Both the position numbers and the translations under genes were made by a program. Positions 1 to 64,000 of a stretch of DNA of 64,000 nucleotides are shown one piece after another. Under the pieces are notes generated by a model. It searched no databases. It worked only from the letters and a program-made list of their open reading frames with translations, and was not told the DNA's origin. The stretch comes from a virus (lineage: Duplodnaviria > Heunggongvirae > Uroviricota > Caudoviricetes), in the IMG/VR virus record IMGVR_UViG_3300033062_000614; one strand, 5' to 3'. Position 1 is the stretch's first letter, and each line of letters starts with the position of its first letter.

Positions 1-1
1 A

Positions 2-1363
2 ATGACTTGTTCAGAGTCAAGCCATTATAGTGCTCCAAGGCTCTCTTCCGAATACCTAGATTGCTCTATGCCTTTGACCTTTGATAGCTACTCTTATTGT
101 AGCTTTGGGTGCAGATATTGCTTCGCTGCGTTCTTTAAGGCTAACAACCCTATGCTAAAGGGTGAGAACCTAAAGCTAAAGGCAGTTGATGTTAAGCGTA
201 TAGAAGAGCTTGTGTCAGGTAAGCGACCTAATGACCCTTTGTGGAAATACTTCTTTAGCAAGCGGTATATAATGCAATGGGGCTCAATGGCTGACCCTTT
301 CTGTAACTTTGAGAAGAAGAATAGAATAGGCGAACACCTTATCAAGATATTTGGAGATTTGAAATATCCTATACGGTTCTCTTTCAAAGGTCAAGAGGTT
401 GAGACCTACCTACCTCTCTTTGACAAGTATAAAGAGGCTAAGAACTTTGCCTTTCAGTCTTCTATAATAGGGCTAGATAATGAGCTTGCCAGTAAAATCG
501 AAGTGGGAGTGCCCACCCCTGCCTTCAGATTTAAGATGTTAGGAGAGCTAGGGGCTATGGGGTATTGGACGATATTGAGGCTACGACCCTTTGTGGTAGG
601 CTTTAGTGATAGGGATTTGGATGGGCTTTTGGAGAACTGTAAGAAATATAACATAAAGGGTATATCCTTAGAGTTCTTTGCTCTTGACCTTAAATGTTCT
701 AAGGAGGTTAGAAAGCAAGTTACTAGATTAGGAGATATTCTAGGCTATGATATAGAGCAATACTACAAAGACTTGACTTCCTACAGGCGTGGTTCGTATA
801 TGAGGTTGAACCGTGATGTTAAAGAACGCTGGGTTAGAAAGATATATAGGTATTGCTACGATAACAATGTAGTATTTGGCTGTAGTGACCCCGATTTCAA
901 AGAGCTAAATATGAGTGGTAGCTGTTGTGCTCTACCTGAAGTCTTCCCAGAGAATCCAGAGATTTGTAATTATGTAAGGTCTCAGCTGACGGATAAGCTA
1001 CGGTTGATAAGGCGAAACTATTGGCAAGGTAAAAGGGGCGAAGATATACTATTGAAGTTTACTAATGTAGTCAAGGGTGACCCTAAGTTTCAAGACTTCC
1101 TATTCGACAATAAGCTGTTCAGAGACCATATAGTATATAAGACTAGCTACCTTACGGCAGAGGTTAGTTTGACTACTCCAGCCTCTTGCTTTAGGTCTTT
1201 TTGGAATAACCTTCGTTCACCTAACTGTCCTATGAACTATTTTGAGGGCAAAGTTATGCCTTGTGGTAAAGATGAAGATGGTAATTTGATATTTGAATAT
1301 AAAGAACACCCATATGAAAAGTTTTGGGTGGAAGACTTAGGTATAGATTTAGGCAAATACTAA
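2..1363 (+). CDS. Radical SAM domain protein (5' partial at window edge)
   Basis: CxxxCxxC motif 'CSFGCRYC' near N-terminus, the canonical radical-SAM 4Fe-4S binding site. The ORF opens at the window edge, so the 5' end is truncated. Confidence 0.6.
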   Translation: MTCSESSHYSAPRLSSEYLDCSMPLTFDSYSYCSFGCRYCFAAFFKANNPMLKGENLKLKAVDVKRIEELVSGKRPNDPLWKYFFSKRYIMQWGSMADPFCNFEKKNRIGEHLIKIFGDLKYPIRFSFKGQEVETYLPLFDKYKEAKNFAFQSSIIGLDNELASKIEVGVPTPAFRFKMLGELGAMGYWTILRLRPFVVGFSDRDLDGLLENCKKYNIKGISLEFFALDLKCSKEVRKQVTRLGDILGYDIEQYYKDLTSYRRGSYMRLNRDVKERWVRKIYRYCYDNNVVFGCSDPDFKELNMSGSCCALPEVFPENPEICNYVRSQLTDKLRLIRRNYWQGKRGEDILLKFTNVVKGDPKFQDFLFDNKLFRDHIVYKTSYLTAEVSLTTPASCFRSFWNNLRSPNCPMNYFEGKVMPCGKDEDGNLIFEYKEHPYEKFWVEDLGIDLGKY

Positions 1364-1564
1364 ATGTTGATTAGGTTAGATTGGAGCGATTATTCCCCAC
1401 AGAAAGTAAAAGAGTTGAAGAAAAAGGGGCATAAGGTCTTTTTAGATGTTAATTTGTGGGATATACCTAATACTATGGAACGTGCTTTAGAATCGCTTAA
1501 AAAAGTTGGGGTTGATTACGTGAGTATTCTAGAAAATGGCAACAAGGTATTAAAAAATCTATAA
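1364..1564 (+). CDS. hypothetical small protein
   Basis: ATG start abutting upstream stop, coding continuity in the same orientation. No recognisable motif. Confidence 0.35.
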   Translation: MLIRLDWSDYSPQKVKELKKKGHKVFLDVNLWDIPNTMERALESLKKVGVDYVSILENGNKVLKNL

Positions 1565-2013
1565 TGCAGTTCTTTATCTTAGGTAGGGAAGAAATTGGTA
1601 GGTTTGAGTTGAGCCATAAGTATATAGTAATATCTATCAAAGACCCAAGGTCAGAAGATGCAGAGTTACCTGAGTCCTATAATAGAGTAGATGTCTTACG
1701 GCTTGCCTTCCACGATTGGAACGAGAAACAAAGAGAATACATTGAAAAGGAATTTCCAACCTCTCCAACGGCTCAAAAGATGGTCTACTTTAATGAGGAC
1801 GATGCTAAAGCTGTAGTAGACTTTGTGTTGAAGCATAAGGATGAGGTTGAAGTGATAGTTACACAATGCGAGGCAGGTATCAGCCGAAGTGCTGGTATGG
1901 CGGCAGGTATATGTAAAGGGCTAGGACAAGATGACTCTCAGATATTCTTGAAATATCTACCTAATTCTCTAGTGTATAAGTTGGTATTGAATGAGTTTAT
2001 GAAACGGAGGTGA
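1564..2013 (+). CDS. Cys-based (CX5R) protein-tyrosine/dual-specificity phosphatase-like protein
   Basis: 'VTQCEAGISRSAG' matches the HC(X)5R(S/T) PTP/DUSP P-loop signature. Size (149 aa) fits a DUSP fold. Confidence 0.5.
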   Translation: MQFFILGREEIGRFELSHKYIVISIKDPRSEDAELPESYNRVDVLRLAFHDWNEKQREYIEKEFPTSPTAQKMVYFNEDDAKAVVDFVLKHKDEVEVIVTQCEAGISRSAGMAAGICKGLGQDDSQIFLKYLPNSLVYKLVLNEFMKRR

Positions 2014-2016
2014 GGG

Positions 2017-2277
2017 ATGAAATTGAAAGTCTTGTATGAAAATGGTGTAGAACAGATTGTTGAGGCTGATAACATAACTTTCAGCACCGATTTAGTATCT
2101 TTGAATAAGGAGAGACCCTCAAAGACTACTACGACTAGAAAGGGTTTGTTTGGCACTAAGACAACGGTCAAAGAAAGTAAAGAAGATATCAAAATAGGTT
2201 TGATTAAGTCTAGTGCAGTTCTATCCGTTTTACAAATACCAGAGCCTAAACCTAAGAAAGAGGAGGCTACACAATGA
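2017..2277 (+). CDS. hypothetical protein
   Basis: Good RBS (GGAGGTGAGGG) 5 nt upstream of ATG. Charged or Thr-rich, no motif. Confidence 0.4.
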   Translation: MKLKVLYENGVEQIVEADNITFSTDLVSLNKERPSKTTTTRKGLFGTKTTVKESKEDIKIGLIKSSAVLSVLQIPEPKPKKEEATQ

Positions 2278-3326
2278 AAATTGCTATGGTAGCCTTCCCA
2301 CTGGAGTTTGTTGGTGGGGCGAAAACTATGTTTTACAATGTTAAACAAGGCTTTGAAGATGTAGGTCATCAGGTTGGAACTTACTACATTACGACTAATA
2401 CGACCCGCAAACCCGAACCAGGTAAGAATGAATATGGTATTCAAAATATACTAGGGTTTGAAAAGCCTGAGTGGTTGAGGGAGACTTCAGATACTCTCAA
2501 CTCTTATGACTATCTTCTATATATAGGAGGATGCCCTCATCTATTGAAGAACTATCAAAAAGAGGGATGGAAGAAGCTCTATGATGTGGTAGATACCTCT
2601 AAGGTTATAGTAGCTATCATAGACTCCTATATCAGGAAATACTACCCTTGGCTTATTGATATACTTGAGAATAAGCGGGTAAAGGTGTATACTCATCACG
2701 ATAGGCTTGAGAAGTCTGTTGAGTTTTTGAAGACTATGAAAAAGCGGTTGCCCTATGCCTTTGTTATGAAACCCGATATGGGGGTATATCACGACCAGAA
2801 GAAAGAGCTAATAGTAGATACCTGTAACTTCAAAGGCTGTAAGCATAAGCATTTGTTGTTTGAATATCCGCAACTCCATAAGTTTGAGATTGTCCAGTTT
2901 GGAGATACTAACAACCCTTCCTATTATGTATTTGAGCAAGCCTTGAAACTCTACAACCTTAATATGTCAATACTAGGGTTCAAACCCTTCTTTGAGATAG
3001 CAGAGACCCTCAAGGTAGCTAAATACGGGCTTGACTTGTCTAAGTTTGGCGAGTTCTTTATCAATCTAGATAATGTTATGCTAGAGTATTGTGCTTATGG
3101 AGCGGTGCCTGTAACGATATTACCTGTAGGTAATGAGCCTTTAGGTGTGCTTCAGTTGACCTCTATAGCCGATTTGGGCAAGCTAGAGGACGAGGCTTGG
3201 AGACGACAGACTGCTGAGAGTAACTATGAGGCTCTAAAGACTCACTACGACTATAGGAATGTAGCAAAAGGACTAATTGACTTTTGGCAAGAGCCTTTCG
3301 TATCGGACGAATCAGGCTTTTGGTAA
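2274..3326 (+). CDS. hypothetical protein, possibly GT-B-type glycosyltransferase
   Basis: ATGA start-stop overlap. N-terminus 'MKIAMVAFPLEFVGGAKTMFYN' resembles the GT4 N-terminal Rossmann β1-loop (MKIxxV…GG). This is weak pattern-level evidence only. Confidence 0.25.
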   Translation: MKIAMVAFPLEFVGGAKTMFYNVKQGFEDVGHQVGTYYITTNTTRKPEPGKNEYGIQNILGFEKPEWLRETSDTLNSYDYLLYIGGCPHLLKNYQKEGWKKLYDVVDTSKVIVAIIDSYIRKYYPWLIDILENKRVKVYTHHDRLEKSVEFLKTMKKRLPYAFVMKPDMGVYHDQKKELIVDTCNFKGCKHKHLLFEYPQLHKFEIVQFGDTNNPSYYVFEQALKLYNLNMSILGFKPFFEIAETLKVAKYGLDLSKFGEFFINLDNVMLEYCAYGAVPVTILPVGNEPLGVLQLTSIADLGKLEDEAWRRQTAESNYEALKTHYDYRNVAKGLIDFWQEPFVSDESGFW

Positions 3327-3354
3327 ACAAAAACAAAAGGAAAGGAGGGTGGTG

Positions 3355-3579
3355 ATGGCACAGTTAGAAGAGTTGAAAAAAGGTATTGAGGATATCAATA
3401 CCCAAATAGCTGGGTTGAAGGAGCAGATGACTCCGTTACGTGAGCAGCGTGTAGCTTTAACTGCACAGCGTAAGGAAATCAGCTCCAAAGTAAAAGCTAT
3501 CAAGTCCCAAATAGCCCAGCTAAAACTGCAACGCAAGCAGTTAAAGGGCAAAGTCAAAACATCGAAAGTAAAGGACTGA
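3355..3579 (+). CDS. small coiled-coil protein
   Basis: Strong RBS AAAGGAGGGTGGTG then ATG at 3355. The track ORF from 3277 overlaps the upstream gene, so the start at 3355 is preferred. Heptad-rich K/Q/L sequence. Confidence 0.45.
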   Translation: MAQLEELKKGIEDINTQIAGLKEQMTPLREQRVALTAQRKEISSKVKAIKSQIAQLKLQRKQLKGKVKTSKVKD

Positions 3580-3581
3580 CG

Positions 3582-4175
3582 ATGGTAGTCTTTGTAGAAC
3601 CCCATTACGATGACTTTCTTTTGTCTGCAGGTATGTATTGTAAGAGCAGACCGATAGATGCCGTAGTAACGGTGTTCTACTCTGATTACAATAGTGGTGG
3701 GACAAGAGCCTTATGTGAAGACTTAGGGAAAAAGTATGTGGAGCTCAAGCTCCCAGATATGGATTGGAAGCAACCTTCTATCCTCTTTGACCCTACGTAT
3801 TTGCATAATGCTCTTGTTCCTCTGCTAAGTGAAGCTGAAACGATATTGACTGTCTTAGGTGTAGGACATCACGCTCACCGTTTTCTTAGAGAATTCATAT
3901 TAGAAAAGTTTAAGACTAAAGACCTCAGATTCTTCAGAGACTTTCCTCACGCCTATGACTCTACTAAGCTCAAGAACTTGCCGTTTGAAACCTATATTAA
4001 GGACTTTGAGTTGATAGAGCAGGTAGGCTCTATAGAGGGGTTCAATGATAAGGTTGATATGTTTAAGAAATACTATCCTTCTCAAAAGGGCATAATGTGG
4101 TTTGAAAAAGAGCAGTTTAGCAACCCTGTGTTTGAAGAGATTTACAGGTTCAAAGAAATGGATAGGCTATGGTAA
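3582..4175 (+). CDS. LmbE/PIG-L-like deacetylase family protein (putative)
   Basis: N-terminal 'VVFVEPHYDDFLLSAGMY' resembles the LmbE/PIG-L motif (AHPDDE…G.GG) with His-x-Asp-Asp. Modest confidence. Confidence 0.3.
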   Translation: MVVFVEPHYDDFLLSAGMYCKSRPIDAVVTVFYSDYNSGGTRALCEDLGKKYVELKLPDMDWKQPSILFDPTYLHNALVPLLSEAETILTVLGVGHHAHRFLREFILEKFKTKDLRFFRDFPHAYDSTKLKNLPFETYIKDFELIEQVGSIEGFNDKVDMFKKYYPSQKGIMWFEKEQFSNPVFEEIYRFKEMDRLW

Positions 4176-6541
4176 GTGTAGAGAAGATAATGGAATTGAC
4201 TTCCAAGAGATGCACAAAGTGCAAGTTCTTAGATAGAAAGTTTGTTCCAATGCACTCCTATTCAGATTTCAAAGAAGGGAGTGTAGTTATTTTAGGAGAG
4301 GCTCCTGGCTATGAAGAGGCTAAGACTGGTATACCCTTTATTGGTAAGAGTGGTCAACTATTAAGGGATAGCCTAGCCGAAGTAGGGTTCAATGTTAAAG
4401 AGCTAGTATTTACAAATGTTTGTAAATGCCACCCACCAGAGAATGCAACTCCAGAAGAAGAGGAGATTAAGGCTTGCACAGATTTGTATTTGAAGAAAGA
4501 GTTAGAGTTTCTAAAGCCGAGATTGATTATAGCTGTAGGTGCGGTAGCTTGTGAAGGTATTGAGCTTAATGGCAAGATTACAGAGATACGGGGCAAGGTT
4601 CTAAACTATAATGGCTCTACGGTTATACCTACCTATCACCCAGCTTATATACTTAGAAACTATGGGCACGTATCTACTTTCAAAGGCGACCTTAGAAAAG
4701 CATTCAACTACCTCTATGCCCCTTCAGTCTTTAAGGAAGAGAATAGTCATATTGTAACAGAGGTTAGCCAATTGGCTGACTTTGAGACTTTCTACAAAGA
4801 GTGTAAGAAGCGTAAGGAGATTGTAGCGGTTGACATTGAGACCAATAATACTTTAGAGCCTCTTGAAGTTGGTAGCTCTTTAGTATGTATAGGTATATCA
4901 GATGGTGAGACCCATTTCTCTATCTTTATCAATCACCAGGATGTTATAGATTTGAAGTATCGTCAACAAGCTCTAGACTTGCTCAAGCGGTTTATGAAGG
5001 ATAGAGATATAGGAAAGATAGGTCATAACTTGATATTTGACCTCAAGTGGATGGTAAGCCGAGGTATAGAGCTAGAGAATATACTGGGCGATACTATGGT
5101 AATGTGCCATATACTTGATGAGAACAGGGTTGAGTTTGACCTCAAGACTTTGACTATGGAGAACTTTGGACCATACCGACATAAGATGGATTTTGAAAAC
5201 GTCAAAGAGCTAGGACTCTATAACTGTGAAGATGTTTGTTATACTAAGAAGATTTACGAGATATTCTGGAAGAAGATGGATGCAGGTCAGCATAGTCTTC
5301 TAACTGATATCATAAGCCGAGCTATACCTGTATTAGCCCAAATGGAGCTTGAAGGTATTCAGATAGACCTTGAGTATTGTAAGGAGTTGTCCCAGCTATT
5401 GAATGTAGAGAAACAAGAACATTTGAAGGCTCTTGACCTAATGGGCTTTCAAGGGGTCAACCTTAACTCAAACCCCCAGTTGGGAAAGGTCATATTTGAT
5501 AGGTTTGGAGAAGAACCGTTAAAAACTACAAAAGAAGGTAAGAGGTCTGTTGATGAGGAGACTATCAACTACTTTGCTTATGAGAAAGACAGGGCTTGGG
5601 CTAAACATATTCTAGCCCAAAGAAAGATTACCCATTTGTTGAATACCTATGTTGATAAGTTTTACGATATAGCTGGGGCTGATGGTAGGATAAGAGGCAG
5701 GTTCAGCCAGATAGGAACTGTAACAGGGCGGTTGTCTAGCTCTAAGCCAAACCTTCAAAATATACCTAGAGACAAAAAGATTCTAAAGATGTTTGTAGCT
5801 AGTAAGGGCTTTAGGTTATTCTACTTTGACTTCTCCCAGATTGAGCTTAGAATAGGGGCATCTATTGCTAATGAGCGGACTATGATAAAGATGTATGCCG
5901 ATAACAAGGATATTCATAGATTTACCGCAAGCAGGATAATGTCCAAAGAAGAGGCTGAAGTAACTAAGGAAGACCGCCAGAGAGCAAAAGCGGTAAACTT
6001 TGGGTTTTTGTATGGAGCAGCAGCTGAGACTTTCCAAAAGGTTGCAAAAATGGACTATGGGCTAACTATACCGATTCAACAATGTGAAAGGTTTCGGCAA
6101 GCCTTCTTTCAGACCTTTCCTGACTTAGAGGCTTGGTATGATAGAGTTAGGCGAGAGATAAAGAAAACAGGTTGCGTCCGATACCCTACGGGCAGGATAC
6201 GGCATTTAACCTTGACTAGCCTAGTTGTAGAAGATAAGGCGGGAGACATATTTAGGCAAGGCGTCAATAGTCCTGTGCAGGGCGGTGCTTCAGATATAGT
6301 GCAGTTTGTAATGGGGGAGTTATTCAGGGTATTGAAAAAGCGTAAGACCCCTGCGAGATTTCTTTTGACTGTTCACGATAGTGGTCTTGGAGAGTGTTGG
6401 GACAATGATGATGTATCTGAGGAAATAAAGGGTCATTTAGAATTAATTCTAACTGAGGTTGTTCCCAATAAATTCAAATGGTTGAAAACTCCACTTACTA
6501 TAGATTTTGCAACAGGTTACAGTTGGGATAAGCTAGGATAA
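4169..6541 (+). CDS. DNA polymerase I (family A) with N-terminal family-4 uracil-DNA glycosylase domain and 3'-5' exonuclease domain
   Basis: UDG family 4 motifs 'GEAPGYEE…GIPFIGKSGQLL' and 'YHPAYILRN', plus four Cys (CTKC…CKC…C) for an Fe-S cluster. Exo I 'VAVDIETNN'. Pol A motif A 'DFSQIELRI', motif B 'RQRAKAVNFGFLYG', motif C 'LLTVHDS'. An alternative start at ATG 4190 would avoid the overlap. Confidence 0.85.
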   Translation: MVSVEKIMELTSKRCTKCKFLDRKFVPMHSYSDFKEGSVVILGEAPGYEEAKTGIPFIGKSGQLLRDSLAEVGFNVKELVFTNVCKCHPPENATPEEEEIKACTDLYLKKELEFLKPRLIIAVGAVACEGIELNGKITEIRGKVLNYNGSTVIPTYHPAYILRNYGHVSTFKGDLRKAFNYLYAPSVFKEENSHIVTEVSQLADFETFYKECKKRKEIVAVDIETNNTLEPLEVGSSLVCIGISDGETHFSIFINHQDVIDLKYRQQALDLLKRFMKDRDIGKIGHNLIFDLKWMVSRGIELENILGDTMVMCHILDENRVEFDLKTLTMENFGPYRHKMDFENVKELGLYNCEDVCYTKKIYEIFWKKMDAGQHSLLTDIISRAIPVLAQMELEGIQIDLEYCKELSQLLNVEKQEHLKALDLMGFQGVNLNSNPQLGKVIFDRFGEEPLKTTKEGKRSVDEETINYFAYEKDRAWAKHILAQRKITHLLNTYVDKFYDIAGADGRIRGRFSQIGTVTGRLSSSKPNLQNIPRDKKILKMFVASKGFRLFYFDFSQIELRIGASIANERTMIKMYADNKDIHRFTASRIMSKEEAEVTKEDRQRAKAVNFGFLYGAAAETFQKVAKMDYGLTIPIQQCERFRQAFFQTFPDLEAWYDRVRREIKKTGCVRYPTGRIRHLTLTSLVVEDKAGDIFRQGVNSPVQGGASDIVQFVMGELFRVLKKRKTPARFLLTVHDSGLGECWDNDDVSEEIKGHLELILTEVVPNKFKWLKTPLTIDFATGYSWDKLG

Positions 6542-6634
6542 AAAAGTTAAAAAAATGTTAAAGTATTTTACGAAAAAGTGGCTCTCTATATTAGAGGGTG
6601 TAAAAGGCTCTTGTTATGGAAGGAGGTGAGACAA

Positions 6635-7141
6635 GTGAAAGAAAATATCAACTTAGATGCAAAGGTAGGCGTTGATGTAGGAGAGTTCCAATGGACTGGA
6701 CAATTGAAATCTTTGCTCTGGGTAGACCTTGACGACCTTGAGAAAGTAATGATATCTCAAGCTAGCTGGACTGCTTGGTTCTGTGTCGTGCTTGGAAAAG
6801 CCAATACGATGCTAAAGCGTAAAGACTTTGAGCTAGACAAGAAGTATTCGGAGCTCTACCTAAGATATTCACAAGAGCTTGCAAGCGCCAGCAGTAGGGT
6901 TACTGAGGCTACTATCAAAGCCCATATTTTAATCAACCCTGAATATACGGTTCTACAAGATGACTATGCTAAGCTCTCAGAGCAGGTATCGTTGTTAAGT
7001 GGGGTTGTTAGAGGGTTTGAACATAGGAAAGATATGGTGGTGCAATTGAGTGCATTGAAGAGGCGGGAGCTATTAACAGGCGATTTTGAAGATGCACCTA
7101 CCAAGGATGTCAAAGACGTGCGGGAGAGATATACTAAATAA
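6635..7141 (+). CDS. hypothetical protein
   Basis: Track ORF starts at GTG 6578. An in-frame GTG at 6635 is preceded by AAGGAGGTG with 7-nt spacing and is the preferred start. No motif recognised. Confidence 0.4.
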   Translation: MKENINLDAKVGVDVGEFQWTGQLKSLLWVDLDDLEKVMISQASWTAWFCVVLGKANTMLKRKDFELDKKYSELYLRYSQELASASSRVTEATIKAHILINPEYTVLQDDYAKLSEQVSLLSGVVRGFEHRKDMVVQLSALKRRELLTGDFEDAPTKDVKDVRERYTK

Positions 7142-7152
7142 AGGAGGCTAAA

Positions 7153-8013
7153 ATGTCGTTGAACCTTGCGAAGTTAAAAGAGAAATACGAGAAAAAAGCG
7201 TCCACTTCGTTGATATTGGATAAGTGGCAACCAAAAGAGGGTGAGAACAGTATACGAATACTACCACATTCAACCGCTTACTTTAAGGGAGAGGTTGATG
7301 ATTTCGTATACCCGTTTTTGATTCACTATGGTATTGGTAGCGAAAACAAGACCGTGGTATGCCCTAAGACTTTAGGAGAGGGGCATAAGTGTCCTATCTG
7401 TGAGGACTCTTCGGTATTGTTTAAGTCTAATGATGAGTCTGATAAAGAGAAAGCCTCTGATATCTACCGCAAAAAGAGGTTTCTTATCAACGTGCTAGAC
7501 CTTAAAGATGTTCAGAAGGGTATCCAGATATTTGAGTTTGGTCCAAAGATTTACAACAAGCTAATGCGGTATGTAGCCTCTGGGTTGTTTGGCGATATTC
7601 TAGACCTAGAGAAAGGGCGTAATATTGTGTTAGTAAAGGACGTTAGGGAAGGTAAGGCTCAGCTAACTGACTATGATGTTTTGGTTAGCCCTGATGCCTC
7701 TAGCGTAATTAAGTATCTACCACAAGAGTATATGCAGAAGATTGATGACCTTGTTAAAGCTATACCCCAGCCTAAGACGTATAATGAGATTAAGTCTATT
7801 CTTGGTGAGGGTATTGAGGATACGGCTCAACCAGCTCAACAACCTCCGCAAACTATGCACCAAGAGCCTGTGCACCAAGAACAGCAACCGCCCAAGACTG
7901 AGACTCCTGTTTGTTATGGTAAAGAGTTCAGTTTGAAGTCAGCTAAGTGCCGACCTTGCGTTGTGTTTGAGACCTGTAAGAAGGAGTTCATAAGATTGAT
8001 AGATGAGGGATAA
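7153..8013 (+). CDS. gp32-like single-stranded DNA-binding protein (putative)
   Basis: N-terminus 'LAKLKEKYEKK…DKWQPKEGENSIRILPH' parallels T4 gp32 'LAAQMAKLNG…GEWKLKLD…QAVIRFLPS'. Zn-binding His/Cys cluster 'GHKCPICED' and Gln/Pro-rich acidic C-tail. It sits between the polymerase and the recombinase. Confidence 0.5.
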   Translation: MSLNLAKLKEKYEKKASTSLILDKWQPKEGENSIRILPHSTAYFKGEVDDFVYPFLIHYGIGSENKTVVCPKTLGEGHKCPICEDSSVLFKSNDESDKEKASDIYRKKRFLINVLDLKDVQKGIQIFEFGPKIYNKLMRYVASGLFGDILDLEKGRNIVLVKDVREGKAQLTDYDVLVSPDASSVIKYLPQEYMQKIDDLVKAIPQPKTYNEIKSILGEGIEDTAQPAQQPPQTMHQEPVHQEQQPPKTETPVCYGKEFSLKSAKCRPCVVFETCKKEFIRLIDEG

Positions 8014-8016
8014 CCT

Positions 8017-9009
8017 ATGGACAATAAGAAGTTTATTGAAGACCTAGTAGAAGATGTAGAGGGTGCTTCTATAGGAACAGAAGAGGTTGTTACAGAGTTC
8101 ATTGACTCTGGAAACTATGCCCTCAACTATGTTATGACAGGAGACTTTCACAAGGGCTATCCTAAAGGGCGAGTAATAGAGCTATTCGGAGACCCTTCAA
8201 CTGGTAAGTCTCTGTGTATCTATACGGCTATAGCCGAGTTTCAGCGACAAGGGGGCATAGTTGTATTAGATGACACAGAATATGCCTTCTCTGAGCCCTT
8301 TGGTAAGATGCTAGGGGTAAACTGTGATGAGTTGATAGTCTTGCACTCTAATACAGTTGAGGAGCATTTTGAGGTTCTATTCCTTGGCTACACGATTGAC
8401 AAGAAGCATAAAGACCCTATGCTACCAAAGCTAGTAGACCGCTTTGGAGATGGTAAGGTTATGGTATGTTTGGACTCTGTAGCCCAGCTCTCTACAAGAC
8501 ACGAATTAGAAGTAGGGCTTGCTAAGTCTGATATGACTAAAGCCAAACAGTTGAGGTCAGGAATACGTCAAAGTGTGAAGTTTTTAAGCAGCAATAATGT
8601 TACTTACTTGATTAGTAACCATACTATTGCTGCAATTGGAGATATGTGGAACCCGAAAACTACACCAGGTGGCAAGGCTATTCCTTTCCAGTGTGCTGTT
8701 AGGTTAGAACTAGACTTAGGCAAGAAACTTTTTGACGATAATGACCAGCCTGAAGGTGTGATTAGCCGTGTTTATTGTAAGAAAAATAAGGTGTCTATAC
8801 CATTCAGAAATTGCACCCTTCAAATAGACTTCAAACGTGGGCTCACACGCACGTCAGGTCTTTTAGATATGTTAGAGAAGTTTGGACTAGTGGAGTTAAA
8901 GGGTGCGTGGTATAACTATAAAGACATCAAGTTTCAGAGGGGAGACTTCGATAAGCACTATGAAAAGATTTTGGGCGATATTAAGGGCGAAGTTGCCCCC
9001 AAAAAATAG
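8017..9009 (+). CDS. uvsX: UvsX/RecA-family recombinase
   Basis: Walker A 'GDPSTGKS'. 'YLISNHT' and 'TRTSGLLDMLEKFGLVELKGAWYNY' closely parallel T4 UvsX 'CIAINHTYET' and 'DPYSGLLDMALELGFVVKPKNGWYAR'. Confidence 0.85.
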   Translation: MDNKKFIEDLVEDVEGASIGTEEVVTEFIDSGNYALNYVMTGDFHKGYPKGRVIELFGDPSTGKSLCIYTAIAEFQRQGGIVVLDDTEYAFSEPFGKMLGVNCDELIVLHSNTVEEHFEVLFLGYTIDKKHKDPMLPKLVDRFGDGKVMVCLDSVAQLSTRHELEVGLAKSDMTKAKQLRSGIRQSVKFLSSNNVTYLISNHTIAAIGDMWNPKTTPGGKAIPFQCAVRLELDLGKKLFDDNDQPEGVISRVYCKKNKVSIPFRNCTLQIDFKRGLTRTSGLLDMLEKFGLVELKGAWYNYKDIKFQRGDFDKHYEKILGDIKGEVAPKK

Positions 9010-9145
9010 TTATAGACGAAACCTAAAAAAGCGTTATAATAAGCCGTGTCTGACAACCCAGTGTTTTTCCTAACAGTTTTGGGTTATTTTCTGTAGTAAA
9101 TTTTCTATACACTTTATAGAGAGCATTACCTGTTTTTATAGGGTT

Positions 9146-9664
9146 TTGACGGCTCTAGTTAGGAGTGCCGTGGAGTTTGAACTCGTAACTAAATACCGAA
9201 ATAAATTATACTCTTACGCACGTAGGTATAATGTTCCGCCAGAAGATGTATTCCAAGAAGCTCGTATAGTTGAATGGCGGATGTCCAAATACTCCCCAGC
9301 ACACAAAGTCTCCTACTTCCTCAAATCCTGTAAAATCAATACGTTGAAAATCGCTAACTTCGGTGTAGTTGAATTAGATGAAAAGGCTCAAGAATGTTTG
9401 ATAAGCTCTGGAGACTTTGACCGCTGGTTCGAGATATATGTGGAAGAACTAGCGGATATTTTGTATAAGATAGATGAAGTGGTTGGCGATATGTTTTTAG
9501 TTAAGGTCAACAACGAACTATCTTGGGCGTCAATAAGGCGTTCCTTCTTTAATGAAGTTCCAAAGAATAGATATTGGCATAATGTTCAAGCGATTAAAGA
9601 GAAAGCCTACGATTATATTAAGGGCGAGGATAAGCCTTTTCTACAACTATTAGAGGCTGTATGA
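9146..9664 (+). CDS. hypothetical protein, possibly sigma-70 region-2-like transcription factor
   Basis: TTG at 9146; an in-frame GTG at 9170 has AGGAG upstream. 'YARRYNVPPEDVFQEARIVEWR…YSPAHKVSYFLKSC' weakly resembles sigma region 2.1–2.3 (cf. T4 gp55, a region-2-only sigma). Confidence 0.3.
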   Translation: MTALVRSAVEFELVTKYRNKLYSYARRYNVPPEDVFQEARIVEWRMSKYSPAHKVSYFLKSCKINTLKIANFGVVELDEKAQECLISSGDFDRWFEIYVEELADILYKIDEVVGDMFLVKVNNELSWASIRRSFFNEVPKNRYWHNVQAIKEKAYDYIKGEDKPFLQLLEAV

Positions 9665-12582
9665 AGATATTGATTGTAGCTGACCCACATTTGCATACCT
9701 GGTCTTCCTTTAACCTAAACAAAGCTTCAGAGTTGTCGAGGCGTTTGCAAGAACAGGACGATATTCTATCCCAAATATGTAACCTAGCAGAAGATAGAAA
9801 GGTTGACTCTGTAGAGATATTGGGAGACATATTCCATAAGGTTGGAGAGATACCTGTATTGTGCTTGAATATCTTTGATACTTTTCTAACTACTTTAGAT
9901 GATTTGGAGATACCTTATCATATTACTACAGGAAACCACGATTTAGTAGTTAGAGATAATCCTGAATGGTATCACTCTGCAACTCAACTTTTTGATAAAT
10001 GCGATGACGAGGTATACGGTCAGCTCAAAATTAAGCGTGTAGGGTATTCGGAGCACTTAGATTACGACCAAGTTAAGGGTTATGACCTAGTGTTTTTACA
10101 CAAGACCCCGTATGGGTCGAAGTATGGAAACTATACCTTTGATGAGGGTGTAGATTGGAAGACGCTGTCTGAAAACAACCGCTTGGTATTCTTTGGACAT
10201 ATACACGAAAGACAAGAGCTTTCAAAGAACTGTATTGTAGTAGGCTCTCCTATGCACTTAACCTTTGGCGATGTGGGAGAGAGGGGTGTATATATTGTAG
10301 ATACCGATACTTGGTCTATTGAATTCATCAAACTCAAATATCCTGAGTTTAGAAATGTTGAAAGCCTGTCAGAAGTTCAGGATTCATACAACTACTATAA
10401 GGTCAAAAATGTTAGAGGACAAGTTTCTACTGTTAGTAATGTTATTAGTGTTTCTGTGCCTGATTTCTTCGATGAACGATTGAAGTCTGATTCGTTTGAT
10501 GGTATTCTCAAAGAGTGGCTTCAGTTAAATCAAAAAGATGAAACTTACTTAGAGCTTATCAAAGATTTGGCGGTTGAGAAGTTTAAGCTAGCAAAACAGG
10601 TATTTCAGGGCGTTCTAGCTTCAGTTAAGGTAAAAGACTTTATGAGCATAGATAAGGCTACCTACCAAGTGAGGAAAGGCTTTATCCTTGTTAAGGGACG
10701 CAATGAGAGCTTCTCTTCCAATGGGGCGGGTAAGACCTCTTTGTTTGAGGCAATCTTTTGGGGACTTTTTGGAGAAACTACTAAGGGGCTAACTGGAGAT
10801 GATGTAATACGTAGAGGTCAAAAAGATTGCGTTGTAGAGCTAACTCTCATAAACGACAAGGGAATGTATTTAGTAAGGCGTAGCCGTAAGGCAGGGCTTA
10901 GCATAGTTATACCTGCAGATGCGGACGATGACGTAGTATTAGGGCTTAGAAAGACTGACCAGCAGACTTTGCTAGAAGAGAAGATTTTGGGCTTTGATAA
11001 AAATGTCTTTTTGGCAAGTTGCTATTTTAGTCAAGAGAACCTAGTAATGTTGACGGGTATGTCAGATACCGAGAAGACTAATACTATTACTAGCTTACTA
11101 GGTTTTGAAGTCTATGACGACTTATATGACGGAGTCTTTGATAGAATGAAAGACTTCGAGAAAGATATAGTAGACCGCAAAGTAGATGTAGAATTCCAAG
11201 AGAAGCTAGTAATTCAACAGAAGACAGAACTTGAAGGCTTAGAACGTATGGTGCAAGAGAAGCAAGATGAGATTAAGTATTATCAAAATCGTATCATAGA
11301 GGTTCAAAACAATATTGTAACCTATAAACAAGCTCTCCAAAAGGTTGAAACGATTGAAACGATTGACTACGATGCTATCTTGAAAGAGCTATACGATATG
11401 GAGCAAATTTTCAATAATCAAAAAGATAGTATTGATGAGTTTATTTCTAATCTAGACCAGAAAGACTTTCAAACTAAGACCAGACAAAGAGAGCTTCAAG
11501 CTATTCGGGGTCAATACAAGATTAACATAGTATCCTTACAAAGAGAGATTACAGCTTTGGAGGAGTTGAAGTTTGGTGAGCGTTGCGATAAGTGCGGGGC
11601 TATTATATCCGAAGCCAATGCCGAGATTTTCAAACACGACAAGGCTAAGGAGATTGAAGATATTATTGAGGTAAAGATTAAGGATATGGACTCCGAGTTC
11701 AGCGGTCTTGAGGTTACTAAGATGTCCATTGACAGGGCTAGAGTTGACCTTGACGAGAAGAGAAAGTCTGTCTTTGAGAAGCTTAACAAGGTTAGAAACG
11801 ATACTAGAGAGTCCTTGACCGAGAAGTTAGTATACCAAGCTAAGGTTCAAGATATTTCTAGCCGAAGGGGAGACTTAGAGTATAAGCTACGAGATTGTGA
11901 CAAGTCTATCAGTGATTACTCTGGTCGTATAGAAGAGATTGATGAGAAGATTAAGAAGCTTTGGGATGAAAAAGATATTAAACAAAAGGCTTTAGGAGAT
12001 GTAGAGAAACGAATAACAGAGCTTAATTGGATGATAGACAAAACCCAAAAGGGTATAGAGGCTCTAGACTTTTGGAAAGTTGCCTTCTCTCCAAAGGGTA
12101 TACGGGTTTTGTTATTAGATAGGTTCTGTAATGAGATAAACTCAATTGTTAATAACTACCTAGCTTCAATTAGCAACGGTTCTATGTCATTGGTAATCAA
12201 ACCTACCTCTATATTAAAGTCTGGCGAAGAACGCAATAAGTTAGGACTAGATATACTTCTAGGTGGGGTAGTTGTTAAATATGAATCGTTGTCTGGTGGA
12301 GAGAAGAGGCGGGTAGATGTAGCTCTTTGCTTAGGGCTTAACGAATATATAAGTAAGCGGTTTAACCTAAAGAACGGCTTGCTAGGTTTCTTAATACTAG
12401 ATGAAATCTTCAGCTATTTGGATTCAAGCGGTGAGGAAAGTATAGGGTCTTTACTATATCAAGAGGGCTTAAAGAAAGCAATCTTTGTTATATCCCATAC
12501 CGATGAATTGACAAACTATGCGGCAGATACTTGGACTGTTTCTAAAGTTAATGGAGTCTCAACATTGGAGTTGACACATTGA
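9661..12582 (+). CDS. Fused SbcD/Mre11-like nuclease – SbcC/Rad50-like ATPase (gp47–gp46-like in one polypeptide)
   Basis: N-terminal calcineurin-like phosphoesterase motifs 'VADPHLH', 'LGDIFHK', 'TGNHD', 'GHIHE'. Then Walker A 'GRNESFSSNGAGKTSLFEAI', a long coiled coil with zinc hook 'CDKCG', ABC signature 'LSGGEKRR', Walker B 'LILDEIF' and H-loop 'VISHTDE'. Confidence 0.85.
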   Translation: MKILIVADPHLHTWSSFNLNKASELSRRLQEQDDILSQICNLAEDRKVDSVEILGDIFHKVGEIPVLCLNIFDTFLTTLDDLEIPYHITTGNHDLVVRDNPEWYHSATQLFDKCDDEVYGQLKIKRVGYSEHLDYDQVKGYDLVFLHKTPYGSKYGNYTFDEGVDWKTLSENNRLVFFGHIHERQELSKNCIVVGSPMHLTFGDVGERGVYIVDTDTWSIEFIKLKYPEFRNVESLSEVQDSYNYYKVKNVRGQVSTVSNVISVSVPDFFDERLKSDSFDGILKEWLQLNQKDETYLELIKDLAVEKFKLAKQVFQGVLASVKVKDFMSIDKATYQVRKGFILVKGRNESFSSNGAGKTSLFEAIFWGLFGETTKGLTGDDVIRRGQKDCVVELTLINDKGMYLVRRSRKAGLSIVIPADADDDVVLGLRKTDQQTLLEEKILGFDKNVFLASCYFSQENLVMLTGMSDTEKTNTITSLLGFEVYDDLYDGVFDRMKDFEKDIVDRKVDVEFQEKLVIQQKTELEGLERMVQEKQDEIKYYQNRIIEVQNNIVTYKQALQKVETIETIDYDAILKELYDMEQIFNNQKDSIDEFISNLDQKDFQTKTRQRELQAIRGQYKINIVSLQREITALEELKFGERCDKCGAIISEANAEIFKHDKAKEIEDIIEVKIKDMDSEFSGLEVTKMSIDRARVDLDEKRKSVFEKLNKVRNDTRESLTEKLVYQAKVQDISSRRGDLEYKLRDCDKSISDYSGRIEEIDEKIKKLWDEKDIKQKALGDVEKRITELNWMIDKTQKGIEALDFWKVAFSPKGIRVLLLDRFCNEINSIVNNYLASISNGSMSLVIKPTSILKSGEERNKLGLDILLGGVVVKYESLSGGEKRRVDVALCLGLNEYISKRFNLKNGLLGFLILDEIFSYLDSSGEESIGSLLYQEGLKKAIFVISHTDELTNYAADTWTVSKVNGVSTLELTH

Positions 12583-13355
12583 GTTTCTGTATAGCTATAC
12601 CTTCAAAGGGTCATCTTGACGCTAAGGTTTTCAAGCTCTTGGATAAATACTACCAAGACTTAAAGCCTCAGACCTTTGTCTTTACTTTGCCTTCAGACTA
12701 CGAGGCTTACAAACAGACTTTGGACTTTAACATAGTAAAGCTACCTCAAGATGGTAAGGGTATAGGGTTTGCTAGGCATCATATTGTAGATTACTGCAAG
12801 AGCCATAACTTTGATTATGTTTGGATGCTTGATGATGCAATTACCAATGTGTTGGCTAAGGTCAACCCTAAGAGGTATCGGGTATCTAAGGTTAGAACTA
12901 GGGTCTTTGAAGAAGGAGTTAAGCTAGCACAGAAGCTAGACATATCATTACTAGGTGTAGCCTTCTCCTTTATGGGGCGGTTTCACGATGCCGAGTTGTT
13001 TGATGTTGGAGATGTTGATGCCTTTGCTCTCTATAAGATAGATGACGTTCTAGAGGTAGGCAACTTTGATAACAACTTGAGGTTTCTACCAGAGTCCGAT
13101 ATCAACTTCAAGCTAAGGCTTGCTAAGAAAAAAGTCAACTGTTGGTTTGAATATGCCTTCAACCAAAAGGTTGTAGTAGACCGAACACCTGAGTATATTG
13201 CAACTAGGCAAAAGTATATTGAGATAATGCTAAAGAGGTATCCTGGTATTATCAAGTTGTGGGATAAACACGATGGCTTTCCCCGCATAAAGACTAATTG
13301 GAGATACCTACGAAATGCCGCAAAATTTGACGGCAAGTTTCCAAAGGAGGTGTAG
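12579..13355 (+). CDS. hypothetical protein, possible GT-A-fold (GT2-like) glycosyltransferase
   Basis: 'CIAIPSKGH…GKGIGFARHHIVDYCKSHNFDYVWMLDDA' fits the GT-A core pattern (β1 'IPS…', 'G.G.ARN.G…dY..flDdD' DxD motif). TTG start overlapping upstream stop. Confidence 0.3.
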   Translation: MSFCIAIPSKGHLDAKVFKLLDKYYQDLKPQTFVFTLPSDYEAYKQTLDFNIVKLPQDGKGIGFARHHIVDYCKSHNFDYVWMLDDAITNVLAKVNPKRYRVSKVRTRVFEEGVKLAQKLDISLLGVAFSFMGRFHDAELFDVGDVDAFALYKIDDVLEVGNFDNNLRFLPESDINFKLRLAKKKVNCWFEYAFNQKVVVDRTPEYIATRQKYIEIMLKRYPGIIKLWDKHDGFPRIKTNWRYLRNAAKFDGKFPKEV

Positions 13356-13356
13356 T

Positions 13357-14325
13357 ATGATTAGGTTTCACGAATTGAAGACTGAAGAGGTAACTACTAG
13401 GCTAGCATCTGTGGAAGTGAAGGGAACAGAGATTCTGTCGCACGTCAACCTTAGCAACAACTATGATATTCGCTTTGCTCCTAGCTCTGCACCAGATACC
13501 ACATTGGGGTATAATTTGAAAGACTTCTTGCGACCGCTTGGCAGGGCAGGAAGAGTTATGTATGAAGAGAAAAACTACGAGAGTTTGAAAAACTTTTTAA
13601 CAACCTATTGGGCTTACAAGGGTGAGCCGAAGGTTGCCTTCGATGTTATTAAAGGTGTAGAGGACGAAGGATTTGACTGCCTAACACTTAGGAACAGGCT
13701 AGTTAGGGATGGGGACGAGCACATAGCCCTTCAAGACTTCTTAAGCAGGGTGCCTATTGATAAGATAAAGGATAAGCTCAACCGCTTAGTAGTCTCTGGA
13801 GATGGAGACCATATAGAGCTTCAGTTCTTAGCTCAAGGTAGTCGAAAGGAGGTCAAGGCTGGAGATTTTCTAGACCCAGGAGTATTTGTTAGGCTTAATG
13901 GGTCAGTTGAAGTATCTCCTGGGGTCAACCGCTTGGTATGCACTAATGGGTTAGTTGATAGGATGAACCTCTGGGAAGCAACCGAGTTCGACTTCTTGAC
14001 TGATAGGGATATGTTTCAGAGGGCTTTAAGCCTAGCCGATTGGCTTATTAGCAAGGCTGGACATAGGGTCAACTCTGTTAGGGAAATTTCCGCTGCGTTT
14101 GGTGATGCCTATAGAAAGTCTCTGTTGAACAAGTTTTGGAAGTCTTGGAGCGAAAAGATTGAGCTCAAAGAGTTGATGTGGTATGATGTAATTGCGGACT
14201 TAACAAGCTATGCTAACAAGACCCTTAGCAACGAACGGTATAAGTTGTTAGAGATACCGCAATTGGTAACGCACTTTGAAAAGGAATCGTGCTGCCCTAC
14301 GTGCAGTGCGGCAATTAAAGGCTAA
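13357..14325 (+). CDS. hypothetical protein
   Basis: RBS AAAGGAGGTG then ATG 13357 is preferred over the overlapping track start 13315. C-terminal CCPTC. No recognised domain. Confidence 0.45.
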   Translation: MIRFHELKTEEVTTRLASVEVKGTEILSHVNLSNNYDIRFAPSSAPDTTLGYNLKDFLRPLGRAGRVMYEEKNYESLKNFLTTYWAYKGEPKVAFDVIKGVEDEGFDCLTLRNRLVRDGDEHIALQDFLSRVPIDKIKDKLNRLVVSGDGDHIELQFLAQGSRKEVKAGDFLDPGVFVRLNGSVEVSPGVNRLVCTNGLVDRMNLWEATEFDFLTDRDMFQRALSLADWLISKAGHRVNSVREISAAFGDAYRKSLLNKFWKSWSEKIELKELMWYDVIADLTSYANKTLSNERYKLLEIPQLVTHFEKESCCPTCSAAIKG

Positions 14326-14327
14326 AG

Positions 14328-14918
14328 ATGCCTACTGGTATTTACGAAAGAACAGTTTCTCATAAAAAAGCAATATCTCGAAGCCTTAAAAATAAGGTTG
14401 GGTTTGGAAAACATATGATTGGAAAGAAATTTACATTAGTTACAAGGTTACGTATGTCTCAATCGCAGATGGGACACAAAGGTTTTTGGCTAGGTAAAAA
14501 GAGAAATCAAGAATATTGTGACAGATTGTCTGCGATTATGAAAGAAGTTGTCAAAAAACGTAAACCTGAGCATATTCAAAAGTTTCTATCTAAAATGTGT
14601 GCAAGACCTAATTGCAACGAGCTTCGAGGGTTACAATATCTTGAATCAATCTATCCTGGTAAGTTTAAGTATTGTGGGGATGGCTCAGTTCTTATCAATG
14701 GAAAGTCTCCTGATGCAATTTCTGAAGAACTACATACAGTAGTTTTGTTTCACGGAACTTACTTCCATCTAAAAGGAGAGGAGGTGAATGACTTTAATAA
14801 GTATTTGACTGAGCAAGTAGACCAACTTCCTTTTAGGGAAGCAGGTTGGAATGTAATTGTTTTGTGGGAAGATGAGTTAAGATTAAAGACTAAAGGAGGA
14901 TATTATGTTAATAATTGA
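14328..14918 (+). CDS. Homing-endonuclease-like protein: NUMOD3-type DNA-binding motifs with C-terminal DUF559/Vsr-like PD-(D/E)xK nuclease domain
   Basis: N-terminal 'SHKKAISRSLKNK' and 'GHKGFWLGKKRN' resemble NUMOD3 repeats of phage homing endonucleases. C-terminal 'VVLFHGTYFHLKG…EAGWNVIVLWEDEL' matches the DUF559/Vsr-like terminal 'G…W…WE.E' signature. It is inserted between unrelated genes. Confidence 0.4.
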   Translation: MPTGIYERTVSHKKAISRSLKNKVGFGKHMIGKKFTLVTRLRMSQSQMGHKGFWLGKKRNQEYCDRLSAIMKEVVKKRKPEHIQKFLSKMCARPNCNELRGLQYLESIYPGKFKYCGDGSVLINGKSPDAISEELHTVVLFHGTYFHLKGEEVNDFNKYLTEQVDQLPFREAGWNVIVLWEDELRLKTKGGYYVNN

Positions 14919-15414
14919 AGGGCTTAAAGACATAAAAGCAGTGTTGCGTAAGATGGAAGACCTGCGCAACAAGATACAGAAATATTGTGCAGACCTTGAC
15001 ATCCAGAGTCTTGCTTATCCTGACCAGAAGAAACAGATTTCTGAATGGTTGCAGGCTCACCACGACTTGGCACTAAAAATGACCGAGTTGAAGGCAAGTA
15101 TACAAGCGACCAACCTAGCTACACAGATTACTATCAAGGTTGGGGAAAATGATGTAACAAGGTCAATCGCTGAGTGGGTTATACGTAGGCGTGAGATTAT
15201 TGACCTTGAGGTTCAGGCTTGGAGTAGGCTCTCCGAGAGAGGACTTCAAGACAATCAGATTAGAACTCAAGCTGGAGATACCCAAGTTGTGAAAGTTAGG
15301 CGTTACTATGACTCTGCTGAAAGAGATAAGCAGATGGAGATTTTGACTCAAGAGAAAACGAATATTGACAAGGCTCTTGAGATTGCTAACGCTACTACTA
15401 AGCTAGTAGCCTAA
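14905..15414 (+). CDS. hypothetical coiled-coil protein
   Basis: RBS AAAGGAGGA then ATG. Sequence is α-helical and charged. Confidence 0.45.
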   Translation: MLIIEGLKDIKAVLRKMEDLRNKIQKYCADLDIQSLAYPDQKKQISEWLQAHHDLALKMTELKASIQATNLATQITIKVGENDVTRSIAEWVIRRREIIDLEVQAWSRLSERGLQDNQIRTQAGDTQVVKVRRYYDSAERDKQMEILTQEKTNIDKALEIANATTKLVA

Positions 15415-15795
15415 GTAAAACAGCTCTTTGAAAACCTGACGGGTAAGAGATAAAAACTGTAATCCAATGAAGCGAAGACTATGCGAAAGTTAGTCAATTG
15501 GATATTAACCAATGACAGGATGATATTCCTGAAGAATATCAAACTATCGGAAGTGCACGCTGGACAACCCAGCAGACCTAAGACTCAAGGCTCAGGACTC
15601 AAGAATTAAGCTACGCAAGACTTAGGGATGAGGGTTTAAGGCTAAAGGCGAGATGGTCACACCCCTGCCAAAAGCAATGGGTGATGTTTAACATCGTTGA
15701 CGCCCAATGTCCTGGAGTAAGTTAGGTTCTTCATTGCCGCACAGAACTTTCTAGGCTTCCTTATTCGGTCAGGCTTTTCTAATTATGAGGTTCTA

Positions 15796-16305
15796 ATGAT
15801 TTCTATAGGTATAGATAATGGAGTTTCTGGGTCAATTGGAATCATAAATTCTGATGGTATAGCTTGGTATTACGAAACCCCTGTTAAGAAGGAGTTGAGC
15901 TACACTAAGTCAAAGAAATGGATTCATAGAATTAATGGTATAGCTTTGCTAGAACTATTGTCCAACTATGCAGGTCAGAAAGTGTTTGCCTATATTGAAA
16001 GACCGCTAGTCAATCCTGGTATGTTTAAGGCTACTATGAGTGCTATAAGGGCACTCGAAGCTACCTTAATAGTTATTGAACAGTTGAAGATACCTTATGC
16101 TTATATAGATTCAAAAGAATGGCAAAAGGAGCTTTTGCCTCACGGCTTAGAGGGTTCTAGTGAGTTGAAAAAGGCATCGCTACAGATAGGGCAGAGGCTC
16201 TTTCCTCAAATAGATTTCAAAGGGTTTCACGATGCTGACGGTTTGTTGATAGCGGAATGGGGGCGTAGAAATGCAAATAGACTTAATCCAGAGCCGAATA
16301 AATGA
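15796..16305 (+). CDS. RuvC-like Holliday junction resolvase (putative)
   Basis: 'MISIGIDNGVSGSIGII' resembles the RuvC N-terminal 'ILGIDPGSRVTGYGV' catalytic-Asp strand. C-terminal 'HDADGLLIAEWG' resembles the RuvC 'DAADALAIA' catalytic region. Confidence 0.5.
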   Translation: MISIGIDNGVSGSIGIINSDGIAWYYETPVKKELSYTKSKKWIHRINGIALLELLSNYAGQKVFAYIERPLVNPGMFKATMSAIRALEATLIVIEQLKIPYAYIDSKEWQKELLPHGLEGSSELKKASLQIGQRLFPQIDFKGFHDADGLLIAEWGRRNANRLNPEPNK

Positions 16306-16426
16306 CGGCATTTGTCCAATATGTTGTAGGGAGATAGATACTAAGAAAGAGGAGACTTACAAACTTGTTTCAGACCCTAAGTATGGGGTTGTAACTATTT
16401 GTTCAAATCATACAGCAGGAGGTCAA

Positions 16427-16606
16427 GATGTATTGGGAAAAGATAGTTGATGGGTTCTTTTTGGGAATTGGATTTGTATATGGTAGCATAGCAGGAACGA
16501 TTATCCTAATCGCTGCGTTGTTAGTATTAGGGTTAATTGGTCTTGTAATTGCAGGTGGATTGTCTCGTAAAAGTTACAAGTGGACTGAAAAGGAGGGTGT
16601 AAAATG
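16427..16606 (+). CDS. small membrane protein (59 aa, below track cutoff)
   Basis: AGGAGG RBS 8 nt upstream of ATG. The translation 'MYWEKIVDGFFLGIGFVYGSIAGTIILIAALLVLGLIGLVIAGG…' has two hydrophobic helices. ATGA overlap with the next gene. Confidence 0.4.
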
Positions 16607-16948
16607 AACAAGTTGAGCACAGTAGTTGATATGACTGGTGTAAATGAAGGAAGACCTGAAACTGATAATCCTATGACATCGTTCGATGTTACGGCTAATG
16701 TTTGCAAGAATATTATGTTTGCTTATGCTCAGGGCACGAGAGGTTTGACGGGTGAAGAGAGAAAGCAGTATAACCGTATCTGCAAGGCTTTGGACGAAGC
16801 TATAAAAGGGAGTCTGGAAGTTGTAGAGCTAGATGACCAAGATGCTGGGTTTCTTAAGAAATGCCGTAGAGAAGCTCGTATGATGCCTTCTGATGTTCTC
16901 GAACGGGTTGAAAACAACATTGACGCAATGGTTAGAATTAAGGAGTAG
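16604..16948 (+). CDS. hypothetical protein
   Basis: RBS AAAAGGAGGGTG then ATG. No motif. Confidence 0.45.
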   Translation: MNKLSTVVDMTGVNEGRPETDNPMTSFDVTANVCKNIMFAYAQGTRGLTGEERKQYNRICKALDEAIKGSLEVVELDDQDAGFLKKCRREARMMPSDVLERVENNIDAMVRIKE

Positions 16949-16952
16949 TTGT

Positions 16953-17126
16953 ATGGTATTCGCTCATATCTGTTGTCTTTGTAACAAGACTATCAAACTG
17001 CCATACCGTCAAGATGGAATGTTTATATGCAATTGGTGTGTGGATAAACTACGTAAACTTCTGGGCATAAAGGTCGAAATGCCAGATAGAAAGGCAGTTA
17101 AAGCTAGTCATACACTCTGTGATTAG
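16953..17126 (+). CDS. small zinc-finger protein
   Basis: RBS TAAGGAG then ATG 16953; the track start 16893 overlaps the upstream gene. 'CCLC…CNWC' is a two-CxxC zinc ribbon. Confidence 0.4.
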   Translation: MVFAHICCLCNKTIKLPYRQDGMFICNWCVDKLRKLLGIKVEMPDRKAVKASHTLCD

Positions 17127-17135
17127 GGAGGAGTA

Positions 17136-17366
17136 ATGAGTAATGAGCAAGTTATAACCTTAGCAATTCATAAGATAAGGGAGGGGCTTACGCTTTTAGC
17201 TGACGCTTGCCACATAGAAGAAAATGTTGGCAGTGAGGTCAGCTGTTTTTTTAAGCGTAATGGAGATGGAATGAACTTTGATAGTATAGTTATTAGACAG
17301 ACCGACAAACTCTGTCGCAGAAAATTGCCTAGACTTGAAATCAATGGTAAGGAGAGAAAGAAATGA
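17136..17366 (+). CDS. hypothetical protein
   Basis: RBS AGGGAGGAG then ATG. Confidence 0.4.
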   Translation: MSNEQVITLAIHKIREGLTLLADACHIEENVGSEVSCFFKRNGDGMNFDSIVIRQTDKLCRRKLPRLEINGKERKK

Positions 17367-17554
17367 TTGAGGAAGGTTCTTTAGTTGAGGTTTCAATAGG
17401 CTTTCCTGGTCGTCCTTATACGGGTGAGATGTTATCAGGGAAGTATATAGATTACACAGACCAATTTCTTAGGTTAGAAGACCCTAAAACTAATCTTGAA
17501 GCTTGGATACCTTGGGATAAGGTATTGAAAATTGTGGAGGTGGAGAAAAAATGA
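17363..17554 (+). CDS. hypothetical protein
   Basis: ATGA coupling, RBS GGAGAGAAAG. Confidence 0.4.
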   Translation: MIEEGSLVEVSIGFPGRPYTGEMLSGKYIDYTDQFLRLEDPKTNLEAWIPWDKVLKIVEVEKK

Positions 17555-18009
17555 ACTGCCCAGAGTGTGGAATAGAAGTAGTTGTAGGTGGGGACGATAG
17601 AGAAGGAACTCACTATTACGAGCCTGTCAATAAAGCTCTAGCCCTAGTAGTGCACGATTATAAGATACCATTTTACTGCACTATGTGCAATGCTTTGAAG
17701 TTTCCTATGAAAGCTCATAACAACTATGTAGTAGTTTGGGAACCGCTCCCAGATGTTATTAATGGTATCATTATACCTGATGATGCAAAGAAGGGCTTTA
17801 GAAAAGGGCTAGGTGTAATACTATCTTCAGGCTCTGGGGTATATAATAAGGAACTCAAGAGATACGTTCCTAATGTTACAAAGCCAGGAGATGTAGTATA
17901 CTACGACCGTTCTGTGCCTTGGGTTGTTGAAGCTTATGGAGTTGATGGAAAATTGTATGAGGTTCCCATAATGCCAGAACAAGACATAAAGGCTTGGGTA
18001 AGTGAATAG
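17551..18009 (+). CDS. Zinc-ribbon–GroES-like co-chaperonin fusion (gp31/Cpn10-like)
   Basis: The C-terminal ~95 aa align by eye with E. coli GroES. 'IIIPDDAKKGFRKGLGVILSSGSG' matches '[22 protein letters not shown]', 'VKPGDVVYYD' matches 'VKVGDIVIFND', and 'GKLYEVPIMPEQDIKAWVS' matches 'NEEVLIMSESDILAIVE'. N-terminal 'CPECG…CTMC' is a zinc ribbon. Confidence 0.6.
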   Translation: MNCPECGIEVVVGGDDREGTHYYEPVNKALALVVHDYKIPFYCTMCNALKFPMKAHNNYVVVWEPLPDVINGIIIPDDAKKGFRKGLGVILSSGSGVYNKELKRYVPNVTKPGDVVYYDRSVPWVVEAYGVDGKLYEVPIMPEQDIKAWVSE

Positions 18010-18020
18010 GAGGTGAATAT

Positions 18021-18380
18021 ATGAAATTGAAGCGTGGATTTACTTTGGTTGAGGTTCTGATAGTTGTAGCGATTATTAGTTTGTTGGCTGCGATTGCTAT
18101 ACCGAATATGCAAGCATCGAGAGCTAAAGCAGGGCTACCGCCTTTGGGCTCTCATATACATAGAGAGGTAGCTCGCAATGCGGGAGGGGGTGATATTATG
18201 TTTAGGTTTGCTGAGTTACTTGTGATAATTGCGTTGTTGTATTTGATAGTAAACTTGTTGAGATATGCATTCTTTAGAACCAGCTCTGATGGTCATTGGC
18301 TATTTGGGCTCTCAGATGTTTGGGTAAAGAAAGATGAAACTAAGAAAAATGAAAGTGAATCTGAAAGGAGACGAAGATGA
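18021..18380 (+). CDS. Type IV prepilin-like protein (class III signal peptide)
   Basis: 'MKLKRG|FTLVEVLIVVAIISLLAAIAIPN' is a textbook prepilin leader: basic leader, Gly-1, Phe+1, Glu+5 and a hydrophobic helix. A second TM helix follows, then a basic C-tail. Confidence 0.65.
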   Translation: MKLKRGFTLVEVLIVVAIISLLAAIAIPNMQASRAKAGLPPLGSHIHREVARNAGGGDIMFRFAELLVIIALLYLIVNLLRYAFFRTSSDGHWLFGLSDVWVKKDETKKNESESERRRR

Positions 18381-19387
18381 ACAGGAGAGGTCAAGCACTC
18401 GGAATTGGGGCGGCAGTTATAGTTGTTATGGCTTTAGTAATCTTCATTATGACCTTTGGCTGGGTCAATGTGCACCCAACAGAGGTTGCAGTAGAGATTA
18501 ACAAAGCTGCGGGCAAAATCTATGATGCTCCGAAAGGGGTAGGCTATCATTTCTTCAATCGTTGGATTACGGATATGGTAGTCTATAAGGTTGCGGCAAG
18601 AGCATTTCCTGCAGAGCAGCTAGGCGAAGCTGATAGGAAGCTCTATCAATTAGATGTAAAAACAAAAGATGGACAAAATGTAGTCTTGGATTTAACAGTA
18701 TTGTATATGTTGAAGTCCAATGAGGTTCCCGCTTTACATCAACAGGTAGGTCAAAACTATGAAGACCAGATTATATTACCTCAAATAAGGTCAGAGGCTA
18801 GACTAGCAATTGGTGCTTATGCAGCAGAGGAAATATATCAGGGTAAGGTTAGGGATGAGATACAAACTGAAGTTAGACGGAAGTTGTCTCTTGCTCTATC
18901 TAAGTATCCTGCAATTCAAATAAATGATACTTTGATTAGAAACTTCACCTTTAGTCCAGAGTTTGAGAAGGCTATTGAACGAAAGAAGTTAGCTGCTCAA
19001 GAGGTAGAAATCAATAAGAACCTTGCCTTAGCAGCTGAAGAGAATGCTAAGAAAGTTGAGGCAGATGCTCGTGGCGGTAAATTGCAAGCTATACAGGTTG
19101 CTGAAGGTGCTGCCCAAGCAGTTAAGATAAATGCTGAGGCAGAAAGGTATAAACTTGAACAAGAAGCCATTGGTAAACTTGCTGGGTATAAGGCTGATGC
19201 AGAGGGCAAAAGACTTCAGGCTGAGGCTTTAGGTGGGGGTAAGAACGTTGTAGCTTTGAAGTTTGCTGAGATGTTATCACCTACCTTAAAGATAGTTGGA
19301 GTGCCTGTAGGGGCGAACTCGACTTCTATAATGGATTTGAATGGAGTTTTCAAAGGGTTGTTCAGCAACTTGGATGAATCAAAATGA
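18377..19387 (+). CDS. SPFH/band-7 (HflC/HflK/prohibitin-like) membrane protein
   Basis: N-terminal TM helix then 'VNVHPTEVAVEINKAAGKI…' SPFH core. Ala/Glu-rich C-terminal coiled coil 'AQEVEINKNLALAAEENAKKVEADARGG' typical of HflK/C and flotillins. Confidence 0.65.
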   Translation: MNRRGQALGIGAAVIVVMALVIFIMTFGWVNVHPTEVAVEINKAAGKIYDAPKGVGYHFFNRWITDMVVYKVAARAFPAEQLGEADRKLYQLDVKTKDGQNVVLDLTVLYMLKSNEVPALHQQVGQNYEDQIILPQIRSEARLAIGAYAAEEIYQGKVRDEIQTEVRRKLSLALSKYPAIQINDTLIRNFTFSPEFEKAIERKKLAAQEVEINKNLALAAEENAKKVEADARGGKLQAIQVAEGAAQAVKINAEAERYKLEQEAIGKLAGYKADAEGKRLQAEALGGGKNVVALKFAEMLSPTLKIVGVPVGANSTSIMDLNGVFKGLFSNLDESK

Positions 19388-19620
19388 AAGATAGGGGCAT
19401 CAGACGTCAAACAACTGAAAAGGTAATTTACAAGCGGTTGAAGTTAGTGAAGTCTTTTGACCCTAAGCATTACGAGAAGATGAAGGCAGAGCCTCACAGG
19501 GTTGCTAAGCAACATCCATTTGATTGCGGTAATCCAAAGTGTGGGCTCTGCCATTCAGATAAGCTAAGCAAGAAACCTAAGAAACCTGTAGTAATTGGAG
19601 AGTTAGAGGGCGATTACTAA
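19384..19620 (+). CDS. hypothetical protein with CxxC…CxxC
   Basis: ATGA coupling. 'CGNPKCGLC'. Confidence 0.4.
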   Translation: MKDRGIRRQTTEKVIYKRLKLVKSFDPKHYEKMKAEPHRVAKQHPFDCGNPKCGLCHSDKLSKKPKKPVVIGELEGDY

Positions 19621-19841
19621 TGGCTAAGTATTACCTTGAGATTATGGTAAAGGATGAACTTGGAAACAAAGTAGATTCGGTAGTCTCTGAAGTAGTTTGG
19701 TTAAGACCCGATGATGCCCGTGGGTGGATGAAAGCTCTGTATCTTATGATGAACAATATGATTACAGGTAAGATGATTAGGGCAGAAAAGCCTGTTAAAG
19801 CAAAACCCAATTTGTTGAGGCGTTGGTTTGGAAGACCCTGA
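19620..19841 (+). CDS. hypothetical protein
   Basis: TAATG coupling. Confidence 0.4.
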   Translation: MAKYYLEIMVKDELGNKVDSVVSEVVWLRPDDARGWMKALYLMMNNMITGKMIRAEKPVKAKPNLLRRWFGRP

Positions 19842-19986
19842 AAGGTTTGAAATAGACTACGAAGAATACAAGAAAATGCTCTCTTTGAATGACCATCAAG
19901 AGCAGGTAATCATAGTAATGTCTCTTGAGCAAGTTGAGAAGATATTGGAATGGTATTGTGAGAAGTTCGGCAAGATAGTTATTTAG
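19828..19986 (+). CDS. possible small ORF (36–52 aa)
   Basis: Open frame filling the 19842–19995 gap (TTG 19828 or ATG 19876 to TAG 19984). Weak RBS; not in the ORF track. Confidence 0.15.
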   Translation: MEDPERFEIDYEEYKKMLSLNDHQEQVIIVMSLEQVEKILEWYCEKFGKIVI

Positions 19987-19995
19987 GAGGCTCTT

Positions 19996-20331
19996 ATGAC
20001 GTATGAAGACTTTGACAAGCTGTATGCTAAGATGGTAGAGGAAGAAGTGGGCATAGGACATTCTAAGGGGCGGGAATACACAATGGGTGATAGGTTAGAT
20101 AACTTCAAACGTATAGGGGCTGAGATGGGTATCAGCCCTAAGCAAGCCCTATGGGTCTACCTAAAGAAGCACCTTGACAGTATTGCTAACTACATATGCA
20201 ATGAGGTAAAGTGTGATGCAGGTAGCAAGCCTAAGTTATCAGAGCCGATTGAGGGACGTATACTAGATGCTAGGGTCTACCTAGCTTTGTTGAGAGGCTT
20301 AATTGAAGAAGATAAGCAAGCAAGACAATGA
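19996..20331 (+). CDS. hypothetical protein
   Basis: RBS TAGGAGG then ATG. Confidence 0.45.
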   Translation: MTYEDFDKLYAKMVEEEVGIGHSKGREYTMGDRLDNFKRIGAEMGISPKQALWVYLKKHLDSIANYICNEVKCDAGSKPKLSEPIEGRILDARVYLALLRGLIEEDKQARQ

Positions 20332-20641
20332 GTGGTTGCTGAAGGCTCTTGCTGACCTTAGAAACAAAGACCAGAAGTTCGACAAGTTAATCAAACTTGT
20401 AAGCAAAGCCTTCAAAACTCAAAACCTTAAACTTCTCAAGCGGTTGGTTAGCTTTGTAACTAAGGATAACGACAAGACTTGGGAAGGGGTAATGAGTGCA
20501 GTAGCTGCTACTAGGGATACGAAGTTAGAGAGGGGTTTGCTTCAGATGGCAGAAGATATGACTTTGTTGAGAAATAGACTACAAAGGCTAGTAGAAGATG
20601 TGGAGAGTAATGGATGGGGAGAGACAAAGTCATATGGTTGA
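20303..20641 (+). CDS. hypothetical protein
   Basis: TTG start overlapping the upstream gene by 29 nt, so the start is uncertain. Confidence 0.3.
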   Translation: MKKISKQDNEWLLKALADLRNKDQKFDKLIKLVSKAFKTQNLKLLKRLVSFVTKDNDKTWEGVMSAVAATRDTKLERGLLQMAEDMTLLRNRLQRLVEDVESNGWGETKSYG

Positions 20642-20708
20642 TTTTAGCTTTGTTGATGACTCTTTGGATGATACAAAAAGGAGTCTTTAGGGAGGGTTTC
20701 TAGCTAAG

Positions 20709-21293
20709 ATGAGCACGCTGGATACTTGGAAGTTTCTACAAGAGAATCAATACTTTGAAAACCATAGGCTTTATGTATGGGAACCTGATGCACCTAAATG
20801 GGTAAAGCTAGAAGATATTAGGGGCAAAGCTATAGTAGAGATTGGTGGGGGCTTTGGCAGGCAGACCGCTTACTTTGGCAAGATTGCTCGCAAAGTTTAT
20901 ATGATAGAGGTATCAAAGACTATTATAGAGAAAGCTAAGAAGTTTCTTGATAAGCATAATGTTCATAATGTTGAGTTGTTACTAGTTGACGATTACTATG
21001 AGAAGATACCTTTTAATATAGATTATGCCTATTCTTATTTAGTCTTTCAACATATTACTCCTATGCAAACTCAAGAGTATATCGATGCTATGTATCGTAA
21101 GCTTGCTCCTTGTGGTAAGATAAACTTTCAATTTAGATTAGGCGAAGGGGCTATGTATTTACCAAAGCTAGAGCCTACAGTATTATATACTGTCAAAGAT
21201 GTAAGGCGTATGGTAAATAGATTTCATATACTACAAGAAACTGTAAAGGATGAACACATTTTTATTTACGCTAGTAAACCGCCTCAAAGTTAG
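20709..21293 (+). CDS. Class I SAM-dependent methyltransferase
   Basis: Motif I 'VEIGGGFGRQTAYF' (E/DxGxGxG) followed by an acidic motif II 'YMIEV'. RBS AGGGAGGG. Confidence 0.55.
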   Translation: MSTLDTWKFLQENQYFENHRLYVWEPDAPKWVKLEDIRGKAIVEIGGGFGRQTAYFGKIARKVYMIEVSKTIIEKAKKFLDKHNVHNVELLLVDDYYEKIPFNIDYAYSYLVFQHITPMQTQEYIDAMYRKLAPCGKINFQFRLGEGAMYLPKLEPTVLYTVKDVRRMVNRFHILQETVKDEHIFIYASKPPQS

Positions 21294-21301
21294 GAGATAA
21301 G

Positions 21302-21490
21302 ATGCCGACAGAAACTGTAGATTGTGTAGGTTGTGGTAGAAAGGTAAAGTTGAATAAATATAACTCGAAAAGCCCGTATACTTGTGCAAAGTGCAGAGGT
21401 ATTGAGATACCTAAAAGACCTTCTAAGCGAAGAGAACCTGAAGAATTTAAGGACAAAGTCCATTATTCGGCAATGCGATATGGAGGATAA
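21302..21490 (+). CDS. small zinc-ribbon protein
   Basis: 'CVGCGRK…CAKCRG'. RBS TAGGAG. Confidence 0.4.
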   Translation: MPTETVDCVGCGRKVKLNKYNSKSPYTCAKCRGIEIPKRPSKRREPEEFKDKVHYSAMRYGG

Positions 21491-21491
21491 T

Positions 21492-21716
21492 ATGATAGTA
21501 GAAAAGCAGTCAACAAAGTATAAGATACAGGCAGAGGGCGGTAGACATATCGTAGTAGAGATTTTAGGTGATACGGCAGATACTGCAAAGATTACTATAT
21601 GTAACCATAAGGGTGACTCTAAGTTTGGCTTTGTTGGTAGCAAACCCGAAGCTGTGCGAGAGATTGCTGAGTTGATGTTAAAAGCTGTAGAGCTAGCAAC
21701 TGTAAGGAGACCTTGA
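21492..21716 (+). CDS. hypothetical protein
   Basis: RBS TGGAGGATAAT then ATG 21492. The track start 21384 overlaps the upstream gene by 100 nt, so 21492 is preferred. Confidence 0.4.
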   Translation: MIVEKQSTKYKIQAEGGRHIVVEILGDTADTAKITICNHKGDSKFGFVGSKPEAVREIAELMLKAVELATVRRP

Positions 21717-21898
21717 TGCCAATATGTCCTTTGTTGCAAAAGAATTGTTTGAAAGATGAATGTGCAATGTGGGTTCTGTATGACAAAGCAACTGATGATA
21801 AAGATGGGCTATGTGGTTTGATTTCTCAACCTTGCAGAAAGAGAGAAGAAAATGACAATCAAGGAGTTGATAAAGGAATGCCACAACACAGCGATTGA
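21713..21898 (+). CDS. hypothetical Cys-rich small protein
   Basis: ATGA coupling. Overlaps the MazG start by 47 nt, so the boundaries are uncertain. Confidence 0.25.
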   Translation: MMPICPLLQKNCLKDECAMWVLYDKATDDKDGLCGLISQPCRKREENDNQGVDKGMPQHSD

Positions 21899-22142
21899 GA
21901 AAGGCTTTTGGGACAAAGAGAGAAATGATGGTGAAGCTGTAGCATTGATGCACTCCGAGCTTTCAGAGGCATTGGAGGGTATGCGTCATAATAACCAAGA
22001 GAATGTAGCAGAGGAGCTTGCCGATTGTCTTATTCGTATATTTGACTACTGTGGCGGCAAAGAGATAGACCTTGAGGCTGCGTTAGTCAAGAAGATGGAA
22101 TATAACAAGACAAGACCTTACAAACACGGCAAGACTTTCTAA
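21852..22142 (+). CDS. MazG-like nucleoside triphosphate pyrophosphohydrolase
   Basis: 'ELIKECHNTAIEKGFWD…ALMHSELSEALEGMR…EELADCLIRIFDYC' matches the all-α NTP-PPase EExxE…EELaD metal-binding pattern. 96 aa is a typical phage MazG size. Confidence 0.6.
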   Translation: MTIKELIKECHNTAIEKGFWDKERNDGEAVALMHSELSEALEGMRHNNQENVAEELADCLIRIFDYCGGKEIDLEAALVKKMEYNKTRPYKHGKTF

Positions 22143-22285
22143 TGAAAGAGATACTAAGAGTTGCAAAACAAATAGGCAAGGTATTGTTTTTTGCCTCACT
22201 ACCTTTCTTTCCACTTATGTGTATTACGTTGCCTGTAGCTTTTTTGTTAGGCTTAACAGAAAGAAGTGTAACTCTTGATAACTAA
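22142..22285 (+). CDS. possible small hydrophobic peptide (47 aa)
   Basis: TAATG coupling to MazG. 'MKEILRVAKQIGKVLFFASLPFFPLMCITLPVAFLLGL…' is a single TM helix. Not in the ORF track. Confidence 0.25.
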   Translation: MKEILRVAKQIGKVLFFASLPFFPLMCITLPVAFLLGLTERSVTLDN

Positions 22286-22469
22286 AAGCGAAGATAACAA
22301 TAATTTGTATTTTGTTGAATGCAACAACTGTGGAGAAACTGAAGACTTTGAAGCCCCCAGTTGGAAGGACTTAATCAAAGATATGAAAGACTTAGGTTGG
22401 GTAATATTCAAAGTTGGGGAAGAATGGCAACACCTATGTGTAAATTGTAGTAGAAAGGCGGCAGAATGA
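22275..22469 (+). CDS. small zinc-ribbon protein
   Basis: 'CNNCGE…CVNC'. TTG start is uncertain; it overlaps the preceding candidate peptide. Confidence 0.35.
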   Translation: MITKSEDNNNLYFVECNNCGETEDFEAPSWKDLIKDMKDLGWVIFKVGEEWQHLCVNCSRKAAE

Positions 22470-23185
22470 ACTTAGAAAGGTTCAAAGTTGAAGAAAAGAT
22501 ACGAGAGAGCCTTAGAAAAAACAGAGGCGATGTCTTACAGGTAGCAGAAGAGACAGGGTTCTCACTTCTTGTCATTATGAGGGTTGAAGACAAGATGGAG
22601 AAAAAGGAAGACCGTCAACCCTTTCATATAGAGGTAGGCAAGAATCTCACTAAAGAGATACTACTTGGCAGGCACCAGAGAATACATCATCTGGTGCGAA
22701 TGTTAAATAAGCTAGAAGACCGAGAACAAAAGGAAGTTTCAACTTGTTGTAGTTTTCCTTTTATCTTTACGATTAAGGAACAAAAGAAGGTAACTGTCTG
22801 TAAGAAATGCGGTGAGGTTTGCCGCACCCTGCTTGTTGATAGCCTTGAGACCTATGATAAGAAGATGGAGATTATCAGAGAGCTAAGAGCTGAAGAAGAT
22901 AAGTTAGTTGATTGGCTTGCTAAGATGGGCTATACTAATGCACCTATGCAACCTCAAATGCCTACTGCTGTCATAAAGAATACACAATTGATATTTGGAA
23001 ACCCCTCTAAGCTAAGTAGCGAAGAGCGTCAAGCTATCACAGATTTGAAAGATATGCCTCAACAAGATGTAGAGAAAGTTATCAAAGAGATGGAGAAAGT
23101 GCTTATGACTGCTAAATATAGAGATGCTGAAGGAAACTTTATAGACCCTTCACTCAAAGAAATCGATGGACCAAAACAGCAATAA
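22466..23185 (+). CDS. hypothetical protein, candidate terminase small subunit
   Basis: Sits immediately upstream of the large terminase and overlaps it. N-terminal HTH-like 'RGDVLQVAEETGFSLLVIM'. The call rests on position only. Confidence 0.3.
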   Translation: MNLERFKVEEKIRESLRKNRGDVLQVAEETGFSLLVIMRVEDKMEKKEDRQPFHIEVGKNLTKEILLGRHQRIHHLVRMLNKLEDREQKEVSTCCSFPFIFTIKEQKKVTVCKKCGEVCRTLLVDSLETYDKKMEIIRELRAEEDKLVDWLAKMGYTNAPMQPQMPTAVIKNTQLIFGNPSKLSSEERQAITDLKDMPQQDVEKVIKEMEKVLMTAKYRDAEGNFIDPSLKEIDGPKQQ

Positions 23186-25106
23186 GTATGAGAAATTAGA
23201 TACACTCAACGCCAATACTAATGCTATTATCTATAAAGAACAACCAGCAGATATTATTCATTTTGTTTGTGACTCCTACTATTTAGGGGAGTCAACAGAT
23301 AATGGTAGAGCAATCTACCCTGCTTGGAAAGAAAAGTTGATGGAGATGTTTTTCGACAACTCCAGATACTTAGTTGTTCTAACAGGTGCTATAGGTATAG
23401 GCAAGACCAATACTGCTATCTTAGGTATGCTATATGTCTTGCACCGCATTCTCTGCCTCAAAGACCCTTTCGCTTTCTTCAATGCCGTTGACGTAGGCAA
23501 GTTTACCGTTTCTTTCTTTAACCTTACCAAAACCCTCAGTCAGTCAAAAGGTTTCAATACAATGCAAGACTACTTGATGAAGTCTAAGTGGTTTTGGGCA
23601 CACGGAGGTGTTTTGAGAGGGGCTAAGGACAAGTATATGGAGTTGCCTATCTTTGATTGGAACTTAGCCTCTCCATATGCTAAGGGTTATGGTAGTATTG
23701 GGGCGCACGTTATTACGTCCTTGATGGATGAGATTGATAGTCCATCAGAGTCAGAGAACCAGAAGCTTAGGGTATTGAACGCATACGAGGCTACTGTTAG
23801 ACGGTTCGACTCCCGCTTTGTCCGCAAAGGTTCAACTATGGGTAGATTCTTCTTAGTATCTTCAAAACAGGATGAGTTGTCTTTTTTGAATACCTTTGTG
23901 GAAGAGATGAAGTCATCAGGCAGAGTATTCATCGTAGATTTACCGCTTTGGAAAGCTAAAGCTCACTTACCTAAACAATACTCTGGAGATATGTTCCCTG
24001 TTATGGTAGGCGATACCTATACGGAGCCTAAGATACTGAGCTCTGAAGATGAAGTCAACCAATCAAAACTCCAAGGCTTTGAAGTTATTGATGTGCCTGT
24101 AGAATATAAGAACGACTTTGAAAGGGATATCATAGGAGCTCTTAGGGATATAGCAGGGGTATCGGTCAAAGGCGTAAGAGCTTCAAAGTTCTTTCCATCC
24201 GAAAGATTTCTTACGGCTTGTTATGACGAGAACAAGCCTGACCCTGTTAGTAAGACTACTATTGAGATAGGTTTACAAGATAAGCAAGAGTTGATAGAAT
24301 ACATAGATTTGAGTTTGATACGAGTGCCTTACGGAATTCCAAGATGTATCTCTTGCGATATTGCCTTCACTAATGACGCACTAGGTATAGCTATGTCAGG
24401 TATTGTAGGTTGGACTGAAGTGCAGTCTGAGAAGAGTGATGGGACTTTCGCAAGCGTTAAGGCTCCTGTAGTAGAGACCGACATTGTGATACGGTTGAAG
24501 GCTAGAGAAGGTGACCGTATACCTATGCACAAGGTTAGAAAGCTAGTGCTAGACTTGAGAGCTAAGGGCTTTAACATAATCAAGTTTACCTCAGACCTTA
24601 TGCTTGCATCTGAAGATACCTTCCAAATACTCCAAAGAGTTGGAATTGAGTGCCAATACTTCTCTGTTGACAAGACAATGCAACCATATCTAGACTTTAG
24701 GAATATGGTATACGAGAACCGTTGGCTCTGTCACAGACACGAGTATCTTCACTTCGAGCTCAAGAACTTGGAAGTTGACAGCGTAAAGGGTAAGATTGAA
24801 CATCCTGACAAAGTCAAAGACGTTCTGCTTTTGAAGGATGGGAGCGTCAAAGATGTAGTCCTCACAGGCTCTAAAGACTTGTCTGACTGCGTTGTTGCTT
24901 CAGTTATCAATGCTGCTCTTAGTCAAAAGACTCCTGTTGATGTTGCTAAGATGAAAGAGATTATGCGTAAGTCTATGGCTTCTTCAGAGGCAGAGGCAGA
25001 GAAACACAAGTATTGGTGGGCTTTTGACGAGAGGACGGGCAAGCCAGTGGTTGGCACAAGTGATGATATGAATAAGTTTAAGAACTTGTTGAAGAAACAA
25101 TTGTAG
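23166..25106 (+). CDS. Terminase large subunit (gp17-like)
   Basis: Walker A-like 'LTGAIGIGKTNTAI' (cf. T4 'LSRQLGKTTVVAI'). C-terminal RNaseH-like nuclease start 'CDIAFTNDALGIAMSGIV' (cf. T4 'DCSEGRGQDYHALHIIDV'). 646 aa, upstream of the portal. Confidence 0.6.
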   Translation: MDQNSNKYEKLDTLNANTNAIIYKEQPADIIHFVCDSYYLGESTDNGRAIYPAWKEKLMEMFFDNSRYLVVLTGAIGIGKTNTAILGMLYVLHRILCLKDPFAFFNAVDVGKFTVSFFNLTKTLSQSKGFNTMQDYLMKSKWFWAHGGVLRGAKDKYMELPIFDWNLASPYAKGYGSIGAHVITSLMDEIDSPSESENQKLRVLNAYEATVRRFDSRFVRKGSTMGRFFLVSSKQDELSFLNTFVEEMKSSGRVFIVDLPLWKAKAHLPKQYSGDMFPVMVGDTYTEPKILSSEDEVNQSKLQGFEVIDVPVEYKNDFERDIIGALRDIAGVSVKGVRASKFFPSERFLTACYDENKPDPVSKTTIEIGLQDKQELIEYIDLSLIRVPYGIPRCISCDIAFTNDALGIAMSGIVGWTEVQSEKSDGTFASVKAPVVETDIVIRLKAREGDRIPMHKVRKLVLDLRAKGFNIIKFTSDLMLASEDTFQILQRVGIECQYFSVDKTMQPYLDFRNMVYENRWLCHRHEYLHFELKNLEVDSVKGKIEHPDKVKDVLLLKDGSVKDVVLTGSKDLSDCVVASVINAALSQKTPVDVAKMKEIMRKSMASSEAEAEKHKYWWAFDERTGKPVVGTSDDMNKFKNLLKKQL

Positions 25107-25126
25107 AATGAAAGGCTTTATATCTA

Positions 25127-25768
25127 ATGTGGGAACAGCATTTGGAAAGTGTGCTAACCCTAGCACAACAATATCAACTATCAAAAGACAGAGAGGTATT
25201 GGGAGAAATCTTCAAACGAATTGAGGGTTTGATTGTCAATGCTATAGTAGACTTGAAGAAACATATTCCCTATCTACAATACCTTGAACTCAATGACTTG
25301 TATCAAGATTCAATCCTCTGTTTGACGTCCTTCTTCTTAACAGTCCCTTCAGACTTTCCAATCAACCAAATGCCTACCCGTATCAAGAGCAACATACTAG
25401 ACTATGTAAAAGCCAAATACCGTTCCAGCAGAAGAGAAATACCTGCTATAGATTGCACAGTCAATGTAGAAGACAACGATGGTTCCTTTGTTGAACTACT
25501 ACCCTGCGTTTCTGAGACATTGTATGAAAACAATGACCCGATACACAAAGAAGCCATTGAATTCTACGAAGAGTTCTTTCTAGTAAAATGCAAAAGACAT
25601 CTAACAAAACGTGAGTTCGATTGCCTGCACTACTACTACTTCGAAGACTATTCTTATGATGACATTGGAAGACTTTACAACATAAAGAAGTCAAGAGTAA
25701 GCCAGATAATGAACAAAGCCCTCCGTAAAGTTCGCATAGTTTGCGAAGACTACTCCCTAAAAATCTAA
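25127..25768 (+). CDS. Sigma-70 family RNA polymerase sigma factor (group 3/4-like)
   Basis: C-terminal region-4 HTH 'REFDCLHYYYFEDYSYDDIGRLYNIKKSRVSQIMNKALRKV'. N-terminal region-2-like 'VLGEIFKRIEGLIVNAI…DLYQDSILCL'. Confidence 0.5.
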   Translation: MWEQHLESVLTLAQQYQLSKDREVLGEIFKRIEGLIVNAIVDLKKHIPYLQYLELNDLYQDSILCLTSFFLTVPSDFPINQMPTRIKSNILDYVKAKYRSSRREIPAIDCTVNVEDNDGSFVELLPCVSETLYENNDPIHKEAIEFYEEFFLVKCKRHLTKREFDCLHYYYFEDYSYDDIGRLYNIKKSRVSQIMNKALRKVRIVCEDYSLKI

Positions 25769-25929
25769 CCTGTTGCTATCCTTTAGCTATAAACTTTCCA
25801 AGTATGCTACCCTTTATTTATAGTGATACAATGAGACTAGGTATTATATCATATTTTACTTAAACTTGATAACTACCGAGTTACTACTTCGGTATAACCT
25901 ACCACAAAATAGGAGCTACACTTTAGCTT

Positions 25930-27621
25930 ATGAATCCTTTCGAAATAGTCAGCAAATACTTCCGTAAACCTACTACAGTTCCTGCCCAAGCTGTCACAGA
26001 CAAAATCCATCTTTCTGATAAAGAGAAAGAAATCCTCAAGCGTCTTGGAGTCTACGTAAATGACCTTCAAACTCTGATAAATCAGAATACGATGATAAAT
26101 TGGGAACGCAATCATTTATACCGTGAAATTGAGCGTTCCTTAGTTCATCCCTTAATAGGAGCAGCTGTAGAACTTTATGCTGATTATGCTACAAGTTACG
26201 ATAGAATAAACAATGCTACGATTTGGGTAGCTTCTGAGTCAGATACCTACAAGAACAAACTTGAAGATTTACTAGACTCCATAAATATTGAAGAAAGGAT
26301 ATTCGATTGGGCTTATCAACTTACTGCCTTTGGTGACCTGTTTGTCAAGATAAATGCAATTCCTGGAGTAGGTATAGTTTCGGTATCGGACGATGACCAT
26401 CCTTTGAATGTAAGTAGAGTTGACAAAGATGGAGCATTGATTGGATTCTACCGCACTCCCTATGGATTGTCTGCACAAGAGGCAAGAGAGCTTCTACCCC
26501 CTTGGGAATACATACATTTCAGATTATTGGGGGCTAAGAAGAAACGTCCGCTATACAATGACCCAAGCTTCGCTGAATATAAATCCATTACCTTGTTAAG
26601 TCCTGACGTTCGTAGACTTACCAGCAAATATGGAACTTCCTTAATCCTAAACGCTATACCGATTTACAAGAGAATGAGATTGGCTGAAGACAGCTTACTG
26701 TTAGCTAGGTTGAGCAAAGGTATAATGCGGTATATCTTCAAGGTCGGAGTAGACTCCACAAACATTGAAGCTGTATCAGAGATTATGGAAGACTACAAGG
26801 TATTGTTAAAGAGAACCAGAGCTATAGATACCTCAAGTCAATCCCCCAACCTGATTGACAATTTCGATATGATGGACGTTCTAACCGATTTAGTAATACC
26901 TGTTTGGGGAGACGTCAACAACTTGACAGTAGAGAAGCTAGGCGGTGAGCCTGACATCAGATGGATTGTAGATATTGAGGAGATGCGCAACCAATTGGCT
27001 TCAGCTTTAAGAGTTCCTCTCCAATTGCTTGGAGGATACCAGAGTGAGATGCCTAGTGGTCTAGGACGCTCTGCTATTGAGAGAATAGACATAAGGTTCG
27101 CTAGAAGTGCTAGGAGGCTTCAAAGAGGGCTCATTGAGGGTATTAAGCGGTTGTGTCAGATACACTTAGCCTATCAGGGAATGTCAGCAGACTTGAGTAT
27201 GTTCGATGTGCATATGTCTGAGACCTCTACAGCTGAAGAGGAAGAGCTGAAGGATGCTTTAGACAAGGGCGTAGATGTAGTAGACAAGCTCTTTGACTTG
27301 TTTGACAAGGCTGTAGGAACGGATTTGGACAAGTTGACTTTGTTGGACTACTTGAACGCTAAGGTGTTGAAGCTTACTGATATAGAGTTGCACAATATGT
27401 TGAAGTCTAAGGACTCCGAGGTTGCTAAGGCTCTAGAGAGTAGGCTCAACGAACGCAAGGCTGTAGTTGAGAAGAAACGTAAGGTTGTGTTGATTACCAA
27501 TTCAGATTTGAGGAGCTTTACTCCTCTAGTTGAAAGTCAAGCTAAGTGGAAAGAAACCTACGGGGCTTGCAAGGTTACAGAAGAGGAAGTTGAGACCGAA
27601 AACGGAAAACAGAAGTCATAG
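25930..27621 (+). CDS. Portal protein (gp20-like)
   Basis: 'GEPDIRWIVDIEEMRNQLASALRVPLQLLGG' parallels T4 gp20 '[20 protein letters not shown]'. 563 aa; position follows the terminase. Confidence 0.7.
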   Translation: MNPFEIVSKYFRKPTTVPAQAVTDKIHLSDKEKEILKRLGVYVNDLQTLINQNTMINWERNHLYREIERSLVHPLIGAAVELYADYATSYDRINNATIWVASESDTYKNKLEDLLDSINIEERIFDWAYQLTAFGDLFVKINAIPGVGIVSVSDDDHPLNVSRVDKDGALIGFYRTPYGLSAQEARELLPPWEYIHFRLLGAKKKRPLYNDPSFAEYKSITLLSPDVRRLTSKYGTSLILNAIPIYKRMRLAEDSLLLARLSKGIMRYIFKVGVDSTNIEAVSEIMEDYKVLLKRTRAIDTSSQSPNLIDNFDMMDVLTDLVIPVWGDVNNLTVEKLGGEPDIRWIVDIEEMRNQLASALRVPLQLLGGYQSEMPSGLGRSAIERIDIRFARSARRLQRGLIEGIKRLCQIHLAYQGMSADLSMFDVHMSETSTAEEEELKDALDKGVDVVDKLFDLFDKAVGTDLDKLTLLDYLNAKVLKLTDIELHNMLKSKDSEVAKALESRLNERKAVVEKKRKVVLITNSDLRSFTPLVESQAKWKETYGACKVTEEEVETENGKQKS

Positions 27622-27639
27622 TAAGTTATTGGGAGACAA

Positions 27640-27665
27640 CGACCCCATTTGGTGTAGAGGGGTCG
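27640..27665 (+). terminator. stem-loop downstream of portal gene
   Basis: Perfect 7-bp inverted repeat CGACCCC(N12)GGGGTCG, 19 nt after the portal stop. No clear U-tract. Confidence 0.3.
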
Positions 27666-27826
27666 GAACAAAGTGATTTGCTTACACAGATATGAACTTA
27701 TCATAGAAACAGGAAAGAAGCAGATAACAACAGACGAAGAGATTGAGCTTGCAAACGCAGTAAACGCTTTAGTAGTTTCCTTAAATTTCGAGGTTGTATC
27801 TTTTAAGGCTATGGTAGAAAGACAAG

Positions 27827-28057
27827 ATGGACGCTAACGATTTACTAAGACAACAGATAATTGAAAAGACTCTGCCCGCATCTGCCTCCAAAGAAGAGAA
27901 AGTTGAGGGGTCTTCTGCCGCCTCAGGAGACCTCCTCAGCCAATCTCTCAAGCTAAGAGAAGATATTGAAAAGCGAGAAGAGGCGGATAAGAACAAGCTG
28001 CGGGAGAATTTCATAAAGAATGTTAACATAGATTTGATAAAGGGGATTATGAGATGA
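27827..28057 (+). CDS. hypothetical charged protein
   Basis: ATG start, ATGA coupling to the next gene. Confidence 0.35.
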   Translation: MDANDLLRQQIIEKTLPASASKEEKVEGSSAASGDLLSQSLKLREDIEKREEADKNKLRENFIKNVNIDLIKGIMR

Positions 28058-29043
28058 AAGAACTAGTCAAAGATTTGGTAAAGTTGTATGAGGGTCAAGA
28101 GCTTGAAGAGTCAAAGAAAGTTCTCCAAGCTGTTGCTCTACTCAAAGCCAAAGCTGGAGGAACTGCCGAAGAAAAGGTCAGCTTCTTGAAATCCAAAGGC
28201 TACTCAGACAATGAGATTATGGATGCCTTGAAGATGATTAAGGAGTCTTTGGATGATATGGAAGAGGCAGCCAAGAAGAAAAGCAAAGACCCAAAAGAGG
28301 ACATTGAGAAGCAGTTGCACTCTATGGGCTTCAAGAAGTCTGTTGCCAAAGGGCTAGCTCCTTCAGTCAAGAATATTGAAAAGATGAAGGTTGGAAAGGT
28401 CTATACAATTGGAGAAGCTCAACAGATTACTAGGGAAGAGCTTAAGAAGTTGAAAGATAAGTATGGGGCAAACGATTGGAACGACCAGGAGTTTGTTGAA
28501 TGGTATCGAAGAAATCACGGCACAGGCTACGAGATTGAGATTGTTGAAGCTATAGATTGGAAGAAGATACTTGCATCAGCTGCTATTATAGGGGCTTTGG
28601 CTACCGTGCCTGTTAAGGGATATGCTGAAGATGCGAACGTTGCTGACCTCTTCAACTTCCTTGGTAGGGTTGTAAATACTGTCCAAACTGCAAGAGGGGG
28701 CAACGCTGGGATGACTGACATTCTTGGAGCTATGACAGGTCAACAGACTTCTACAACAGGTGGATACTACGGAGGCTATGGAACACACCAAGCTACCCAA
28801 GGCTATGCAGTTTGGGGAGGCACAAGCGACCAAATGGTCTGCACTAGAGCAAATCAAGCAGATGTTGGAAAATACTTCAAGGTAATCAACCAGTCCGACA
28901 ACTCCGAGGTTGTAGTAAAGTGCACAAACGCAGATTCTACTCTGGGTAGGAATGTTGTAGTATCTCTAAGCCGAGGAGCCTTCGCACAGATTTCAGACTT
29001 GAACCAGAGTTCCGTATACGTAACAATACAAGAGGTTGACTAA
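28054..29043 (+). CDS. hypothetical virion-associated protein with CTS-like N-terminus
   Basis: N-terminus 'MKELVKDLVKLYEGQELEE' is a member of the shared N-terminal motif family. Gly/Thr-rich middle 'GQQTSTTGGYYGGYGTHQATQGYAVWGG'. Confidence 0.5.
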   Translation: MKELVKDLVKLYEGQELEESKKVLQAVALLKAKAGGTAEEKVSFLKSKGYSDNEIMDALKMIKESLDDMEEAAKKKSKDPKEDIEKQLHSMGFKKSVAKGLAPSVKNIEKMKVGKVYTIGEAQQITREELKKLKDKYGANDWNDQEFVEWYRRNHGTGYEIEIVEAIDWKKILASAAIIGALATVPVKGYAEDANVADLFNFLGRVVNTVQTARGGNAGMTDILGAMTGQQTSTTGGYYGGYGTHQATQGYAVWGGTSDQMVCTRANQADVGKYFKVINQSDNSEVVVKCTNADSTLGRNVVVSLSRGAFAQISDLNQSSVYVTIQEVD

Positions 29044-29228
29044 TGAGAAAACTCTTAGAAAAAGTCCAAGATGCTGTAGTAGTAACTGAAGCTCGTCATT
29101 TCAAGACTAAAGAAGATTTCATTAACTTCTTAAAGAATACATTGATTCCAGATTTAAGAAGGTCTGGAACTAACGAAACTGCGGACGATTTTGAGGAAGC
29201 TATATACTGGATGACGAAGGGTGCTTAA
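29043..29228 (+). CDS. small protein with CTS-like N-terminus
   Basis: 'MRKLLEKVQD…'. TAATG coupling. Confidence 0.45.
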   Translation: MRKLLEKVQDAVVVTEARHFKTKEDFINFLKNTLIPDLRRSGTNETADDFEEAIYWMTKGA

Positions 29229-29229
29229 T

Positions 29230-29496
29230 ATGAGACAGCTGTTTGAGATATTACTAGAGGTTGCTAAATACAACTACTCAAGTCTTGCTGATGAAGTAGG
29301 GCTTAGTGATGAAGTAAAAGACAGGTTCATCAGGTTTATGAAAGTCCGCTTTCCTAACAAGGAAGGCACCGATTGGGGCTATCACGAAACTTGGGCTCAA
29401 AGGTTCAAGAGGGGCGAGGAGTGGGAGTTCTCAGACTCCGAAAGCCGTGTAGCCTTACAGGTTGTAGATGCGAATTATTACGCAAACAAGAAATAA
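29230..29496 (+). CDS. small protein with CTS-like N-terminus
   Basis: ATG 29230 directly after the upstream stop gives 'MRQLFEILLEV'. The track GTG start at 29221 overlaps the upstream gene. Confidence 0.45.
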   Translation: MRQLFEILLEVAKYNYSSLADEVGLSDEVKDRFIRFMKVRFPNKEGTDWGYHETWAQRFKRGEEWEFSDSESRVALQVVDANYYANKK

Positions 29497-29556
29497 TATG
29501 TTCAAACAACTGTTTGAAAGATTACAGGAAGTCCAAAAAGAGGAAGAAACGAAATA

Positions 29557-29802
29557 GTGCTGATATTCTGCAAGATTACATTTTTGATTGCAGTTTGCCT
29601 GCTTTTGTATATTGTCATAGAGCTGTTAGTTGAAAAATGGAAGGAGGGTGATATGAGTGTAAAGGAGTTTATCAAGGAGGTGACTTTGCAAGAGGGCAAA
29701 AAGGTAAGCCTCTCGATTGCACAAGTTGCTGAGGTTTTGAAGATTGCAAATGAGTTGTTGGACGGTGAGCTATACAAGCTCATCAAGAGGGTCAAGGGTT
29801 GA
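29557..29802 (+). CDS. hypothetical small protein (start uncertain)
   Basis: An internal ATG at 29653 is preceded by GGAAGGAGGGTG. The upstream part would be a TM helix. Confidence 0.3.
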   Translation: MLIFCKITFLIAVCLLLYIVIELLVEKWKEGDMSVKEFIKEVTLQEGKKVSLSIAQVAEVLKIANELLDGELYKLIKRVKG

Positions 29803-30017
29803 AGGCTCGCATAGTTCTTTGTATTCTAATACTAGTGGGCATAGCGTATCTACTAGGATTAGCTTATGTCGTCAGATATAGGCGACCCAAGGTTGAAGAG
29901 GTAAAGACCTACTACCCTGATTTTGAGGTTGCTTATATGGAGGACGTAACTATCGAGATTTGGAAGGATGGCAAAAAGGAAACCATCAAGTTGCCGCATT
30001 TGAAAATCAGTAAGTAG
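29799..30017 (+). CDS. small membrane protein
   Basis: TTG start overlapping the upstream stop. 'ARIVLCILILVGIAYLLGLAYVV' TM helix. Confidence 0.35.
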   Translation: MKARIVLCILILVGIAYLLGLAYVVRYRRPKVEEVKTYYPDFEVAYMEDVTIEIWKDGKKETIKLPHLKISK

Positions 30018-30035
30018 AGAAAAAGGAGAATTAGT

Positions 30036-30233
30036 ATGAAGGGTAAAGTGAAGTGGTTCAGCAATCAGAAAGGGTATGGGTTCATCAGCACAGAAGAAGG
30101 CAAAGATGTGTTCGTGCACCATACCTCAATCTTAGGCGAAGGCTACAAGACATTGGCAGAAGGGCAAGAAGTTACGTTCGAGGTTGAATCTACAGCAAAG
30201 GGCGAGCAAGCAGTAAAAGTCAGCAAGTTGTAA
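30036..30233 (+). CDS. Cold-shock protein (CspA family)
   Basis: '[32 protein letters not shown]…EGQEVTFEV…KGEQAVKV' carries the RNP1 'KGYGFI' and RNP2 'VFVHH' motifs. 65 aa. RBS AAAAGGAG. Confidence 0.85.
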
Positions 30234-30253
30234 ATAACCAAGGAGGAGAAGAG

Positions 30254-31117
30254 ATGAAGAAGTTAATGGTAATACTGCTAGCGATGCTTCTGATGACTTC
30301 AGGTATTGCACTAGCAGAGGTTACAAAGTTTGACAAGAAGAATCTGGAGTTTGGATTAGAGTATAACTACGCAGACAAGGATATCCAAGATGTTGAGCTT
30401 TTGTCTGTCAACATCCCTGATGTGTTGAATGGCAATCTGGTTTTGGTAAACCAGAAACTCCATCTCAACCAAGAGTTGGCTACAGTAGGCTACAAACTTG
30501 GGGACTTGTTGACCCCGTATGCTATACTAGGTATTTCACAATTGAATGGAAATACAAGATTGAATGGCGACATAGCTACCGAATGTTGGAGTGCTGGAGC
30601 GACCTTACTTGAAATACCTTACAACAAGGGCGGTTCTGCATTCACTTATGGCTTGGGAGCAAAAGGCAACCTATTGGAACTTCCTGCTCAAGTAATCCTT
30701 GGCTATGATGTAAGAATGACGACATTCAAAGGTGACTCAAATAACAATATAGTGCTTTTGCCTGGCGATTGTGGATTTGAGCTAGGTGCAAAGAAAGAAA
30801 TCAAATACTTGGAATTGAACACATTGCTCTCTGCAAGTAGAGAGTTCAAACTTACAAACAAGGACGGTTCTGACCGTAAGTATCTTCAGTCTATTACCCC
30901 GATGTTGGGTTTCAAATATAGCAGGGTTGACATCAATGGCAAGACTACAGTCAATATAGAGGACGCAACTGTTGCATCTGAACAGAATGTAAAGGGTGAC
31001 CTGTATTCTGCAGTTGTGGGAGTAAGCTGTAAAGTTACAAGCAACATAGATGTAAAGGCAACTGGTTCGTTTGGCGGTGACAAAGGGTTTGGAGTAGCAG
31101 CAACTTACAGATTCTAA
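30254..31117 (+). CDS. Secreted outer-membrane β-barrel-like protein
   Basis: Signal peptide 'MKKLMVILLAMLLMTSGIALA|EV'. Alternating hydrophobic/polar β-strand patterning. C-terminal 'GVAATYRF' ends in Phe, the OMP β-barrel C-terminal signature. RBS AAGGAGGAG. Confidence 0.5.
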   Translation: MKKLMVILLAMLLMTSGIALAEVTKFDKKNLEFGLEYNYADKDIQDVELLSVNIPDVLNGNLVLVNQKLHLNQELATVGYKLGDLLTPYAILGISQLNGNTRLNGDIATECWSAGATLLEIPYNKGGSAFTYGLGAKGNLLELPAQVILGYDVRMTTFKGDSNNNIVLLPGDCGFELGAKKEIKYLELNTLLSASREFKLTNKDGSDRKYLQSITPMLGFKYSRVDINGKTTVNIEDATVASEQNVKGDLYSAVVGVSCKVTSNIDVKATGSFGGDKGFGVAATYRF

Positions 31118-31235
31118 GGTTCAAGGGACGGGAGTTTTAGCAAGAGCAAGCCAAAGTTCAGTTGGTAACACAGTTACCGTTGTAAAAATGCCCTAGCTCC
31201 TAGGCTTCTCCCGTTCTACCAAAAAAGGGCTTTAT

Positions 31236-31571
31236 ATGTTTAGACAACTATTTGGATTACTAGAACATACAATCGAAGAGGTTGAAGAAGATTTGACTGA
31301 CCTCATAGAAATACAATCTAGCGAACCTTCGGTCAAAACGGATGAGTATATGCGGGGTCTTGCCAATGGGTTGATATGTGCAAGAAATTGTGTCAATCAG
31401 CTAGACCCTGTTTACATAGAGAACAAGGTAGAGGAATATACGATGTCTAAGAAAGACTTGATTGATATGCTAGTCAGTCAAGGTAAGTCTTGGGATGCTA
31501 TTATAGCTAGAATACCTGCCTTCAAAGGCGACAAAGAGGCAAAAGAGATTTATCAAGGACTTGTAAAATGA
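31236..31571 (+). CDS. hypothetical protein with CTS-like N-terminus
   Basis: 'MFRQLFGLLEHTIEE'. Confidence 0.45.
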   Translation: MFRQLFGLLEHTIEEVEEDLTDLIEIQSSEPSVKTDEYMRGLANGLICARNCVNQLDPVYIENKVEEYTMSKKDLIDMLVSQGKSWDAIIARIPAFKGDKEAKEIYQGLVK

Positions 31572-32026
31572 GAGAGCTTATAGAAAAACTTCAAGGTATA
31601 CCTGACTTAACAGAAAACTATGGCGAGATAGTAGTTCCAAAAGCAGGTATGAAAGCCCACTATGGAGAAGTCCTTGGGGTCTTTTGGTATGATACTAAGT
31701 CCAATAAGTTGGACTATTCTTCAGGCTCTGCAGGTCACGATACCTTCAAGGACTATAAGGAATACTTCAAGACTCCTGGTATGGTTCGGGGACGTTTAGG
31801 AAGAGATGAAGATGGCACAATCTACATATTGATATACGTTGGAGATTTTGAAGGTAGACCTCTGGCTGGCGATACTATACTAGATTTGTATAAACAAGTA
31901 TCAGAAGTCTCCAAGGTTCATATAAACTTTGTGGTAGATGAATTAGGTAGGGATTTGATAGAAGGCAACTTAAAAGAACAGGGCTTCGTTGGGGGAGTTG
32001 GAGCTCCTGGGATTGGCGGACTATGA
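31568..32026 (+). CDS. hypothetical protein with CTS-like N-terminus
   Basis: 'MRELIEKLQGIPDL'. ATGA coupling. Confidence 0.5.
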   Translation: MRELIEKLQGIPDLTENYGEIVVPKAGMKAHYGEVLGVFWYDTKSNKLDYSSGSAGHDTFKDYKEYFKTPGMVRGRLGRDEDGTIYILIYVGDFEGRPLAGDTILDLYKQVSEVSKVHINFVVDELGRDLIEGNLKEQGFVGGVGAPGIGGL

Positions 32027-32298
32027 GAAAACTACTAGAGAAGACTTTGAAGATTCAATTGGTTGAGAAGACTTCTATACCTCCAGATATGCAGAGAGAG
32101 CTAGAAGACTATGAGTTACACGTAGCTTCTGATATTGGAGAAGTGCCAGTAAACGCTAAGGGCGATACGGTTGATAAACTTGTGGCTTGGTGGAGAGCTA
32201 ACGGCAAGCAGATTCTAGAGCTTGAAGACCAACTTGCCAATGACGTAATCAAACCCTCAGAATATGACGTAAAGCTAAAGGCTTTGTTAAAGAAATGA
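32023..32298 (+). CDS. hypothetical protein with CTS-like N-terminus
   Basis: 'MRKLLEKTLKIQL'. ATGA coupling. Confidence 0.5.
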   Translation: MRKLLEKTLKIQLVEKTSIPPDMQRELEDYELHVASDIGEVPVNAKGDTVDKLVAWWRANGKQILELEDQLANDVIKPSEYDVKLKALLKK

Positions 32299-32549
32299 CA
32301 AAGATTAGAAAGCTATACGAGTTTCTCAAAGAGTCATTGGATTGGAAAGATGTAGAGCCGTATTGGTTCAAGGTCAACGACAAGCTCGAAGGCAAGAAAG
32401 ATTGGGAAGACGAGAAGTCCGCAGCTTACGAAGGCGGTGACGTAGACAACATCTTTGACCTGTTCCATACTAATAGAAGTGTAGCAATAGACCTTATCAA
32501 TATGGGGCTCAAGATGCTTGGCTCGAAAGAGCAATTGCCTTATGGATAG
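32295..32549 (+). CDS. hypothetical protein with CTS-like N-terminus
   Basis: 'MTKIRKLYEFLKESLD'. ATGA coupling. Confidence 0.45.
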   Translation: MTKIRKLYEFLKESLDWKDVEPYWFKVNDKLEGKKDWEDEKSAAYEGGDVDNIFDLFHTNRSVAIDLINMGLKMLGSKEQLPYG

Positions 32550-32769
32550 AGAGCCTTTACACATAGATAAGAAAGAGTTGTTTTGCAATCGTTGCAATAA
32601 GTATATAGACAAGTTTACAGGAACTCTAGTAATTAACAATGAAACGCATTGTTTGTATTGTGGTAATTGGCTTTGTGGTTGCTATGATGCCTTTGGTTGT
32701 GAGATGTTGTTAGAAGACCCGACCATAGTTCATTGTAAACTAGAGTCAACTATACTAGGAGCCATATAA
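32542..32769 (+). CDS. Cys-rich zinc-finger protein
   Basis: ATG 32542 (ATGGATAG overlap) is preferred over TTG 32518. 'CNRCNKY…CLYCGNWLCGC…GC' contains 8 Cys. Confidence 0.4.
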   Translation: MDREPLHIDKKELFCNRCNKYIDKFTGTLVINNETHCLYCGNWLCGCYDAFGCEMLLEDPTIVHCKLESTILGAI

Positions 32770-32921
32770 TGAAAAAATACATCTACAATACGTTGACAGT
32801 TTCTGCTTCAAAGATTCCTTTGACGAACAAGTATCTCGTCAAAGGCGAAACCTTTACTGCCCTTATACACAAGAAGGACTTCGAAAGAGGGGCTAGGGAG
32901 ATTCCTAAGGAGAAGAAATGA
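32769..32921 (+). CDS. possible small ORF (50 aa)
   Basis: TAATG and ATGA couplings on both sides. Not in the ORF track. Confidence 0.3.
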   Translation: MKKYIYNTLTVSASKIPLTNKYLVKGETFTALIHKKDFERGAREIPKEKK

Positions 32922-34150
32922 AGATAGGATTTAAGCTACCTACGTTATGGGCACCAAAGTATACACCAGGCATTGCCCCTGATTATCACGTGTGGCAAAA
33001 GATAGTAGACTACAAGGTGACGGGTAGCCCTGCGACTTCTCTGACGTTCAATCTACTAGACCCGGAAGTAGTTCTGTTGATGCACTTGTATGATACGAAG
33101 GATAGGGCTAATCACGTCATAACAAACAACGCTGTGACGTTTGATACAACTCCTGGGCGTCCAAGACTAGGCGCATCTGCAGTAGCTTCGTTCAATGGGT
33201 CAAGTGGGTATTTAAGTGCTCCAGATTCAGCAGATTTCTATTTTGCTAGCGGTGACTTTACTATTGACTTCTGGGTTTACTTTAATGCCCTTTCTGGCAC
33301 TACTAACATTATAGGACAGAACGACGGCACTACAAACAACTACTGGTATATCTATATTAATAGTGCAGGCACACTTGCCTATCAAGCTAAGTCTGGCGGA
33401 ACAATTGTAGCGGATGGTGGTGTAAGTCCTGCTGTTCTCACTACTGGACAGTGGTATCATATAGCGTTTGTAAAGGTTAGTGGGACAATCTATATATACT
33501 ACAACGGCATATCCCAAGTAACGTATGTAGGTAGTGCTGGAGCTTTCCCAGACATCTCTGCCCCTTTGACGATAGGTCAAGTCAATGGAGCTAATTATCT
33601 AAATGGGTATATGCAGGAGATACGCATCGTCAAAGAACTAGCCAAATGGACTGCCAGCTTTACTCCTCCAAATGCTCCTTACTATGGAGGTGGAGATGAG
33701 GATGAGGAGTATAAGATAGTTACTAGGTTTGTAAGTGCTGCGAATAGCAATTACATAGTTATGCGACCTAACAATGATAGTGGGGCTAACTATGGGGAAC
33801 AAGTATTAACAGGTAATGGCGCTTCAATTTCAGCAGCAAGAGATACTGCAAGAACATATATTGGTTTACTGACTTCAGGGGCTTTTGTCATAGGAGAATC
33901 TGGACATAGTGAATTGGTGCTTTATGCTAAATCAGGATATGTCAGAACTTCATTGTTGTCAGCCACCGAAAGGATTTCTGGAACTACTGTAACTTATATA
34001 ACGCTTGCAGGTGCTGATTGGAACAACACCATTGACAACATTCGTTCTCTAACAGTCTTTGGGGCTTCAGGAGGCTTAGGTGTTGGCTCTTCAATAGAAA
34101 TTTACCGTAAGAAGAATGCAGTCCCTTGGTGGGGCGGGGTGGGAGCATAA
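32918..34150 (+). CDS. Tail fibre/receptor-binding protein with LamG/ConA-like lectin domain
   Basis: 'FNGSSGYLSAPDSADFYFASGDFTIDFWVYF…GQWYHIAFVKVSGTIYIYYNG' matches the LamG jelly-roll pattern. The C-terminal 'YAKSGYVRT…GTTV…W(N/S)NT' module is repeated in the next gene. RBS AAGGAGAAG. Confidence 0.55.
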   Translation: MKIGFKLPTLWAPKYTPGIAPDYHVWQKIVDYKVTGSPATSLTFNLLDPEVVLLMHLYDTKDRANHVITNNAVTFDTTPGRPRLGASAVASFNGSSGYLSAPDSADFYFASGDFTIDFWVYFNALSGTTNIIGQNDGTTNNYWYIYINSAGTLAYQAKSGGTIVADGGVSPAVLTTGQWYHIAFVKVSGTIYIYYNGISQVTYVGSAGAFPDISAPLTIGQVNGANYLNGYMQEIRIVKELAKWTASFTPPNAPYYGGGDEDEEYKIVTRFVSAANSNYIVMRPNNDSGANYGEQVLTGNGASISAARDTARTYIGLLTSGAFVIGESGHSELVLYAKSGYVRTSLLSATERISGTTVTYITLAGADWNNTIDNIRSLTVFGASGGLGVGSSIEIYRKKNAVPWWGGVGA

Positions 34151-34151
34151 T

Positions 34152-35240
34152 ATGAAAACAGGACTTGTTCAAGGTGGAATAGATGGCATTTGGGTAGTGG
34201 CTCACGATTCAGGAGAGCTTACTGCGCCTTTGAGTAGATATGACATTGGCGGACTCAATGGCGATGTTGACGAAGAGTATCGCTTAATTATTCGTATTGT
34301 GGCAACTGATGTTGGTCCAGACTACTTGCAACTACGGTTCAACAATGACTCTGGTTCCAACTATGGCAATCAACGTATGTGGGGTCTGAATGCAGGAACA
34401 GGTGCAAGTAGATATGCTGATTCTGGTATGCGTATTGCAGAGCCTCAATCCACTTTGGCATACGGCATAAACTTCTCTGATACCTTAATCTATGCCAAGT
34501 CTGGGTTTGTCAGAACTGCTATTACGAGAGATGTAAGAGGCATTACCGGAACTACCGTAGATTCGATTTGGCTTAGAGGCACTAACTGGAGCAATACTAC
34601 AGACAACATAACTTTGATGACCTTAATGCCGTATAATGCTAACAGTTTAGGCATAGGCTCCCGCTTTATTCTGCTCAAGAAAGTCAACACTTCCAAGATG
34701 CGGACAGGGCTGCTTAACGCCAAAGGCAAGATTGTGGGAGCTTGGCAGAAGATTGCGGAGACTACTCTTACAGCAGCTGCTACTAGTTTGACCTTTAGCG
34801 GTCTTGACGGAGATGCGGATGTGCTGTATAATGTGCTTGTGAGGTCAGTAAATGGTTCAGGACTTCTTTGTGGATTTACGTTCAATCTAAATGGAGATAG
34901 TGCGGTTAATTATGGTTCTCAACATTTGGTCGGAATAAACGCTTCGGTATCAGCATCAAGGACTGTAGGTGGGTCTTCTTTAGATATTGAATGGGCAGGA
35001 ATAAGTGCGGGTGCTTTACATCATTTTAGTATTTTGCTTTATGCTAAATCGGGATATGTGAGAACAGCAATAGTAAACACGGCTGAAAATATCTCAGGCA
35101 CTACTGTAGATAAAACTAATTTGATTGGTTGTTCTTGGAATAATACAGCAAATGCTATTCAGTCCCTTGTCCTTAATGCTTCACAAGCTAATGGTATTGG
35201 TATAGGCACGCATATTGAACTTTGGAGATTAAACCTATGA
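34152..35240 (+). CDS. Tail fibre paralogue with two copies of the 'YAKSG(Y/F)VRT' module
   Basis: ATG 34152 after the upstream stop with GGAGCA RBS. Two internal repeats 'LIYAKSGFVRTAITRDVRGITGTTVDSIWLRGTNWSNTTDNITLMTLM' and 'LLYAKSGYVRTAIVNTAENISGTTVDKTNLIGCSWNNTANAIQSLVLN'. Confidence 0.5.
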   Translation: MKTGLVQGGIDGIWVVAHDSGELTAPLSRYDIGGLNGDVDEEYRLIIRIVATDVGPDYLQLRFNNDSGSNYGNQRMWGLNAGTGASRYADSGMRIAEPQSTLAYGINFSDTLIYAKSGFVRTAITRDVRGITGTTVDSIWLRGTNWSNTTDNITLMTLMPYNANSLGIGSRFILLKKVNTSKMRTGLLNAKGKIVGAWQKIAETTLTAAATSLTFSGLDGDADVLYNVLVRSVNGSGLLCGFTFNLNGDSAVNYGSQHLVGINASVSASRTVGGSSLDIEWAGISAGALHHFSILLYAKSGYVRTAIVNTAENISGTTVDKTNLIGCSWNNTANAIQSLVLNASQANGIGIGTHIELWRLNL

Positions 35241-35560
35241 GCAATTGCAAATGTGAATATGTAGAAGAAGTAAACCCGATTCAAAGCGGTGTCAGAATAC
35301 ATAAGCTAGTCAAGAGATGCGAAGAGTGCGAAGAGGCAAATACTAAGGCTAGAGCTGATATGAAAGTCCAAGCGATTGAAAACCTCAAGCAACACATCAA
35401 GTTACTTGAGGTTGATATTCTTTCAGCTAGAACACTAGGACATTTGGACATAGTTGAATCTAAAGAGGCTACTCTCAAAGCTGCTAAGGAAGAGCTCAAC
35501 AAACTAGAAGAGCCTGTGAAAATTGAAGAAGAACCCAAGCCAAAGAGGAAAAAGAAATGA
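35237..35560 (+). CDS. coiled-coil protein with N-terminal Cys cluster
   Basis: ATG 35237 (ATGA overlap) is preferred over the track start. 'CKCEYVEE…CEECEE'. Confidence 0.4.
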   Translation: MSNCKCEYVEEVNPIQSGVRIHKLVKRCEECEEANTKARADMKVQAIENLKQHIKLLEVDILSARTLGHLDIVESKEATLKAAKEELNKLEEPVKIEEEPKPKRKKK

Positions 35561-35793
35561 GAGACATAAGAAAAGAAGTCATTGAAGTATTAGCAGAACA
35601 TAGTGGCTTATCCGTAGATGAGATTAAGGACAATTCTCATATTACGGATGATTTGGGTATGGACTCCTTAGACAATGTCGAAGCGGTTATGGCGTTAGAG
35701 GAGCGTTTTGATATAGAGATACCTGACGAGGATGCAGAGAAGCTCTTCGAAGTTCAGGATATCGTAAAATATATAGAAGGTAGGTTGAAATAA
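35557..35793 (+). CDS. Acyl carrier protein
   Basis: 'ITDDLGMDSLDNVEAVMALEERFDIEIPDEDAEKL…VQDIVKYIE' carries the canonical ACP phosphopantetheine-attachment DSL motif and helix II. 78 aa. Confidence 0.85.
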   Translation: MRDIRKEVIEVLAEHSGLSVDEIKDNSHITDDLGMDSLDNVEAVMALEERFDIEIPDEDAEKLFEVQDIVKYIEGRLK

Positions 35794-35838
35794 TGGCTGT
35801 ATATGGATACGGCATAGTATACAAAAGAGGTAAGTAAA

Positions 35839-36234
35839 ATGGCTATGATGGATTTTACTAAAGTTTCTATACTTGAACGAATAGCCCAGATAGAGAAAAA
35901 CTTCAGGGGCACCAAGTTTGATGCCTTGGTTGACCAGCTCTTGGAGTTCTATCAGAAGAATAGCTACAAGGCGATGGAAGAAACAATCAAACAATTCCCA
36001 ACCGAAGAGAAGATGTTGGCTCAGCTGGTTGAGAAGTTGAAGAACAAGTCTGTCTATGTTACTCTGAAGAAAATCATAGAGAACAAAGAGATGACTGATG
36101 AGCAGAGACTCAAAGGCGTTTCTTCCTTGATTACGCACGTAGCAATCGAAATCGAACAAGGCAACAAGGAATACAAGATGTTGTTGCCTATGCTATATGA
36201 GAAGGTAGGAACTTTAGTATACAAGTTGAGATAA
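35839..36234 (+). CDS. hypothetical helical protein
   Basis: RBS AAAGAGGTAAG. Confidence 0.4.
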   Translation: MAMMDFTKVSILERIAQIEKNFRGTKFDALVDQLLEFYQKNSYKAMEETIKQFPTEEKMLAQLVEKLKNKSVYVTLKKIIENKEMTDEQRLKGVSSLITHVAIEIEQGNKEYKMLLPMLYEKVGTLVYKLR

Positions 36235-36752
36235 TGAAGAATCTTCTAAATATAACTTTGGGTGTTGCGGCAGTTGTGTCAGCAATACCACAAACACAGC
36301 CTCCTATTACCCTAGCTGAGAGAGGTATCAACACACAAAAACTGCTTGATGCCGTAAAGCTGGTAGAGTCAAATGGAGGAAAAGATACCGAGCCTAGATT
36401 CGAATATTCGGTATACCGCAAGCTACGCAGAGACTACAACATATTGAGACCGCATATACAAGAAGCTATACAGAAATACGGCTTCAAGAAGTTGGCGACC
36501 TCGTATGGACCATATCAAGTCCTTGGTTCGACTGCGGTATTCCTAGGCTTCGAGGGTGACCCTAGAGAGCTAATGCAAGAGTCCGTCTGTAAAGAGTGGG
36601 CATCCCGATACGTTAGGTATCTGATTTCCTCGGATAAGACTCATAGCCTAACCGATGTCGTATCGGCATACAATGCAGGGCTAGGTGGCATAGGTAAAAA
36701 TCCAGACTATACAAATAGAATTCTAGAATGCTATAAGGGAGGCGATAAATGA
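36234..36752 (+). CDS. Secreted lysozyme-like/lytic-transglycosylase-like protein (putative)
   Basis: Signal peptide 'MKNLLNITLGVAAVVSAIPQ'. 'LVESNGGKD…YGPYQV' weakly resembles the SLT/GH23 E-S…G…YGLMQ motif. Confidence 0.35.
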   Translation: MKNLLNITLGVAAVVSAIPQTQPPITLAERGINTQKLLDAVKLVESNGGKDTEPRFEYSVYRKLRRDYNILRPHIQEAIQKYGFKKLATSYGPYQVLGSTAVFLGFEGDPRELMQESVCKEWASRYVRYLISSDKTHSLTDVVSAYNAGLGGIGKNPDYTNRILECYKGGDK

Positions 36753-39700
36753 AAGGGCTTTATGATTTCCTAAAAGAAGGAGATAACATATTTGAAAAGA
36801 CATATACTTGGGGCTATGAGGTCTTGAAAGCTCCAGAAGGTGGACCAGGGACTGCCACATTGAAGAGCACTATAAAGGGCATTCCTGGCGTAAGACTTGT
36901 AACCTTCCCTTCTGCTTATATGGGTCATACATCTGTTAGAATCACTGCCAATTCTAGAGAAGCCCTTTCTAAAGCCCTTACTATATTACAAGATTATGGC
37001 TACATTGACAGTGTTGCCGATGGAATGAGAAGCGTAACATCAGAAGCAGAATATGATGCCCATCAACCTGCTGACGTTGCTGCGGGCAAGGAAGTTGCTA
37101 GTCAATCTGCTGAGTTTCACAAAGCCCACGAACAGGTCTTTGGAAGTTCCTCTGGTGGAGCCCAAGATGTGCAAGAAACTGGAGAGATGGGTCACGGTGA
37201 TATTACACAAGGTGGGGAAGATTATGAGTGGGCAAAGGCTATTGAGGAGGACGTCAAGGAGATAGAAAAGATTACAAAGGGTAAGTTGAAATTTGAGGGT
37301 ATGAAGCCCTTCGACAAATACCGTGGTCCATATGCTGCTACTAGCTTAGGTAGGATTTGGGATGCAGGAGTTGAAGGTGAGAAATACTTGTTTATGGAAA
37401 ACTCCAACTGGGTTGGCACAGCCCAAGAGCTAGCACAAGCAATCAATGGAGATGCGACCGCTAGGGCTTTAGTAGTCAACCAAGCCAAGACCGCTGCTGG
37501 AGAGCCTACCGAACCTGACTTTAACCCTGCCCAAATGAAGTTCCCCTTCGCTGAGTCCTGTGTCAAGAGTATTAAAGAAGCAGACATAGACAAATATACC
37601 AAGCACGAGGAATATACTCCTGAAGAGTTTGACAAAAGGGGATTCTATCTTTCAGATGACCAGAAGAAAACCGTAGAGACTGCTAAAGCGGAGGGCAAGA
37701 AACTGTTAGCTTCTATCTCTTACCTACCTTTTGGAAACTATCTTATGCATCTGTCTATAATAGAGGGCAAGGTTCCTAACCCTAAAGATACCGAAGACAA
37801 GCAAAGGCAAGATATGACTGAAGCCCTTGACCCTAGAATACCCGACCAAGCAATTGACTTTCGGTATATCTCTGGAACCAAGACCTTCAAGAACGGCACG
37901 AAAGAGTATAACTTGTTAAATGCTCTAGAAGATAAGGCTTGGGAAGACTACTTAGATGTTATGGCAGGGTCAGGCACTACGGTTGAATACGACCTCGTCA
38001 GAGATGTCTTTACTGCTAGTAATGTAGTAGGGGAATCTACTAAGCGGTCAAAGTCTGCTAAGGTATTGAGAGAACAGAAGATAAACGAACAAGAACCCCC
38101 GCCAGAACCAGCTCCAGAGACAGGTGCAGAGATACCAGAAGAGCCAACCCTAGAAGAGCCTCCTGCAGAGCCTCCTAAAGAAGAGAAACCTAAAGAAGAG
38201 GAAGAGCCTAAGAAAGAGGAGCCTGTCAAGGAGAAACCCTCATACACTAAGGAATACTTCGGGTCAAAAGGAACTGATAAGCACTATTACTTTATCCACA
38301 AGATGACCGAAGATGGTATGACGGTTGACGATTTACAAGTCCTTGATATTGAGGATAACATAGTCTTCTCCGCCAAAGAAAAACAAATGGATGTATTAGG
38401 TGAGAGGGCTTTCTTGAAAGCAGCAGCTGAAGCTACAGGCATAGATATGATAGCCTATGATGTGGTAATGCGGTATAAAATGCTTGAAGAGGAGCCTCCT
38501 TTGGAAGAGAAACCCGAAGACGAAGTGCCTGAGTTAAAACCCAAAGAGGAGGAAAAACCCGAACAGAAGTCTGAGCCAGAAGTTGGACCAAAGAGTGAAG
38601 AGGAGGCTCCTCCCAAAGAAAGCTTTAAGCGACCCGCCAAACAAAAGATTGAGGAAGGTTACGAGCAGATTGGTTCAGGTAAGTTACCTAACAAGTATTA
38701 CGTAACAGGCTCTGGCGATTACTATATGATGGTAAAGAGAGGCACGCTTGACTGGGCTTCTGAGCAACTTAAAGACTTCAAGCCTAAGTCTAAGAAGTAT
38801 GGGGTATTCAATACCTATAAAGAGGCGACTGCTGCAGTAGATACCGCATCAGCCTCAGAGTTTGGTAGTGAACCTAATCCTGCAGGTATCAATACTATAA
38901 CTGTTGAAGACCATTTGACAGGAGAGCTTCTACACTATGGGTTTGTTGCCTATAAGCAAGCTGGGTATCGCTATGAGATTGAGCAGTTTGGCGATACTAA
39001 GTTTACAGCAGAGAAGATGAAACAAGCTGGGCAGACCTTTGAGACTGGAGACAGTCCTGGTCCAGAGAAGTGCGTAAAGTGCGGAGTTCATATTGGCACT
39101 AAGGTAGCACAGAACTTCGGTGGCAAGTGTCCTGAGTGTTGGGAAGAGGACGAGAAGGCTGCTGGAAAAATGGACGAAGCCAAGCTTCCTAAGGTAGTCC
39201 TTGCAGACTTGAAGAAGCTTATGTCTGAGCCGTATGACGAGATTGCTCACAAGCTAGATGTATCTCACGAAACCGTCAAGGCTCTGCTTCAGGCTCTTAT
39301 GGTGCACGCTGAGGGAGAGAAAGAATCAATCTATGACAAGAAGCTTAAAGAGGGCACTTGGGCTACTCCAAATACTCAAGCTAAGAAACAAGCTCTGTTA
39401 GCATTCCTTGATGGGTTAGACGAAGGTGAGCTTGAGCCCTTGGAAGACTTCTTGTATTCTAAGCTCGGAGATGATGAGCTCTTTGATGAACTTGAAGATA
39501 TTGTTAAGCCCGTATGCAAGCCTATTGCTAAGGCTATTAGAAAGAAATTGAAAGACCTCAACATAGTAATAGAGTCCTCGATGGACGAAACTGTAAAGCT
39601 TCGCAAGATGACCGATGATGACCGTATGGGCTTTGCAGGTGCAGAGGGTGAGGCAATGATTGGAGATATACATACCTCGGAGGGTGCAGGTATTGTTATC

Positions 39701-40798
39701 GTAGACCAAGCGGGCATTGCGATTATAATTGGAGATGAGAAGCCGATAGAGTTTCACAAGGAGATGGTATTTGATGATGGTATAAGGCTTGTGCAAGCAT
39801 TCAAAGAGCCCATCAGTATAGACTCCTTGAAGGCTATGGGATTCGTTAACATAACGGAGTCTAAAAAGGAGTCCAAGAAAATGAAAAACTTAAAAGAAGC
39901 TGATGCAGTTCCTGAAAAGGGAGATAATCCTGAAACTACAATACCTGTCTCTGGCACAAAGACCCCAGAGAAAGAACCGAAGAAAGAGGAACAACCTACA
40001 ACTCAAGAGAAACCAGTAGAAGTTGGCGAACCTCAAAATCAAGTAACCGAATTGAAGGACAAAGAGGAGGTGAAGGACAAAGTGAAAGAGGCTAAAGAGA
40101 AGGATATAAAGGATAAGATTACAGAGATATTCAAGTTCCTGGATGAGGAATGGTCGAAGTTTCCAACAAAGGCTGAAGCAATCGCAAAGTTGACTACAAA
40201 GTTCGGTATTGGTGAGGATATGGCAAGGGCAACGCTAGGGGTTGCTGAATACTACAACGGCAAGCTAGACGATGGCACACCCGTAGCAGAGCCTGTGGCA
40301 CCTGCCCCTGCACTAACCCCTGAGCCTCCTCCTGTTGCTCCAGCACCTGTAGCAATGGAAGCAAAGCTACCAGATTTGTCAAAACAGGAAGATGATATCA
40401 AGAAAGCATTGCTTGAAAAGCATCTAGGCAAAAAGGTAGATGAGGATAAAGACAAAGAGGCAAAAGAGAAAGAAGAGAAGGAAAAGAAAGAAAAAGAGGA
40501 AAAGGAAAAGAAAGAGAAGGAAGCTAAGGAAAAGAAGAAAGTCAAAGAAGATGTGCAGGAAGATGTAAATATCAATGTCACAACCGATAAGCAAGATATC
40601 CAAGTTACTGCGGTTGAGGACGGTGGAGTTCAGACTACGGTAGTAGACAAGGCAACTGGTGCAGAGACCGCTGCTGTGGCACCTGCTCCTGAAGTGCCAG
40701 CTGTTGAAGCTCCAGCACCTGTGGAAGAGGAACCTGTTGCGATTGAATGTGAAGAGAGTATTCACAAGTTTATGAAGTCTTTCGGTAATAGAGGATAA
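36749..40798 (+). CDS. Giant (1349 aa) low-complexity virion protein, candidate ejected/internal protein
   Basis: CTS-like N-terminus 'MKGLYDFLKEGD'. Long P/E/K linkers, zinc ribbon 'CVKCG…CPEC', and KE-repeat tract 'KEKEEKEKKEKEEKEKKEK'. The C-terminal module is shared with the ORF at 54060. Confidence 0.6.
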   Translation: MKGLYDFLKEGDNIFEKTYTWGYEVLKAPEGGPGTATLKSTIKGIPGVRLVTFPSAYMGHTSVRITANSREALSKALTILQDYGYIDSVADGMRSVTSEAEYDAHQPADVAAGKEVASQSAEFHKAHEQVFGSSSGGAQDVQETGEMGHGDITQGGEDYEWAKAIEEDVKEIEKITKGKLKFEGMKPFDKYRGPYAATSLGRIWDAGVEGEKYLFMENSNWVGTAQELAQAINGDATARALVVNQAKTAAGEPTEPDFNPAQMKFPFAESCVKSIKEADIDKYTKHEEYTPEEFDKRGFYLSDDQKKTVETAKAEGKKLLASISYLPFGNYLMHLSIIEGKVPNPKDTEDKQRQDMTEALDPRIPDQAIDFRYISGTKTFKNGTKEYNLLNALEDKAWEDYLDVMAGSGTTVEYDLVRDVFTASNVVGESTKRSKSAKVLREQKINEQEPPPEPAPETGAEIPEEPTLEEPPAEPPKEEKPKEEEEPKKEEPVKEKPSYTKEYFGSKGTDKHYYFIHKMTEDGMTVDDLQVLDIEDNIVFSAKEKQMDVLGERAFLKAAAEATGIDMIAYDVVMRYKMLEEEPPLEEKPEDEVPELKPKEEEKPEQKSEPEVGPKSEEEAPPKESFKRPAKQKIEEGYEQIGSGKLPNKYYVTGSGDYYMMVKRGTLDWASEQLKDFKPKSKKYGVFNTYKEATAAVDTASASEFGSEPNPAGINTITVEDHLTGELLHYGFVAYKQAGYRYEIEQFGDTKFTAEKMKQAGQTFETGDSPGPEKCVKCGVHIGTKVAQNFGGKCPECWEEDEKAAGKMDEAKLPKVVLADLKKLMSEPYDEIAHKLDVSHETVKALLQALMVHAEGEKESIYDKKLKEGTWATPNTQAKKQALLAFLDGLDEGELEPLEDFLYSKLGDDELFDELEDIVKPVCKPIAKAIRKKLKDLNIVIESSMDETVKLRKMTDDDRMGFAGAEGEAMIGDIHTSEGAGIVIVDQAGIAIIIGDEKPIEFHKEMVFDDGIRLVQAFKEPISIDSLKAMGFVNITESKKESKKMKNLKEADAVPEKGDNPETTIPVSGTKTPEKEPKKEEQPTTQEKPVEVGEPQNQVTELKDKEEVKDKVKEAKEKDIKDKITEIFKFLDEEWSKFPTKAEAIAKLTTKFGIGEDMARATLGVAEYYNGKLDDGTPVAEPVAPAPALTPEPPPVAPAPVAMEAKLPDLSKQEDDIKKALLEKHLGKKVDEDKDKEAKEKEEKEKKEKEEKEKKEKEAKEKKKVKEDVQEDVNINVTTDKQDIQVTAVEDGGVQTTVVDKATGAETAAVAPAPEVPAVEAPAPVEEEPVAIECEESIHKFMKSFGNRG

Positions 40799-40803
40799 TA
40801 GAC

Positions 40804-40918
40804 GTGGCGGAGATTGCTAAATGATGCGACACTATTGCTCATTGCAGCAATATCGCCAAACCTGATGAGCATAGAGCTGTAGTTCGGTAGAGATACCGAC
40901 AGGCTCTACTCCGCCCAC
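40804..40918 (+). other. structured intergenic element (nested hairpins)
   Basis: Outer inverted repeat GTGGCGGAG…CTCCGCCCAC encloses inner hairpins ATTGCT(CATTGC)AGCAAT and CGGTA(GAGA)TACCG. Confidence 0.3.
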
Positions 40919-40931
40919 GAAAATCAAAGCT

Positions 40932-41168
40932 ATGGGATACAACCAGCTTCTAGATAGATTAACGGAACAGATTCAAGGCAATACTGTTAGGTTTAAGTTG
41001 AGAGGCGAAGAGGACGAAAGAGTAGGAACAGTAGTTTACTCTGACTACTCAAGAGAGGAAGATACTCTCAACATAGCAGTAAAGTGCTCTTGTGGAGGGT
41101 TGTTTGAGCTTCGAAGAATTGATGGAGATTGGGTAAATGCGGAATATGTTAAAGTTGATAAAGGATGA
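40932..41168 (+). CDS. hypothetical protein
   Basis: ATG start with a weak RBS. Confidence 0.35.
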   Translation: MGYNQLLDRLTEQIQGNTVRFKLRGEEDERVGTVVYSDYSREEDTLNIAVKCSCGGLFELRRIDGDWVNAEYVKVDKG

Positions 41169-41409
41169 GGGTTTATATTTACATTACTTTATCTCCTTAG
41201 TAATTGTCATAGCATTGTCGTTTATGCTAAGTTTGTTTTGGAGTTGTTTGATAACCTTAGCAATAGGAATAATCAAAGAGATGATTGATAAGTATATAAG
41301 AAAAGCAAAGTTCAGTCTATTGGATTTAGTTGCCGATGTGGCAGGTATTCTTACGGGGCTTTTGCTAGTCTCAATGTTTTACAGTTGGATTGATAAGATT
41401 GAGGGGTAA
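41146..41409 (+). CDS. small membrane protein (2 TM), holin-like topology
   Basis: 'YLHYFISLVIVIALSFMLSLFWSCLITLAIGII…LVADVAGILTGLLLVSMFY'. The start is ambiguous (41137, 41146 or 41155). Confidence 0.35.
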   Translation: MLKLIKDEGLYLHYFISLVIVIALSFMLSLFWSCLITLAIGIIKEMIDKYIRKAKFSLLDLVADVAGILTGLLLVSMFYSWIDKIEG

Positions 41410-41410
41410 A

Positions 41411-41995
41411 ATGGATAGAGCTAAAAGAATAATTACGGAAGCTAGTAAGGTTGTTCCAGCGTTGATGCCTTTGTTGGAAGACAAGGACTTCTTGGAGTTA
41501 TTGAATGAGGAGATTAAGGAGGCTAGTAAAGAAGAAGGCGACCTCTTGGTGCACTTTGGTAGCTCCTCCTTTCTAGGCATACGTCCTACGTGCGAGGTTG
41601 TGAACGATAGTGTAGTTGCTATCTCACTCCTTAGCGAAGCGGAGGTATTCTCTAGCCTTAAATCTGCCACAAAGAAATTAGGCAAGACTACGGAAGATTT
41701 GGAGAAGGTTTTCAAAGACGTCAAAGAGTCCTACTTATCCGAGAAGAATGTCAAGATTGAGGAGCTTACAAAAAGTCAATGGCGTGAAATAGCTGAATCA
41801 GTTTGTGCAAAGCTCATAAACGCTGAAACCGATACCGAGAATGCTATACTGACTGAGGCAGACCTCAATAAAATCATAGAGAGCATAACTACGAGCCGTA
41901 AGAAGGAAGCTCTCAGGACTTTGGAGCAGTTGTTGAAGCTAGATGTGGAGTCTAAGAAAAGAGCCTTACTTGACAAACTCTTGGGCAATGGGTAG
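41411..41995 (+). CDS. hypothetical helical protein
   Basis: ATG 41411 after the upstream stop with GAGGGG RBS is preferred over 41390. Confidence 0.4.
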   Translation: MDRAKRIITEASKVVPALMPLLEDKDFLELLNEEIKEASKEEGDLLVHFGSSSFLGIRPTCEVVNDSVVAISLLSEAEVFSSLKSATKKLGKTTEDLEKVFKDVKESYLSEKNVKIEELTKSQWREIAESVCAKLINAETDTENAILTEADLNKIIESITTSRKKEALRTLEQLLKLDVESKKRALLDKLLGNG

Positions 41996-41997
41996 GT

Positions 41998-42291
41998 ATG
42001 AAAATCTTCAGAGATGCAGGTTTACAGGACGAGGTAAAGCTACTAGACCTTGGAATTGTTCCAGCAGGAGATTCCAAAGAGTTCTCTTTTTATCTATTGA
42101 ATGACTCCAAGGCAGACCTACGCTCTTTGAGGTTTAAGGTAGAACATCCTGAAGTTAGAATAAAGATGGCGCCAGAGCACTTGGATTCAGGGCAGAGTGC
42201 TGAATTTAGGCTCTCTTGGGCTCCTGCCGTTACGTTAAAGGAAGGACTGAAAGCCAAGGTTTTGATAGATGGGGACGAGCTTTGGAAGTAG
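41998..42291 (+). CDS. hypothetical protein
   Basis: Tight spacing with its neighbours. Confidence 0.4.
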   Translation: MKIFRDAGLQDEVKLLDLGIVPAGDSKEFSFYLLNDSKADLRSLRFKVEHPEVRIKMAPEHLDSGQSAEFRLSWAPAVTLKEGLKAKVLIDGDELWK

Positions 42292-42306
42292 AGAGAGTAA
42301 AATTCA

Positions 42307-42750
42307 ATGGCAGAGATTAACAAAATCAATGTATTCTCAGATGTTGCGAACAATACTAAGAAAGCCCTTGTTGATAGTAATCGTAGGGTTGTCGTTGTTA
42401 TTGATTCACCAATTACTATCTCTCAAGCACCTGCGGGGTTTATCTCTAACAGTTCTGGAGCAATCCCAAAAGATGCCGAGTTTACTATTGTAAGTTACGT
42501 TGTTCCAGCATTAAAGAAGTTTAGGCTTACAGGGTTTACAGGTTCTGGTAGTGCAGATGGGCTTTATAAACTATACATCAATTTGGTGCAAAAGATGGAA
42601 TTGAGAAGTTCGGCAGCTAGTCCTAATGTAGGTAAGACCTTTTCAGCACCGATGGAATTCAATGATGGGGATATTATAGCATTGAAAGTAATACATAGAC
42701 ACGGTAGTGTGCAAACGTTCTTTGGGGACTTTGAAGGTTACTTAGCGTAG
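42307..42750 (+). CDS. hypothetical β-rich structural protein
   Basis: β-strand-like composition. Weakly similar in pattern to the 45756 ORF. Confidence 0.4.
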   Translation: MAEINKINVFSDVANNTKKALVDSNRRVVVVIDSPITISQAPAGFISNSSGAIPKDAEFTIVSYVVPALKKFRLTGFTGSGSADGLYKLYINLVQKMELRSSAASPNVGKTFSAPMEFNDGDIIALKVIHRHGSVQTFFGDFEGYLA

Positions 42751-42759
42751 GAGTGAACT

Positions 42760-42975
42760 ATGAGTGATTTACCTATTCCTGGTTTAGTATTGAGTCCTGA
42801 CGCATTAAAGATGAAGATTGAGATTGAGAGGTCAGAAGCTATTCTAAGGGTTCAAAAGCTTCATTTGAGTAAACTGGAGCTTGAAAACCAGGTAAAGAAA
42901 GTAGATTATGAGATTCAAATATATTCTGATAAACTAAAGGAATATGATAAGTCCAAGGAGGTAAAGAATGTCTGA
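42760..42975 (+). CDS. small coiled-coil protein
   Basis: RBS TAGGAGTG. Confidence 0.4.
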   Translation: MSDLPIPGLVLSPDALKMKIEIERSEAILRVQKLHLSKLELENQVKKVDYEIQIYSDKLKEYDKSKEVKNV

Positions 42976-43825
42976 TTATTATAGTAGTATGCCTGTAAGA
43001 ACAAGTAGAGAAAGTGGAGATATACAGAATGTATTGGTTGCTGGTTGGGAGTCTTCTACGTCAGCAATTATTGCTATAAAGGTTGATACTAGTGGTAAGG
43101 TCTATGTAGTTGGCTCCGACTTTGATATTCGCAACCTTGATTCATCTCAAGATAGTGTATTGATTTGTGGTAACGATGGCTCGTCCACAAATCCTCCAAT
43201 CTCTGTTGATGCAAGTGGTAATGTCAATGTCAACATAGTTAGTGGTGCTGGTGGGTATCAATACCAAGATAACGTAGCGAGCACAGGTGCTTATGGAACT
43301 GTAGCTCTTGGTCTTGATGCTGCTAATTCAAAACTTCAGATGATTGCCGTTGACAGCACAGGTAGACCACAAGTTGACATAGCTGCTCAGACTTTGACGG
43401 CTGTTAAGATTTCAAAGGATGTTAACGCTAATACAGAGACCAACCCAATCTTTGTGAAGCTCACAGATATTGCACAGGGTGGAGAAGTTCACGAATATGA
43501 TACTTCTGCTGGGATTGGTAAAGGCTTGACAGCTAATCACGAGTATATTCTAACTCCAGCTGGTGGCAAGACCCTTATGTTGAAACAGGTTCTGTTTTCT
43601 GCCTCTGGAGCAATGAAGGCTGAGGTGCAGGTTGGTCCATTGTTAGGTTTAGTTACGAAGGCTGTTGGGTTTAACTCTTCTGCTAACCTTATGAATACGA
43701 TAGTCTTTGACCCGCCAATTGAGCTAACAGAAGCTGGTGCTGGGCAGAGAGTGCGTGTTATAGTTACAAATAGGGATAATCAAGCTCAAGACCTGTATAC
43801 TACGATAATGGGCGTTGAACGATAA
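42968..43825 (+). CDS. hypothetical β-rich structural protein (fibre/decoration-like)
   Basis: RBS AAGGAGG. Repetitive S/G/V-rich β-strand composition 'SVDASGNVNVNIVSG'. Confidence 0.45.
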   Translation: MSDYYSSMPVRTSRESGDIQNVLVAGWESSTSAIIAIKVDTSGKVYVVGSDFDIRNLDSSQDSVLICGNDGSSTNPPISVDASGNVNVNIVSGAGGYQYQDNVASTGAYGTVALGLDAANSKLQMIAVDSTGRPQVDIAAQTLTAVKISKDVNANTETNPIFVKLTDIAQGGEVHEYDTSAGIGKGLTANHEYILTPAGGKTLMLKQVLFSASGAMKAEVQVGPLLGLVTKAVGFNSSANLMNTIVFDPPIELTEAGAGQRVRVIVTNRDNQAQDLYTTIMGVER

Positions 43826-43900
43826 ACGTAACAAAGTGATGCGGCACTAATCAATCCAGCGACTCCGCATAAGTGAGCTGGATGCGCAAAGGAGAGAGAA

Positions 43901-44110
43901 ATGGCTGATATTGAATTGAAACCTGAGGAGCAAAAGAAAGAACCGTTGAAATCTGAAGGAACGCCTTTGAATCTGGGTAATGTGGAGATTATAAAAGTCA
44001 AGTTGTTAGAGAGTATTCAGAATCTTCTCTTAGAGAACAACAAAATACTAAGAGCAATAGCGATTAAACAAGGTGCAATAGAGGTAGAGAAACCAAAGAC
44101 TGATGTCTGA
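43901..44110 (+). CDS. small protein
   Basis: RBS AAAGGAGAGAG. Confidence 0.4.
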   Translation: MADIELKPEEQKKEPLKSEGTPLNLGNVEIIKVKLLESIQNLLLENNKILRAIAIKQGAIEVEKPKTDV

Positions 44111-45158
44111 CATACCCCTTGAGGCAGTAGAGACTATAGTATACGTCAAAGACCCTTCTGGCGTAGCCAAGGAAGTAGGCTACGTCACGGGGTCTGAGGC
44201 ATCTATGCCTTGCGTGATTGTTGACTATACCAATACTACTTATCGAGCAGGAGTAACTAGTGCTGGTAAGTTAAAAGTAGAGGCGTCCCTAGATTCAACA
44301 GTAGGCAATCTAGTAATTATAAGGGATGCTGTTAATGGTGCAGTTCAGACTTCAGTTAATATCCATACTACTTCTGCAATAGGGGTTAATGTTTTGCCTT
44401 TAGGATTGTATAAAACTGTTGCACCTACCTTAACTGATGACCAAGTTTACCCGTTGTTGGTTGACTCACAAGGGCGTTTGTTAATATCGCAGTCCCCAAC
44501 AACTAGAAGGGTAATTGAACTATCTTATATCACTTCAAGTTTGGGGGTTTTGGTAGCGAATATGTGGTTCAATGTTCTTTGGTATACCGTTCCCGCTTCT
44601 TACCAATTAGAAATAACTCAATTCAATTGTAGTGCTGGGAATCAATTAGGTAGTGCTAGGGCTAATAGGGCAAGAAGTTTAGGCACATATAATATTGGAA
44701 CGTCAACTTTCGCAGATGGCGGTGCATATGTTGCTCCAGGATTTTGCTCTTCGGTTGAGGCAGAGGTTACAACTGCTTTAACAGGCACAGCAGTTACTTT
44801 GACGGTAACTTATATAAATGAGTCTGGTGTTGCAGGAAGAACAGGAACCATTGTTTGTCTAGCAGCAGCACCGCTCAAAGAAAGATTCTTAATGACGTTA
44901 CAAGCTGGTGATTTTGGGGTTCGAGATATTACAGCCATTTCAAAATCTGGTGGCACGGCAGGTGTATTGACTTTGTATGGGCTTACTACTTTATTTTATG
45001 AGATTATACCAACTCAAGGTGTGACATATCCATTATTGACAGCAAGAGAAAGTGTTATAATTGAGGCAGGAGACTTAATTTCACTGGAGATAGTATCCTC
45101 ATCTGTTGCGGCAGCTAATAGAATGGTAAAGGTAGTTGGTATTCTATCTCCAGTATAA
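44103..45158 (+). CDS. hypothetical β-rich structural protein
   Basis: Overlapping start. T/S/G-rich β composition. Confidence 0.45.
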   Translation: MSDIPLEAVETIVYVKDPSGVAKEVGYVTGSEASMPCVIVDYTNTTYRAGVTSAGKLKVEASLDSTVGNLVIIRDAVNGAVQTSVNIHTTSAIGVNVLPLGLYKTVAPTLTDDQVYPLLVDSQGRLLISQSPTTRRVIELSYITSSLGVLVANMWFNVLWYTVPASYQLEITQFNCSAGNQLGSARANRARSLGTYNIGTSTFADGGAYVAPGFCSSVEAEVTTALTGTAVTLTVTYINESGVAGRTGTIVCLAAAPLKERFLMTLQAGDFGVRDITAISKSGGTAGVLTLYGLTTLFYEIIPTQGVTYPLLTARESVIIEAGDLISLEIVSSSVAAANRMVKVVGILSPV

Positions 45159-45170
45159 AGGAATAAAACT

Positions 45171-45755
45171 ATGAGAACTATTGAATTGTCTTGGAGTGAG
45201 TTCAAGACTGATATTATAGATAAGGGTTTTCCCATTAACTATCGTAAAGAATCTTATGATATTGACCCTACCAAGTATGGCTATGAAGTCTTCGTAGTTG
45301 ATAGGGGTTTAATATATTGGGTTTCGCATATTATTGAAGTAGCTGATGTGTTAGACTTTGAGACTAATTATAAGGCTAATGCTAACAAGAATCTTGAGTA
45401 TGACCTTGAAGGAAAAAGAATATCTGGACCAAAGTATTCAGAGGCACAGGTTCTTACTGCACTAGCTATCAGAGATACGAGTCCTCATAATTCTAATAAT
45501 TCCGTTAATTTTGGGTATAAGGTTAAAACGATTATCATAAACAATCAATTAGACCAAGCCGTAACCTGCCAATGTCAAGGGTCAAGAGATGGAACTAATT
45601 GGTTCAACGTAGGTGCTACTTGGTCTGTTTCTGCTACTACTTTGACTTTCGAGACTTGTGAAAGTTACTTTCCATATTTTAGAACAGTAGTAACTTGCGC
45701 TATTGCACCTACTACAGGAGCTATAGATATGTGGTATGAAAGGATGGGGTTGTAA
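45171..45755 (+). CDS. hypothetical structural protein
   Basis: Follows directly on the + strand. Confidence 0.4.
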   Translation: MRTIELSWSEFKTDIIDKGFPINYRKESYDIDPTKYGYEVFVVDRGLIYWVSHIIEVADVLDFETNYKANANKNLEYDLEGKRISGPKYSEAQVLTALAIRDTSPHNSNNSVNFGYKVKTIIINNQLDQAVTCQCQGSRDGTNWFNVGATWSVSATTLTFETCESYFPYFRTVVTCAIAPTTGAIDMWYERMGL

Positions 45756-46130
45756 ATGGGTGGAACTCTAGATACTAAATTCTATGTTGACCCTAGTATT
45801 CAGTCCAAGGCGATAACCTATACTCCTACAACTGTTGGCGACCAAGCTACTCCTATAGTTCCTGCTCTTGCTGGTAAGAAAATAAGGGTATATGCTTGGG
45901 GTGTAAGCCTTAGCATAAATGGCTCTAATTGCTATATGAAGGACTCTACAGGAGTCCAAAAGACTGAATTACTTCTAAGAACAACAGGGGGCAACGCTCC
46001 AAACTATTATACTAGGAGTGCCTATCCTGGAATTATGATGTTTGAGACAGCAGTAGGGGCTTCGCTTCAGCTTAATTGCACAACGGCAGGGGCAACTAAT
46101 AGCGTTCAGGTAATTTACTCTTATGTGTAA
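45756..46130 (+). CDS. hypothetical β-sandwich-like protein
   Basis: RBS AAAGGATGGGG. Confidence 0.4.
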   Translation: MGGTLDTKFYVDPSIQSKAITYTPTTVGDQATPIVPALAGKKIRVYAWGVSLSINGSNCYMKDSTGVQKTELLLRTTGGNAPNYYTRSAYPGIMMFETAVGASLQLNCTTAGATNSVQVIYSYV

Positions 46131-46138
46131 AGGATAGA

Positions 46139-46621
46139 ATGAGCCAAGTTATGAATTGCCCTGTTGGGCAACCTACTAAGTTGCAGTTGTTATACAAAGA
46201 GGATAGTCTAGGAGTTCCTGGACTAGCAGCAAGGGTTGCTCTTAGGGATGCCATAACTAACAAGTATTTGGACTTCTCAGATAACCTTTGGAAGTCAAGC
46301 GGTTGGGTTCAAAAGTTTCTTTCTCTCGGAGATTTTGGTAATGGTATCTATCATTACTCTTGGAATTCTTGGGCGTCAATTAAAGAGCCTCGTATTGTAA
46401 TAGGTGAGTATGAAATTACTACTGTAGGTTACGAGGCATTTGATGCCGACATAATGGTATTTGGGTTAACGGATATGGTAGAGTCAGGGCGTTGGAAGAT
46501 TATGAACAATCAAATGATTTTCTATGGACCAGATGGTCTGACTCCTATATTAACCTTTGACCTCTTTGACTTAAATGGAGTGCCTACTATGGATGCTGTT
46601 ATGGAAAGGAAGAAAGCTTAA
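46139..46621 (+). CDS. hypothetical protein
   Basis: Dense packing. Confidence 0.4.
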   Translation: MSQVMNCPVGQPTKLQLLYKEDSLGVPGLAARVALRDAITNKYLDFSDNLWKSSGWVQKFLSLGDFGNGIYHYSWNSWASIKEPRIVIGEYEITTVGYEAFDADIMVFGLTDMVESGRWKIMNNQMIFYGPDGLTPILTFDLFDLNGVPTMDAVMERKKA

Positions 46622-47061
46622 TGCCTGGACCAAGCGGTTTCGAAAGGCAAAATCTAATTTGTAGGGGTATGTCAAAGTGGATGCAAACCCTAGCTGTTCG
46701 TGGGTTTGCTATGGCTAAGGTTCTAGCTAGCACAGTAGCAGGATGGTATCGTGGTCCAGCAGTAAGGCGTAAGTATAGTGCAACGATTGAATTGAAGGGC
46801 ACTAAGCTCTTTGGCTTTGTAGATTACTATCCCTTATTTGGGGATAGGCTTGTTCCTTTCTATCAGGATTACAAGGTTTTAGGAACAAAGCAACGCAGAT
46901 TTAAGAAAGATATACCTTACGAGATTGCAGGTATACGGTCTTTTAGATTGGTAGAAGAAATTGAGTTTAGTGGCACAAAAAGTATACCACTAACCGAATC
47001 TGTAGATGTTGAAGGTAAAAAGGATTTAACCCCAATTTTGGTAGCTCTAGACTTATTGTGA
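46621..47061 (+). CDS. hypothetical protein
   Basis: TAATG coupling. Confidence 0.4.
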   Translation: MPGPSGFERQNLICRGMSKWMQTLAVRGFAMAKVLASTVAGWYRGPAVRRKYSATIELKGTKLFGFVDYYPLFGDRLVPFYQDYKVLGTKQRRFKKDIPYEIAGIRSFRLVEEIEFSGTKSIPLTESVDVEGKKDLTPILVALDLL

Positions 47062-47074
47062 GAAGGAGTATAAT

Positions 47075-49765
47075 ATGATTGCTCTAAAATCAAGAGTGGT
47101 ATACGAGGGAAAGGAGGGCACGGTAACCCAGCTTTTCCCAAAGATACAGAAATGTATCTTGAGGTTCGATGACGGGAGTCAACGAACCTTGAGGCTTCAG
47201 GACTTTAAGCCCTTTGCATTAAAGGAGAGGATAGTGTCGGTAGCGGAGCTTTTCGAAACCGACCAAACTAAGCTCCCAAAAGGAACGCTTTGTAGAGTCC
47301 GCTATCCTATTGCTAATCTAGGTGTTAAGAACAAAAACAATAGGATGTATGACCGTGCAGTATTTGAAAAGGTTTTATCAGATAAAGAAATAGTAGAGAA
47401 GATTAAGAGCCGATGTCTCTTTGGGGACTTAGAGCACCCAGAAGAGTCAGCTATCAAATTAAACAAAGATACTACCTCTCACATAGTATCGGGCATAGTT
47501 ATTGAAGGCGATGTAGTAAAAGCCGATTTCGATATCCTGCCTACTCCTGCAGGTCAATTCATTGACACTTTACTTAGAGCTGGTTGCCAAGTTGGGACTT
47601 CTACAAGAGCCGAAGGTGAGCTAGAGGAAATCAATGACGAGAAAGACGGCAAGTATTACCGAGTAGTGCCTGAGAGCTATCAGTTTGTTACGATAGACTT
47701 TACAGGAGACCCGTCAACATTTGGCTCAGAGCCAGAGAAGATTATGCGTGCGGTTCAAGGTGAATATGAATCCCATAGAGTTAATAAGGAGGTAGCCCTT
47801 GCAATTCTTGAGAGCTTACATACCGAAGAGGCTACTAAGCTCAGAGATAACATATCAATTGACAAACAACATAAGGGTTGCAAAAATCACGTTGGTGAGA
47901 AGAAGTGCACAGAGTGTAAATGTAAAGAGATTAAAGATGGTGAGGTTATAGATGAGTCAATGAAATGGAATCCTGCTATTGTTATTGATGGAAAGACCTA
48001 CCAGATTGACCGTATAGCTTATACTCTCACTAATGTAGGAGACCCTGCAGATGTTAAGAAGTTTGATGACCTAGACTTAGTAACTAAACAAGCTGTCCTA
48101 AAGCGTATATCTGAGGAAGAGGTTATAGAGCCTGATAAGGATAAGCCTTCTACAGAGCCTATTATAGATAAGAAAAAGGATATTCCACCTCCTAAATGCC
48201 CACTCTGCGGTGAAGATTTAGAGGATGTAGGTAACTATAAGTGGGATTGCCCTTTAGGTTGCTTACCACAAGCTATGGAACTTGGACAAATAGAAGACTT
48301 TGCTAAGCCCTTCAACGAAGCAAAAGGCGACATAGATTACTCCAAACTCTACTATGATAAGGAGATTAAGGTATCTCACCCAGAGGTTGCAGATGGGCGT
48401 GATTTAGAGCTTAGTGTGCAGATTAAAGGAAATGATGGAAGACCTGATGCACAGGTAGGGCACTTTGGTTACAACTTCTGGTTGAGACCGCCCAAGGCGA
48501 TTAAGGGAGAGCCTTATGCTTCTAGGATGGCGTTAGAGAAGGCTATTGAGACAATGCTTAAGCACAAGGGCTTTACGATTAAGGGATGGGTTGAAAAGTC
48601 TGTTGAAGCTAAGGAGATGAAGGAAGCTACCTTATCTCCATCAGAAATCTCCTCAATCTTGTTTACTTATTCTGTAGATGGCTATTGGGCAAAAGATAAG
48701 AAAGGTGAAACTTTATTTATAGGAACTTACGACAAACTCAAGAAAGAGGGTTATCCTGAAGATATGCTTTCCAATGCTATGAAAAATCCAGGACAATGGC
48801 AAGTTGTGGAGAGCAAACTAAAGGAAATGAAGCTTAATCACGAAGGCAAGGAATACTCTGTATATTTACTTGATGATGGAACTATGGATACTGTCATACA
48901 AGTAAATGGAAAAGAAGCTAGATTTGATGGAGAGTATACTGCTCAATATAGGGATAAGGATGGAGCTATGACAGAACAAGGGTTGATAACCTTAGCAAAA
49001 GAAGCTATTGATAGTGGTATGATAGATGAAAGCCAAGTCAAGAAAGCTCTAGCTTGTATCAAAGAATTGAAGATTGAACTTGCTACAGCTATAGCTGAGC
49101 GTGATACGGCTATTTCTAGAGCTAAGGAACGCTTGACTGTCTTGACAGAAAACTATCAAAAAGATGTTGCATCTCTTACAGAAACTCTCAACAAGCAATC
49201 TTCAGAGATTGAACTTATAAATAGCCTAGCAAAGAGTCAAAATGGAATGCTTGTTGAGGCTACTGTTAAGTTTAAGGCATTAGAAGAGAGCTTACAAAAA
49301 CAAAGAGCCGAATTCGAAGCCGAGCTTACAAAAATAAAGGAGGCTAATAATGAAACTATTCGGCAAATTAAAGGAAATCTTGAAAAAGCTATTTCAGAAA
49401 AAACCGAAGCAAACCATAAAGAAATAAATCAATTGAATGAAAAATCGAAACAACTTGTTGATGCCCACACTTTGGAACTCGACAAGACTAAATCTGAGCA
49501 TCAAAAACAAATGCTAAGAAAGTATTACGAGACAGTCCTCAAAGTCTCAGGTCTCAAGCTTACCGAGAAGGCTCTAGCACTTCTAGAAACCTGCCAGAGT
49601 GAGCAAGAGATTGACAGCACTATTGAGGATATAAGGAAAACGCTGAGGGAAAGTTTCTTACACTCTGAGAAATTGACCGATGTGAAAGTTCCTGTGTCTA
49701 CTCTTACGCCTGGTGAGAGTCAAATAAAGAACCAGGTGGGAAAAGCATTTAGTGGAATGAAGTAA
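47075..49765 (+). CDS. Prohead core protease (gp21-like) fused to scaffold-like coiled-coil domain
   Basis: The N-terminal ~230 aa parallel T4 gp21: 'NKNNRMYDRAVFEKV' matches 'NRNKRLYPKRILEKAV', 'LFGDLEHPEES' matches 'ALGELNHPPRAN', 'AGCQVGTSTRAEGEL' matches 'AGWIPGVSSRGLGSL', and 'YQFVTIDFTGDPS' matches 'FKLTVGVDAVWGPS'. The rest is a Zn ribbon plus a long coiled coil, and the gene sits immediately upstream of the major capsid gene. Confidence 0.65.
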   Translation: MIALKSRVVYEGKEGTVTQLFPKIQKCILRFDDGSQRTLRLQDFKPFALKERIVSVAELFETDQTKLPKGTLCRVRYPIANLGVKNKNNRMYDRAVFEKVLSDKEIVEKIKSRCLFGDLEHPEESAIKLNKDTTSHIVSGIVIEGDVVKADFDILPTPAGQFIDTLLRAGCQVGTSTRAEGELEEINDEKDGKYYRVVPESYQFVTIDFTGDPSTFGSEPEKIMRAVQGEYESHRVNKEVALAILESLHTEEATKLRDNISIDKQHKGCKNHVGEKKCTECKCKEIKDGEVIDESMKWNPAIVIDGKTYQIDRIAYTLTNVGDPADVKKFDDLDLVTKQAVLKRISEEEVIEPDKDKPSTEPIIDKKKDIPPPKCPLCGEDLEDVGNYKWDCPLGCLPQAMELGQIEDFAKPFNEAKGDIDYSKLYYDKEIKVSHPEVADGRDLELSVQIKGNDGRPDAQVGHFGYNFWLRPPKAIKGEPYASRMALEKAIETMLKHKGFTIKGWVEKSVEAKEMKEATLSPSEISSILFTYSVDGYWAKDKKGETLFIGTYDKLKKEGYPEDMLSNAMKNPGQWQVVESKLKEMKLNHEGKEYSVYLLDDGTMDTVIQVNGKEARFDGEYTAQYRDKDGAMTEQGLITLAKEAIDSGMIDESQVKKALACIKELKIELATAIAERDTAISRAKERLTVLTENYQKDVASLTETLNKQSSEIELINSLAKSQNGMLVEATVKFKALEESLQKQRAEFEAELTKIKEANNETIRQIKGNLEKAISEKTEANHKEINQLNEKSKQLVDAHTLELDKTKSEHQKQMLRKYYETVLKVSGLKLTEKALALLETCQSEQEIDSTIEDIRKTLRESFLHSEKLTDVKVPVSTLTPGESQIKNQVGKAFSGMK

Positions 49766-49788
49766 TCTAACCTCTAAGGAGAAATACA

Positions 49789-51210
49789 ATGTCAACGCAA
49801 AAGTTAGTAGAGGCTAGGATGCAGGCAATGCAAGACTCCCGCAGGAAATTGGTTGAGGCTTGGAATCCCTACATCAAAGCCGTGGATACCTATCTCAAGG
49901 AAAAAGAGAATAGGACGATGAATGACATCGAAAAGCAGAACGTGGCAACCTGCTTAGAGAACGCTATGTTGGAATCTGCGGGTAAATCGAAATTGTTCGA
50001 AACTACCTATGCAGAGAATATCTCCTTCTTAGGCGTTCAGCTGCCCGTGATTGCGGCATTGTTACCGAGCCTCGTGCTCAACAAAATCGCAATCGTTCAG
50101 GCATTAGACCGCAGAACAGGTGCTGTCTTTTATCTGGATGTGAAATACGGACAGAGCAAAGGTGCAGTAGGTATCGGGCAGTCAATGATGGCTGCTAAGA
50201 CTGGTCACAATGCTACACTGGCTGGGCGTAGGTATGCCTCAGTGATTGTGGAAGCGGAAGTTGTGACTGGTGGTTCGTTCACCTTAGCTTACAAACCTAT
50301 CGTTCCTGGAACTTTAATCATCACGGCTAACGCTGGTGGTGAAATCCTGACCGATGACGGAGCTGGTAACCTCGTGTCTAACGTGTCGGGTGGTTCTGGT
50401 GCGATTACCTCCTACACCAACGGCACAGTAACTGTGACCTACGGTGGCGGTGGAACAGGTGGTGCAGCAAGCTATCGTTACAACTATGAAAAAGCAACCG
50501 ATGGAGTTCCTTCTGTTGACATCACGTTAACCAATGAGCCGATTTCAGCAATTGACTTCCCGCTTCGTGCTAACTACACGTTGGGGGCTGCGATTGACCT
50601 CGAAAAAGCTCACGGGATGAATCTTGAAGATGAGTTGGTGAAATATCTTGGTGGCGAGATTAAGTTTGAAATTGACCACCTTGGTATTGACTATATTAAG
50701 GATGCCGCAGAGTCAGCCCTTGCTGCAGACCCGATTGGAACTTGGAGTGCTTCAATCGCTGGTACGCAGGAATGGGTGTGGAAAAAGTATCACTTCATTG
50801 ACTACATAGAGAAAGGTAGCAACAACATCTTCTCTAAGACGCTGCGTGCAATGGCTAACTTTATCATCTGTGGTAACACAGCTGCTAGAGTTATCCGCCA
50901 GTTAGAGCCTCATTTCAAGCCGATTGCTGGTCTTGAAAATATCTCTCCGACTGGTCCAATCGAGTTAGGAACCCTCGATGGTCGTATTGTAATCCAAGAC
51001 CCGTTCCTTGACCCGAACAAGTATTATCTTGGATATAAAGGCGACAGCTTCTTGATGGCAGGGTTTATCTATGCACCCTACATCCCGCTGTTTGCTACTA
51101 CAACCTTAATTACTGCAGACCTCAAAGCCCAAAAGGGTTTCTTGAGTGCCGCAGGGTTTAAGGTAATCAATCCTGGTATGTATACATACGGTGTAATTAG
51201 CGGTATATAA
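49789..51210 (+). CDS. Major capsid protein (gp23-like)
   Basis: C-terminal 'YYLGYKGDSFLMAGFIYAPYIPL' parallels T4 gp23 'YFTVGYKGPNEMDAGIYYAPYVAL'. RBS AAGGAGAAA. A strong hairpin follows. Confidence 0.75.
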   Translation: MSTQKLVEARMQAMQDSRRKLVEAWNPYIKAVDTYLKEKENRTMNDIEKQNVATCLENAMLESAGKSKLFETTYAENISFLGVQLPVIAALLPSLVLNKIAIVQALDRRTGAVFYLDVKYGQSKGAVGIGQSMMAAKTGHNATLAGRRYASVIVEAEVVTGGSFTLAYKPIVPGTLIITANAGGEILTDDGAGNLVSNVSGGSGAITSYTNGTVTVTYGGGGTGGAASYRYNYEKATDGVPSVDITLTNEPISAIDFPLRANYTLGAAIDLEKAHGMNLEDELVKYLGGEIKFEIDHLGIDYIKDAAESALAADPIGTWSASIAGTQEWVWKKYHFIDYIEKGSNNIFSKTLRAMANFIICGNTAARVIRQLEPHFKPIAGLENISPTGPIELGTLDGRIVIQDPFLDPNKYYLGYKGDSFLMAGFIYAPYIPLFATTTLITADLKAQKGFLSAAGFKVINPGMYTYGVISGI

Positions 51211-51235
51211 ACCGTAGTAACAAACTAGGAGATGA

Positions 51236-51271
51236 CTACCTAGCTAGAGCTGAAAGGCTCTAGCTAGGTAG
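51236..51271 (+). terminator. strong stem-loop after major capsid gene
   Basis: Perfect 15-bp inverted repeat CTACCTAGCTAGAGC(TGAAAG)GCTCTAGCTAGGTAG. No canonical U-run, so it may be an RNA-stability or attenuation element. Confidence 0.45.
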
Positions 51272-51302
51272 CCCTTAAAAGATAAGTAGTAGGGGGATAT
51301 AA

Positions 51303-51986
51303 ATGACAAAAACAGATATCATAGAGTGGCTACAGCGAGAGTTCAAACCTTTGCAGTTAGCAACGCCTGATGAGACATTATCCCAAGTTGTTGACAATGC
51401 GATAAGGTATTGGAATACTCATTCTGGTTATAAGATTGGGCAGATGTATAATGCTACAGGAGCTCGTATTCAAATAGACCCTCAATTCAAAATGGTAGTG
51501 CAGGTCTTTCCTAATACGGCAGTTGCTCCCTTAATAGTAAATTTCCCTACTACATTGTTGTTAGGTATGACTATTTTGGATAATGTAACTACAGATATGA
51601 TATTGATGTCTGAGGCTTACAAGACCTACAAAAACTATATAGGTGGAGATTTCAGATGGTGGTATAATAAGTCTGATGACCCTGCAGTTGGTGGTTACTT
51701 ATATATGTCTGGTCTTCCTCAAGGTGTGGATAGGCTCTTTGTAGTAGGCACTAAGCGAGTTATGCCTAATGAAAATATCAAGCCTGAGTATGTTTTGGAT
51801 TGGGTTTTGAATTACTCCAAGGCTTTGTTAAAGATGATAGAAGGCAATACGTTGCGTAAGGCAGATATTATAGGGGTTCGCAATGATGGAGACAGGCTTG
51901 TAGATGAGGGATTAGAAGCTCAAAAGACTTTGCAAGACAATCTTGCTAGAGATGGGCGTTGGGTAGTATTAGCCAGAAGGGCGTAA
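51303..51986 (+). CDS. hypothetical structural protein
   Basis: RBS TAGGGGGATAT. Downstream of the capsid gene. Confidence 0.45.
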   Translation: MTKTDIIEWLQREFKPLQLATPDETLSQVVDNAIRYWNTHSGYKIGQMYNATGARIQIDPQFKMVVQVFPNTAVAPLIVNFPTTLLLGMTILDNVTTDMILMSEAYKTYKNYIGGDFRWWYNKSDDPAVGGYLYMSGLPQGVDRLFVVGTKRVMPNENIKPEYVLDWVLNYSKALLKMIEGNTLRKADIIGVRNDGDRLVDEGLEAQKTLQDNLARDGRWVVLARRA

Positions 51987-52783
51987 TGGGATATAACACA
52001 TTACTAGAATATACGTTTAGCGATACCCTAAGGAAACAGAAAACAATATCTCAACAGTTTCCAACTTTTGACGATAGGGTAGATGCTGTGAAAGCTGCGG
52101 GTGGTGTAAGGCTTCAGAAGATAGAGCCTGACCGCTTAACCTTTAAGGTAGCTTCTGTATCTAATCCAGGAGGCTGGTATACCGTAAAGCTAGGTTTTCT
52201 TAATCCCATATTTACTTTACAAGATTTGATTGAACGTGATAGAGAGGTTTGGGCATCTGAGGAAAATGAGGATGCTCTTGACTACAATATACTAGCTCAA
52301 AAGTTTCTAGCTAGGGTAGACTTGCTTTGGGATTGCACTTGTCCAGCAGACTTGTATTGGGGCTACGAGTATATACGAACTGACAAGGGTGCCCAAGCCG
52401 ACCACGAAGAGAATAGACCTCCTAAGATTAGAAACCCAAGACAATACGGGTTTGGTTGCAAGCACTTAGACTTAGTATGGAGAGAACTAGCTGGAACTTA
52501 CTTAGATGATGTTGAGAGGTTCATCAGAAAATACTACGCTAGGTGGATTGATGGTTCAATAGAGAAGATGCAGAAAGACCGCAAAGCTATGAAAGCAGGA
52601 GCCGAAGAGCTTCGCAAAAAGGAAGATGAACAGGCTATGAAAAAGCAGGCAGAACAAGCTCAATCTAAGCGTGCAGAAGAGCTTAGGAAAGAGTTTGCTA
52701 AGGAAAAGGGCAAAGCTGAAGAGCCTAAGAAAGAGGCAAAGCCTGAAAAGGAAGAGAAGCCTAAAGAGAAAGAGAAGAAATGA
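51986..52783 (+). CDS. hypothetical protein with KE-rich C-terminal tail
   Basis: ATG 51986 (TAATG) is preferred over 51959. C-terminal 'KEKGKAEEPKKEAKPEKEEKPKEKEKK'. Confidence 0.4.
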   Translation: MGYNTLLEYTFSDTLRKQKTISQQFPTFDDRVDAVKAAGGVRLQKIEPDRLTFKVASVSNPGGWYTVKLGFLNPIFTLQDLIERDREVWASEENEDALDYNILAQKFLARVDLLWDCTCPADLYWGYEYIRTDKGAQADHEENRPPKIRNPRQYGFGCKHLDLVWRELAGTYLDDVERFIRKYYARWIDGSIEKMQKDRKAMKAGAEELRKKEDEQAMKKQAEQAQSKRAEELRKEFAKEKGKAEEPKKEAKPEKEEKPKEKEKK

Positions 52784-53625
52784 ACGAATTCATAAATAGC
52801 ATAATACGGGAAACTACAACCTCTTCAGACATATCCTATTTGCCTGGTGGGTTTACAACTATGGCAGGATATATGCAAACTCTGTCTAGAATGAAGCCTA
52901 GATGGAACGTCAAGGTCTTGGAAGAAACGGATAACTATAGAGTAATGTTTGAAGAGCATATGAACGTAATCGTTCCTAAGACCTCTTGGGATGAGTTTAC
53001 AGACAAAGTCTTGAAGCTAAAGAGTCCTGCTAAGGCAGACCTTACAGTAGACTTAGGTAGCTATTTGAAAGAGGCAAAAGCTCAAGACCTAGGCAAGACC
53101 GTCAAAGAGCTAGACCACGCCTTGATGAAGGTTGTAGCTGAACCTCCTATATTAGAATCCGACATCAATATGGCTAGGTGGTCTGAGATATTTGGAGTTG
53201 AAAAGTATATTACTGCAGATGTCTTATTAAGGTATGAACAGCTTGAGAACGATATACAGAAGCTAACCCTCAAGCTCAAAGAGGAATATGCGGTAGCTGT
53301 AGGACACTTGCAGATGATAGTTGATGCCTTAGAGGATAAGACTCCTTTGAGCTCTTACGATGTCTTTAGCTCTTATGATTACCTTACAGGCTCAATAGCT
53401 AGAAGTAACTTTGGGGGAGTTATACTAGTCTTTCAGACCTTTGTAGATTTGAACTTTGACCGTTCAGAGAAGATACAGATACTTAATGCCCCAGAGGTTA
53501 TGGACGAATTATCAACTTTGAAAAATGTTAAGGTAGTAAAAAATGAGGTATACCCTATTGGGGAAGGTTTTCAGACAAGTTTGTTTTCCAAGCTTGAAGA
53601 TATTATCAAAGGAGTGAAACTATGA
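52780..53625 (+). CDS. hypothetical structural protein
   Basis: ATGA coupling. Confidence 0.4.
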   Translation: MNEFINSIIRETTTSSDISYLPGGFTTMAGYMQTLSRMKPRWNVKVLEETDNYRVMFEEHMNVIVPKTSWDEFTDKVLKLKSPAKADLTVDLGSYLKEAKAQDLGKTVKELDHALMKVVAEPPILESDINMARWSEIFGVEKYITADVLLRYEQLENDIQKLTLKLKEEYAVAVGHLQMIVDALEDKTPLSSYDVFSSYDYLTGSIARSNFGGVILVFQTFVDLNFDRSEKIQILNAPEVMDELSTLKNVKVVKNEVYPIGEGFQTSLFSKLEDIIKGVKL

Positions 53626-54059
53626 TTGATTTATTAGAGGCTAAGGATTTGTCTTGTTACAAGAAGTTGCTAAATGTATTTGGCTCTTATACTGATGCCT
53701 TTCCTGCAACTGGGGTTGATAGGCTTTTGAATAAAGCTATTGAGAATGGTATGCGGATAATGCCGAAAGACAAAAGGGCGGTTGAAATCTTGAACTATAT
53801 TTTGTCTATGTCTAAGTCCGCACCTGCGAGAGTTCAAGAGCTTCTTAATGTTAGGTTCTCTGATTTGCCTATCAATTTCAAGCCGATATTTAAGGTAGGC
53901 AATAGGAGAGAGGTTGCCTTCTGGAACGCTGATGATAGGTTAAGCGACAAGGTTGTATCGTTACTTGACTTTGAAGGAGCAGGCAAGGGAGGCTTTTGGG
54001 CGAGTGTAGATAGAAAAAAAGTGGACTTAGTTGATGGCTTTAATGACAAGGAGGAATAA
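53622..54059 (+). CDS. hypothetical protein
   Basis: ATGA coupling. Confidence 0.4.
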   Translation: MIDLLEAKDLSCYKKLLNVFGSYTDAFPATGVDRLLNKAIENGMRIMPKDKRAVEILNYILSMSKSAPARVQELLNVRFSDLPINFKPIFKVGNRREVAFWNADDRLSDKVVSLLDFEGAGKGGFWASVDRKKVDLVDGFNDKEE

Positions 54060-55394
54060 ATGAGAGAGTTAGTCACGTTTCTAAGAGAGAATACCGCTGA
54101 AACTAGCAAAGGTATTAAGGAAGAGGTAAAAGGGTTGTATCCTGGGATTGGTATGCAGGAAGAGTTTGTTAAGAGTCACGATATACCTGTTCCAGAGGAA
54201 GTCAAAGAGGCAGAGAAAGTTGAGAAGGTTAAGGTAGTAGGAGATGCTAAGTCAGGAACAGAGCCTATCAAGGAAGATGAAGTAAAGGACGCAGCTAAGG
54301 ATGCTAAGAAAGAGGGTAGGTTTGAGGTTACTGACGAATTGGTTGATGAGGTTGCAAAAGACCTAGAGATTGACTTTGCAGTAGTCAATCGTGACCAGTT
54401 GAAGAGGGGTATGGAAGTTGAACAGGAACATATCTCGCACTTTGAAGACCCGAAGGATATGGCAAACATAGCTCTTGACCATTTGAAAGAAATAGCCGAT
54501 TACTATACGAGGCTAGATGCTATGGAAGCACAGGCTAAACAAGAGCCTCAAGTTCCTCCAGCAGGAGAGCCTGCACCTGCAGAGCCTTCAGCTGAACCGC
54601 CAGTTGCAGAAGAAAGCAAAAAGAAAGACGAAAAAGAGAAGAAAGAGGAAATTAAGGATGCTAAGGTTCCTGATTTGTCTAAGTCTGAAGAAGATATTAA
54701 GATGGCGTTGTTAGAGGCTACTGACGATGCAATCTTGAATGAGTTTGCTTTGATGATGAAGGACGATGCCTTTATGAAAGACCACGTGAATGAGGTTGCT
54801 CCTGAAGGTTGGGAACCAACAGTCAAGGCTATGAAGAAACACAAGGATATTACTAATCCTTGGGCTCTTGCGTATTGGATGAAGAATAAAGGATATAAGA
54901 GCCACGAAGCTATGAATGAGCAGGAATATACCGTTTTAGGAACCTTCTCAGATGAACCTACAGCTAAGGACTTTTCTGCTAAGAATCCTGGAACGAACGT
55001 TTTGACAAACAAGGATGGGAAGTTTGAAGTTGTGAAGATGAAAGAGGCAGTAGCTGAGGCTAAGAAAGACGAGAAGAATGTCAAAGAGATGGAGAAAGCA
55101 GCTAAGTTAGCCAAGGAGAAAGAGGAAAAAGAGGAGAAAGAGAAAAAGGAGAAGAAGGAGAAAGCTAAAGCCAAGGAATCGAAGCTTACACCCGAACAAT
55201 TACTCGATATGGCTGAGAGGTATATTGTAGTTGGGCACCTGCTAAGCAAGGTGGTATCGGAGAAGGCAAAACTCTCTGAAGCCGAGCAGAGCTTCGTTGA
55301 TACGTTTGATAAGGATAAGAAGGCTCTAGCCACGGAGGATAGTGAGTTGATAATCTCCGAAGCTAAGAAGATTTTGGTAGGAGAGAAGAAATGA
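54060..55394 (+). CDS. hypothetical virion protein with CTS-like N-terminus and C-terminal module shared with the giant protein
   Basis: 'MRELVTFLREN'. Pro-rich 'PAGEPAPAEPSAEPPVAEE', then 'KVPDLSKSEEDIKMALLEA' and the KE-repeat 'KEKEEKEEKEKKEKKEK'. These parallel 'KLPDLSKQEDDIKKALLEK' and the KE-repeat in the 36749 ORF. Confidence 0.5.
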   Translation: MRELVTFLRENTAETSKGIKEEVKGLYPGIGMQEEFVKSHDIPVPEEVKEAEKVEKVKVVGDAKSGTEPIKEDEVKDAAKDAKKEGRFEVTDELVDEVAKDLEIDFAVVNRDQLKRGMEVEQEHISHFEDPKDMANIALDHLKEIADYYTRLDAMEAQAKQEPQVPPAGEPAPAEPSAEPPVAEESKKKDEKEKKEEIKDAKVPDLSKSEEDIKMALLEATDDAILNEFALMMKDDAFMKDHVNEVAPEGWEPTVKAMKKHKDITNPWALAYWMKNKGYKSHEAMNEQEYTVLGTFSDEPTAKDFSAKNPGTNVLTNKDGKFEVVKMKEAVAEAKKDEKNVKEMEKAAKLAKEKEEKEEKEKKEKKEKAKAKESKLTPEQLLDMAERYIVVGHLLSKVVSEKAKLSEAEQSFVDTFDKDKKALATEDSELIISEAKKILVGEKK

Positions 55395-55918
55395 GACAAC
55401 TTCTTGAAAGACTGCTAGAAAAAGAGGTATATGCTGAGCTTGAAGATATGCCGTTGAAAAAACAGGCTCTTGTAACTCTTCTAGTTGAAATTCAGAAGAA
55501 GATGGAAGATTTGAAGGCTCGTATTGAAGAGTATAAAGGAAGGCGTGGTAAGATAGAGCCTGATATTCTTAAAGCTCTACACAAACTAGAAGCTAATGGA
55601 GTAAGATTAGGAAAGGTTCTAGTTTTCATAACACAGGGGCGAGGCTTCGCATCTTTCAAGGAAGTTATGGAAGTTGTGCAAAAGGAGATAAGCCCTAAAG
55701 TTGCGAAGCTTTTGAAAGCTACTTATGATGAGCTCTCCAAAGAGAAAACTAGGGGAGAAGAGCTTCGTGTAAAGCTAGGACGTGAAAGTCTGTTAGATGA
55801 GGATTGGAAAGATGTATGGCAGAACATTGTTAATTTCTTTGCCAAAGTTTTCAATCCGTTGTTAGATAGCATATCTGGTTCAATTGAAGATGTTGAAAAA
55901 CTGCTTGGGATAAAATGA
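55391..55918 (+). CDS. hypothetical protein with CTS-like N-terminus
   Basis: 'MRQLLERLLEKE'. ATGA coupling. Confidence 0.45.
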   Translation: MRQLLERLLEKEVYAELEDMPLKKQALVTLLVEIQKKMEDLKARIEEYKGRRGKIEPDILKALHKLEANGVRLGKVLVFITQGRGFASFKEVMEVVQKEISPKVAKLLKATYDELSKEKTRGEELRVKLGRESLLDEDWKDVWQNIVNFFAKVFNPLLDSISGSIEDVEKLLGIK

Positions 55919-56328
55919 CGCCATTAACTATTGCTGTTGATTTTGACAATACGTTGTTCTATATGAACCCCGATAAGGAGATTGTTGGAGAGCCTATAAC
56001 TCATCACATCAAAGCTCTCCAACAACTCTACGGTATGGGTCACACAATTTACATATTCTCAGGCAGACCAGCGGAACAGATTTTACCTGTGCTTCAGCAA
56101 TATAATATACCTGTGCATAGGGTTAATGACGTAGTGCTTGATGCTAGTAAAGAGTTCTATGAGTTACCTAATAGCAAAAAGCCTCACTACGACATACTAC
56201 TTGATGACAAGGCGTTAAACCCTTGGTGGTTTGATACCACAGATGAATTAGTTCAAAACGTTCTTAATATGGGTGATATTGTAAAACGCACTAATGGGAT
56301 TATGGGAGCTTTGAAATGCGGGAGCTAG
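55915..56328 (+). CDS. hypothetical protein
   Basis: ATGA coupling. Confidence 0.4.
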   Translation: MTPLTIAVDFDNTLFYMNPDKEIVGEPITHHIKALQQLYGMGHTIYIFSGRPAEQILPVLQQYNIPVHRVNDVVLDASKEFYELPNSKKPHYDILLDDKALNPWWFDTTDELVQNVLNMGDIVKRTNGIMGALKCGS

Positions 56329-57287
56329 TAACTAGATTATGTGAGATGGAGGAATCTTCTATAGACTTTCCTCAGCCAGAGCTTTGTCCTGCAGTTTGGG
56401 ATAAACAGGATGGGACATATACTCTGAAGCGTGAGGTTGAAAATAAGATTTACTCTATCTTGAGGGAATATCCTCATATCAAACTATTAGATTTGGCTGA
56501 TGAAGTTCATTTGATAGGGTCTATTGGAACGAACCAATATGACGAAGACTCCGACATAGATGTGCATCTAGTTATACCTGATAGCAAGATACCTCCTGCA
56601 AAGTCTAGAGAAGACTGGCAGAAGGATATCAAAAAGTGGTATAAGGATAATCTTGAGAGCCTAGATGCTTTTATAGGAAAACATCCTATTGAGGTTTACT
56701 ATCAGTTGACGCCAGCCCAAGAGATGCTAGCTGATGCCCTTTATGACGTCAAGAATAAGAAATGGTTGAAAGGACCAAAGATTGTTGAGGTTGACTTCAA
56801 CCCTTATTCTGTTTACAAGAACATAATTGGAGAGGTAGGTAAGATTGTAGGAGAAACTGACGACCTTATAGGAGAGCTTAAAAGAGATGTTATTGACTAT
56901 GATGTTATCAAAGGCGGTATAGAGAAGGCTCCTTTAGAGGTCAAAGAGAAATTGAAGGCTATTCTACAATCTAAGCTAGATGAAGTTGAAAAGGATATAG
57001 CAGAGCTTATGGCTAATAAGAAAGAGTGGGTAGATATGAGAAAGTATGCCTCTACCCCTGCTAGTCCAGAACAAGCTCTTGATGATATAGAGTTAATCAA
57101 GCGTTGGGAAAATACCAATGCTCTGTTTAAGTTTATCTCAAGGTATCAGTATATCAAGCTAATCACAGAGCTAGAGAATATGATGGGTAAGGAAATGCAA
57201 ATAGATGACGATGATGTTAGGCGTATAAAGAAGCTTTTGGGGGTCTTGGCTACTGACGCAGAGTATACGCCAAAAGAACAACTATGA
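56316..57287 (+). CDS. hypothetical protein with CTS-like N-terminus
   Basis: 'MRELVTRLCEMEE'. Confidence 0.45.
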   Translation: MRELVTRLCEMEESSIDFPQPELCPAVWDKQDGTYTLKREVENKIYSILREYPHIKLLDLADEVHLIGSIGTNQYDEDSDIDVHLVIPDSKIPPAKSREDWQKDIKKWYKDNLESLDAFIGKHPIEVYYQLTPAQEMLADALYDVKNKKWLKGPKIVEVDFNPYSVYKNIIGEVGKIVGETDDLIGELKRDVIDYDVIKGGIEKAPLEVKEKLKAILQSKLDEVEKDIAELMANKKEWVDMRKYASTPASPEQALDDIELIKRWENTNALFKFISRYQYIKLITELENMMGKEMQIDDDDVRRIKKLLGVLATDAEYTPKEQL

Positions 57288-57413
57288 CACTTGCATTTAC
57301 TAGTCAAATAACTCAAAACTTAACTTTTACTTCTGAGCTGACGGTAGTCTTTAACTTTGACAGTCAGATTATAACTAGAGCCGATTTTACTTCAGATATA
57401 GGGGAGAGGTAGT

Positions 57414-57953
57414 ATGCCAGAAAGTCCTATTTTCAAACAGAAGATATATGTAAATGATGTAGGAACAGAGTTTCGTGTTGATTGTAAAGTAGATGTTATT
57501 TCTGCTATTGAGAAGCATATTAGGGTATTGAAGCCTAGCGGTGCAGAAGCCTCTTGGGCATCTACCTTGTTAGGAGCAGTAGGCTCTGTTACAGTCAATT
57601 TTGGTGGAACAGGTTATGCAGTTGATGATATATTGACTGTTGTGCAAGTAGGGGCTTCAGGTTGCCGAGTTAAAGTAACTTCTGTTAATAGCGGAGTTGT
57701 TACAGGACTTCAAGTAATTGATAGTGGAATAACTTATGAACCTGCAACTGGGCTCTCTACTACGGGTGGCTCTGGGTCAGGCTGTCTTGTTAACATATTT
57801 AGTTTAGCAAGCGCAACGATTTTGAAATATGTTACTATGACAGGTGATTTAAGCGAAGCAGGGATATATACTCTGCAGGCTAGTATACGGCTACCTAACT
57901 GGGTTGGGTTAGGGGAATCCGCATACTTTGAGGTCTTTGATAGATTTATGTAA
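57414..57953 (+). CDS. hypothetical β-rich structural protein
   Basis: RBS GGGGAGAGG. Confidence 0.4.
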   Translation: MPESPIFKQKIYVNDVGTEFRVDCKVDVISAIEKHIRVLKPSGAEASWASTLLGAVGSVTVNFGGTGYAVDDILTVVQVGASGCRVKVTSVNSGVVTGLQVIDSGITYEPATGLSTTGGSGSGCLVNIFSLASATILKYVTMTGDLSEAGIYTLQASIRLPNWVGLGESAYFEVFDRFM

Positions 57954-57962
57954 GGAGGGTAT

Positions 57963-58361
57963 ATGGAGCCATCAGTATTTGGAAAGACAGTAGCAGAGTT
58001 TGGAGTAGCGATAGCATTGATTGGTGTAGTAGTGTCATTAATGATATTGTTTATTAAGCATATATTGTCGCAGTCCACAAAGTTATCAGATATGATAGCA
58101 AAAGCAAATGAAGGTTGGACTAAGGTTATTGGCGACCATACAAATGTAATGACGCAGCATAATACAGCTGCGCAACAATTTCACGAACAGGTAACCCAAG
58201 CTCATAACTACCAAAGAGATGAGCACAAATGTTTAGGGGATAACCATAAAGATATGACCAATATTTTAGTCAATGTAGCTAAGACACAAGAAGAGACACT
58301 AAAGGTTGCAAGAGAGATTTCTATTACTTTGATAAGTCTAAATGGGAAGAAGAAAAAATGA
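57963..58361 (+). CDS. membrane-anchored protein (N-terminal TM helix)
   Basis: RBS TAAGGAGGG. 'FGVAIALIGVVVSLMILFI'. Confidence 0.4.
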   Translation: MEPSVFGKTVAEFGVAIALIGVVVSLMILFIKHILSQSTKLSDMIAKANEGWTKVIGDHTNVMTQHNTAAQQFHEQVTQAHNYQRDEHKCLGDNHKDMTNILVNVAKTQEETLKVAREISITLISLNGKKKK

Positions 58362-58801
58362 GTAGGATGATACCACAAGAGTCAATTGATGTATTTCGTC
58401 AGTTCAATGACGTTTCCTTAGACAACTACGGTATAGATTGCACTTTACGTATACCTATCAATTTGACTCAAATGGAAACTAAGGATGCCTACGGACAGCC
58501 TTCTGACATTCAATTTAAGGAATACAAGAATCAGAAAGTCTTCATAGAGTGGAAGGCATCAGAGAACGTTTTAAGAAAACTAGGAGTCTTTACGGAGGGT
58601 GTAGTTCCTATCATAGCTTGGTTTAAGAATTCTCCTATGGTAACTCTACATAGCTACATAATTGTGCCTATACAGTATATACCTAAAGAATTGTCTGACA
58701 CTGATGAATTTGAAATTGTTGATAGGGTTCAAAGAGGTATGCACGATGCTATTCTAATCAATAGTTTTAAGATAGCACCGAGAAGAGTGAGGAGGGTATA
58801 A
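58358..58801 (+). CDS. hypothetical structural protein
   Basis: ATGA coupling. Confidence 0.4.
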   Translation: MSRMIPQESIDVFRQFNDVSLDNYGIDCTLRIPINLTQMETKDAYGQPSDIQFKEYKNQKVFIEWKASENVLRKLGVFTEGVVPIIAWFKNSPMVTLHSYIIVPIQYIPKELSDTDEFEIVDRVQRGMHDAILINSFKIAPRRVRRV

Positions 58802-59007
58802 TGAAGTGTAGAAAGATTACAAATATTTCTAATGTTCTACTACCTATTAAGCTGAAGGGCGGTCTTTCGGTATACGTGCCTCCTGGACAGAGCCTAGAGA
58901 GTGTTGAGGTAGAGGATTTTGAACAGGTTAAGCCCTTTGTATCAGCTGAAGTAGACTTAGCGGAGGTAGTGCCTCCTAAAAAAGGAAAACAGAAAATCTA
59001 TGGATAG
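58801..59007 (+). CDS. small protein
   Basis: TAATG coupling. Confidence 0.35.
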   Translation: MKCRKITNISNVLLPIKLKGGLSVYVPPGQSLESVEVEDFEQVKPFVSAEVDLAEVVPPKKGKQKIYG

Positions 59008-59209
59008 TAGCCAAGGGGCAGTTATACTAGCTAAGCAAAAGGTTTACTCTGACTTTCTAAAGTTGAGAGAAAGAGGAATAAATCCAGAGCCTGAACAATA
59101 TTTCGAGCTTTGGTGTAGGGATTATCTACATAATGTGGGAGCAGCTTTTAGGTCAGAGGTTTGGCGGGGTTTCTTAGATAGTTTATACGAGAATAGGAGA
59201 AAAGGGTAA
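59000..59209 (+). CDS. small protein
   Basis: ATGGATAG overlap. Confidence 0.35.
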   Translation: MDSSQGAVILAKQKVYSDFLKLRERGINPEPEQYFELWCRDYLHNVGAAFRSEVWRGFLDSLYENRRKG

Positions 59210-59889
59210 TGCCTCCAGTTGTTACTACGAGCTTTATTCAGATTGTTGACTTAGGTATGAAGGCTTTGGTATTCAACAGATTTAAGGATATTATGAACCT
59301 TGTTGAAGAAAGCCAAGATTGTGTATTGTATCCTAAGGAGATAGCTCAAAGAAAGATAGCAGAGAAGAGGGGTGAGGGCACAGTAGAGTTTATCAGTCTT
59401 TGGAGAGATGGGACAAAGTTTGCTTGGGAGAGGCAGAGGTCTCCAGTTTCAAGGCACGGTATGTATATGGAGTTTGAAACTGAGGACAAACACGACATAA
59501 TTCAAGTTACTGCCGTTCCAGCAGATTTGGAATACAATATTTGGTTCTGGAGTAAGAGCCTTGAAGTTTTACAACAAGTTGCCGAGAAGTATATGTTTTG
59601 GCAACATCGTGACCCAAACCTAGCTTTACTATTTGCCGATAGGTATAATTTGGAGCTTGACCTTCACTTTGGTGCTTTGATAGATGAGTCTTCGTTACCT
59701 GAGGCATTTGAAAAAGGCGAATACTTTGTATTGAAAGCTCCTATTAAGGTAGATGGTTGGGTCTTTGAAGCACCTTTTGATGTCAAGACTATTCTAAAGA
59801 TACACGTAGCGATATTCGACAGCTTAGGACAGGTTCCTGTCTTACTAGCCGAGTGGTGGGTAAACGAGCACGGGAGAATATATGTTTAG
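59209..59889 (+). CDS. hypothetical tail/neck-region protein
   Basis: TAATG coupling. Sits upstream of the sheath gene. Confidence 0.4.
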   Translation: MPPVVTTSFIQIVDLGMKALVFNRFKDIMNLVEESQDCVLYPKEIAQRKIAEKRGEGTVEFISLWRDGTKFAWERQRSPVSRHGMYMEFETEDKHDIIQVTAVPADLEYNIWFWSKSLEVLQQVAEKYMFWQHRDPNLALLFADRYNLELDLHFGALIDESSLPEAFEKGEYFVLKAPIKVDGWVFEAPFDVKTILKIHVAIFDSLGQVPVLLAEWWVNEHGRIYV

Positions 59890-60301
59890 AGAAATAGTAG
59901 ATAAAACTTCAAAAATTGCAAATGGAATAAGGTTAGACGAAAGGCTAACTCCTGAAGAATTAGCAAGAGCTAGGGACGAGTTAGCTGTGCCAGACGTTCG
60001 ACCTTGTGATTTTGATGTCACCTTTGAAGCGTGGTTAGACAGACTAAGCATCTGGGGTAAGATTAGGATTAAACATACTGACCCTGAGTTTAGGTTCAGA
60101 GGCGAAGTTACACAAAAGAAGTTTCTTGATAAGATGGCTAATGACAGCTATATGGTCAAGGCATTTGGAAAATGGGAATTGGAGAGGACTGCATTGAACA
60201 AATGCAGGCTTTGGCGTGATTATGTTGGATTGGATGGGAAGAAATACACAGAAGAGTTTCTTGTCGAAGTTGAACTGAAACCAGACTGGAAAAAGGGATA
60301 A
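59882..60301 (+). CDS. hypothetical tail/neck-region protein
   Basis: Overlapping start. Confidence 0.4.
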   Translation: MFREIVDKTSKIANGIRLDERLTPEELARARDELAVPDVRPCDFDVTFEAWLDRLSIWGKIRIKHTDPEFRFRGEVTQKKFLDKMANDSYMVKAFGKWELERTALNKCRLWRDYVGLDGKKYTEEFLVEVELKPDWKKG

Positions 60302-60320
60302 AAACAAAAAGGAGGATGCT

Positions 60321-61913
60321 ATGGGATTTTATGTTTCCCCAGGTGTATATGTTAGAGAGAAAGACTTAAGTAATCTTATCCCTAATATATCCACAACGAG
60401 TGCAGCACTAGTAGGTTATTCAACAAAGGGTAGCACTGCTCAAATGATGCTGATTACTAACTCTCAACAGCTCATTCAGGAGTATGGATACCCTGTGCCA
60501 GGCACATTCTTGCATTATACGGGCTTGGCATATCTTGAGAACGGTAATAAGCTCTATTGCTTGAGAGTTCATAATGGAGCGTTGTTCGGAGGTCTCAAGA
60601 TAATGAAGTCAGGCTCTGGTCCAAACCTGACTATGGTTACAGGTAAGGCTGCTAATACCTTCCAATTGGTATCTGGAGAGGATATCTTGTTCTATATCTT
60701 TGGTCGTGACCAAGGAACTTGGAACAACAGCACAGGTATTAGAATTACCAACGTGGATGCGGTAGCCTATACTTTCGATATTGAAGTATATGCTCTAGAT
60801 GCCGATGGTAATTACCAGAAAGTTGAAACTTGGACAGTTTCCCGTAAACATCAAATAGATGGTTATGGAAAACAGCAAAACCTTACTGATGTCATCAATG
60901 GCTACTCTGCATACATAACTGTTACAGATAACCTAATCGAAGCCGATACAGTATTACCTGAAGCCCAGCCTACTACCCTAGCTCTTGGTGGCGGGTCTAA
61001 TGGTGGTGCTGTTGGGGACTCGGAACTCGTTCTGGGTTGGGATAAGTTCTCAAACCCTGACGATGTTGATATCAGGATTCTGTTGAATGGTGGCTATACT
61101 ACAGTTCCTGTTCAGCAGAAGATTAAAACAATTGCAGAGAGCCGTAAGGACTGTATTGGTATTTTGGATATGCCTTATGCTCAAGCGATTGGAACGGTTC
61201 TTGATATGACAAACTGGAGAACTATAACTCAAAACTTCAATACGAGCTATGTAGCCCTCTACTCTCCTTGGGTTAAGATGTATGACCCGTATAATGACAA
61301 GGTTTTGGATATACCGCCTTCTGGGTATATAGGCTCTCAAATAGCCTACAACGATTTCGTTGCCGAACCTTGGTATGCCCCTGCAGGTTTCAACAGAGGT
61401 ATGTTGAACGTGCTAGGTATGGCGGGTAAAATCTTTACACAAGGTGAGAGAGATGTTCTGTGTGAGAAACAGATTAACCCACTCCAGACCTTTAGGGGTG
61501 AGGGTAATGTTATCTGGGGTCAAAAGACAGAACAGGTCAAGGCTTCAGCTCTTGACCGTGTAAACGTGAGAAGGCTCTTGATTGTTATTGAAAAGGCAAT
61601 CTCTGCGAGTTTGAAATACTTTGTGTTTGAGCCTAACAGTGACATTACAAGATACCGCATTACGAATATGATTGAAGAGTATTTAACCCTCTTAGCAGCA
61701 CGTGGTGCGTTCCAAACTGAGGGTGGGGACAAAGGCTTTAAGGTGCTTTGCGACCGCACAAATAATACTCCTGCGATTATAGACCGTAATGAGCTTCACG
61801 TTGATATCTTCTTGAAGCCTTCGAGAGCAGCAGAATTTATCCAGTTGCAGGCTATAATTACCCAGACTGGTGCAAGCTTCGAAGAGTTAATTGCAAGAGG
61901 AGTAATGTTTTAA
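60321..61913 (+). CDS. Tail sheath protein (gp18-like)
   Basis: N-terminal 'YVSPGVYVREKDLS'. C-terminal 'DRVNVRRLL' and 'VLCDRTNNTPAIIDRNEL' parallel T4 gp18 'DRINVRRLF' and 'VVCDTTNNTPSVIDRNEF'. Confidence 0.9.
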   Translation: MGFYVSPGVYVREKDLSNLIPNISTTSAALVGYSTKGSTAQMMLITNSQQLIQEYGYPVPGTFLHYTGLAYLENGNKLYCLRVHNGALFGGLKIMKSGSGPNLTMVTGKAANTFQLVSGEDILFYIFGRDQGTWNNSTGIRITNVDAVAYTFDIEVYALDADGNYQKVETWTVSRKHQIDGYGKQQNLTDVINGYSAYITVTDNLIEADTVLPEAQPTTLALGGGSNGGAVGDSELVLGWDKFSNPDDVDIRILLNGGYTTVPVQQKIKTIAESRKDCIGILDMPYAQAIGTVLDMTNWRTITQNFNTSYVALYSPWVKMYDPYNDKVLDIPPSGYIGSQIAYNDFVAEPWYAPAGFNRGMLNVLGMAGKIFTQGERDVLCEKQINPLQTFRGEGNVIWGQKTEQVKASALDRVNVRRLLIVIEKAISASLKYFVFEPNSDITRYRITNMIEEYLTLLAARGAFQTEGGDKGFKVLCDRTNNTPAIIDRNELHVDIFLKPSRAAEFIQLQAIITQTGASFEELIARGVMF

Positions 61914-61929
61914 GTAAGAGAGGAAATGG

Positions 61930-61959
61930 GGTAGCCCTTATTATATTATAAGGGCTACC
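61930..61959 (+). terminator. stem-loop after sheath gene
   Basis: GGTAGCCCTTA(TTATAT)TAAGGGCTACC, a near-perfect 11–12 bp stem. No U-run. Confidence 0.4.
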
Positions 61960-61991
61960 TCGAACAAGGATAAAAACAAAGGAGGATTGAG

Positions 61992-62513
61992 ATGGCTCAA
62001 ATGGGAATTGATTCCTTAAAGGCAAACTTGAGCAACCCAGCAAGGACGTATCTGTGGGATGTGATTATACCTACTCCTATAGGAATAGGTTCTGCAGATA
62101 ATCTTATGCTTCGTTGCCAGTCTTCACAATTGCCTGGACGGTCAACCGAAAAGATTGACGTCAACTATAAGCAAACAGGCGGTGTGAGGTTCCACGGCAG
62201 ATTAAGATTCCCTGGCGATGGAACTTGGGCACTCACCTTTATTGAAGGTGAAGACAGAGCTATGTTTGACGCTTTCTATAGCTGGTGCCAAAAGCAAGTT
62301 GATGCAAGAATTGGAACAGGAGAGGAAGACCCGAATACCAAGACCGATGTATTGTTAAGCCTTATCACTACTAAGGGCGATGAATGGTTAAGGTTGAAGC
62401 TCTTAGGGGCTTGGGTTCAGGATATTGCTAACGTAGACCTAAGCTATGCTGATAGCCGTGTTATAGAGTTTACGGTTACTATGGCTTATGACTATTGGGA
62501 GCAGGTAAGCTAA
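61992..62513 (+). CDS. Tail tube protein (gp19-like)
   Basis: C-terminal 'VIEFTVTMAYDYWEQ' parallels T4 gp19 'EIQTFEVTLALDYWE'. 173 aa. RBS AAAGGAGGAT. Confidence 0.75.
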   Translation: MAQMGIDSLKANLSNPARTYLWDVIIPTPIGIGSADNLMLRCQSSQLPGRSTEKIDVNYKQTGGVRFHGRLRFPGDGTWALTFIEGEDRAMFDAFYSWCQKQVDARIGTGEEDPNTKTDVLLSLITTKGDEWLRLKLLGAWVQDIANVDLSYADSRVIEFTVTMAYDYWEQVS

Positions 62514-62514
62514 T

Positions 62515-63015
62515 ATGCCTCAGATGGGTGTTGTGATAGATGATATGAGGAATTGGAAACTCCAAAGAAACTATCTTTGGGAGTTGAGGCTTCCCGAAGA
62601 TATAGGAGGAGGGCTTGAAGTCTCCAAGTATTGTCAAGATATTGCGTTTGGGGATTACAATATGGAGGAGGTTTCAACTATTCGGTATGGTGCGTTCAAA
62701 GCGCACTTTGCGGGCTTTTTGAGTGTAGGCACAATTACTGCTACATTTCTAAAGCCAATTCCTGATATTGTCACAACATATTTCTATAGTTGGAGAAGTA
62801 AGATTGTGGACGAGCAGGGATTTTACTATCCCAAAAACAGTTACGCAAGAACGATACGTGTTACTATGATGGGACAAGATGGGAGTGAAACTTGTAACTT
62901 TAGATTTGAAAAAGCGTTCCCTACTAAGTTTCCAGCTTATGAGCTTAGTTACAGGGAAGGCACTTTGACTATGTTGAAAGTTGAATTTTCTGTTGACAGG
63001 GTGTTTATTGAATAG
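62515..63015 (+). CDS. Tail tube paralogue / tube-associated protein
   Basis: Similar size and 'W…KLxxEFSVDRV' C-terminal pattern. Adjacent to the tube gene. Confidence 0.4.
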   Translation: MPQMGVVIDDMRNWKLQRNYLWELRLPEDIGGGLEVSKYCQDIAFGDYNMEEVSTIRYGAFKAHFAGFLSVGTITATFLKPIPDIVTTYFYSWRSKIVDEQGFYYPKNSYARTIRVTMMGQDGSETCNFRFEKAFPTKFPAYELSYREGTLTMLKVEFSVDRVFIE

Positions 63016-63047
63016 AACCTCGTATAAAAACAAAAGGAGGATGAAAA

Positions 63048-63773
63048 ATGGAAGAGAACTACAAACCAATCCAATTACCTTCGAAGTGTCTAGTCTATAA
63101 AGACGTAGACCCCACAAAAGTCCAAATCAGGACATTCAAAGGTAAAGATGAAAAACTGATAGCTGAAATTACCTACGACAACTTTGAGCGGAAGGCACTC
63201 GTAGTTATGCGTAATGTTCTTCAGGGTATTGAACCAGATAAACTTACGGTTGGGGATAGGCTCTATGTATTAGTATGGGAAGCAATCAACTCCTATACTA
63301 AGGATTACGATGTAGAGCATACCTGCAATGATTGCTTCGAGAGAATAACTTCAACTATTGACCTTTCAACCTTAGAAGTAGTTGAGCTACCTGAAGATTT
63401 CAAAGAGCCGTATCCTTTGAAGTTGAGCAATGGGGATATAGTAAACTTGAGGCTTTTCAGGGTTGAAGATGAAATCAAGATTGCAGATTACGAGAAAGCA
63501 GACAAAGCGTCTTGGCTGTATCGTTTTGCTACAGCTATTGTAGATGACTCTAAAGGAATATGGGACAGAGTTGCCTACCTTGAAAATATGGAGAGCAAGG
63601 ACTTAGCCTCAATACGGGCATTTCATAACAAGTTCGTTCACGGACCAAAGATGGAATCTCCGTATATCTGCCCTAAGTGCGGAGGTGCTGGGCGAACCCC
63701 AGTCCCCTTTCGACTTGAGATGCTTTTTCCGTATGGGAAGACGCTTGAAAGATATTTTGGAAATGCAGTTTAA
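63048..63773 (+). CDS. hypothetical tail protein with C-terminal zinc ribbon
   Basis: RBS AAAAGGAGGAT. 'CNDCFE…CPKCGG'. Confidence 0.45.
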   Translation: MEENYKPIQLPSKCLVYKDVDPTKVQIRTFKGKDEKLIAEITYDNFERKALVVMRNVLQGIEPDKLTVGDRLYVLVWEAINSYTKDYDVEHTCNDCFERITSTIDLSTLEVVELPEDFKEPYPLKLSNGDIVNLRLFRVEDEIKIADYEKADKASWLYRFATAIVDDSKGIWDRVAYLENMESKDLASIRAFHNKFVHGPKMESPYICPKCGGAGRTPVPFRLEMLFPYGKTLERYFGNAV

Positions 63774-64000
63774 TTTGATGTATCATCTTCATATGTCGAA
63801 GTCCGACATAGAAGATGCAGATGTAAAAGAGCTTGATTGGATTTATGGGCGTTTAGTAGAACAGAAAAAGAAAGAACAACCTAAGACAGGACTAGAAAGA
63901 GAATAATGACTGATTTTAGTAATGTCAATCTAGGTAAAGAGAAGAAACCTACTACTTCTAGTGAGTGGGCTAGGGAGAGGCTCGCAGCAGGAGAGTCTCC

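Follow-up and report, generated by a model that had tools for sequence, protein, structure and literature searches.

A candidate DNA pyrimidine-hypermodification module beside the UDG-PolA polymerase of an uncultured tailed phage

We analyzed a stretch of 64,000 nt (the window) from an uncultured tailed phage (Caudoviricetes; IMGVR_UViG_3300033062_000614). The eight ORFs at 1-6541 lie on one strand, each abutting or overlapping the next, and judged from this packing they are translationally coupled (Table 1). Since the core order is kept in relatives, the arrangement in the window is not due to chance. An earlier note had called UDG-PolA, radical-SAM, phosphatase, GT-B, LmbE-like and, at 12579, GT-A-like proteins, and all of these domain calls were borne out. 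The OMP-decarboxylase fragment, the 86-aa ORF and the 74-aa coiled-coil ORF had been missed.

Table 1. Genes and domains of the locus (positions in the window).
Feature	Position	Strand	Basis or remark
SPL-like radical-SAM enzyme, M6 gp53 homologue	1..1363	+	partial; ~25 N-terminal codons upstream of window
OMP decarboxylase-like fragment, 66 aa	1364..1564	+	Pfam OMPdecase, NCBIfam PRK00230
Cys-based (CX5R) PTP/DSP-like phosphatase	1564..2013	+	motif QCEAGISRS; Pfam DSPc; phrog_5614
86-aa ORF, no family	2017..2277	+	part of insertion
Divergent GT-B (GT4-like) glycosyltransferase	2274..3326	+	profile vs PDB; homologue Pfam matches
74-aa coiled-coil protein	3355..3579	+	coiled-coil-type Pfam matches only
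LmbE/PIG-L-fold metal-dependent de-N-acetylase-like enzyme	3582..4175	+	
Replicative DNA polymerase, UDG + exonuclease + PolA	4169..6541	+	Pfam, NCBIfam, 1UI0 alignment
Family-4 UDG domain of polymerase	~4169-4738	+	
3'-5' exonuclease domain of polymerase	~4751-5278	+	
PolA domain of polymerase	~5375-6529	+	
TAGT-family (TET-associated, GT-A-like) DNA-base glycosyltransferase	12579..13355	+	Pfam TAGT, phrog_842

The polymerase ORF matched Pfam UDG (8e-29), DNA_pol_A_exo1 and DNA_pol_A (8e-85). Its UDG part scored 132.1 bits against TIGR00758 UDG_fam4 (cut-off 125.3) and aligned to Thermus UDGA 1UI0 with an E value of 2.6e-36. GEAPG (residues 43-47), F57, N83, H157 in HPAY and the four cysteines Cys15, Cys18, Cys87 and Cys103 were all in register, so that the UDG fused to the exonuclease and PolA domains is an intact family-4 enzyme. 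Like the SPO1-like and SP15-like UDG-PolA enzymes (Missoury et al., bioRxiv 10.1101/2025.03.26.645540), the polymerase begins with a family-4 UDG that has catalytic motifs, and the exonuclease and polymerase domains come after it. In those two groups the UDG domain is active, while it is inactive in N4-like polymerases, and active fusions are linked to thymidine-modified phages (bioRxiv 10.1101/2025.03.26.645540), which agrees with the proposal that UDG-PolA fusions accompany non-canonical pyrimidines. The length of 790 aa and best matches of SP-10 type would fit the SPO1-like group, but the polymerase is far from any cultured one, its top cultured-phage matches being UDG-PolA polymerases with 26-32% identity at best. 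Among the best matches were the uncultured Caudoviricetes record MW202455 (31.9% identity), Bacillus phages YungSlug, SP-10 and SBSphiC, and Pseudomonas phages PMBT14/Almagne. The best cultured relatives of the major capsid protein include SP-15 and LiS04, and SP-15 DNA contains glycosylated hypermodified thymidine (bioRxiv 10.1101/2025.03.26.645540). Sister phages have this UDG fused to the C-terminus of PolIII-alpha or as a separate protein ahead of PolB, arrangements for which our literature search found no describing paper.

The radical-SAM ORF contains a CX3CX2C motif. It matched Pfam Radical_SAM weakly (E 0.014), phrog_13321, and NCBIfam models of the PA0069/Rv2578c type (2e-11 and 4e-10, far under their cut-offs). 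In the related locus L002 the full-length ORF starts 75 nt upstream and encodes 478 aa. When we aligned the family profile A4 with M6 gp53 using hhalign, the match covered 211 columns (Prob 95%, E 2.6e-8), and gp53 as a phmmer query matched members of the family down to 1.8e-6. The motif and this homology uphold the radical-SAM call at 2-1363. To our knowledge, no radical-SAM enzyme other than M6 gp53 has been shown to introduce a modification into DNA. It is the isomerase of the M6 thymidine-hypermodification cluster, together with gp51 aGPT-Pplase, gp52 PLP enzyme and gp54 5-HMUDK (Lee et al., PMC8989533). The window has a homologous SPL-like enzyme and would have the post-replicative logic in common with M6. 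Unlike M6, it is without kinase, aGPT-Pplase and PLP enzyme and has two glycosyltransferases and a predicted LmbE-fold deacetylase instead, and these genes lie in a replisome operon with the UDG-polymerase, whereas the M6 cluster lies beside a thymidylate-synthase homologue. The known substrate of gp53 requires aGPT-Pplase, and the absence of this enzyme from the window counts against reading the genes as a hypermodification module.

We then considered 30 non-redundant related loci, each extending 6 kb or more downstream. A TAGT, GT-B or 5-hmdU kinase gene lay downstream of the radical-SAM gene in 26 loci, a UDG domain was present in 24, and 23 had a downstream polymerase (16 PolIII-alpha, six PolA and one PolB). 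Homologues of the 5-hmdU DNA kinase M6 gp54 were found between the radical-SAM and polymerase genes in L011 (9e-13), L014 (2e-11) and L015 (1e-7). Such kinases also occupy this slot in L077 and L117 and adjoin the radical-SAM gene in at least eight MAG loci. Relatives of the window phage thus pair the two enzymes as M6 does, and L067 fuses them into a single 648-aa protein. These data bear on a repair reading, in which the radical-SAM enzyme and the UDG would form a replisome-borne system for reversal of thymine photoproducts, like spore photoproduct lyase, and uracil excision, with the glycosyltransferases as unrelated neighbours. The UDG domain is a genuine enzyme of the repair type, the radical-SAM enzyme falls into a 'DNA repair photolyase'-type group (PA0069/Rv2578c), and M6 gp53 carries the same annotation. 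We nevertheless regard this reading as very improbable: the radical-SAM family profile matched neither SPL nor any other PDB entry, members are fused to or stand beside 5-hmdU kinase homologues, and a group-transfer enzyme accompanies the gene in nearly all of these loci. In addition, L072, a MAG-group relative bearing the phosphatase, has a gene for an NrdD-type anaerobic reductase, which would fit anaerobic, dark habitats.

The 0.9-kb segment at 1364-2277 is an insertion that is missing in the closest relatives. Its 66-aa fragment (VFLDVNLWDIPNT) matched NCBIfam PRK00230 (2.6e-13) and Pfam OMPdecase (1.6e-8), the latter only at profile positions 38-84 of 221. It is absent from L019-L022 and L074. 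The conserved Lys of what we take to be the OMP-decarboxylase motif DxKxxD is apparently Asn, and the fragment is probably non-functional as a decarboxylase. The 86-aa ORF, which occurs in L002 and the window lineage only, had no Pfam, PHROG or NCBIfam match. The phosphatase ORF matched Pfam DSPc weakly (0.0056); among its 74 homologues, several were named 'predicted protein tyrosine phosphatase' by JGI and five carried PF00782. The two homologues whose neighbourhoods we looked at come from other large phages, where their surroundings are unrelated. The CX5R phosphatase placed in the tool-kit by the earlier note is real (CEAGISR), but, as it belongs to an insertion absent from close relatives and these two homologues have unrelated contexts, we did not count it in the module; we class it as accessory and lineage-specific rather than core. 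All three ORFs came in by a later insertion and are probably irrelevant to the pathway proposed below.

The GT-B ORF had no direct Pfam match. Close homologues numbered only six among 5.8 billion proteins, and 70 remote ones came out of an exhaustive profile search; 56 of these were scanned, with matches to Glycos_transf_1 (16), Glyco_trans_1_2 (13) and Glyco_transf_4 (13). Against the PDB, the family profile matched T4 AGT (1Y6F/1XV5) first, at 7.6e-11 with both domains aligned, and then the BshA-type structures 2JJM/3MBO at a nearly equal 8e-10; 5D00 (BshA) was also among the top matches. The close-family profile matched the AGT C-terminal domain weakly (Prob 69%, E 4.4e-5), and this, like the near-equal BshA score, counts against the module reading. 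The AF2 model was poor (pLDDT 47) and was left out of the analysis. The homologue matches and the AGT hit support what had been called a possible glycosyltransferase at 2274, and the closest solved relative of the family is the T4 DNA alpha-glucosyltransferase. T4 AGT acts on 5hmC. Compared with the T4 alpha- and beta-glucosyltransferases, which work on 5hmC DNA, the GT-B family profile has AGT as its best solved relative, and in the sister locus L005 this slot is taken by a protein weakly resembling T4 BGT. Identity is very low, however, a deacetylase and a radical-SAM enzyme are added, and dCMP hydroxymethylase and dCTPase were not found.

The LmbE-like ORF had no Pfam match either. Its best LmbE-fold match was the GlcNAc deacetylase Dbv21, and this match, from a model built from four sequences, suggests an LmbE/PIG-L fold, as the earlier note had supposed. 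In the family the HPDH motif reads (H/N)xAH, with Ala at the canonical Asp, which, like the small model, counts against the module reading. The GT-B and LmbE genes are kept as a pair in the window, L074, L019-L022/L075 and the distant L080/L081, at a radical-SAM identity of 44%. In L019-L022 a 78-aa gene lies between the two, at the site of the window's 74-aa ORF. The same fold pair and gene order are found in MshA/MshB, BshA/BshB, PIG-A/PIG-L and Dbv21 (A40926 biosynthesis), where the acceptors are inositol, malate, lipid and glycopeptide, while the context of the window points to DNA. GT-B and LmbE, perhaps with the phosphatase, might be an auxiliary metabolic cassette for a GlcN small molecule or an envelope glycoconjugate, lying near the polymerase incidentally. 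Bacillithiol, mycothiol and GPI synthesis are the models for such a cassette. A GT4 gene followed by LmbE is their canonical order, BshA structures (2JJM, 3MBO, 5D00) are among the top matches of the GT-B profile, and the phosphatase recalls the additional dephosphorylation in mycothiol synthesis. We consider this unlikely, as four lineages, with radical-SAM identities as low as 44%, keep the pair fixed between a gp53-like radical-SAM gene and a UDG-polymerase gene, TAGT or 5-hmdU kinase fills the same slot in sister loci, a DNA glucosyltransferase is the top PDB match, the phosphatase is a recent insertion, and no BshC/MshC-like ligase was seen.

The TTG start of the gene at 12579 overlaps the stop codon of an SbcCD fusion gene. 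Its product matched Pfam TAGT at 1.4e-11 (45.1 bits, above the gathering cut-off of 27.5) and phrog_842 'beta-glucosyl-HMC-alpha-glucosyltransferase' at 2.8e-14, which specifies the GT-A-like protein as a TAGT. It is 33% identical to the L005 TAGT located between the radical-SAM gene and UDG, and TAGT homologues occur in the radical-SAM-to-polymerase slot in 13 of the 30 loci, the window's copy included. Phage TET/JBP-TAGT cytosine hypermodification clusters were reportedly described by Iyer et al. in 2013. The window shares the TAGT enzyme with such clusters (Burke et al., PMC8256090), but unlike them it yielded neither TET/JBP dioxygenase nor C5-methyltransferase in our search.

Here, we need to consider that cytosine rather than thymine might be modified: another part of the genome would then provide for 5-hydroxymethyl- or 5-hydroxy-cytosine, to which the AGT-like and TAGT enzymes would attach sugar, in parallel with T-even phages, TET phages and RB69/DLP3, and radical-SAM and LmbE would tailor the sugar. 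Where characterized, both glycosyltransferase types are 5hmC enzymes, T4 AGT as well as the phage TET-associated enzymes, which glycosylate 5hmC in DNA with Glc or GlcNAc (PMC8256090), and this counts against thymine. The PHROG label of the 12579 ORF points the same way, and glycosylated 5hoC pathways starting at ThyA homologues were recently described (PMC13326640). On the contrary, the sole characterized radical-SAM homologue belongs to the thymidine (5-hmdU) pathway, as does the kinase found in sister loci in place of the glycosyltransferases, the near-universal UDG is consistent with a route from dUMP, and our search of the window for a C5-methyltransferase, TET or dCMP hydroxymethylase came up empty. 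We therefore favour thymine and hold cytosine to be a less likely option. What counts against a module of either kind is that, as the earlier note had said of hydroxymethylase and kinase, our search of all 64 kb gave neither a ThyA-type dUMP/dCMP hydroxymethylase nor TET/JBP, 5-hmdU kinase or aGPT-Pplase. Among the loci annotated for ThyA-like seeds, a local search found a ThyA-like gene within 10 kb only in L152. Since hydroxymethylase, TET/JBP and kinase are not in the window, the modified base and its chemistry are inferred.

Based on these observations, we suggest a pathway in which the radical-SAM reaction, the identities of base and sugar and the sequence of steps are predictions. First, PolA would incorporate a hydroxyl-bearing pyrimidine, most likely 5-hydroxymethyl-dU, which an enzyme encoded beyond the window would produce from dUMP. 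Second, the fused, catalytically intact UDG would remove dU entering from the enlarged dUTP pool, the role shown for UDG-PolA enzymes of SP15-like type. Third, the AGT-like GT-B enzyme would move a hexose, predicted to be GlcNAc, from an NDP-sugar to the base hydroxyl, and fourth, the LmbE-fold enzyme would take off the acetyl group to leave a positively charged glucosamine, following the two-step logic of MshA/MshB, BshA/BshB and PIG-A/PIG-L. Fifth, the TAGT enzyme may attach a further sugar or cover other sequence contexts. Finally, the gp53-like enzyme may carry out a radical rearrangement or a C-C bond-forming reaction on the appended group, via a 5-thymidyl-type radical.

The earlier idea of a base-hypermodification tool-kit beside the UDG-PolA polymerase is clearly strengthened by the homologies to gp53, the AGT family and TAGT and by relatives that use the same slot, and it loses the phosphatase; it is still read from sequence. 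The domain identities, the operon packing, these homologies and the conserved association across relatives are direct observations. Taken together, we think it probable that 1-6541 and the TAGT gene at 12579-13355 form a post-replicative DNA pyrimidine-hypermodification module within the phage replication operon, and that the DNA bases of this phage most likely carry an amino sugar, against host nucleases.

The gene that opens the window had been taken for a radical-SAM enzyme, and the present analysis makes this probable. The protein carries a CX3CX2C motif. Its NCBIfam matches, to PA0069/Rv2578c-type families (2e-11 and 4e-10), fall well short of the cut-offs, and it reaches only 16 bits against the Pfam Radical_SAM cut-off of 29.5. 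The cluster motif, C-SFG-C-RY-C, is invariant in 13 homologues. Since only PA0069/Rv2578c/gp53-type families score, the identities of RNR activase, QueE and viperin (which scores 0.084) were rejected. The window edge cuts the gene, and in L002, a near-identical related locus, it starts 75 nt further upstream, encodes 478 aa and overlaps a 134-aa gene. Pseudomonas phage M6 gp53, an SPL-like isomerase acting on N-alpha-glycinylthymidine to give its C-alpha isomer (PMC8989533), is the sole radical-SAM enzyme for which installation of a DNA modification has been demonstrated. When the family profile of the window enzyme was aligned with gp53 using hhalign, the match covered 211 columns including a common DPF motif (Prob 95%, E 2.6e-8), and gp53 as a phmmer query matched several family members at 1.8e-6 to 6e-4. 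Judged from these alignments, the window family is homologous to M6 gp53. The family profile gave no significant match with spore photoproduct lyase (4FHD/4FHE) or any other PDB entry, and the single radical-SAM protein and the phosphatase found nothing meaningful among PDB sequences. No tblastn match of the radical-SAM, GT-B or LmbE proteins was obtained in cultured phages. In one related locus (L066), the radical-SAM homologue appears to be interrupted inside CX3CX2C by an insertion of ~335 aa, after which the host sequence resumes with HNCFSQFQRG; the insertion looks like an intein.

Coordinates of the features in the window and in related loci that carry a radical-SAM homologue (L numbers)
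Sequence	Coordinates	Feature	Remark
Window	2-1363	Radical-SAM enzyme	cut by window edge
Window	1364-2277	Insertion	OMP-decarboxylase fragment, phosphatase, 86-aa ORF
Window	1364-1564	OMP-decarboxylase fragment	66 aa
Window	1564-2013	CX5R phosphatase	motif QCEAGISRS
Window	2274-3326	GT-B glycosyltransferase
Window	3582-4175	LmbE-like deacetylase
Window	9661-12582	Mre11-like phosphoesterase (SbcD) + Rad50/SbcC-like ATPase	973-aa fusion
Window	12579-13355	TAGT	TTG start
Window	14328-14918	Homing-endonuclease-like gene	NUMOD3 motif
Window	18021-19387	Prokaryotic N-terminal methylation (type IV pilin-like) motif protein, then SPFH/Band-7 protein
Window	20709-21293	Class-I SAM methyltransferase
Window	21852-22142	MazG-like pyrophosphohydrolase
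Window	35557-35793	Acyl-carrier-protein-like ORF	78 aa
Window	55915-56328	HAD-like hydrolase
Window	56316-57287	Pol-beta-type nucleotidyltransferase
L002	1226-1630	~130-aa gene upstream of radical-SAM	outside the window
L003	7714-11103	PolIII-alpha with C-terminal UDG	PHP + pol3 alpha
L012	14662-18054	PolIII-alpha with C-terminal UDG	PHP + pol3 alpha
L014	9478-12900	PolIII-alpha with C-terminal UDG	PHP + pol3 alpha; also in other loci
L005	5-721	NUMOD3 gene	upstream of radical-SAM
L005	5063-7818	PolB	free-standing UDG before polymerase
L037	6838-7866	MetK-like gene	GHPDK motif, by eye
L066	8708-11179	Interrupted radical-SAM homologue	candidate intein
L067	1745-3691	Radical-SAM and kinase-like domains	648-aa protein

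Scans of viral, genome and metagenome collections yielded 16, 47 and 80 related loci, respectively, which were annotated with local HMMs derived from M6 seeds and from clusters of neighbouring genes. The counts refer to 30 non-redundant loci of the virus clade, whose radical-SAM proteins are <90% identical and which extend 6 kb or more downstream, and every locus contains the radical-SAM gene because the loci were retrieved through it. A UDG (uracil-DNA glycosylase) domain lies near the radical-SAM gene in 24 of the 30 loci, and a polymerase was detected in 23 (PolIII-alpha in 16, PolA in 6 and PolB in 1). At least one of TAGT (TET-associated glycosyltransferase), GT-B and a kinase homologue is found nearby in 26/30: TAGT in 13, GT-B in 11 and a homologue of the M6 5-hmdU DNA kinase gp54 in 4. 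This kinase was assigned by phmmer with gp54 (9e-13, 2e-11 and 1e-7) and by a weak Pfam HMUDK match. SPASM and B12-binding radical-SAM enzymes and a DUF2284 protein also occupy the slot. Kinases and glycosyltransferases are alternative means of derivatising a base hydroxyl, and one takes the place of the other at a constant position between a gp53-type radical-SAM enzyme and a UDG-bearing polymerase. This speaks for DNA hypermodification as the function of the entire unit. The earlier note had proposed such a role for the window genes, and we consider it fairly probable that they form such a module. Immediately upstream of the radical-SAM gene, and usually overlapping it, 26 of the 30 loci have a conserved ~130-aa gene without a family match, whose product may be a partner subunit of the enzyme.

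A second group of loci comes from gut and rumen MAGs, with radical-SAM proteins ~28-34% identical to the window family. Their neighbours are the kinase homologue and, all three named by eye, a probable acetyltransferase (GNAT-like motif), a ParB-like protein and a terminase. In L067, a locus of this group, a single protein combines a gp53-like radical-SAM domain (residues 14-422) with a P-loop domain resembling 5-hmdU DNA kinase (residues 462-589). A MetK-like gene (by eye), which may supply SAM to the radical enzyme, precedes the radical-SAM/kinase cluster by a few genes in L037 and 11 other MAG loci. A 225-aa family beside the kinase in the MAG loci was considered as aGPT-Pplase, but this found no support, since hhalign with M6 gp51 gave a Prob of 3% and the PDB gave no match.

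The window polymerase had been described as a family-4 UDG fused to exonuclease and PolA domains, and this description stands. In the 790-aa protein, Pfam places the UDG at residues 36-170, the exonuclease at 195-370 and the polymerase domain at 403-787, up to the C-terminal end. The UDG domain scores 132.1 bits with TIGR00758 UDG_fam4 (cut-off 125.3) and 8e-29 with Pfam UDG. In the alignment with Thermus UDGA (1UI0, E 2.6e-36), G43-E-A-P-G47, the stacking F57, N83 and H157 of HPAY are in register, as are all four 4Fe-4S cysteines (C15, C18, C87 and C103). By score and motifs, the domain is an intact family-4 uracil-DNA glycosylase, and excision activity is predicted. The UDG is N-terminal with its catalytic residues, and there are no SP15-type inserts or C-terminal domain, which corresponds to the SPO1-like UDG-PolA subfamily as defined by architecture (bioRxiv 10.1101/2025.03.26.645540). 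The best cultured matches of the polymerase include those of SP-10, SBSphiC, YungSlug and Goe26 at 27-28% identity, and Pseudomonas and Clostridium phage polymerases score alike. PolA, PolIII-alpha and PolB are swapped in otherwise syntenic replication modules, and a family-4 UDG accompanies each of them: at the N-terminus of PolA, at the C-terminus of PolIII-alpha and free-standing before PolB. The published role of the UDG is removal of dU that enters when dTTP is replaced via a dUMP-derived route (bioRxiv 10.1101/2025.03.26.645540), and the intact domain of the window fits this role.

The GT-B and LmbE-like ORFs, without a match in Pfam, PHROG or NCBIfam, are very rare, with 6 and 4 clusters, respectively, among 5.8 billion proteins. 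Since the AF2 model of GT-B was too poor for a fold search (pLDDT 47, confident only in an N-terminal Rossmann-like domain), we profiled remote homologues instead. An exhaustive profile search found 70 of them, and the 56 that were scanned gave matches to the GT4 families Glycos_transf_1 (16), Glyco_trans_1_2 (13) and Glyco_transf_4 (13). The family profile matches many GT4 structures in the PDB; the best solved match is T4 DNA alpha-glucosyltransferase (AGT) at 7.6e-11 over both domains, and BshA-type enzymes come next and fit almost as well. The close GT-B family alone matches the AGT C-terminal domain (Prob 69%, E 4.4e-5). G14, G15 and E271 (LEYCAYGAVPV) are near-invariant, which fits the GT4 pattern. 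The protein is a probable GT-B glycosyltransferase, and by its similarity to T4 AGT the acceptor may be a hydroxymethylated base in DNA.

The GT-A-like gene of the earlier note can now be named: it encodes a TAGT (PF20691), at 45.1 bits in Pfam against a gathering cut-off of 27.5. No Tet_JBP match, and hence no TET/JBP dioxygenase neighbour of the TAGT, was found among the scanned window ORFs. In tblastn against cultured phages, only a partial stretch was matched, in Nonlabens phage P12024L. Related phage TET-associated glycosyltransferases add Glc or GlcNAc to 5hmC (PMC8256090). The start codon of the TAGT gene overlaps the stop codon of the SbcD-SbcC-like fusion gene. Two genes past the TAGT gene lies the homing-endonuclease-like gene, and a similar one occurs in the related locus L005.

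The LmbE/PIG-L assignment was sustained at the level of the fold, which is supported in the model of the ORF, with Dbv21 as the best structural match. H8, D10 and D11 of the first motif, (A/P)HxDD, and H99 are invariant down to a homologue of 31% identity that reads HPDD, the form present in the distant locus L080. Of the second motif (HxDH), the final His (H99) alone is kept, Ala replaces Asp, and there is no Pfam PIG-L match. GT-B and LmbE stay together as a pair in four lineages, of which L080/L081 is a distant one.

The eight ORFs of window 1-6541 run end to end or overlap. Their junctions include TAAATG, TAATG and ATGA, and the polymerase gene shares 7 nt with the ORF before it. Scans for consensus promoters (35 vs 31.4 expected) and terminators (10 vs 8.5 expected) were at chance level. 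Close relatives by radical-SAM (72-78% identity; L019-L022, L074 and L075) share the order clamp loader, two ~130-aa genes, radical-SAM, GT-B, a ~78-aa gene, LmbE and UDG-PolA, followed in L019-L022 and L075 by a 170-aa gene, gp32 and RecA; the shorter L074 stops after the polymerase. Since GT-B directly follows radical-SAM in these relatives, the OMP-decarboxylase fragment, the phosphatase and the 86-aa ORF constitute a lineage-specific insertion. The phosphatase is correctly named as a CX5R enzyme, belonging to a JGI 'predicted protein tyrosine phosphatase' family of which five members carry PF00782, but it is not counted as part of the module. It is missing from the close relatives, and the two homologues whose surroundings were examined lie beside unrelated genes in other large phages, so it was rejected as a core pathway enzyme. 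The OMP-decarboxylase ORF covers only profile positions 38-84 of 221, and the catalytic Lys of the DxKxxD motif is apparently Asn (VFLDVNLWDIPNT). With its TAAATG and TAATG junctions to radical-SAM and the phosphatase, it looks like a captured gene remnant.

The source of the window is an uncultured myovirus with every gene on the + strand, a GC content of ~0.40 and T4-type portal, major capsid protein, sheath, tube and baseplate genes. No near-identical DNA was found among 50,697 phage records. The best cultured relatives of the major capsid protein, at ~30% identity, are Bacillus phage SP-15, Listeria phage LiS04, Bacillus phage HSE3 and Maribacter phages, and SP-15 DNA contains hypermodified, glycosylated thymidine (bioRxiv 10.1101/2025.03.26.645540). 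An independent 7,386-bp JGI contig (L001, 15 mismatches) begins at the exact first base of the window, inside the radical-SAM gene; L002 bridges this position, which is a recurrent assembly break. At the other end, no contig extending the window was found with its last protein in the viral and metagenome collections scanned, and searches for identical proteins yielded short contigs only. The window further encodes a cold-shock-domain protein (Pfam census), a methyltransferase, a HAD-like hydrolase, a nucleotidyltransferase and, amid the structural genes, an acyl-carrier-protein-like ORF with an LGMDSL phosphopantetheine-attachment motif. An SPFH gene occurs in the window and also near the phosphatase homologue in L072. 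The MazG-like pyrophosphohydrolase could help shape the dNTP pool.

We hold any specific chemistry of the module with much lower confidence than its general role. Sugar transfer followed by de-N-acetylation is the two-step logic of MshA/MshB, BshA/BshB and PIG-A/PIG-L. From this analogy, with Dbv21 as the best structural match, we predict that the AGT-like GT-B would transfer GlcNAc and that the LmbE-fold enzyme would then remove its N-acetyl group, leaving a cationic glucosamine; further or different sugars would come from TAGT. For the modified base, gp53, the kinase and the UDG speak in favour of thymine rather than cytosine, although both glycosyltransferase families are cytosine enzymes where characterised. 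The pathway that makes the gp53 substrate in M6 is absent from the window, which has neither the kinase nor the aGPT-Pplase gene. In relatives, the kinase lies beside the radical-SAM enzyme or forms one protein with it, but a search for aGPT-Pplase homologues found none in any related locus. As the earlier note had stated, no hydroxymethylase or kinase occurs in the window, and within these 64 kb, part of a 114-kb source contig, we found no ThyA homologue, TET/JBP, aGPT-Pplase, deaminase or dUTPase either. E. coli ThyA and M6 gp58 as phmmer queries matched nothing in the window or the first-gathered loci, and among all loci annotated for these seeds, L152 alone has a ThyA-like gene within 10 kb.

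The free swapping of group-transfer enzymes, together with the restriction, among the annotated loci, of ThyA- or TET-type hydroxylating genes within 10 kb to L152, raises a bolder reading, which we regard as a long shot: the radical-SAM enzyme would be the founding rather than a tailoring enzyme. It would activate the thymine C5-methyl in newly replicated DNA via a 5-thymidyl radical and would yield, with no need of oxygen, either 5-hydroxymethyluracil or a direct C-C adduct. If so, JBP/TET dioxygenases and dUMP hydroxymethylases would have in it an anaerobic counterpart of the radical-SAM type. Kinases and glycosyltransferases, one exchangeable for another, would act on its product, leading in the window phage to a glucosaminyl base-J-like nucleotide.

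UDG-PolA fusions and a combinatorial pool of thymidine-hypermodification genes are already known. In the literature searched, we found no description of a gp53-type radical-SAM combined with DNA-glucosyltransferase-like enzymes and an LmbE deacetylase, of such a tool-kit inside a replisome operon, of its persistence across polymerase families, or of PolIII-alpha-UDG fusions. Hypermodified DNA protects phages from restriction enzymes and CRISPR nucleases, and the enzymes involved are useful in labelling DNA and in sequencing chemistry. In the thymidine pathways known so far, amino acids or polyamines are attached via a kinase and a pyrophosphorylase, and known sugar modifications are found on cytosine or, in SP-15 and YerA41, on bases that are poorly understood; the present module predicts a positively charged, amino-sugar-bearing base, hitherto undescribed. 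A radical-SAM gene, a variable tool-kit and a UDG with a polymerase form a unit that is widespread in uncultured phages and persists while the polymerase family changes among A, B and C, and this unit provides a concrete gene set for expression and testing and a metagenomic marker of phages with modified DNA.

Follow-up and report, generated by a model that had tools for sequence, protein, structure and literature searches.

A head-less type IV prepilin fused to a small partner of a prohibitin-like SPFH protein hints at possible interference of phages with host pili

The open reading frame (ORF) at positions 18021-18380 of the window (i.e., the whole 64-kb stretch of viral DNA analysed here) encodes a chimera, in which a head-less prepilin is joined by an unconstrained linker of ca. 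22 aa to a membrane protein of ca. 60 aa. The latter (residues 60-119 of the 119-aa product) belongs, as a dedicated partner, with the prohibitin-like SPFH protein of the adjoining 336-aa ORF (18377-19387). The fusion of a head-less pilin to an SPFH partner, and the recurrence of similar pairs in unrelated phages, hint at a way in which phages could tamper with the pili of their host. Both ORFs were recovered from the ORF list on the + strand, at exactly the coordinates given in the original prediction, and the two genes overlap by an ATGA stop/start (Table 1).

The same ORF pair, with a single amino-acid difference (A28T), is present on an independent 3.7-kb JGI contig (L001), which rules out a faulty assembly of the window as the source of the fusion. 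Four contigs from different samples carry the fusion, i.e., the window, L001, L013, and L014. The 119-aa ORF is the only GFxxxE ORF in the window, and the genes flanking the pair encode a GroES-like protein and small unknown ORFs. A blastn search with positions 17000-21000 gave no match among 50,697 phage records, and neither protein matches the PADLOC models for anti-phage defence.

Table 1. Features of the locus, with positions numbered from the first nucleotide of the window.
Feature	Position	Strand	Remarks
Shine-Dalgarno sequence of the long product	18008..18016	+	AGGAGGTGA; ends 4 nt before ATG 18021; read from the sequence
Chimeric ORF, 119 aa (long product)	18021..18380	+	Prepilin leader, alpha-1 helix, linker, and small-TM SPFH partner
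Class-III leader peptide MKLKRG	18021..18038	+	Predicted prepilin-peptidase site after Gly6; motif match only
Pilin alpha-1 helix, residues 7-37	18039..18131	+	Mature F1...E5...P22; no globular head follows
Linker, residues 38-59	18132..18197	+	Poorly conserved; pN about equal to pS
Retained Shine-Dalgarno sequence of the small-TM gene	18183-18194	+	GGAGGGGGTGAT, codes for GGGD, at the 3' end of the linker
Small single-pass SPFH partner, 60 aa	18198..18380	+	Probable short product from the internal ATG 18198
Shine-Dalgarno sequence AAGGAG of the SPFH gene (18365-18370) and ATGA overlap (18377-18380)	18365..18380	+	Inside the ERRRR codons
Prohibitin-like SPFH/Band-7 protein, 336 aa	18377..19387	+	TM helix, SPFH domain, coiled-coil helix of ca. 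90 residues, C-terminal segment

The prepilin half of the 119-aa ORF

The N-terminus of the 119-aa ORF reads MKLKRG/FTLVEVLIVVAIISLLAAIAIPN, with F1, E5, and P22 of the mature sequence all in place. The class-III prepilin leader with Glu+5 that was originally predicted is borne out by profile searches, in which the N-terminal similarity survives above both cut-offs: the ORF scores 34.7 bits on the Pfam model N_methyl (PF07963; cut-off 21.2; residues 1-27) and 35.4 bits on TIGR02532 (cut-off 16.3). None of the equivalog models for pilins and pseudopilins reached its cut-off with this ORF (e.g., PilA_Myxo, 34.9 vs. 400 bits; GspG, 29.1 vs. 88.9 bits), and every match ends at approximately residue 39. 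A globular alpha-beta head was not found after the alpha-1 helix; host-type pilins continue for 60-110 further residues beyond the N-terminal part, and here the 22-aa linker runs into the transmembrane (TM) helix of another protein. In a search of 5.8 billion proteins, the sole full-length match to the 119-aa query was a copy of 99% identity. The remaining matches are pilins, several of them named Omnitrophota, which cover only the first 25-45% (mostly 27-31%) of the query; the prepilin segment shares 70-77% identity with the N-terminal parts of pilins from Candidatus Omnitrophota, over only ca. 30% of the query. A tblastn search of the 119-aa protein against phages gave no match, which is uninformative either way, since the low-complexity filter probably masks the helix.

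Because dS is saturated, we quote pN and pS instead of omega. Among the three lineages that carry the fusion, the prepilin segment has a pN of 0.18-0.20 and a (saturated) pS of 0.57-0.74, and the partner half is less conserved (pN 0.36-0.38). Judged from these substitutions, the prepilin segment is under purifying selection. This bears on the possibility that the fusion is accidental, i.e., that a mini-prepilin in decay has lost its stop codon, so that its reading frame now continues into the partner, with the short product alone being of importance. Mini-prepilins do decay, as illustrated by the 36-aa copy of L003 (see below), and neutral evolution of the linker would be in line with such an accident. 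We nevertheless consider it very unlikely. The pN/pS ratio of ca. 0.25-0.35 of the prepilin segment (uncorrected, with pS saturated) points to strong purifying selection, and the segment outconserves the partner half across the three lineages (SPFH proteins 82-89% identical to that of the window). Furthermore, the frame stays open despite indels in the linker, and a strong Shine-Dalgarno sequence lies ahead of the ATG at 18021.

Position -1 is occupied by Ala instead of Gly in the closest fusion relatives (L013 and L014) and in L006. Ala at this position should lower cleavage by prepilin peptidase and, if it does, the helix may act uncleaved. A PilD-like multi-TM protein is not encoded in the window, where every ORF has at most two TM helices. 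A phage-encoded prepilin peptidase in the window was, therefore, rejected, and any processing of the prepilin must rely on the peptidase of the host. When the 119-aa protein was modelled from its single sequence with AlphaFold2, helices were placed at residues 9-36, 57-86, and 93-118; the model has modest confidence (mean pLDDT 67) and is informative for helix positions only.

The small-TM partner and the chimera

The second hydrophobic helix (approximately residues 62-85) and the arginine-rich tail (...ERRRR), which were originally noticed as deviations from pilins, are indeed present in the 119-aa ORF. However, they reflect an in-frame fusion to an SPFH partner and not an odd pilin. Residues 60-119 align to the stand-alone partner protein of L003 (BLASTP E 8e-13) and are homologous to stand-alone proteins of 59-71 aa encoded immediately ahead of the SPFH gene (in L002, L003, L006, L010, L015, L026-L028, L055, and L057). 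They also match the N-terminus of SPFH proteins to which the partner is fused (L007, P0084, P0047, L031, L032, L039, and L040). The partner has one TM helix in ca. 60 aa and the signature E-x-L...N-[LI]-x-x-Y...G-x-(F)F-x-L-S-x-x-W. In the stop-to-stop segment of the window, residues 65-121 reach 90.5 bits with a purpose-built HMM, which matches ca. 25 distinct viral, metagenomic, and cellular loci, all adjoining or fused to SPFH (36 ORF segments were matched, some of which represent the same contig fetched twice). Pfam recognized no family in residues 60-119 and N_methyl alone in the whole 119-aa ORF; the small-TM partner constitutes an undescribed cellular protein family, which is defined in the present analysis. 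The arginine-rich tail is largely a read-out of the Shine-Dalgarno sequence of the SPFH gene (GAA AGG AGA CGA AGA TGA), and the same arrangement is found in relatives.

A small protein that has a pair of hydrophobic helices and ends in a charged tail may also be read as a class II holin or pinholin, with the pair forming part of a lysis system, and in some T4-like phages an SPFH gene does lie near rI. We rejected this reading, which is extremely unlikely, because the second half of the protein (helix and tail) is the cellular SPFH partner, a conserved protein that is often fused to SPFH and occurs in ordinary chromosomal contexts. In addition, no endolysin gene is nearby, the neighbours are not lysis genes, and no holin family was matched in PHROGs, with which no lysis genes were located in the window.

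All stand-alone small-TM genes have AGGAGG 6-10 nt before their ATG. In all three fusion lineages an AGGAGG-type Shine-Dalgarno sequence is kept in frame as GGGD, and the rest of the linker varies freely. Since the internal ATG at 18198 thus retains a ribosome-binding site, both a long product (from 18021) and a short product (from 18198) are likely. By the positive-inside rule of thumb, the long form would be a hairpin, with the pilin helix running in-to-out, the linker in the periplasm, the partner helix running out-to-in, and the charged tail in the cytoplasm.

The SPFH protein

The identification of the next gene as SPFH/Band-7 was confirmed by its score on Pfam Band_7 (PF01145; 99.7 bits, cut-off 23.6), and the 336-aa ORF also matches phrog_200. 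Its supposed likeness to HflK/C did not hold. With the HflK and HflC models (TIGR01933 and TIGR01932) only 17.9 and 14.5 bits were obtained, against cut-offs of 159.4 and 134.4, and HflK/C membership was rejected because the protein falls more than 100 bits below both family models. A paralogous hflK-hflC gene pair is absent, since the window, like every related locus, has a single SPFH gene. The best solved sequence relatives of the protein are prohibitin 1/2 (E 3.5e-11). Its AlphaFold2 model (pLDDT 78.8) comprises a helix at residues 3-26, an SPFH fold, and a helix at residues 194-284, and in Foldseek it matched prohibitin with an E value of 4.5e-16, the top matches being prohibitin, erlin, HflK/C, and stomatin cages. 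The protein belongs to the prohibitin-like branch of SPFH/Band-7 and not to HflK/C. The likeness of the modelled fold to cage-forming members suggests that it may assemble into a ring or cage, and the positive-inside rule of thumb would place the SPFH domain in the periplasm, as in HflK/C and prohibitin. We also rejected an SPFH-NfeD pair, as neither residues 60-119 nor the whole 119-aa ORF contains an NfeD (OB-fold) domain.

These results bear on the mechanism that was originally proposed. In that reading, one unusual prepilin, to which the second TM helix belongs as well, would be cleaved by PilD and poison the assembly of type IV pili (T4P) or of the type II secretion system (T2SS), and an HflC-like protein would separately modulate FtsH. 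Both the prepilin motif and the SPFH domain hold up, the pilin decoys of phages form a precedent, and HflK/C cages are among the structural matches. Yet this mechanism is improbable: the second helix and tail are another conserved protein, which is pilin-free in most relatives and in cells, and the stand-alone and SPFH-fused partner genes refute the architecture. The low scores on the HflK/HflC models, the presence of one SPFH gene instead of an HflK/HflC pair, and prohibitins as the closest solved relatives argue against its second component.

Cellular origin of the module and probable host

The two genes were originally suggested to form a membrane-remodelling or host-takeover module. The mini-prepilin is indeed phage-linked, but the conserved pair is that of small-TM and SPFH, with a cellular origin (Omnitrophota-type genome). 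More than 300 homologues were found at 62-70% identity. At 61-70% identity, the small-TM + SPFH pair was detected in the genomes of 46 species representatives, mostly Candidatus Omnitrophota MAGs: over half carry the name Candidatus Omnitrophota/Omnitrophica, and most of the others bear only the label uncultured Planctomycetia/Planctomycetales or uncultured bacterium. The chromosomal neighbours of the cellular module include TrmE, ribonucleotide reductase, IlvD, an aminotransferase, and cytochromes.

No prepilin was found within 2.5 kb of SPFH in the 46 cellular loci (239 kb), so that joint capture of the pilin and SPFH from a host locus was rejected. Prepilins near the module were likewise absent from the three cellular loci with called genes that were read and from 24 scanned metagenomic loci, ca. 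ten of which have a cellular look. The combination of small-TM and SPFH is thus a cellular module, characteristic of genomes of Candidatus Omnitrophota, which phages have acquired, and the host of the phage is, judging from these sequence relatives, probably an Omnitrophota bacterium. Type IVa pilus genes are near-universal in the Omnitrophota (PMC10066038).

Mini-prepilins beside SPFH genes in phages

Mini-prepilins are a phage-specific addition to the small-TM + SPFH module. Co-occurrence in related phages, which the original prediction had named as a check, was indeed found, with a mini-prepilin within ca. 1 kb of the module in 7-8 out of 13 phage-type loci vs. 0 out of ca. 60 cellular loci. 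A prepilin ORF above the Pfam cut-off lies near the module in the window/L001, L013, L014, L002, L003, L006, and L064, and L016 has a sub-threshold prepilin (15 bits) that is fused downstream; none was detected near the module in the other five phage-type loci (L015, L007, L065, L026, and L028). The placement of the mini-prepilin varies from N-terminal fusion (L013 and L014 have the same one as the window) to C-terminal fusion or a separate gene just downstream, and in L003 it is shortened to 36 aa. The C-terminal parts are mutually unrelated and the hydrophobic helix alone is held in common, with Glu+5 invariant in all copies.

An analogous case is the SPFH/mini-prepilin pair conserved in Aeromonas T4-like phages. 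In phage 44RR2.8t, ORF098c (SPFH) is followed by ORF097c (MKG/FTLIELMIVV..., 72 aa, N_methyl 32.3 bits), and the same adjacency occurs in phages 31.2, avDM9-HANS, and 60AhydR15PP. The mini-prepilins of the T4-like phages 44RR2.8t, 31, and 60AhydR15PP are 72-75 aa long and come directly after the SPFH gene; 36 Aeromonas phage records contain the Aeromonas mini-prepilin. The 44RR-type SPFH is present in 740 records of cultured phages, T5-like and T4-like included. Seven of these were sampled (T5-like Sw2, Privateer, Lw1, 7-11, two Vibrio phages, and AsFcp_2, i.e., T5-like, RB43-like, Vibrio, and Proteus phages) and have no prepilin nearby, so that a prepilin/SPFH pairing general to all phage SPFH genes was rejected. 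These seven phages and the five loci listed above indicate that the SPFH module does not require a prepilin. A shared hot-spot for membrane-protein morons might explain the adjacency, instead of a joint function, and the shared hydrophobic helix could be a plain membrane anchor.

A rival explanation holds that the prepilin helix is a mere membrane anchor and regulatory extension without any link to pili, and that the dual-start pair tunes the SPFH scaffold. With its additional N-terminal helix, the long form would alter the assembly of the partner with the SPFH ring, and the scaffold would serve membrane stabilisation, control of a membrane protease, or the timing of envelope events. This would fit the retained internal Shine-Dalgarno sequence and ATG, the partner-SPFH fusions in many genomes, which imply that the two act together, and the restriction of the common part of the mini-prepilins to the hydrophobic helix. 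It would also fit the Ala at -1 in L013, L014, and L006, which may prevent cleavage, and the great abundance of pilin-type helices in Omnitrophota, where they are easily captured. We regard this explanation as rather unlikely, because the conserved features are pilin-specific (a basic leader, G/A at -1, F+1, E+5, and P22). A plain anchor has no need of E+5, yet this residue is invariant, and the free-standing mini-prepilins (L002, L064, and the Aeromonas phages) cannot be an N-terminal extension of the partner.

Proposed function

The repeated joining of the pilin and SPFH gene types, by three ways of fusion in one uncultured clade and by the adjacency in cultured Aeromonas phages, suggests that the two cooperate. 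Our tentative reading, which we regard as plausible but short of probable, is that a membrane-held pilin decoy acts together with a phage-carried SPFH scaffold against the T4P or T2SS of the host. The SPFH protein and its partner would assemble into a ring- or cage-type microdomain of the inner membrane, and the host prepilin peptidase would trim the prepilin helix to yield the decoy. Since this decoy could not be extruded into a fibre, being headless and here also held by a second membrane anchor, it would engage and disturb the pilin pool of the host or the T4P/T2SS assembly platform, with the SPFH scaffold concentrating or protecting it. As a result, a likely phage receptor would be shut down (superinfection exclusion), or the envelope would be re-purposed. 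We consider it doubtful that in Aeromonas phages, and probably also in Omnitrophota phages, an SPFH ring (with or without the partner) and a head-less pilin make up a device of two or three parts, in which the cage would keep or shield pilin-like helices within an inner-membrane microdomain and thereby trap the pilin/pseudopilin pool of the host or jam the platform. If this wider reading is true, it would provide a first function for the SPFH genes of hundreds of cultured phages, and type IV pili or type II secretion would be switched off after infection in a new way that relies on a membrane scaffold.

Phage-borne pilins are known to interfere with pili: the phage pilin P-FimU enters host pili and blocks other phages, and truncated PilA-like proteins of ca. 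60 residues occur in six virulent Pseudomonas phages (PMC12952977).

Comparison with known systems

As in these truncated Pseudomonas phage proteins, the N-terminus of a type IV pilin is carried here by a phage and the alpha-1 helix alone is kept. For the PilA-like proteins it was proposed that they enter pili without receptor sites or block assembly (PMC12952977), whereas for P-FimU of F10-like prophages entry into the pilus has been proven, by which phages that bind the pilus tip are blocked (Sztanko et al. 2026, Cell Rep, PMC12952977). Unlike in either case, the head-less pilin of the window is fused to a second membrane protein, which makes extraction into a fibre unlikely, and mini-prepilins of its type are systematically linked to SPFH; the sequence kinship is that of the generic motif alone. 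Truncated phage pilins have been noticed only recently. The archaeal virus SNJ2 also encodes type IV pilins that use the assembly machinery of the host, as is only proposed for the window. However, its PilA1/PilA2 are complete pilins, of which the dominant surface filaments consist (Xiang et al. 2025, PMC12426801), and the archaeal system is without SPFH.

The ORF098c + ORF097c pair of Aeromonas phages 44RR2.8t, 31, 25, and 60AhydR15PP, for which Pfam hits were listed by Nolan et al. 2006 (PMC1524935), resembles the window in combining SPFH with a mini-prepilin that has the leader, F+1, and E+5, and has been kept in two or more genera of cultured phages. ORF098c, an SPFH 'lipoprotein' of the phrog_200 type, is only distantly related, as it was not found by tblastn with the window SPFH at E 1e-5. 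Moreover, the Aeromonas pair is without the small-TM partner (the upstream ORF099c is soluble) and its prepilin is a separate gene instead of a fusion. The cultured phages 44RR2.8t and 60AhydR15PP offer a tractable system for the SPFH/mini-prepilin pair.

The SPFH protein shares its layout (N-terminal TM helix, SPFH domain, long coiled coil, and C-terminal segment) with prohibitin PHB1/2, HflK/C-FtsH, erlin, and stomatin, and its SPFH domain is, like those of HflK/C and prohibitin, predicted to lie outside the cytoplasm. Unlike prohibitin and HflK/C, it is encoded by a single gene instead of a hetero-pair and has no protease partner nearby. SPFH-NfeD operons (QmcA-YbbJ, YqiK-YqiJ; 8z5g) likewise combine SPFH with a small membrane-protein gene, to which it is sometimes fused, in a translationally coupled pair. 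In contrast, the window partner is a single-pass protein of 60 aa without NfeD/OB-fold or Pfam match, and the SPFH domain is predicted on the opposite side of the membrane from that of QmcA. The predicted use of two in-frame starts in one ORF for a long and a short membrane protein is reminiscent of lambda S107/S105, although there the extension is 2 residues, whereas that of the window amounts to 59 residues with an entire TM helix among them; the two are without sequence kinship.

The small-TM family partners a near-universal prohibitin-like protein of the Omnitrophota, and the locus provides a candidate link to phages of this phylum, which has not been isolated in culture. The type IV pilus genes of Omnitrophota are thought to aid attachment to host cells.

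A pilin leader fused to a small SPFH partner

The original prediction described the 119-aa ORF as a pilin with a second transmembrane (TM) helix and an arginine-rich tail. Its prepilin leader (MKLKRG before the predicted cleavage site, FTLVEVLIVVAIISLLAAIAIPN after it) survived profile searches (Pfam N_methyl, 34.7 bits, cut-off 21.2; TIGR02532, 35.4 bits, cut-off 16.3), and both the second helix and the tail are indeed present. Full-length pilin and pseudopilin models matched residues 1-39 only, all far below cut-off. Among 5.8 billion proteins the sole full-length match was the near-identical copy on L001, an independent 3.7-kb JGI contig carrying the same gene pair, its 119-aa product differing at a single residue; the other 28 matches, ordinary pilins of 88-179 aa of which several are named Candidatus Omnitrophota, reached no further than the N-terminal 25-45% of the query (in most cases 27-31%). 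On three viral contigs (L002, L003, and L006; SPFH 56-66% identical) a 65-71-aa single-TM gene without the pilin part lies immediately upstream of the SPFH gene and aligns to residues 60-119 (BLASTP E 8e-13), while on L007 the small protein and SPFH form one in-frame fusion. An HMM that we built from these small-TM sequences found matches upstream of, or fused to, SPFH in approximately 25 distinct loci. Since the partner occurs as stand-alone and as SPFH-fused genes, the second TM helix and the tail are part of a different conserved protein and not of a deviant pilin, and the 119-aa ORF is a chimera of a pilin front end and a small SPFH partner. An NfeD partner was rejected; the small protein has no match to any Pfam family. 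Although phage pilin mimics and phage-borne SPFH proteins, which this gene combines, are known kinds, the fusion of a pilin to this previously undescribed partner is new.

The tail codons (GAA AGG AGA CGA AGA TGA) hold the Shine-Dalgarno sequence of the SPFH gene and the ATGA start overlap that the two ORFs share in the window, an arrangement that recurs in relatives. All stand-alone partner genes carry AGGAGG at 6-10 nt ahead of the ATG, and in the fusions of the window, L013, and L014 this element is kept in frame and encodes a conserved GGGD right before Met60 (ATG 18198). It is likely that the ORF yields two products, the long form and a short form starting at ATG 18198.

The fusion might represent meaningless read-through. 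Between these three fusion lineages, however, pN of the prepilin segment is 0.18-0.20 vs. a pS of 0.57-0.74 (saturated, hence without a reliable omega), while in the linker pN is approximately equal to pS and in the partner half it is 0.36-0.38. This indicates that the pilin helix is translated and under stronger constraint than the partner half, a point that counts against read-through.

The AlphaFold2 model of the 119-aa protein informs on helix positions only. According to the positive-inside rule, the long form would be a hairpin whose pilin helix crosses the membrane in-to-out and whose partner helix returns out-to-in, so that each part would keep its native orientation. The reverse-order fusion of the phage contig L016, where cleavage would split the partner from the prepilin-like segment that follows it, and the partner-SPFH fusions would fit the same topology, with the SPFH domain outside the cytoplasm. 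Those partner-SPFH fusions, found on a single viral contig and in many genomes of Omnitrophota, are evidence that both proteins work jointly; divergence is greater among the fused forms from cells (...VNLVQY...).

Features of the window and of related loci (slash, predicted cleavage position; module, partner plus SPFH gene)
Locus	Coordinates	Strand	Feature	Remarks
Window	18021-18380	+	119-aa ORF, prepilin-partner	ORF list; N-terminal fusion, also L001
Window	18377-19387	+	336-aa ORF, SPFH	ORF list
Window	17551-18009		GroES-like gene	Cpn10 23 bits, residues 71-148
Window	9661-12582		973-aa ORF, fused SbcDC nuclease	PHROGs: SbcD-like 1-311, SbcC-like 311-970
Window	23166-25106		646-aa ORF	no PHROG match at 1e-5
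Window	36749-40798		1349-aa ORF	no PHROG match at 1e-5
Window	41137-41409		90-aa protein, two TM helices	weak phrog_26616 "lipoprotein" match
L013			N-terminal fusion	KKRA/FTLVEV
L014			N-terminal fusion	KKKA/FTLIEV
L014	4588-5004		LAGLIDADG homing-endonuclease gene	between fusion and SPFH (82% identical)
L016	4669-4986		C-terminal fusion	...KNKKGG/VTLIELIMV...; N_methyl 15 bits, below threshold
L002			two separate downstream prepilin genes	36.8 and 20.3 bits
L003			separate downstream prepilin gene	truncated to 36 aa
L064			separate downstream prepilin gene	215-kb viral contig
L006			separate downstream prepilin gene	~0.8 kb downstream; Ala at -1
L015, L007, L065, L026, L028			module without prepilin	
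L007	2772-3950		in-frame partner-SPFH fusion	viral contig; also proteins P0084, P0047, P0129 and ~20 of L067-L112
L026	2798-3592		TET-associated glycosyltransferase	PF20691, 111 bits
L064	6567-7946		LemA-like and TPM-domain-like membrane genes	by eye
L065	1852-2933		LemA-like and TPM-domain-like membrane genes	84-kb contig; by eye
L002	1190-5761		DnaE-type polymerase ORF before module	1523 aa
L003	357-5723		DnaE-type polymerase ORF before module	1788 aa
L010			TrmE, ribonucleotide reductase, GGDEF protein, 59-aa partner, SPFH	cellular
L008			fused 399-aa form	cellular; flanked by ABC transporter and PAP2 genes

Identity of the SPFH protein

The gene following the prepilin ORF is an SPFH/Band-7 gene as predicted (Band_7, 99.7 bits; phrog_200 match), but its proposed HflK/C-like identity had to be replaced: with 17.9 bits on the HflK model (cut-off 159) and 14.5 bits on the HflC model (cut-off 134), it is not an HflK/C orthologue. 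The closest solved chains by sequence are prohibitin 1 and 2 (E ~4e-11), and with the AlphaFold2 model (47 sequences, pLDDT 78.8), which comprises a TM helix, the SPFH fold, and a helix of ~90 residues, Foldseek ranked the prohibitin complex first, followed by erlin, HflK/C, stomatin, flotillin, and QmcA-YbbJ. By sequence and predicted fold it is a prohibitin-like SPFH protein. All of these relatives form cages, and by analogy the phage protein may form a ring.

Phage setting and cellular origin

The PHROGs matches in the window (DnaE-type polymerase, SbcD-SbcC fusion, Holliday-junction resolvase, portal, protease, major head protein, and tail sheath) indicate a large myovirus-type phage. Its long ORFs are all on the + strand, and G+C is ~0.40. 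The gene pair, for whose region no DNA-level similarity to cultured phages was found, sits among consecutive small genes that separate the replication module from the packaging module, right after the GroES-like gene. The latter encodes an extra N-terminal segment of ~70 aa with CxxC...CxxC (MNCPECG...CTMC), resembling a zinc ribbon. The 646-aa ORF directly precedes the portal gene, the expected spot for the large terminase. The 90-aa protein, the only other small window protein with two TM helices, overlaps a 201-aa ORF without match at that ORF's start and might be a lysis gene. The prepilin ORF attached to the module is the only one in the 64-kb window, and no window protein has at least three TM helices; therefore the window holds no phage prepilin peptidase.

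More than 300 SPFH homologues occur at 62-70% identity, and those examined lie in chromosomal contexts, with IlvD, aminotransferase, and cytochrome genes at further cellular loci. A scan of one genome per species gave 46 loci, more than half in MAGs named Candidatus Omnitrophota/Omnitrophica; most others bear no label beyond uncultured Planctomycetia/Planctomycetales or uncultured bacterium, and Elusimicrobia, Eisenbacteria, and Elulimicrobium have one record each. In approximately 20 of the 46 a diverged partner-type helix is fused at the N-terminus. These loci show a cellular origin of the small-TM/SPFH pair and, together with the Omnitrophota-like pilin helix, suggest that the phage infects Omnitrophota and that the module was captured from a host. 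In the flanks compared, the phage contigs L013-L016 (SPFH 76-89% identical) have no gene but those of the module in common with the window; the module evidently moves between phages. In L014 the inserted endonuclease gene breaks the usual ATGA coupling.

Linkage of mini-prepilins to the module

Short proteins with a prepilin leader and helix, here called mini-prepilins, stand near the module in 7-8 of 13 phage-type loci vs. none of ~60 cellular loci, i.e., their linkage is phage-specific. No prepilin occurred within 2.5 kb of SPFH in 46 cellular loci (239 kb in total), in three cellular loci read with called genes, or in 24 metagenomic loci scanned, about ten of them cellular-looking. L026 is considered a phage because of its DnaB and its TET-associated glycosyltransferase, which implies hypermodified DNA. 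In L064 and L065 a LemA-like gene and a TPM-domain-like membrane gene stand close to the module, and the whole may be a larger membrane-protein island. The DnaE-type ORFs of L002 and L003 seem to contain intein-like insertions with HNH-like motifs, and by eye their C-terminus resembles a uracil-DNA glycosylase.

We propose that the head-less pilin acts as a decoy. The host peptidase would trim the pilin part, and the product would stay in the inner membrane, doubly anchored in the window fusion, where it could disturb the pilin pool or the assembly platform that serves the type IV pilus or the type II secretion system. The SPFH scaffold would concentrate or shield it. Such a mechanism is plausible, since the prophage pilins P-FimU become part of the pilus and shut out phages that bind its tip, six virulent Pseudomonas phages encode truncated PilA-like proteins of ~60 residues suggested to alter or block pili (both PMC12952977), an archaeal virus encodes working pilins (PMC12426801), and nearly all Omnitrophota have type IVa pilus genes (PMC10066038). 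Against it stand the Ala at -1 in several relatives, the modules without any prepilin, and the C-terminal parts of the mini-prepilins, which are unrelated to each other. The main rival is that the helix only anchors the partner or extends it in a regulatory role, although this fits less well with the strict conservation of pilin-specific residues, Glu+5 above all, and with the free-standing mini-prepilins.

Recurrence in cultured Aeromonas phages

In a Pfam-match table from 2006, ORF097c (N-terminal methylation motif) of Aeromonas phage 44RR2.8t adjoins ORF098c (SPFH) (PMC1524935). ORF098c was confirmed as an SPFH protein, and ORF097c, directly downstream, is a 72-aa mini-prepilin (MKG before the predicted cleavage site, FTLIELMIVVVIIAILAAIAIPAF... 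after it; 32.3 bits). Its type occurs in 36 Aeromonas phage records, and in 31.2, avDM9-HANS, and 60AhydR15PP (other genus) the mini-prepilin again lies 3' of the SPFH gene. SPFH of the 44RR2.8t type is present in 740 cultured-phage records, with no prepilin beside it in seven other sampled lineages; the pairing is therefore recurrent but not universal. This repeated linkage across unrelated phages is new, and its chief interest is that the cultured Aeromonas phages make the SPFH/mini-prepilin idea directly testable. In the T4-like phages 44RR2.8t (L017), Lw1 (L020), and IME13 (L114), SPFH maps to the tk-rI region, near rI and rI.-1, two genes of lysis inhibition.

Follow-up and report, generated by a model that had tools for sequence, protein, structure and literature searches.

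The window, a stretch of 64,000 nucleotides, covers the late region of an uncultured phage whose head is of T4 type. The original prediction named a gp21-like protease and gp20- and gp23-like head genes, and family assignment bears it out for all three, given here with one further gene (a slash marks a candidate cleavage site or, further below, the end of a leader):

25930–27621, + strand: portal protein of the T4 gp20 family (Portal_T4)
41390–41995, + strand: 201-aa product, the densest in [LI]-x-E of the window's proteins (5 per 100 residues)
47075–49765, + strand: prohead protease of the S77/T4 gp21 family, protease domain at residues ~69–255
49789–51210, + strand: major capsid protein of the Gp23 family, with conserved candidate maturation sites NAMLE62/S and KLFE71/TT

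The 896-aa product of 47075 matches Peptidase_S77 at 37.8 bits (cut-off 27), and also phrog_207; its protease domain is fused to a middle part rich in Cys and, at residues 651–896, a C-terminal coiled coil rich in [LI]-x-E, and the product is presumed to be both cutter and scaffold or receptor. The product of 41390, for which there is no family match, is a candidate scaffold or core protein. Even the nearest capsid proteins from cultured phages share only about 30% identity with that of this phage.

Eleven genes of the window share an N-terminal leader with the consensus M-[RK]-[EQK]-L-[LVIF]-x-x-L-x-E, and reading the window sequence confirmed all 11 of the N-termini originally listed at their coordinates. 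The first block of leader genes begins about 430 nt downstream of the portal gene; the second lies between the neck genes (gp13-like 51303) and the sheath. The members, with one possible addition, are:

28054–29043, + strand: leader gene, 329 aa, leader MKELVKDLVKLYE at 28054–28092
29043–29228, + strand: leader gene, 61 aa, MRKLLEKVQDAVVVTE, with LLE at residues 4–6 and VTE at 14–16
29230–29496, + strand: leader gene, 88 aa, MRQLFEILLE/V, 10-residue leader, leave-one-out score 16.8
31236–31571, + strand: leader gene, 111 aa, MFRQLFGLLE/H, 11-residue leader
31568–32026, + strand: leader gene, 152 aa, MRELIEKLQGIPDLTE
32023–32298, + strand: leader gene, 91 aa, MRKLLEKTLKIQLVE
32295–32549, + strand: leader gene, 84 aa, MTKIRKLYEFLKE/S, motif offset by +3, leave-one-out score 20.2
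36749–40798, + strand: leader gene, acidic multidomain giant of 1349 aa, MKGLYDFLKE/G
40932–41168, + strand: possible extra member, 78 aa, MGYNQLLDRLTE/Q
54060–55394, + strand: leader gene, 444 aa, MRELVTFLRE/N
55391–55918, + strand: leader gene, helical protein of 175 aa, MRQLLERLLE/K
56316–57287, + strand: leader-bearing nucleotidyltransferase (NTase), 323 aa, MRELVTRLCE/MEE/SSIDFPQ

Most of the 11 translation starts have a plausible Shine-Dalgarno sequence or overlap with the upstream stop codon; that of 29230 is an ATG three codons inside a GTG open reading frame beginning at 29221. In the JGI annotation 56316 begins only at Met11, which leaves the leader out, but we favour the long form because GGGAG lies 7 nt upstream of its start and the leader is conserved in the closest homologues. 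An L-x-E closes the aligned 10-residue core in seven of the 11, at residues 8–10 in five and shifted by +1 in 31236 and by +3 in 32295; the remaining four (28054, 29043, 31568 and 32023) are without E at position 10 and carry the tripeptide instead at residues 11–16, with their first [LV]-x-E beyond the leader at residues 13–16. Charged and hydrophobic residues alternate along the leaders, which are acidic to neutral overall, with two to four acidic residues each; this composition led us to reject a Sec or Tat signal peptide, with its basic n-region and hydrophobic core of at least 10 residues. A true signal-like N-terminus, unlike the leaders, is present in the window at 30254 (MKKLMVILLAMLLMTSG).

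Behind the leaders the proteins have little in common. An all-against-all BLASTP search of the bodies returned no significant similarity, the sole exception being low-complexity, K/E-rich matches between 36749 and 54060, and the 'family' originally proposed is thus a shared tag on non-homologous bodies. The 28054 protein has a hydrophobic segment in its centre and only one distant homologue was found for it; the 31568 body has a homologue in the related locus L035, with the N-terminus MGKDLLDQLKEE; the 54060 protein contains a DUF5661 domain (residues 96–157) and a widely conserved stretch of ~40 aa, 'PEGWEPTVKAMKKH...'. The 36749 giant has no Pfam, PHROG or PDB match and no recognisable domains.

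The leaders are more alike than chance allows. The expression [RK][EQKGR][LI][LIVFY]..[LIVFT], which was drawn up post hoc (the motif definition is partly post hoc), matches 13 of 101 N-termini against ~0.6 expected; internally it occurs only 17 times in 20,873 residues. A motif-free comparison of residues 2–10 of all 100 N-termini, scored pairwise with BLOSUM62, gave 14 pairs at or above 18, against 2.2 ± 1.5 for random internal 9-mers (maximum 9 in 1000 draws), and 8 pairs at or above 21, against 0.7 expected from such 9-mers. With a leave-one-out PSSM, 8 of the 11 members lie above the 99.9th percentile for internal 9-mers; weaker scores belong to 28054, 31236 (because its spacing is shorter by one residue) and 36749 (borderline at 5.7), and the top-scoring N-terminus among non-members is that of 40932. 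All members fall in the late, structural half of the window: 11 of the 58 genes beyond 25.9 kb carry the leader and none of the 42 upstream does (Fisher p = 0.002). The conserved Leu4 is encoded by CTA, CTC, CTG, CTT and TTA, and the constraint is therefore on the protein and not on the DNA. The enrichment of the N-terminal motif over internal sequence thus holds for the 10-residue pattern. It does not hold for L-x-E by itself: a bare [LI]-x-E occurs within the first 13 residues of 18 of 89 non-members, versus about 15% by chance, and the tripeptide alone is therefore not diagnostic, while the full pattern is.

The NTase encoded at 56316, of the ANT/MNT-type fold, allows the leader to be followed through about 120 orthologues, 117 sequences of which were examined. 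Leader length varies from 6 to 19 aa, mostly 10–13, and the leaders end in [LVIMF]-x-E immediately at the conserved body boundary: of 116 sequences, 107 have E and 8 have D at P1, ahead of the body motif 'SSIDFP', and 107 have L/V/I/M/F at P3. The leader is retained across homologues at only 40–50% identity, and where homologues carry inserts of 60–260 aa (ART-PolyVal in P0076, TM+SLT in P0122, and others), an MxxLLEKxL leader still starts at residue 1 and the [V/L]-x-E/S junction is retained; P0076 (ART-PolyVal+NTase) and P0122 (SLT+NTase) thereby hold two effector domains in one polypeptide. One homologous NTase body, P0177, has no leader. In the AF2 model of 56316 a helix spans residues 2–10, with pLDDT below 50 for residues 1–14 and above 95 for the body: the modelled leader is a detached, low-confidence helix before a confident body. 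The conserved E before 'SSIDFP' could, however, be part of the folded domain rather than a cleavage site.

The tag also occurs outside this phage. Nearly all of 16 aligned homologues of 55391 have a short N-terminal stretch ending in [LIVF]-x-E, with inserts falling after it; P0186 is a homologue without such a stretch. Related loci share the order capsid protein, gp13, neck, leader block and sheath, and in each of the loci examined the tag occurs together with a protease and head of T4 type. In the relative L031, an SLT transglycosylase, a rubrerythrin-like (ferritin-like) protein, an NTase and two unknowns all start M-x-E-L-[LI]-E-K, and its rubrerythrin homologue begins MHELIEKLHE/AAFVNPFSGM, versus the leaderless MAE/FVNPFSGM of L033. 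A Tad3 homologue (Thoeris inhibitor) in L035 has a 15-aa N-terminal extension before its Pfam domain; as tagged cargo it is a weaker case, its leader status being uncertain. In some lineages (P0123, P0147 and P0131) two tagged genes are fused, with the internal leader and its [V/L]-x-E site kept. Leaders also come in genome-specific flavours, such as MFxxLFENV in L033: among non-homologous pairs, the most similar N-termini lie within one genome in 61%, versus 22% expected, which fits co-evolution with a phage-specific receptor. Neck-region proteins conserved in the clade have similar starting helices (M-x-DL-x-D-x-I-x-EAT), and the pattern may thus mark virion proteins more broadly.

Several explanations have to be weighed. 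That the genes are tandem-duplication paralogues, with the N-terminus as their best-conserved remnant, would suit their arrangement in two clustered blocks, yet is barely credible for bodies without significant BLASTP similarity (bar the low-complexity pair), whose sizes run from 61 to 1349 aa and whose Pfam domains differ. Scarcely more plausible is a chance or compositional effect by which A/G-rich early codons give K/R/E/L-rich starts: AGA, AAA and GAA codons do dominate positions 2–3, but only two or three weak look-alikes occur in 89 other genes (15481, 59882, 40932), the unbiased pair statistics lie far beyond the random range, the pattern at positions 4, 5, 8 and 10 holds although the codons vary, and it persists in homologues of 40–50% identity only. 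Pair statistics, NTase-family conservation, and the PSSM and position tests effectively refute it.

Two further explanations accept a functional helix that serves some other end. One would have it recognised by a host or phage protease (as a degron), a chaperone or the membrane, co-regulating the stability or location of late proteins. Short N-terminal amphipathic motifs of the Met-basic kind serve as ClpX recognition signals, and the tag is confined to late-region genes; we nonetheless consider this quite improbable, since the tag is acidic to neutral, neither basic nor hydrophobic, a T4-type protease and head co-occur with it in every locus examined, the genome-specific flavours point to a phage-encoded partner, and the conserved junction E would be left without a reason. 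The other, which has somewhat more to recommend it but is still unlikely, makes the helix an uncleaved docking tag for neck, collar, tail or baseplate, or an oligomerisation handle. The position of the second block between neck genes and sheath, the similar helices on neck-region proteins of related loci and the lack of specificity of L-x-E when alone all speak for it. Known fibre and spike anchor domains are, however, much longer than a tag of only about 10 residues, and the cargo consists of enzymes and small soluble proteins (NTase, SLT, ART, ferritin-like, Tad3) and not of fibres; the [LVIMF]-x-E junction is strictly conserved beside the body, and the first block comes straight after the portal gene, the T4 position of core genes 67 and 68.

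We consider it probable, from sequence and gene context, that the leader is a portable capsid-targeting and cleavage propeptide resembling the T4 capsid-targeting sequence (CTS). The original prediction had proposed capsid targeting, and this is supported in part, by the T4-CTS format, the unrelated bodies and the [LVIMF]-x-E junction, but not by sequence similarity to T4 CTSs, which is not significant. An amphipathic helix of 10–16 residues, translated at the front of unrelated late-expressed proteins, would bind the assembling scaffold or core, where its likely partner is either the C-terminal coiled coil of the 896-aa protease-scaffold product or a different core protein. Formation of the gp23-like shell would enclose the cargo; a cut after [L/I/V]-x-E by the gp21-family serine protease would then remove the tag, and the untagged cargo would stay in the head and be ejected with the DNA.

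More tentatively, T4-like phages of a large, uncultured clade associated with sediments may use a portable propeptide of the MxELLEKLL type as a general cargo-loading tag, each genome pre-packaging an arsenal of injected effectors. Such an arsenal would be big and fast-changing, comprising NTase, ADP-ribosyltransferase, lytic transglycosylase, ferritin-like protein, Tad3 Thoeris inhibitor, the 1349-aa giant and many unknowns; the head protease would double as a polyprotein-maturing enzyme in the fused-gene lineages, and the tag would allow the 'ejectome' to be predicted in metagenomes from sequence only. Packaged and injected proteins are the first-strike weapons of phages, including factors against restriction and defence as well as host take-over enzymes, and are very hard to spot from sequence. 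Beyond the T-even phages, capsid targeting has been deduced for the most part from proteomic work on a few giant phages, and the T4 CTS is already in use as a tag for loading foreign proteins into capsids. If the capsid-targeting reading is true, a short clade-wide leader would make the injected proteome readable from metagenomes, point to dozens of unknown proteins as effectors that act early (one lead being the Tad3 homologue, with its uncertain leader) and offer new tags for capsid loading. Should it be wrong, a strongly conserved N-terminal signal shared across the clade still calls for an explanation.

Among known systems, the phiKZ-like giants (phiKZ, 201phi2-1, SPN3US) use a T4-related prohead protease to cut many head-internal proteins after x-x-E, with S/A/G at P3 and propeptides mostly of more than 100 residues, and the SPN3US paralogues gp53 and gp54 share the conserved extreme N-terminus MANFVKSKLARESVE (PMC5694885); a propeptide of this type is ruled out here by L/V/I/M/F at P3 and leaders of 10–19 aa. 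Encapsulin cargo-loading peptides likewise bring diverse cargo, ferritin-like proteins included, into an HK97-fold shell by a short peptide, but are usually C-terminal and uncleaved, and with no encapsulin here the likeness is an analogy only. Polyvalent proteins, among them ART-PolyVal, are predicted to be delivered with phage DNA (PMC5512222, Iyer et al. 2017). As in these, ART-PolyVal, SLT and NTase cargo, alone or fused, is encoded beside head and packaging genes, and the fusion in P0076 links the NTase cargo family to proteins predicted to travel with the DNA; in contrast, most tagged proteins of the window are single-domain or without a recognisable domain, and the unifier is a short N-terminal tag rather than a MuF/portal-associated domain or an embedded zincin protease.

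The closest system is the T4 CTS (IPI/II/III and Alt) together with the gp21-removed propeptides of gp24, gp67, gp68 and gp22: N-terminal peptides of 10–20 residues on unrelated proteins, with hydrophobics at ~4 and 7/8 and ending in [L/I]-x-E (PMC9026906, PMC3012670). In the T4 CTS, residues 4 and 7 serve targeting and residues 8 and 10 processing (PMC9026906). The window motif, too, is about 10 residues long, with hydrophobics at 4/5 and 7/8 and E at 10; the T4 N-termini read MKTYQEFIAE (IPII/III), MAKINELLRE (gp24) and MEGLIEAIK (gp67). The window PSSM placed IPII/III, gp24, gp67, gp68, gp22 and gp21 at the 93rd–99.4th background percentile (best of five offsets), which is not significant, and the resemblance is therefore one of format only. 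As in T4, gp21-family protease, gp20 portal and gp23 capsid protein occur in the same phage, a conserved L-F-E site of the capsid protein lies roughly where the T4 gp23 propeptide ends, the [LI]-x-E-dense tail of 47075 resembles T4 gp22, and the variable cargo includes enzymes (T4 Alt is an ADP-ribosyltransferase; here there are an NTase and, in a homologue, an ART fusion). Unlike T4, the consensus is of the MRELLEKLL type, leader length varies (10–19 aa), four members are without E10, the protease extends into a long scaffold-like tail, and the clade and its host are uncultured, with a capsid protein only about 30% identical to that of any isolate. Tagged genes are also far more numerous, at least 11 within 64 kb, where T4 has 4 cargo proteins.

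The eleven N-termini from which the original prediction drew a shared motif are all present as described, on ORFs 28054, 29043, 29230, 31236, 31568, 32023, 32295, 36749 (1349 aa), 54060, 55391 and 56316 (named by start coordinate), and they align to M-[RK]-[EQK]-L-[LVIF]-x-x-[LV]-x-E. Their resemblance is beyond chance. A post-hoc regular expression matches 13 of 101 N-termini versus only 17 of ~20,800 internal positions; a motif-free comparison finds 14 N-terminal 9-mer pairs at BLOSUM62 >= 18, against 2.2 +/- 1.5 pairs (maximum 9 in 1000 draws) for random internal 9-mers, with a similar outcome when the null consists of 9-mers after internal Met; and a leave-one-out PSSM places 8 of the 11 tagged proteins above the 99.9th percentile of the internal background. 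Five different codons encode Leu4 across the tagged genes, which argues for selection on the peptide and rules out a nucleotide-level element. The proteins had been called a family, but they have only the tag in common: in all-against-all BLASTP their bodies are unrelated, except for low-complexity K/E-rich matches between 36749 and 54060, and paralogy was rejected on this ground. Nor does the L-x-E tripeptide, which the original prediction noted in all of them, set them apart; among the 89 untagged proteins, 18 have it within their first 13 residues, near the ~15% expected by chance, and simple L-x-E enrichment was therefore dropped as a discriminating feature.

All credible genes of the window lie on the + strand, with replication and recombination genes filling the first ~25 kb and structural genes occupying it from 25.9 kb on. 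The structural half includes sheath and tube genes, a gp13-like neck gene (precomputed Pfam match) and the following head genes:

Portal, prohead protease and major capsid genes of the window
25930-27621, + strand, portal of the T4 gp20 family (Pfam Portal_T4)
47075-49765, + strand, prohead serine protease ORF of 896 aa (residues ~69-255 match the T4 gp21 family)
49789-51210, + strand, major capsid protein of the Gp23 family (E = 1e-38)

The Peptidase_S77 match in 47075 scores 37.8 bits (cut-off 27), and phrog_207 matches at E = 6e-27. No near match emerged when 12 kb was compared by megablast with the 50,697 deposited phage genomes in INPHARED. JGI samples 3300039214 and 3300032797 contain this phage as well. 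The nearest capsid proteins from cultured phages (Bacillus SP-15, Listeria LIS04 and Maribacter Colly/Molly phages) are only ~30% identical, and metagenomic relatives from sediments, lakes and similar habitats are 47-65% identical; the phage is therefore a distant, uncultured member of the lineage with T4-type heads. Elsewhere in the window, a 790-aa ORF (4169-6541) combines a family A DNA polymerase (PolA) with an N-terminal uracil-DNA-glycosylase-superfamily domain and a 3'-5' exonuclease, and in a single 973-aa ORF (9661-12582) an Mre11/SbcD-like phosphoesterase is joined to a Rad50/SbcC-like ATPase; T4 splits Mre11/Rad50-type functions between two proteins, gp47 and gp46. A 119-aa ORF (18021-18380) has a type IV prepilin-like N-terminus with the cleavage/methylation motif, MKLKRGFTLVEVLIVVAIISLLAAIAIPNM. 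The sigma-70 region-4 protein at 25127-25768, encoded directly upstream of the portal gene, is a possible late sigma factor; the window shows no enrichment of the T4 late-promoter consensus TATAAATA, and no tRNAs were found there. In some related contigs (L002/L003/L025, ~8074-10659 in L002; L033, 662-2117) the capsid gene is interrupted by inserted Zn-finger or endonuclease-like ORFs, a hint of introns, inteins or homing elements.

In a census of the 64-kb window, itself part of a 114-kb contig, tagged genes occur only in the late half (11/58 vs 0/42, p = 0.002); queries for the flanking genes yielded nothing but short duplicate contigs. One block starts ~430 nt past the portal gene, the position that core genes 67 and 68 occupy in T4 (NC_000866); a second falls between the neck and the sheath genes, and the 1349-aa gene is located outside both blocks. 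Two small ORFs right after the portal gene (27673-28057), again at the gene 67/68 position, are candidate core proteins; they start MICLHRYELIIE and MDANDLLRQQIIE, each with I-I-E at residues 10-13. Inside the first block, 30036-31117 encodes a CspA-like cold-shock protein and a signal-peptide outer-membrane beta-barrel protein, both without the tag.

The strongest new evidence on the tag is the comparison of homologues. ORF 56316 (323 aa) is a predicted Pol-beta-superfamily nucleotidyltransferase (NTase), with weak Pfam matches to NTP_transf_2 and MTPAP-like and an AF2 model (pLDDT 85.8) whose fold searches returned only weak matches in the PDB (ANT, LinB, AadA and MNT enzymes) and only uncharacterised phage proteins in BFVD. 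In this model the leader forms a helix (residues 2-10, pLDDT < 50) separate from the body, which starts around residue 21 at pLDDT > 95. There are at least 194 homologues (41-67% identity), with a conserved body opening on SSIDFPQxDL. Ahead of it stands, in 117 homologues, a leader of 6-19 residues, mostly 10-13, whose N-terminal half reads M-x-x-L-L-E-K-[IL]-L; its final residue is E in 107/116 and D in 8, the residue two before the end is L/V/I/M/F in 107/116, and the penultimate one is unconstrained. The leader thus ends in the gp21-type (L/I)-x-E pattern, exactly at the tag/body boundary. Between leader and body, 25 homologues carry 30-260 extra residues, such as an 'ADP-ribosyltransferase in polyvalent proteins' domain (in P0076) or a transmembrane segment plus SLT lytic transglycosylase (in P0122), and nearly all homologues with inserts keep the leader at residue 1 and the [V/L]-x-E/S junction intact (a slash marks the boundary). 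Three conserved fusions (P0123, P0147, P0131) join a leader-tagged ~130-aa domain to the NTase and contain a complete internal second leader, MDLLEKILQVDE/SSIDFP; they look like a polyprotein, and we found no published description of such forms.

The same leader behaviour is seen in 55391, a helical protein unrelated to the NTase. Nearly all of its 16 aligned homologues have a short amphipathic start ending in [LIVF]-x-E at residues 8-14, HMMER matches start only at residues 10-19, and insertions come after the leader; the AF2 model of the family (mean pLDDT 53) was too poor for a fold search. PHROGs, Pfam and PADLOC returned almost nothing for the tagged proteins beyond DUF5661 and the weak NTase matches, PDB sequence searches with 28054 and the 1349-aa protein yielded no usable match, and a homologue search with 28054 found one relative only. 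Within 54060, a ~40-aa stretch (residues ~245-283, PEGWEPTVKAMKKHKDITNPWALAYWMKNKGYKSH) recurs, mostly at 70-85% identity, in ~55 otherwise unrelated metagenomic proteins of many architectures, several of which begin MRLHEILSE, MRLRQLFE or MKIGQILE-type.

Four larger contigs with an NTase orthologue share one gene order: capsid protein, gp13, neck genes, tag block, sheath. In L031, a 179-kb contig (NCBI assembly GCA_019057385.1), the tag is found on five adjacent or nearby genes:

Tagged genes of L031 and their N-termini
Tagged gene, MFELLEKCLCE
Tagged gene, MREIVEKLSNLNE
SLT transglycosylase with a transmembrane segment, MYELLEKTLAATKEE
Rubrerythrin/ferritin-like protein, 9690-10004, MHELIEKLHE
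NTase, MRNLLEKILKE

The ferritin-like protein begins MHELIEKLHE/AAFVNPFSGM in L031 vs MAE/FVNPFSGM, without the leader, in L033 (7157-8179), a clean case of presence and absence at the predicted boundary. It also has a weak EncFtn-like match; encapsulins would offer a parallel for a ferritin-like capsid cargo. In a related 133-kb phage contig, L035, the post-neck block encodes a 141-aa protein (3697-4122) that matches the type I Thoeris inhibitor Tad3 from residue 16 (Pfam E = 1e-33), preceded by the N-terminal extension MIDTLELRALLLEE; Tad3 is an anti-defence protein that binds ThsB (PMC13402655). Across such dissimilar bodies the tag appears to be portable. The leader also has genome-specific flavours, such as MF-x-x-L-F-E-N-V on at least seven genes of L033. 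With five genomes pooled and only non-homologous gene pairs compared, 61% of the most similar N-termini fall within one genome vs 22% of all pairs, a concerted drift of the kind expected of copies that must all fit a single receptor encoded by the phage. The cultured distant relative Maribacter phage Colly_1 has at most faint hints of such N-termini, and the tag block is thus not generic to all gp23-type phages.

Other proteins carry candidate sites of the same kind. The capsid protein 49789 has conserved K-L-F-E/T-T and N-A-M-L-E/S at the propeptide end predicted by alignment to mature T4 gp23*. In all protease ORFs of the clade, [LI]-[LIV]-E stands shortly before a conserved KLPxG, resembling the LIE-9 of T4 gp21. 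The C-terminal 250 residues of 47075 form a coiled coil in which [LI]-x-E reaches a density of 4.9 per 100 residues vs 1.5 genome-wide, and the T4 scaffold gp22 is also visibly rich in [LI]-x-E. These putative sites fit a gp21-like specificity. Within 47075, a Cys-rich insert with several CxxC pairs (residues ~268-405) separates the S77 domain from the coiled coil.

We consider it probable that the tag is a prohead-loading signal cut by the S77 protease, on cargo that is packaged and ejected. It would bind the scaffold or core while the prohead assembles, so that the cargo is enclosed; the protease would then cut after [L/I/V]-x-E, and the cargo would stay in the head and later enter the host with the DNA. 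The tag, its statistics and conservation, the T4-type head genes and the conserved junction are shown directly, while binding, cleavage, packaging and ejection are inferred from them. The main rival, in which the tag docks proteins at a different site of the virion or is a handle that stays uncleaved, draws on the similar N-terminal helices of conserved neck-region proteins and on the adjacency of the tag block to neck genes; we regard it as rather unlikely. A degron or chaperone signal fits the data poorly and seems improbable, compositional chance fits poorly too and is very improbable, and descent of the tagged genes from one another, another poor fit, is the least credible of these.

The nearest known format is the capsid-targeting sequence (CTS) of T4 (NC_000866), where IPII and IPIII start MKTYQEFIAE/A, gp24 MAKINELLRE/S, gp67 MEGLIEAIK..., gp22 MLKEQLIAE/A and gp21 MNEPQLLIE/T. 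The window's MRELVTFLRE, MRELVTRLCE, MRQLLERLLE, MRQLFEILLE and MKGLYDFLKE equal these peptides in length and layout, with hydrophobic residues at 4/5 and 7/8 and E at 10. Homology to the CTS is unsupported: a PSSM from the window leaders did not score the T4 peptides significantly, so the likeness is one of format only. The first 10 residues of IPIII are enough for encapsidation, residues 4 and 7 serving targeting and 8 and 10 processing (PMC9026906, section 2.6), and foreign proteins have been loaded into heads by means of the T4 tag (PMC3012670, PMC10229621). Our literature searches found CTS-type tags only in descriptions of T4 and its near relatives, P1 and SPN3US offering analogies, and long propeptides in phiKZ-like giant phages; they found nothing on this leader, DUF5661 or this clade. 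The principle is already known; the novelty lies in the consensus of the leader, in how many and how varied the tagged genes are, and in their spread across an uncultured clade. As a useful extension of that principle, the tag would allow the 'injected proteome' of uncultured phages to be predicted directly and put to the test.
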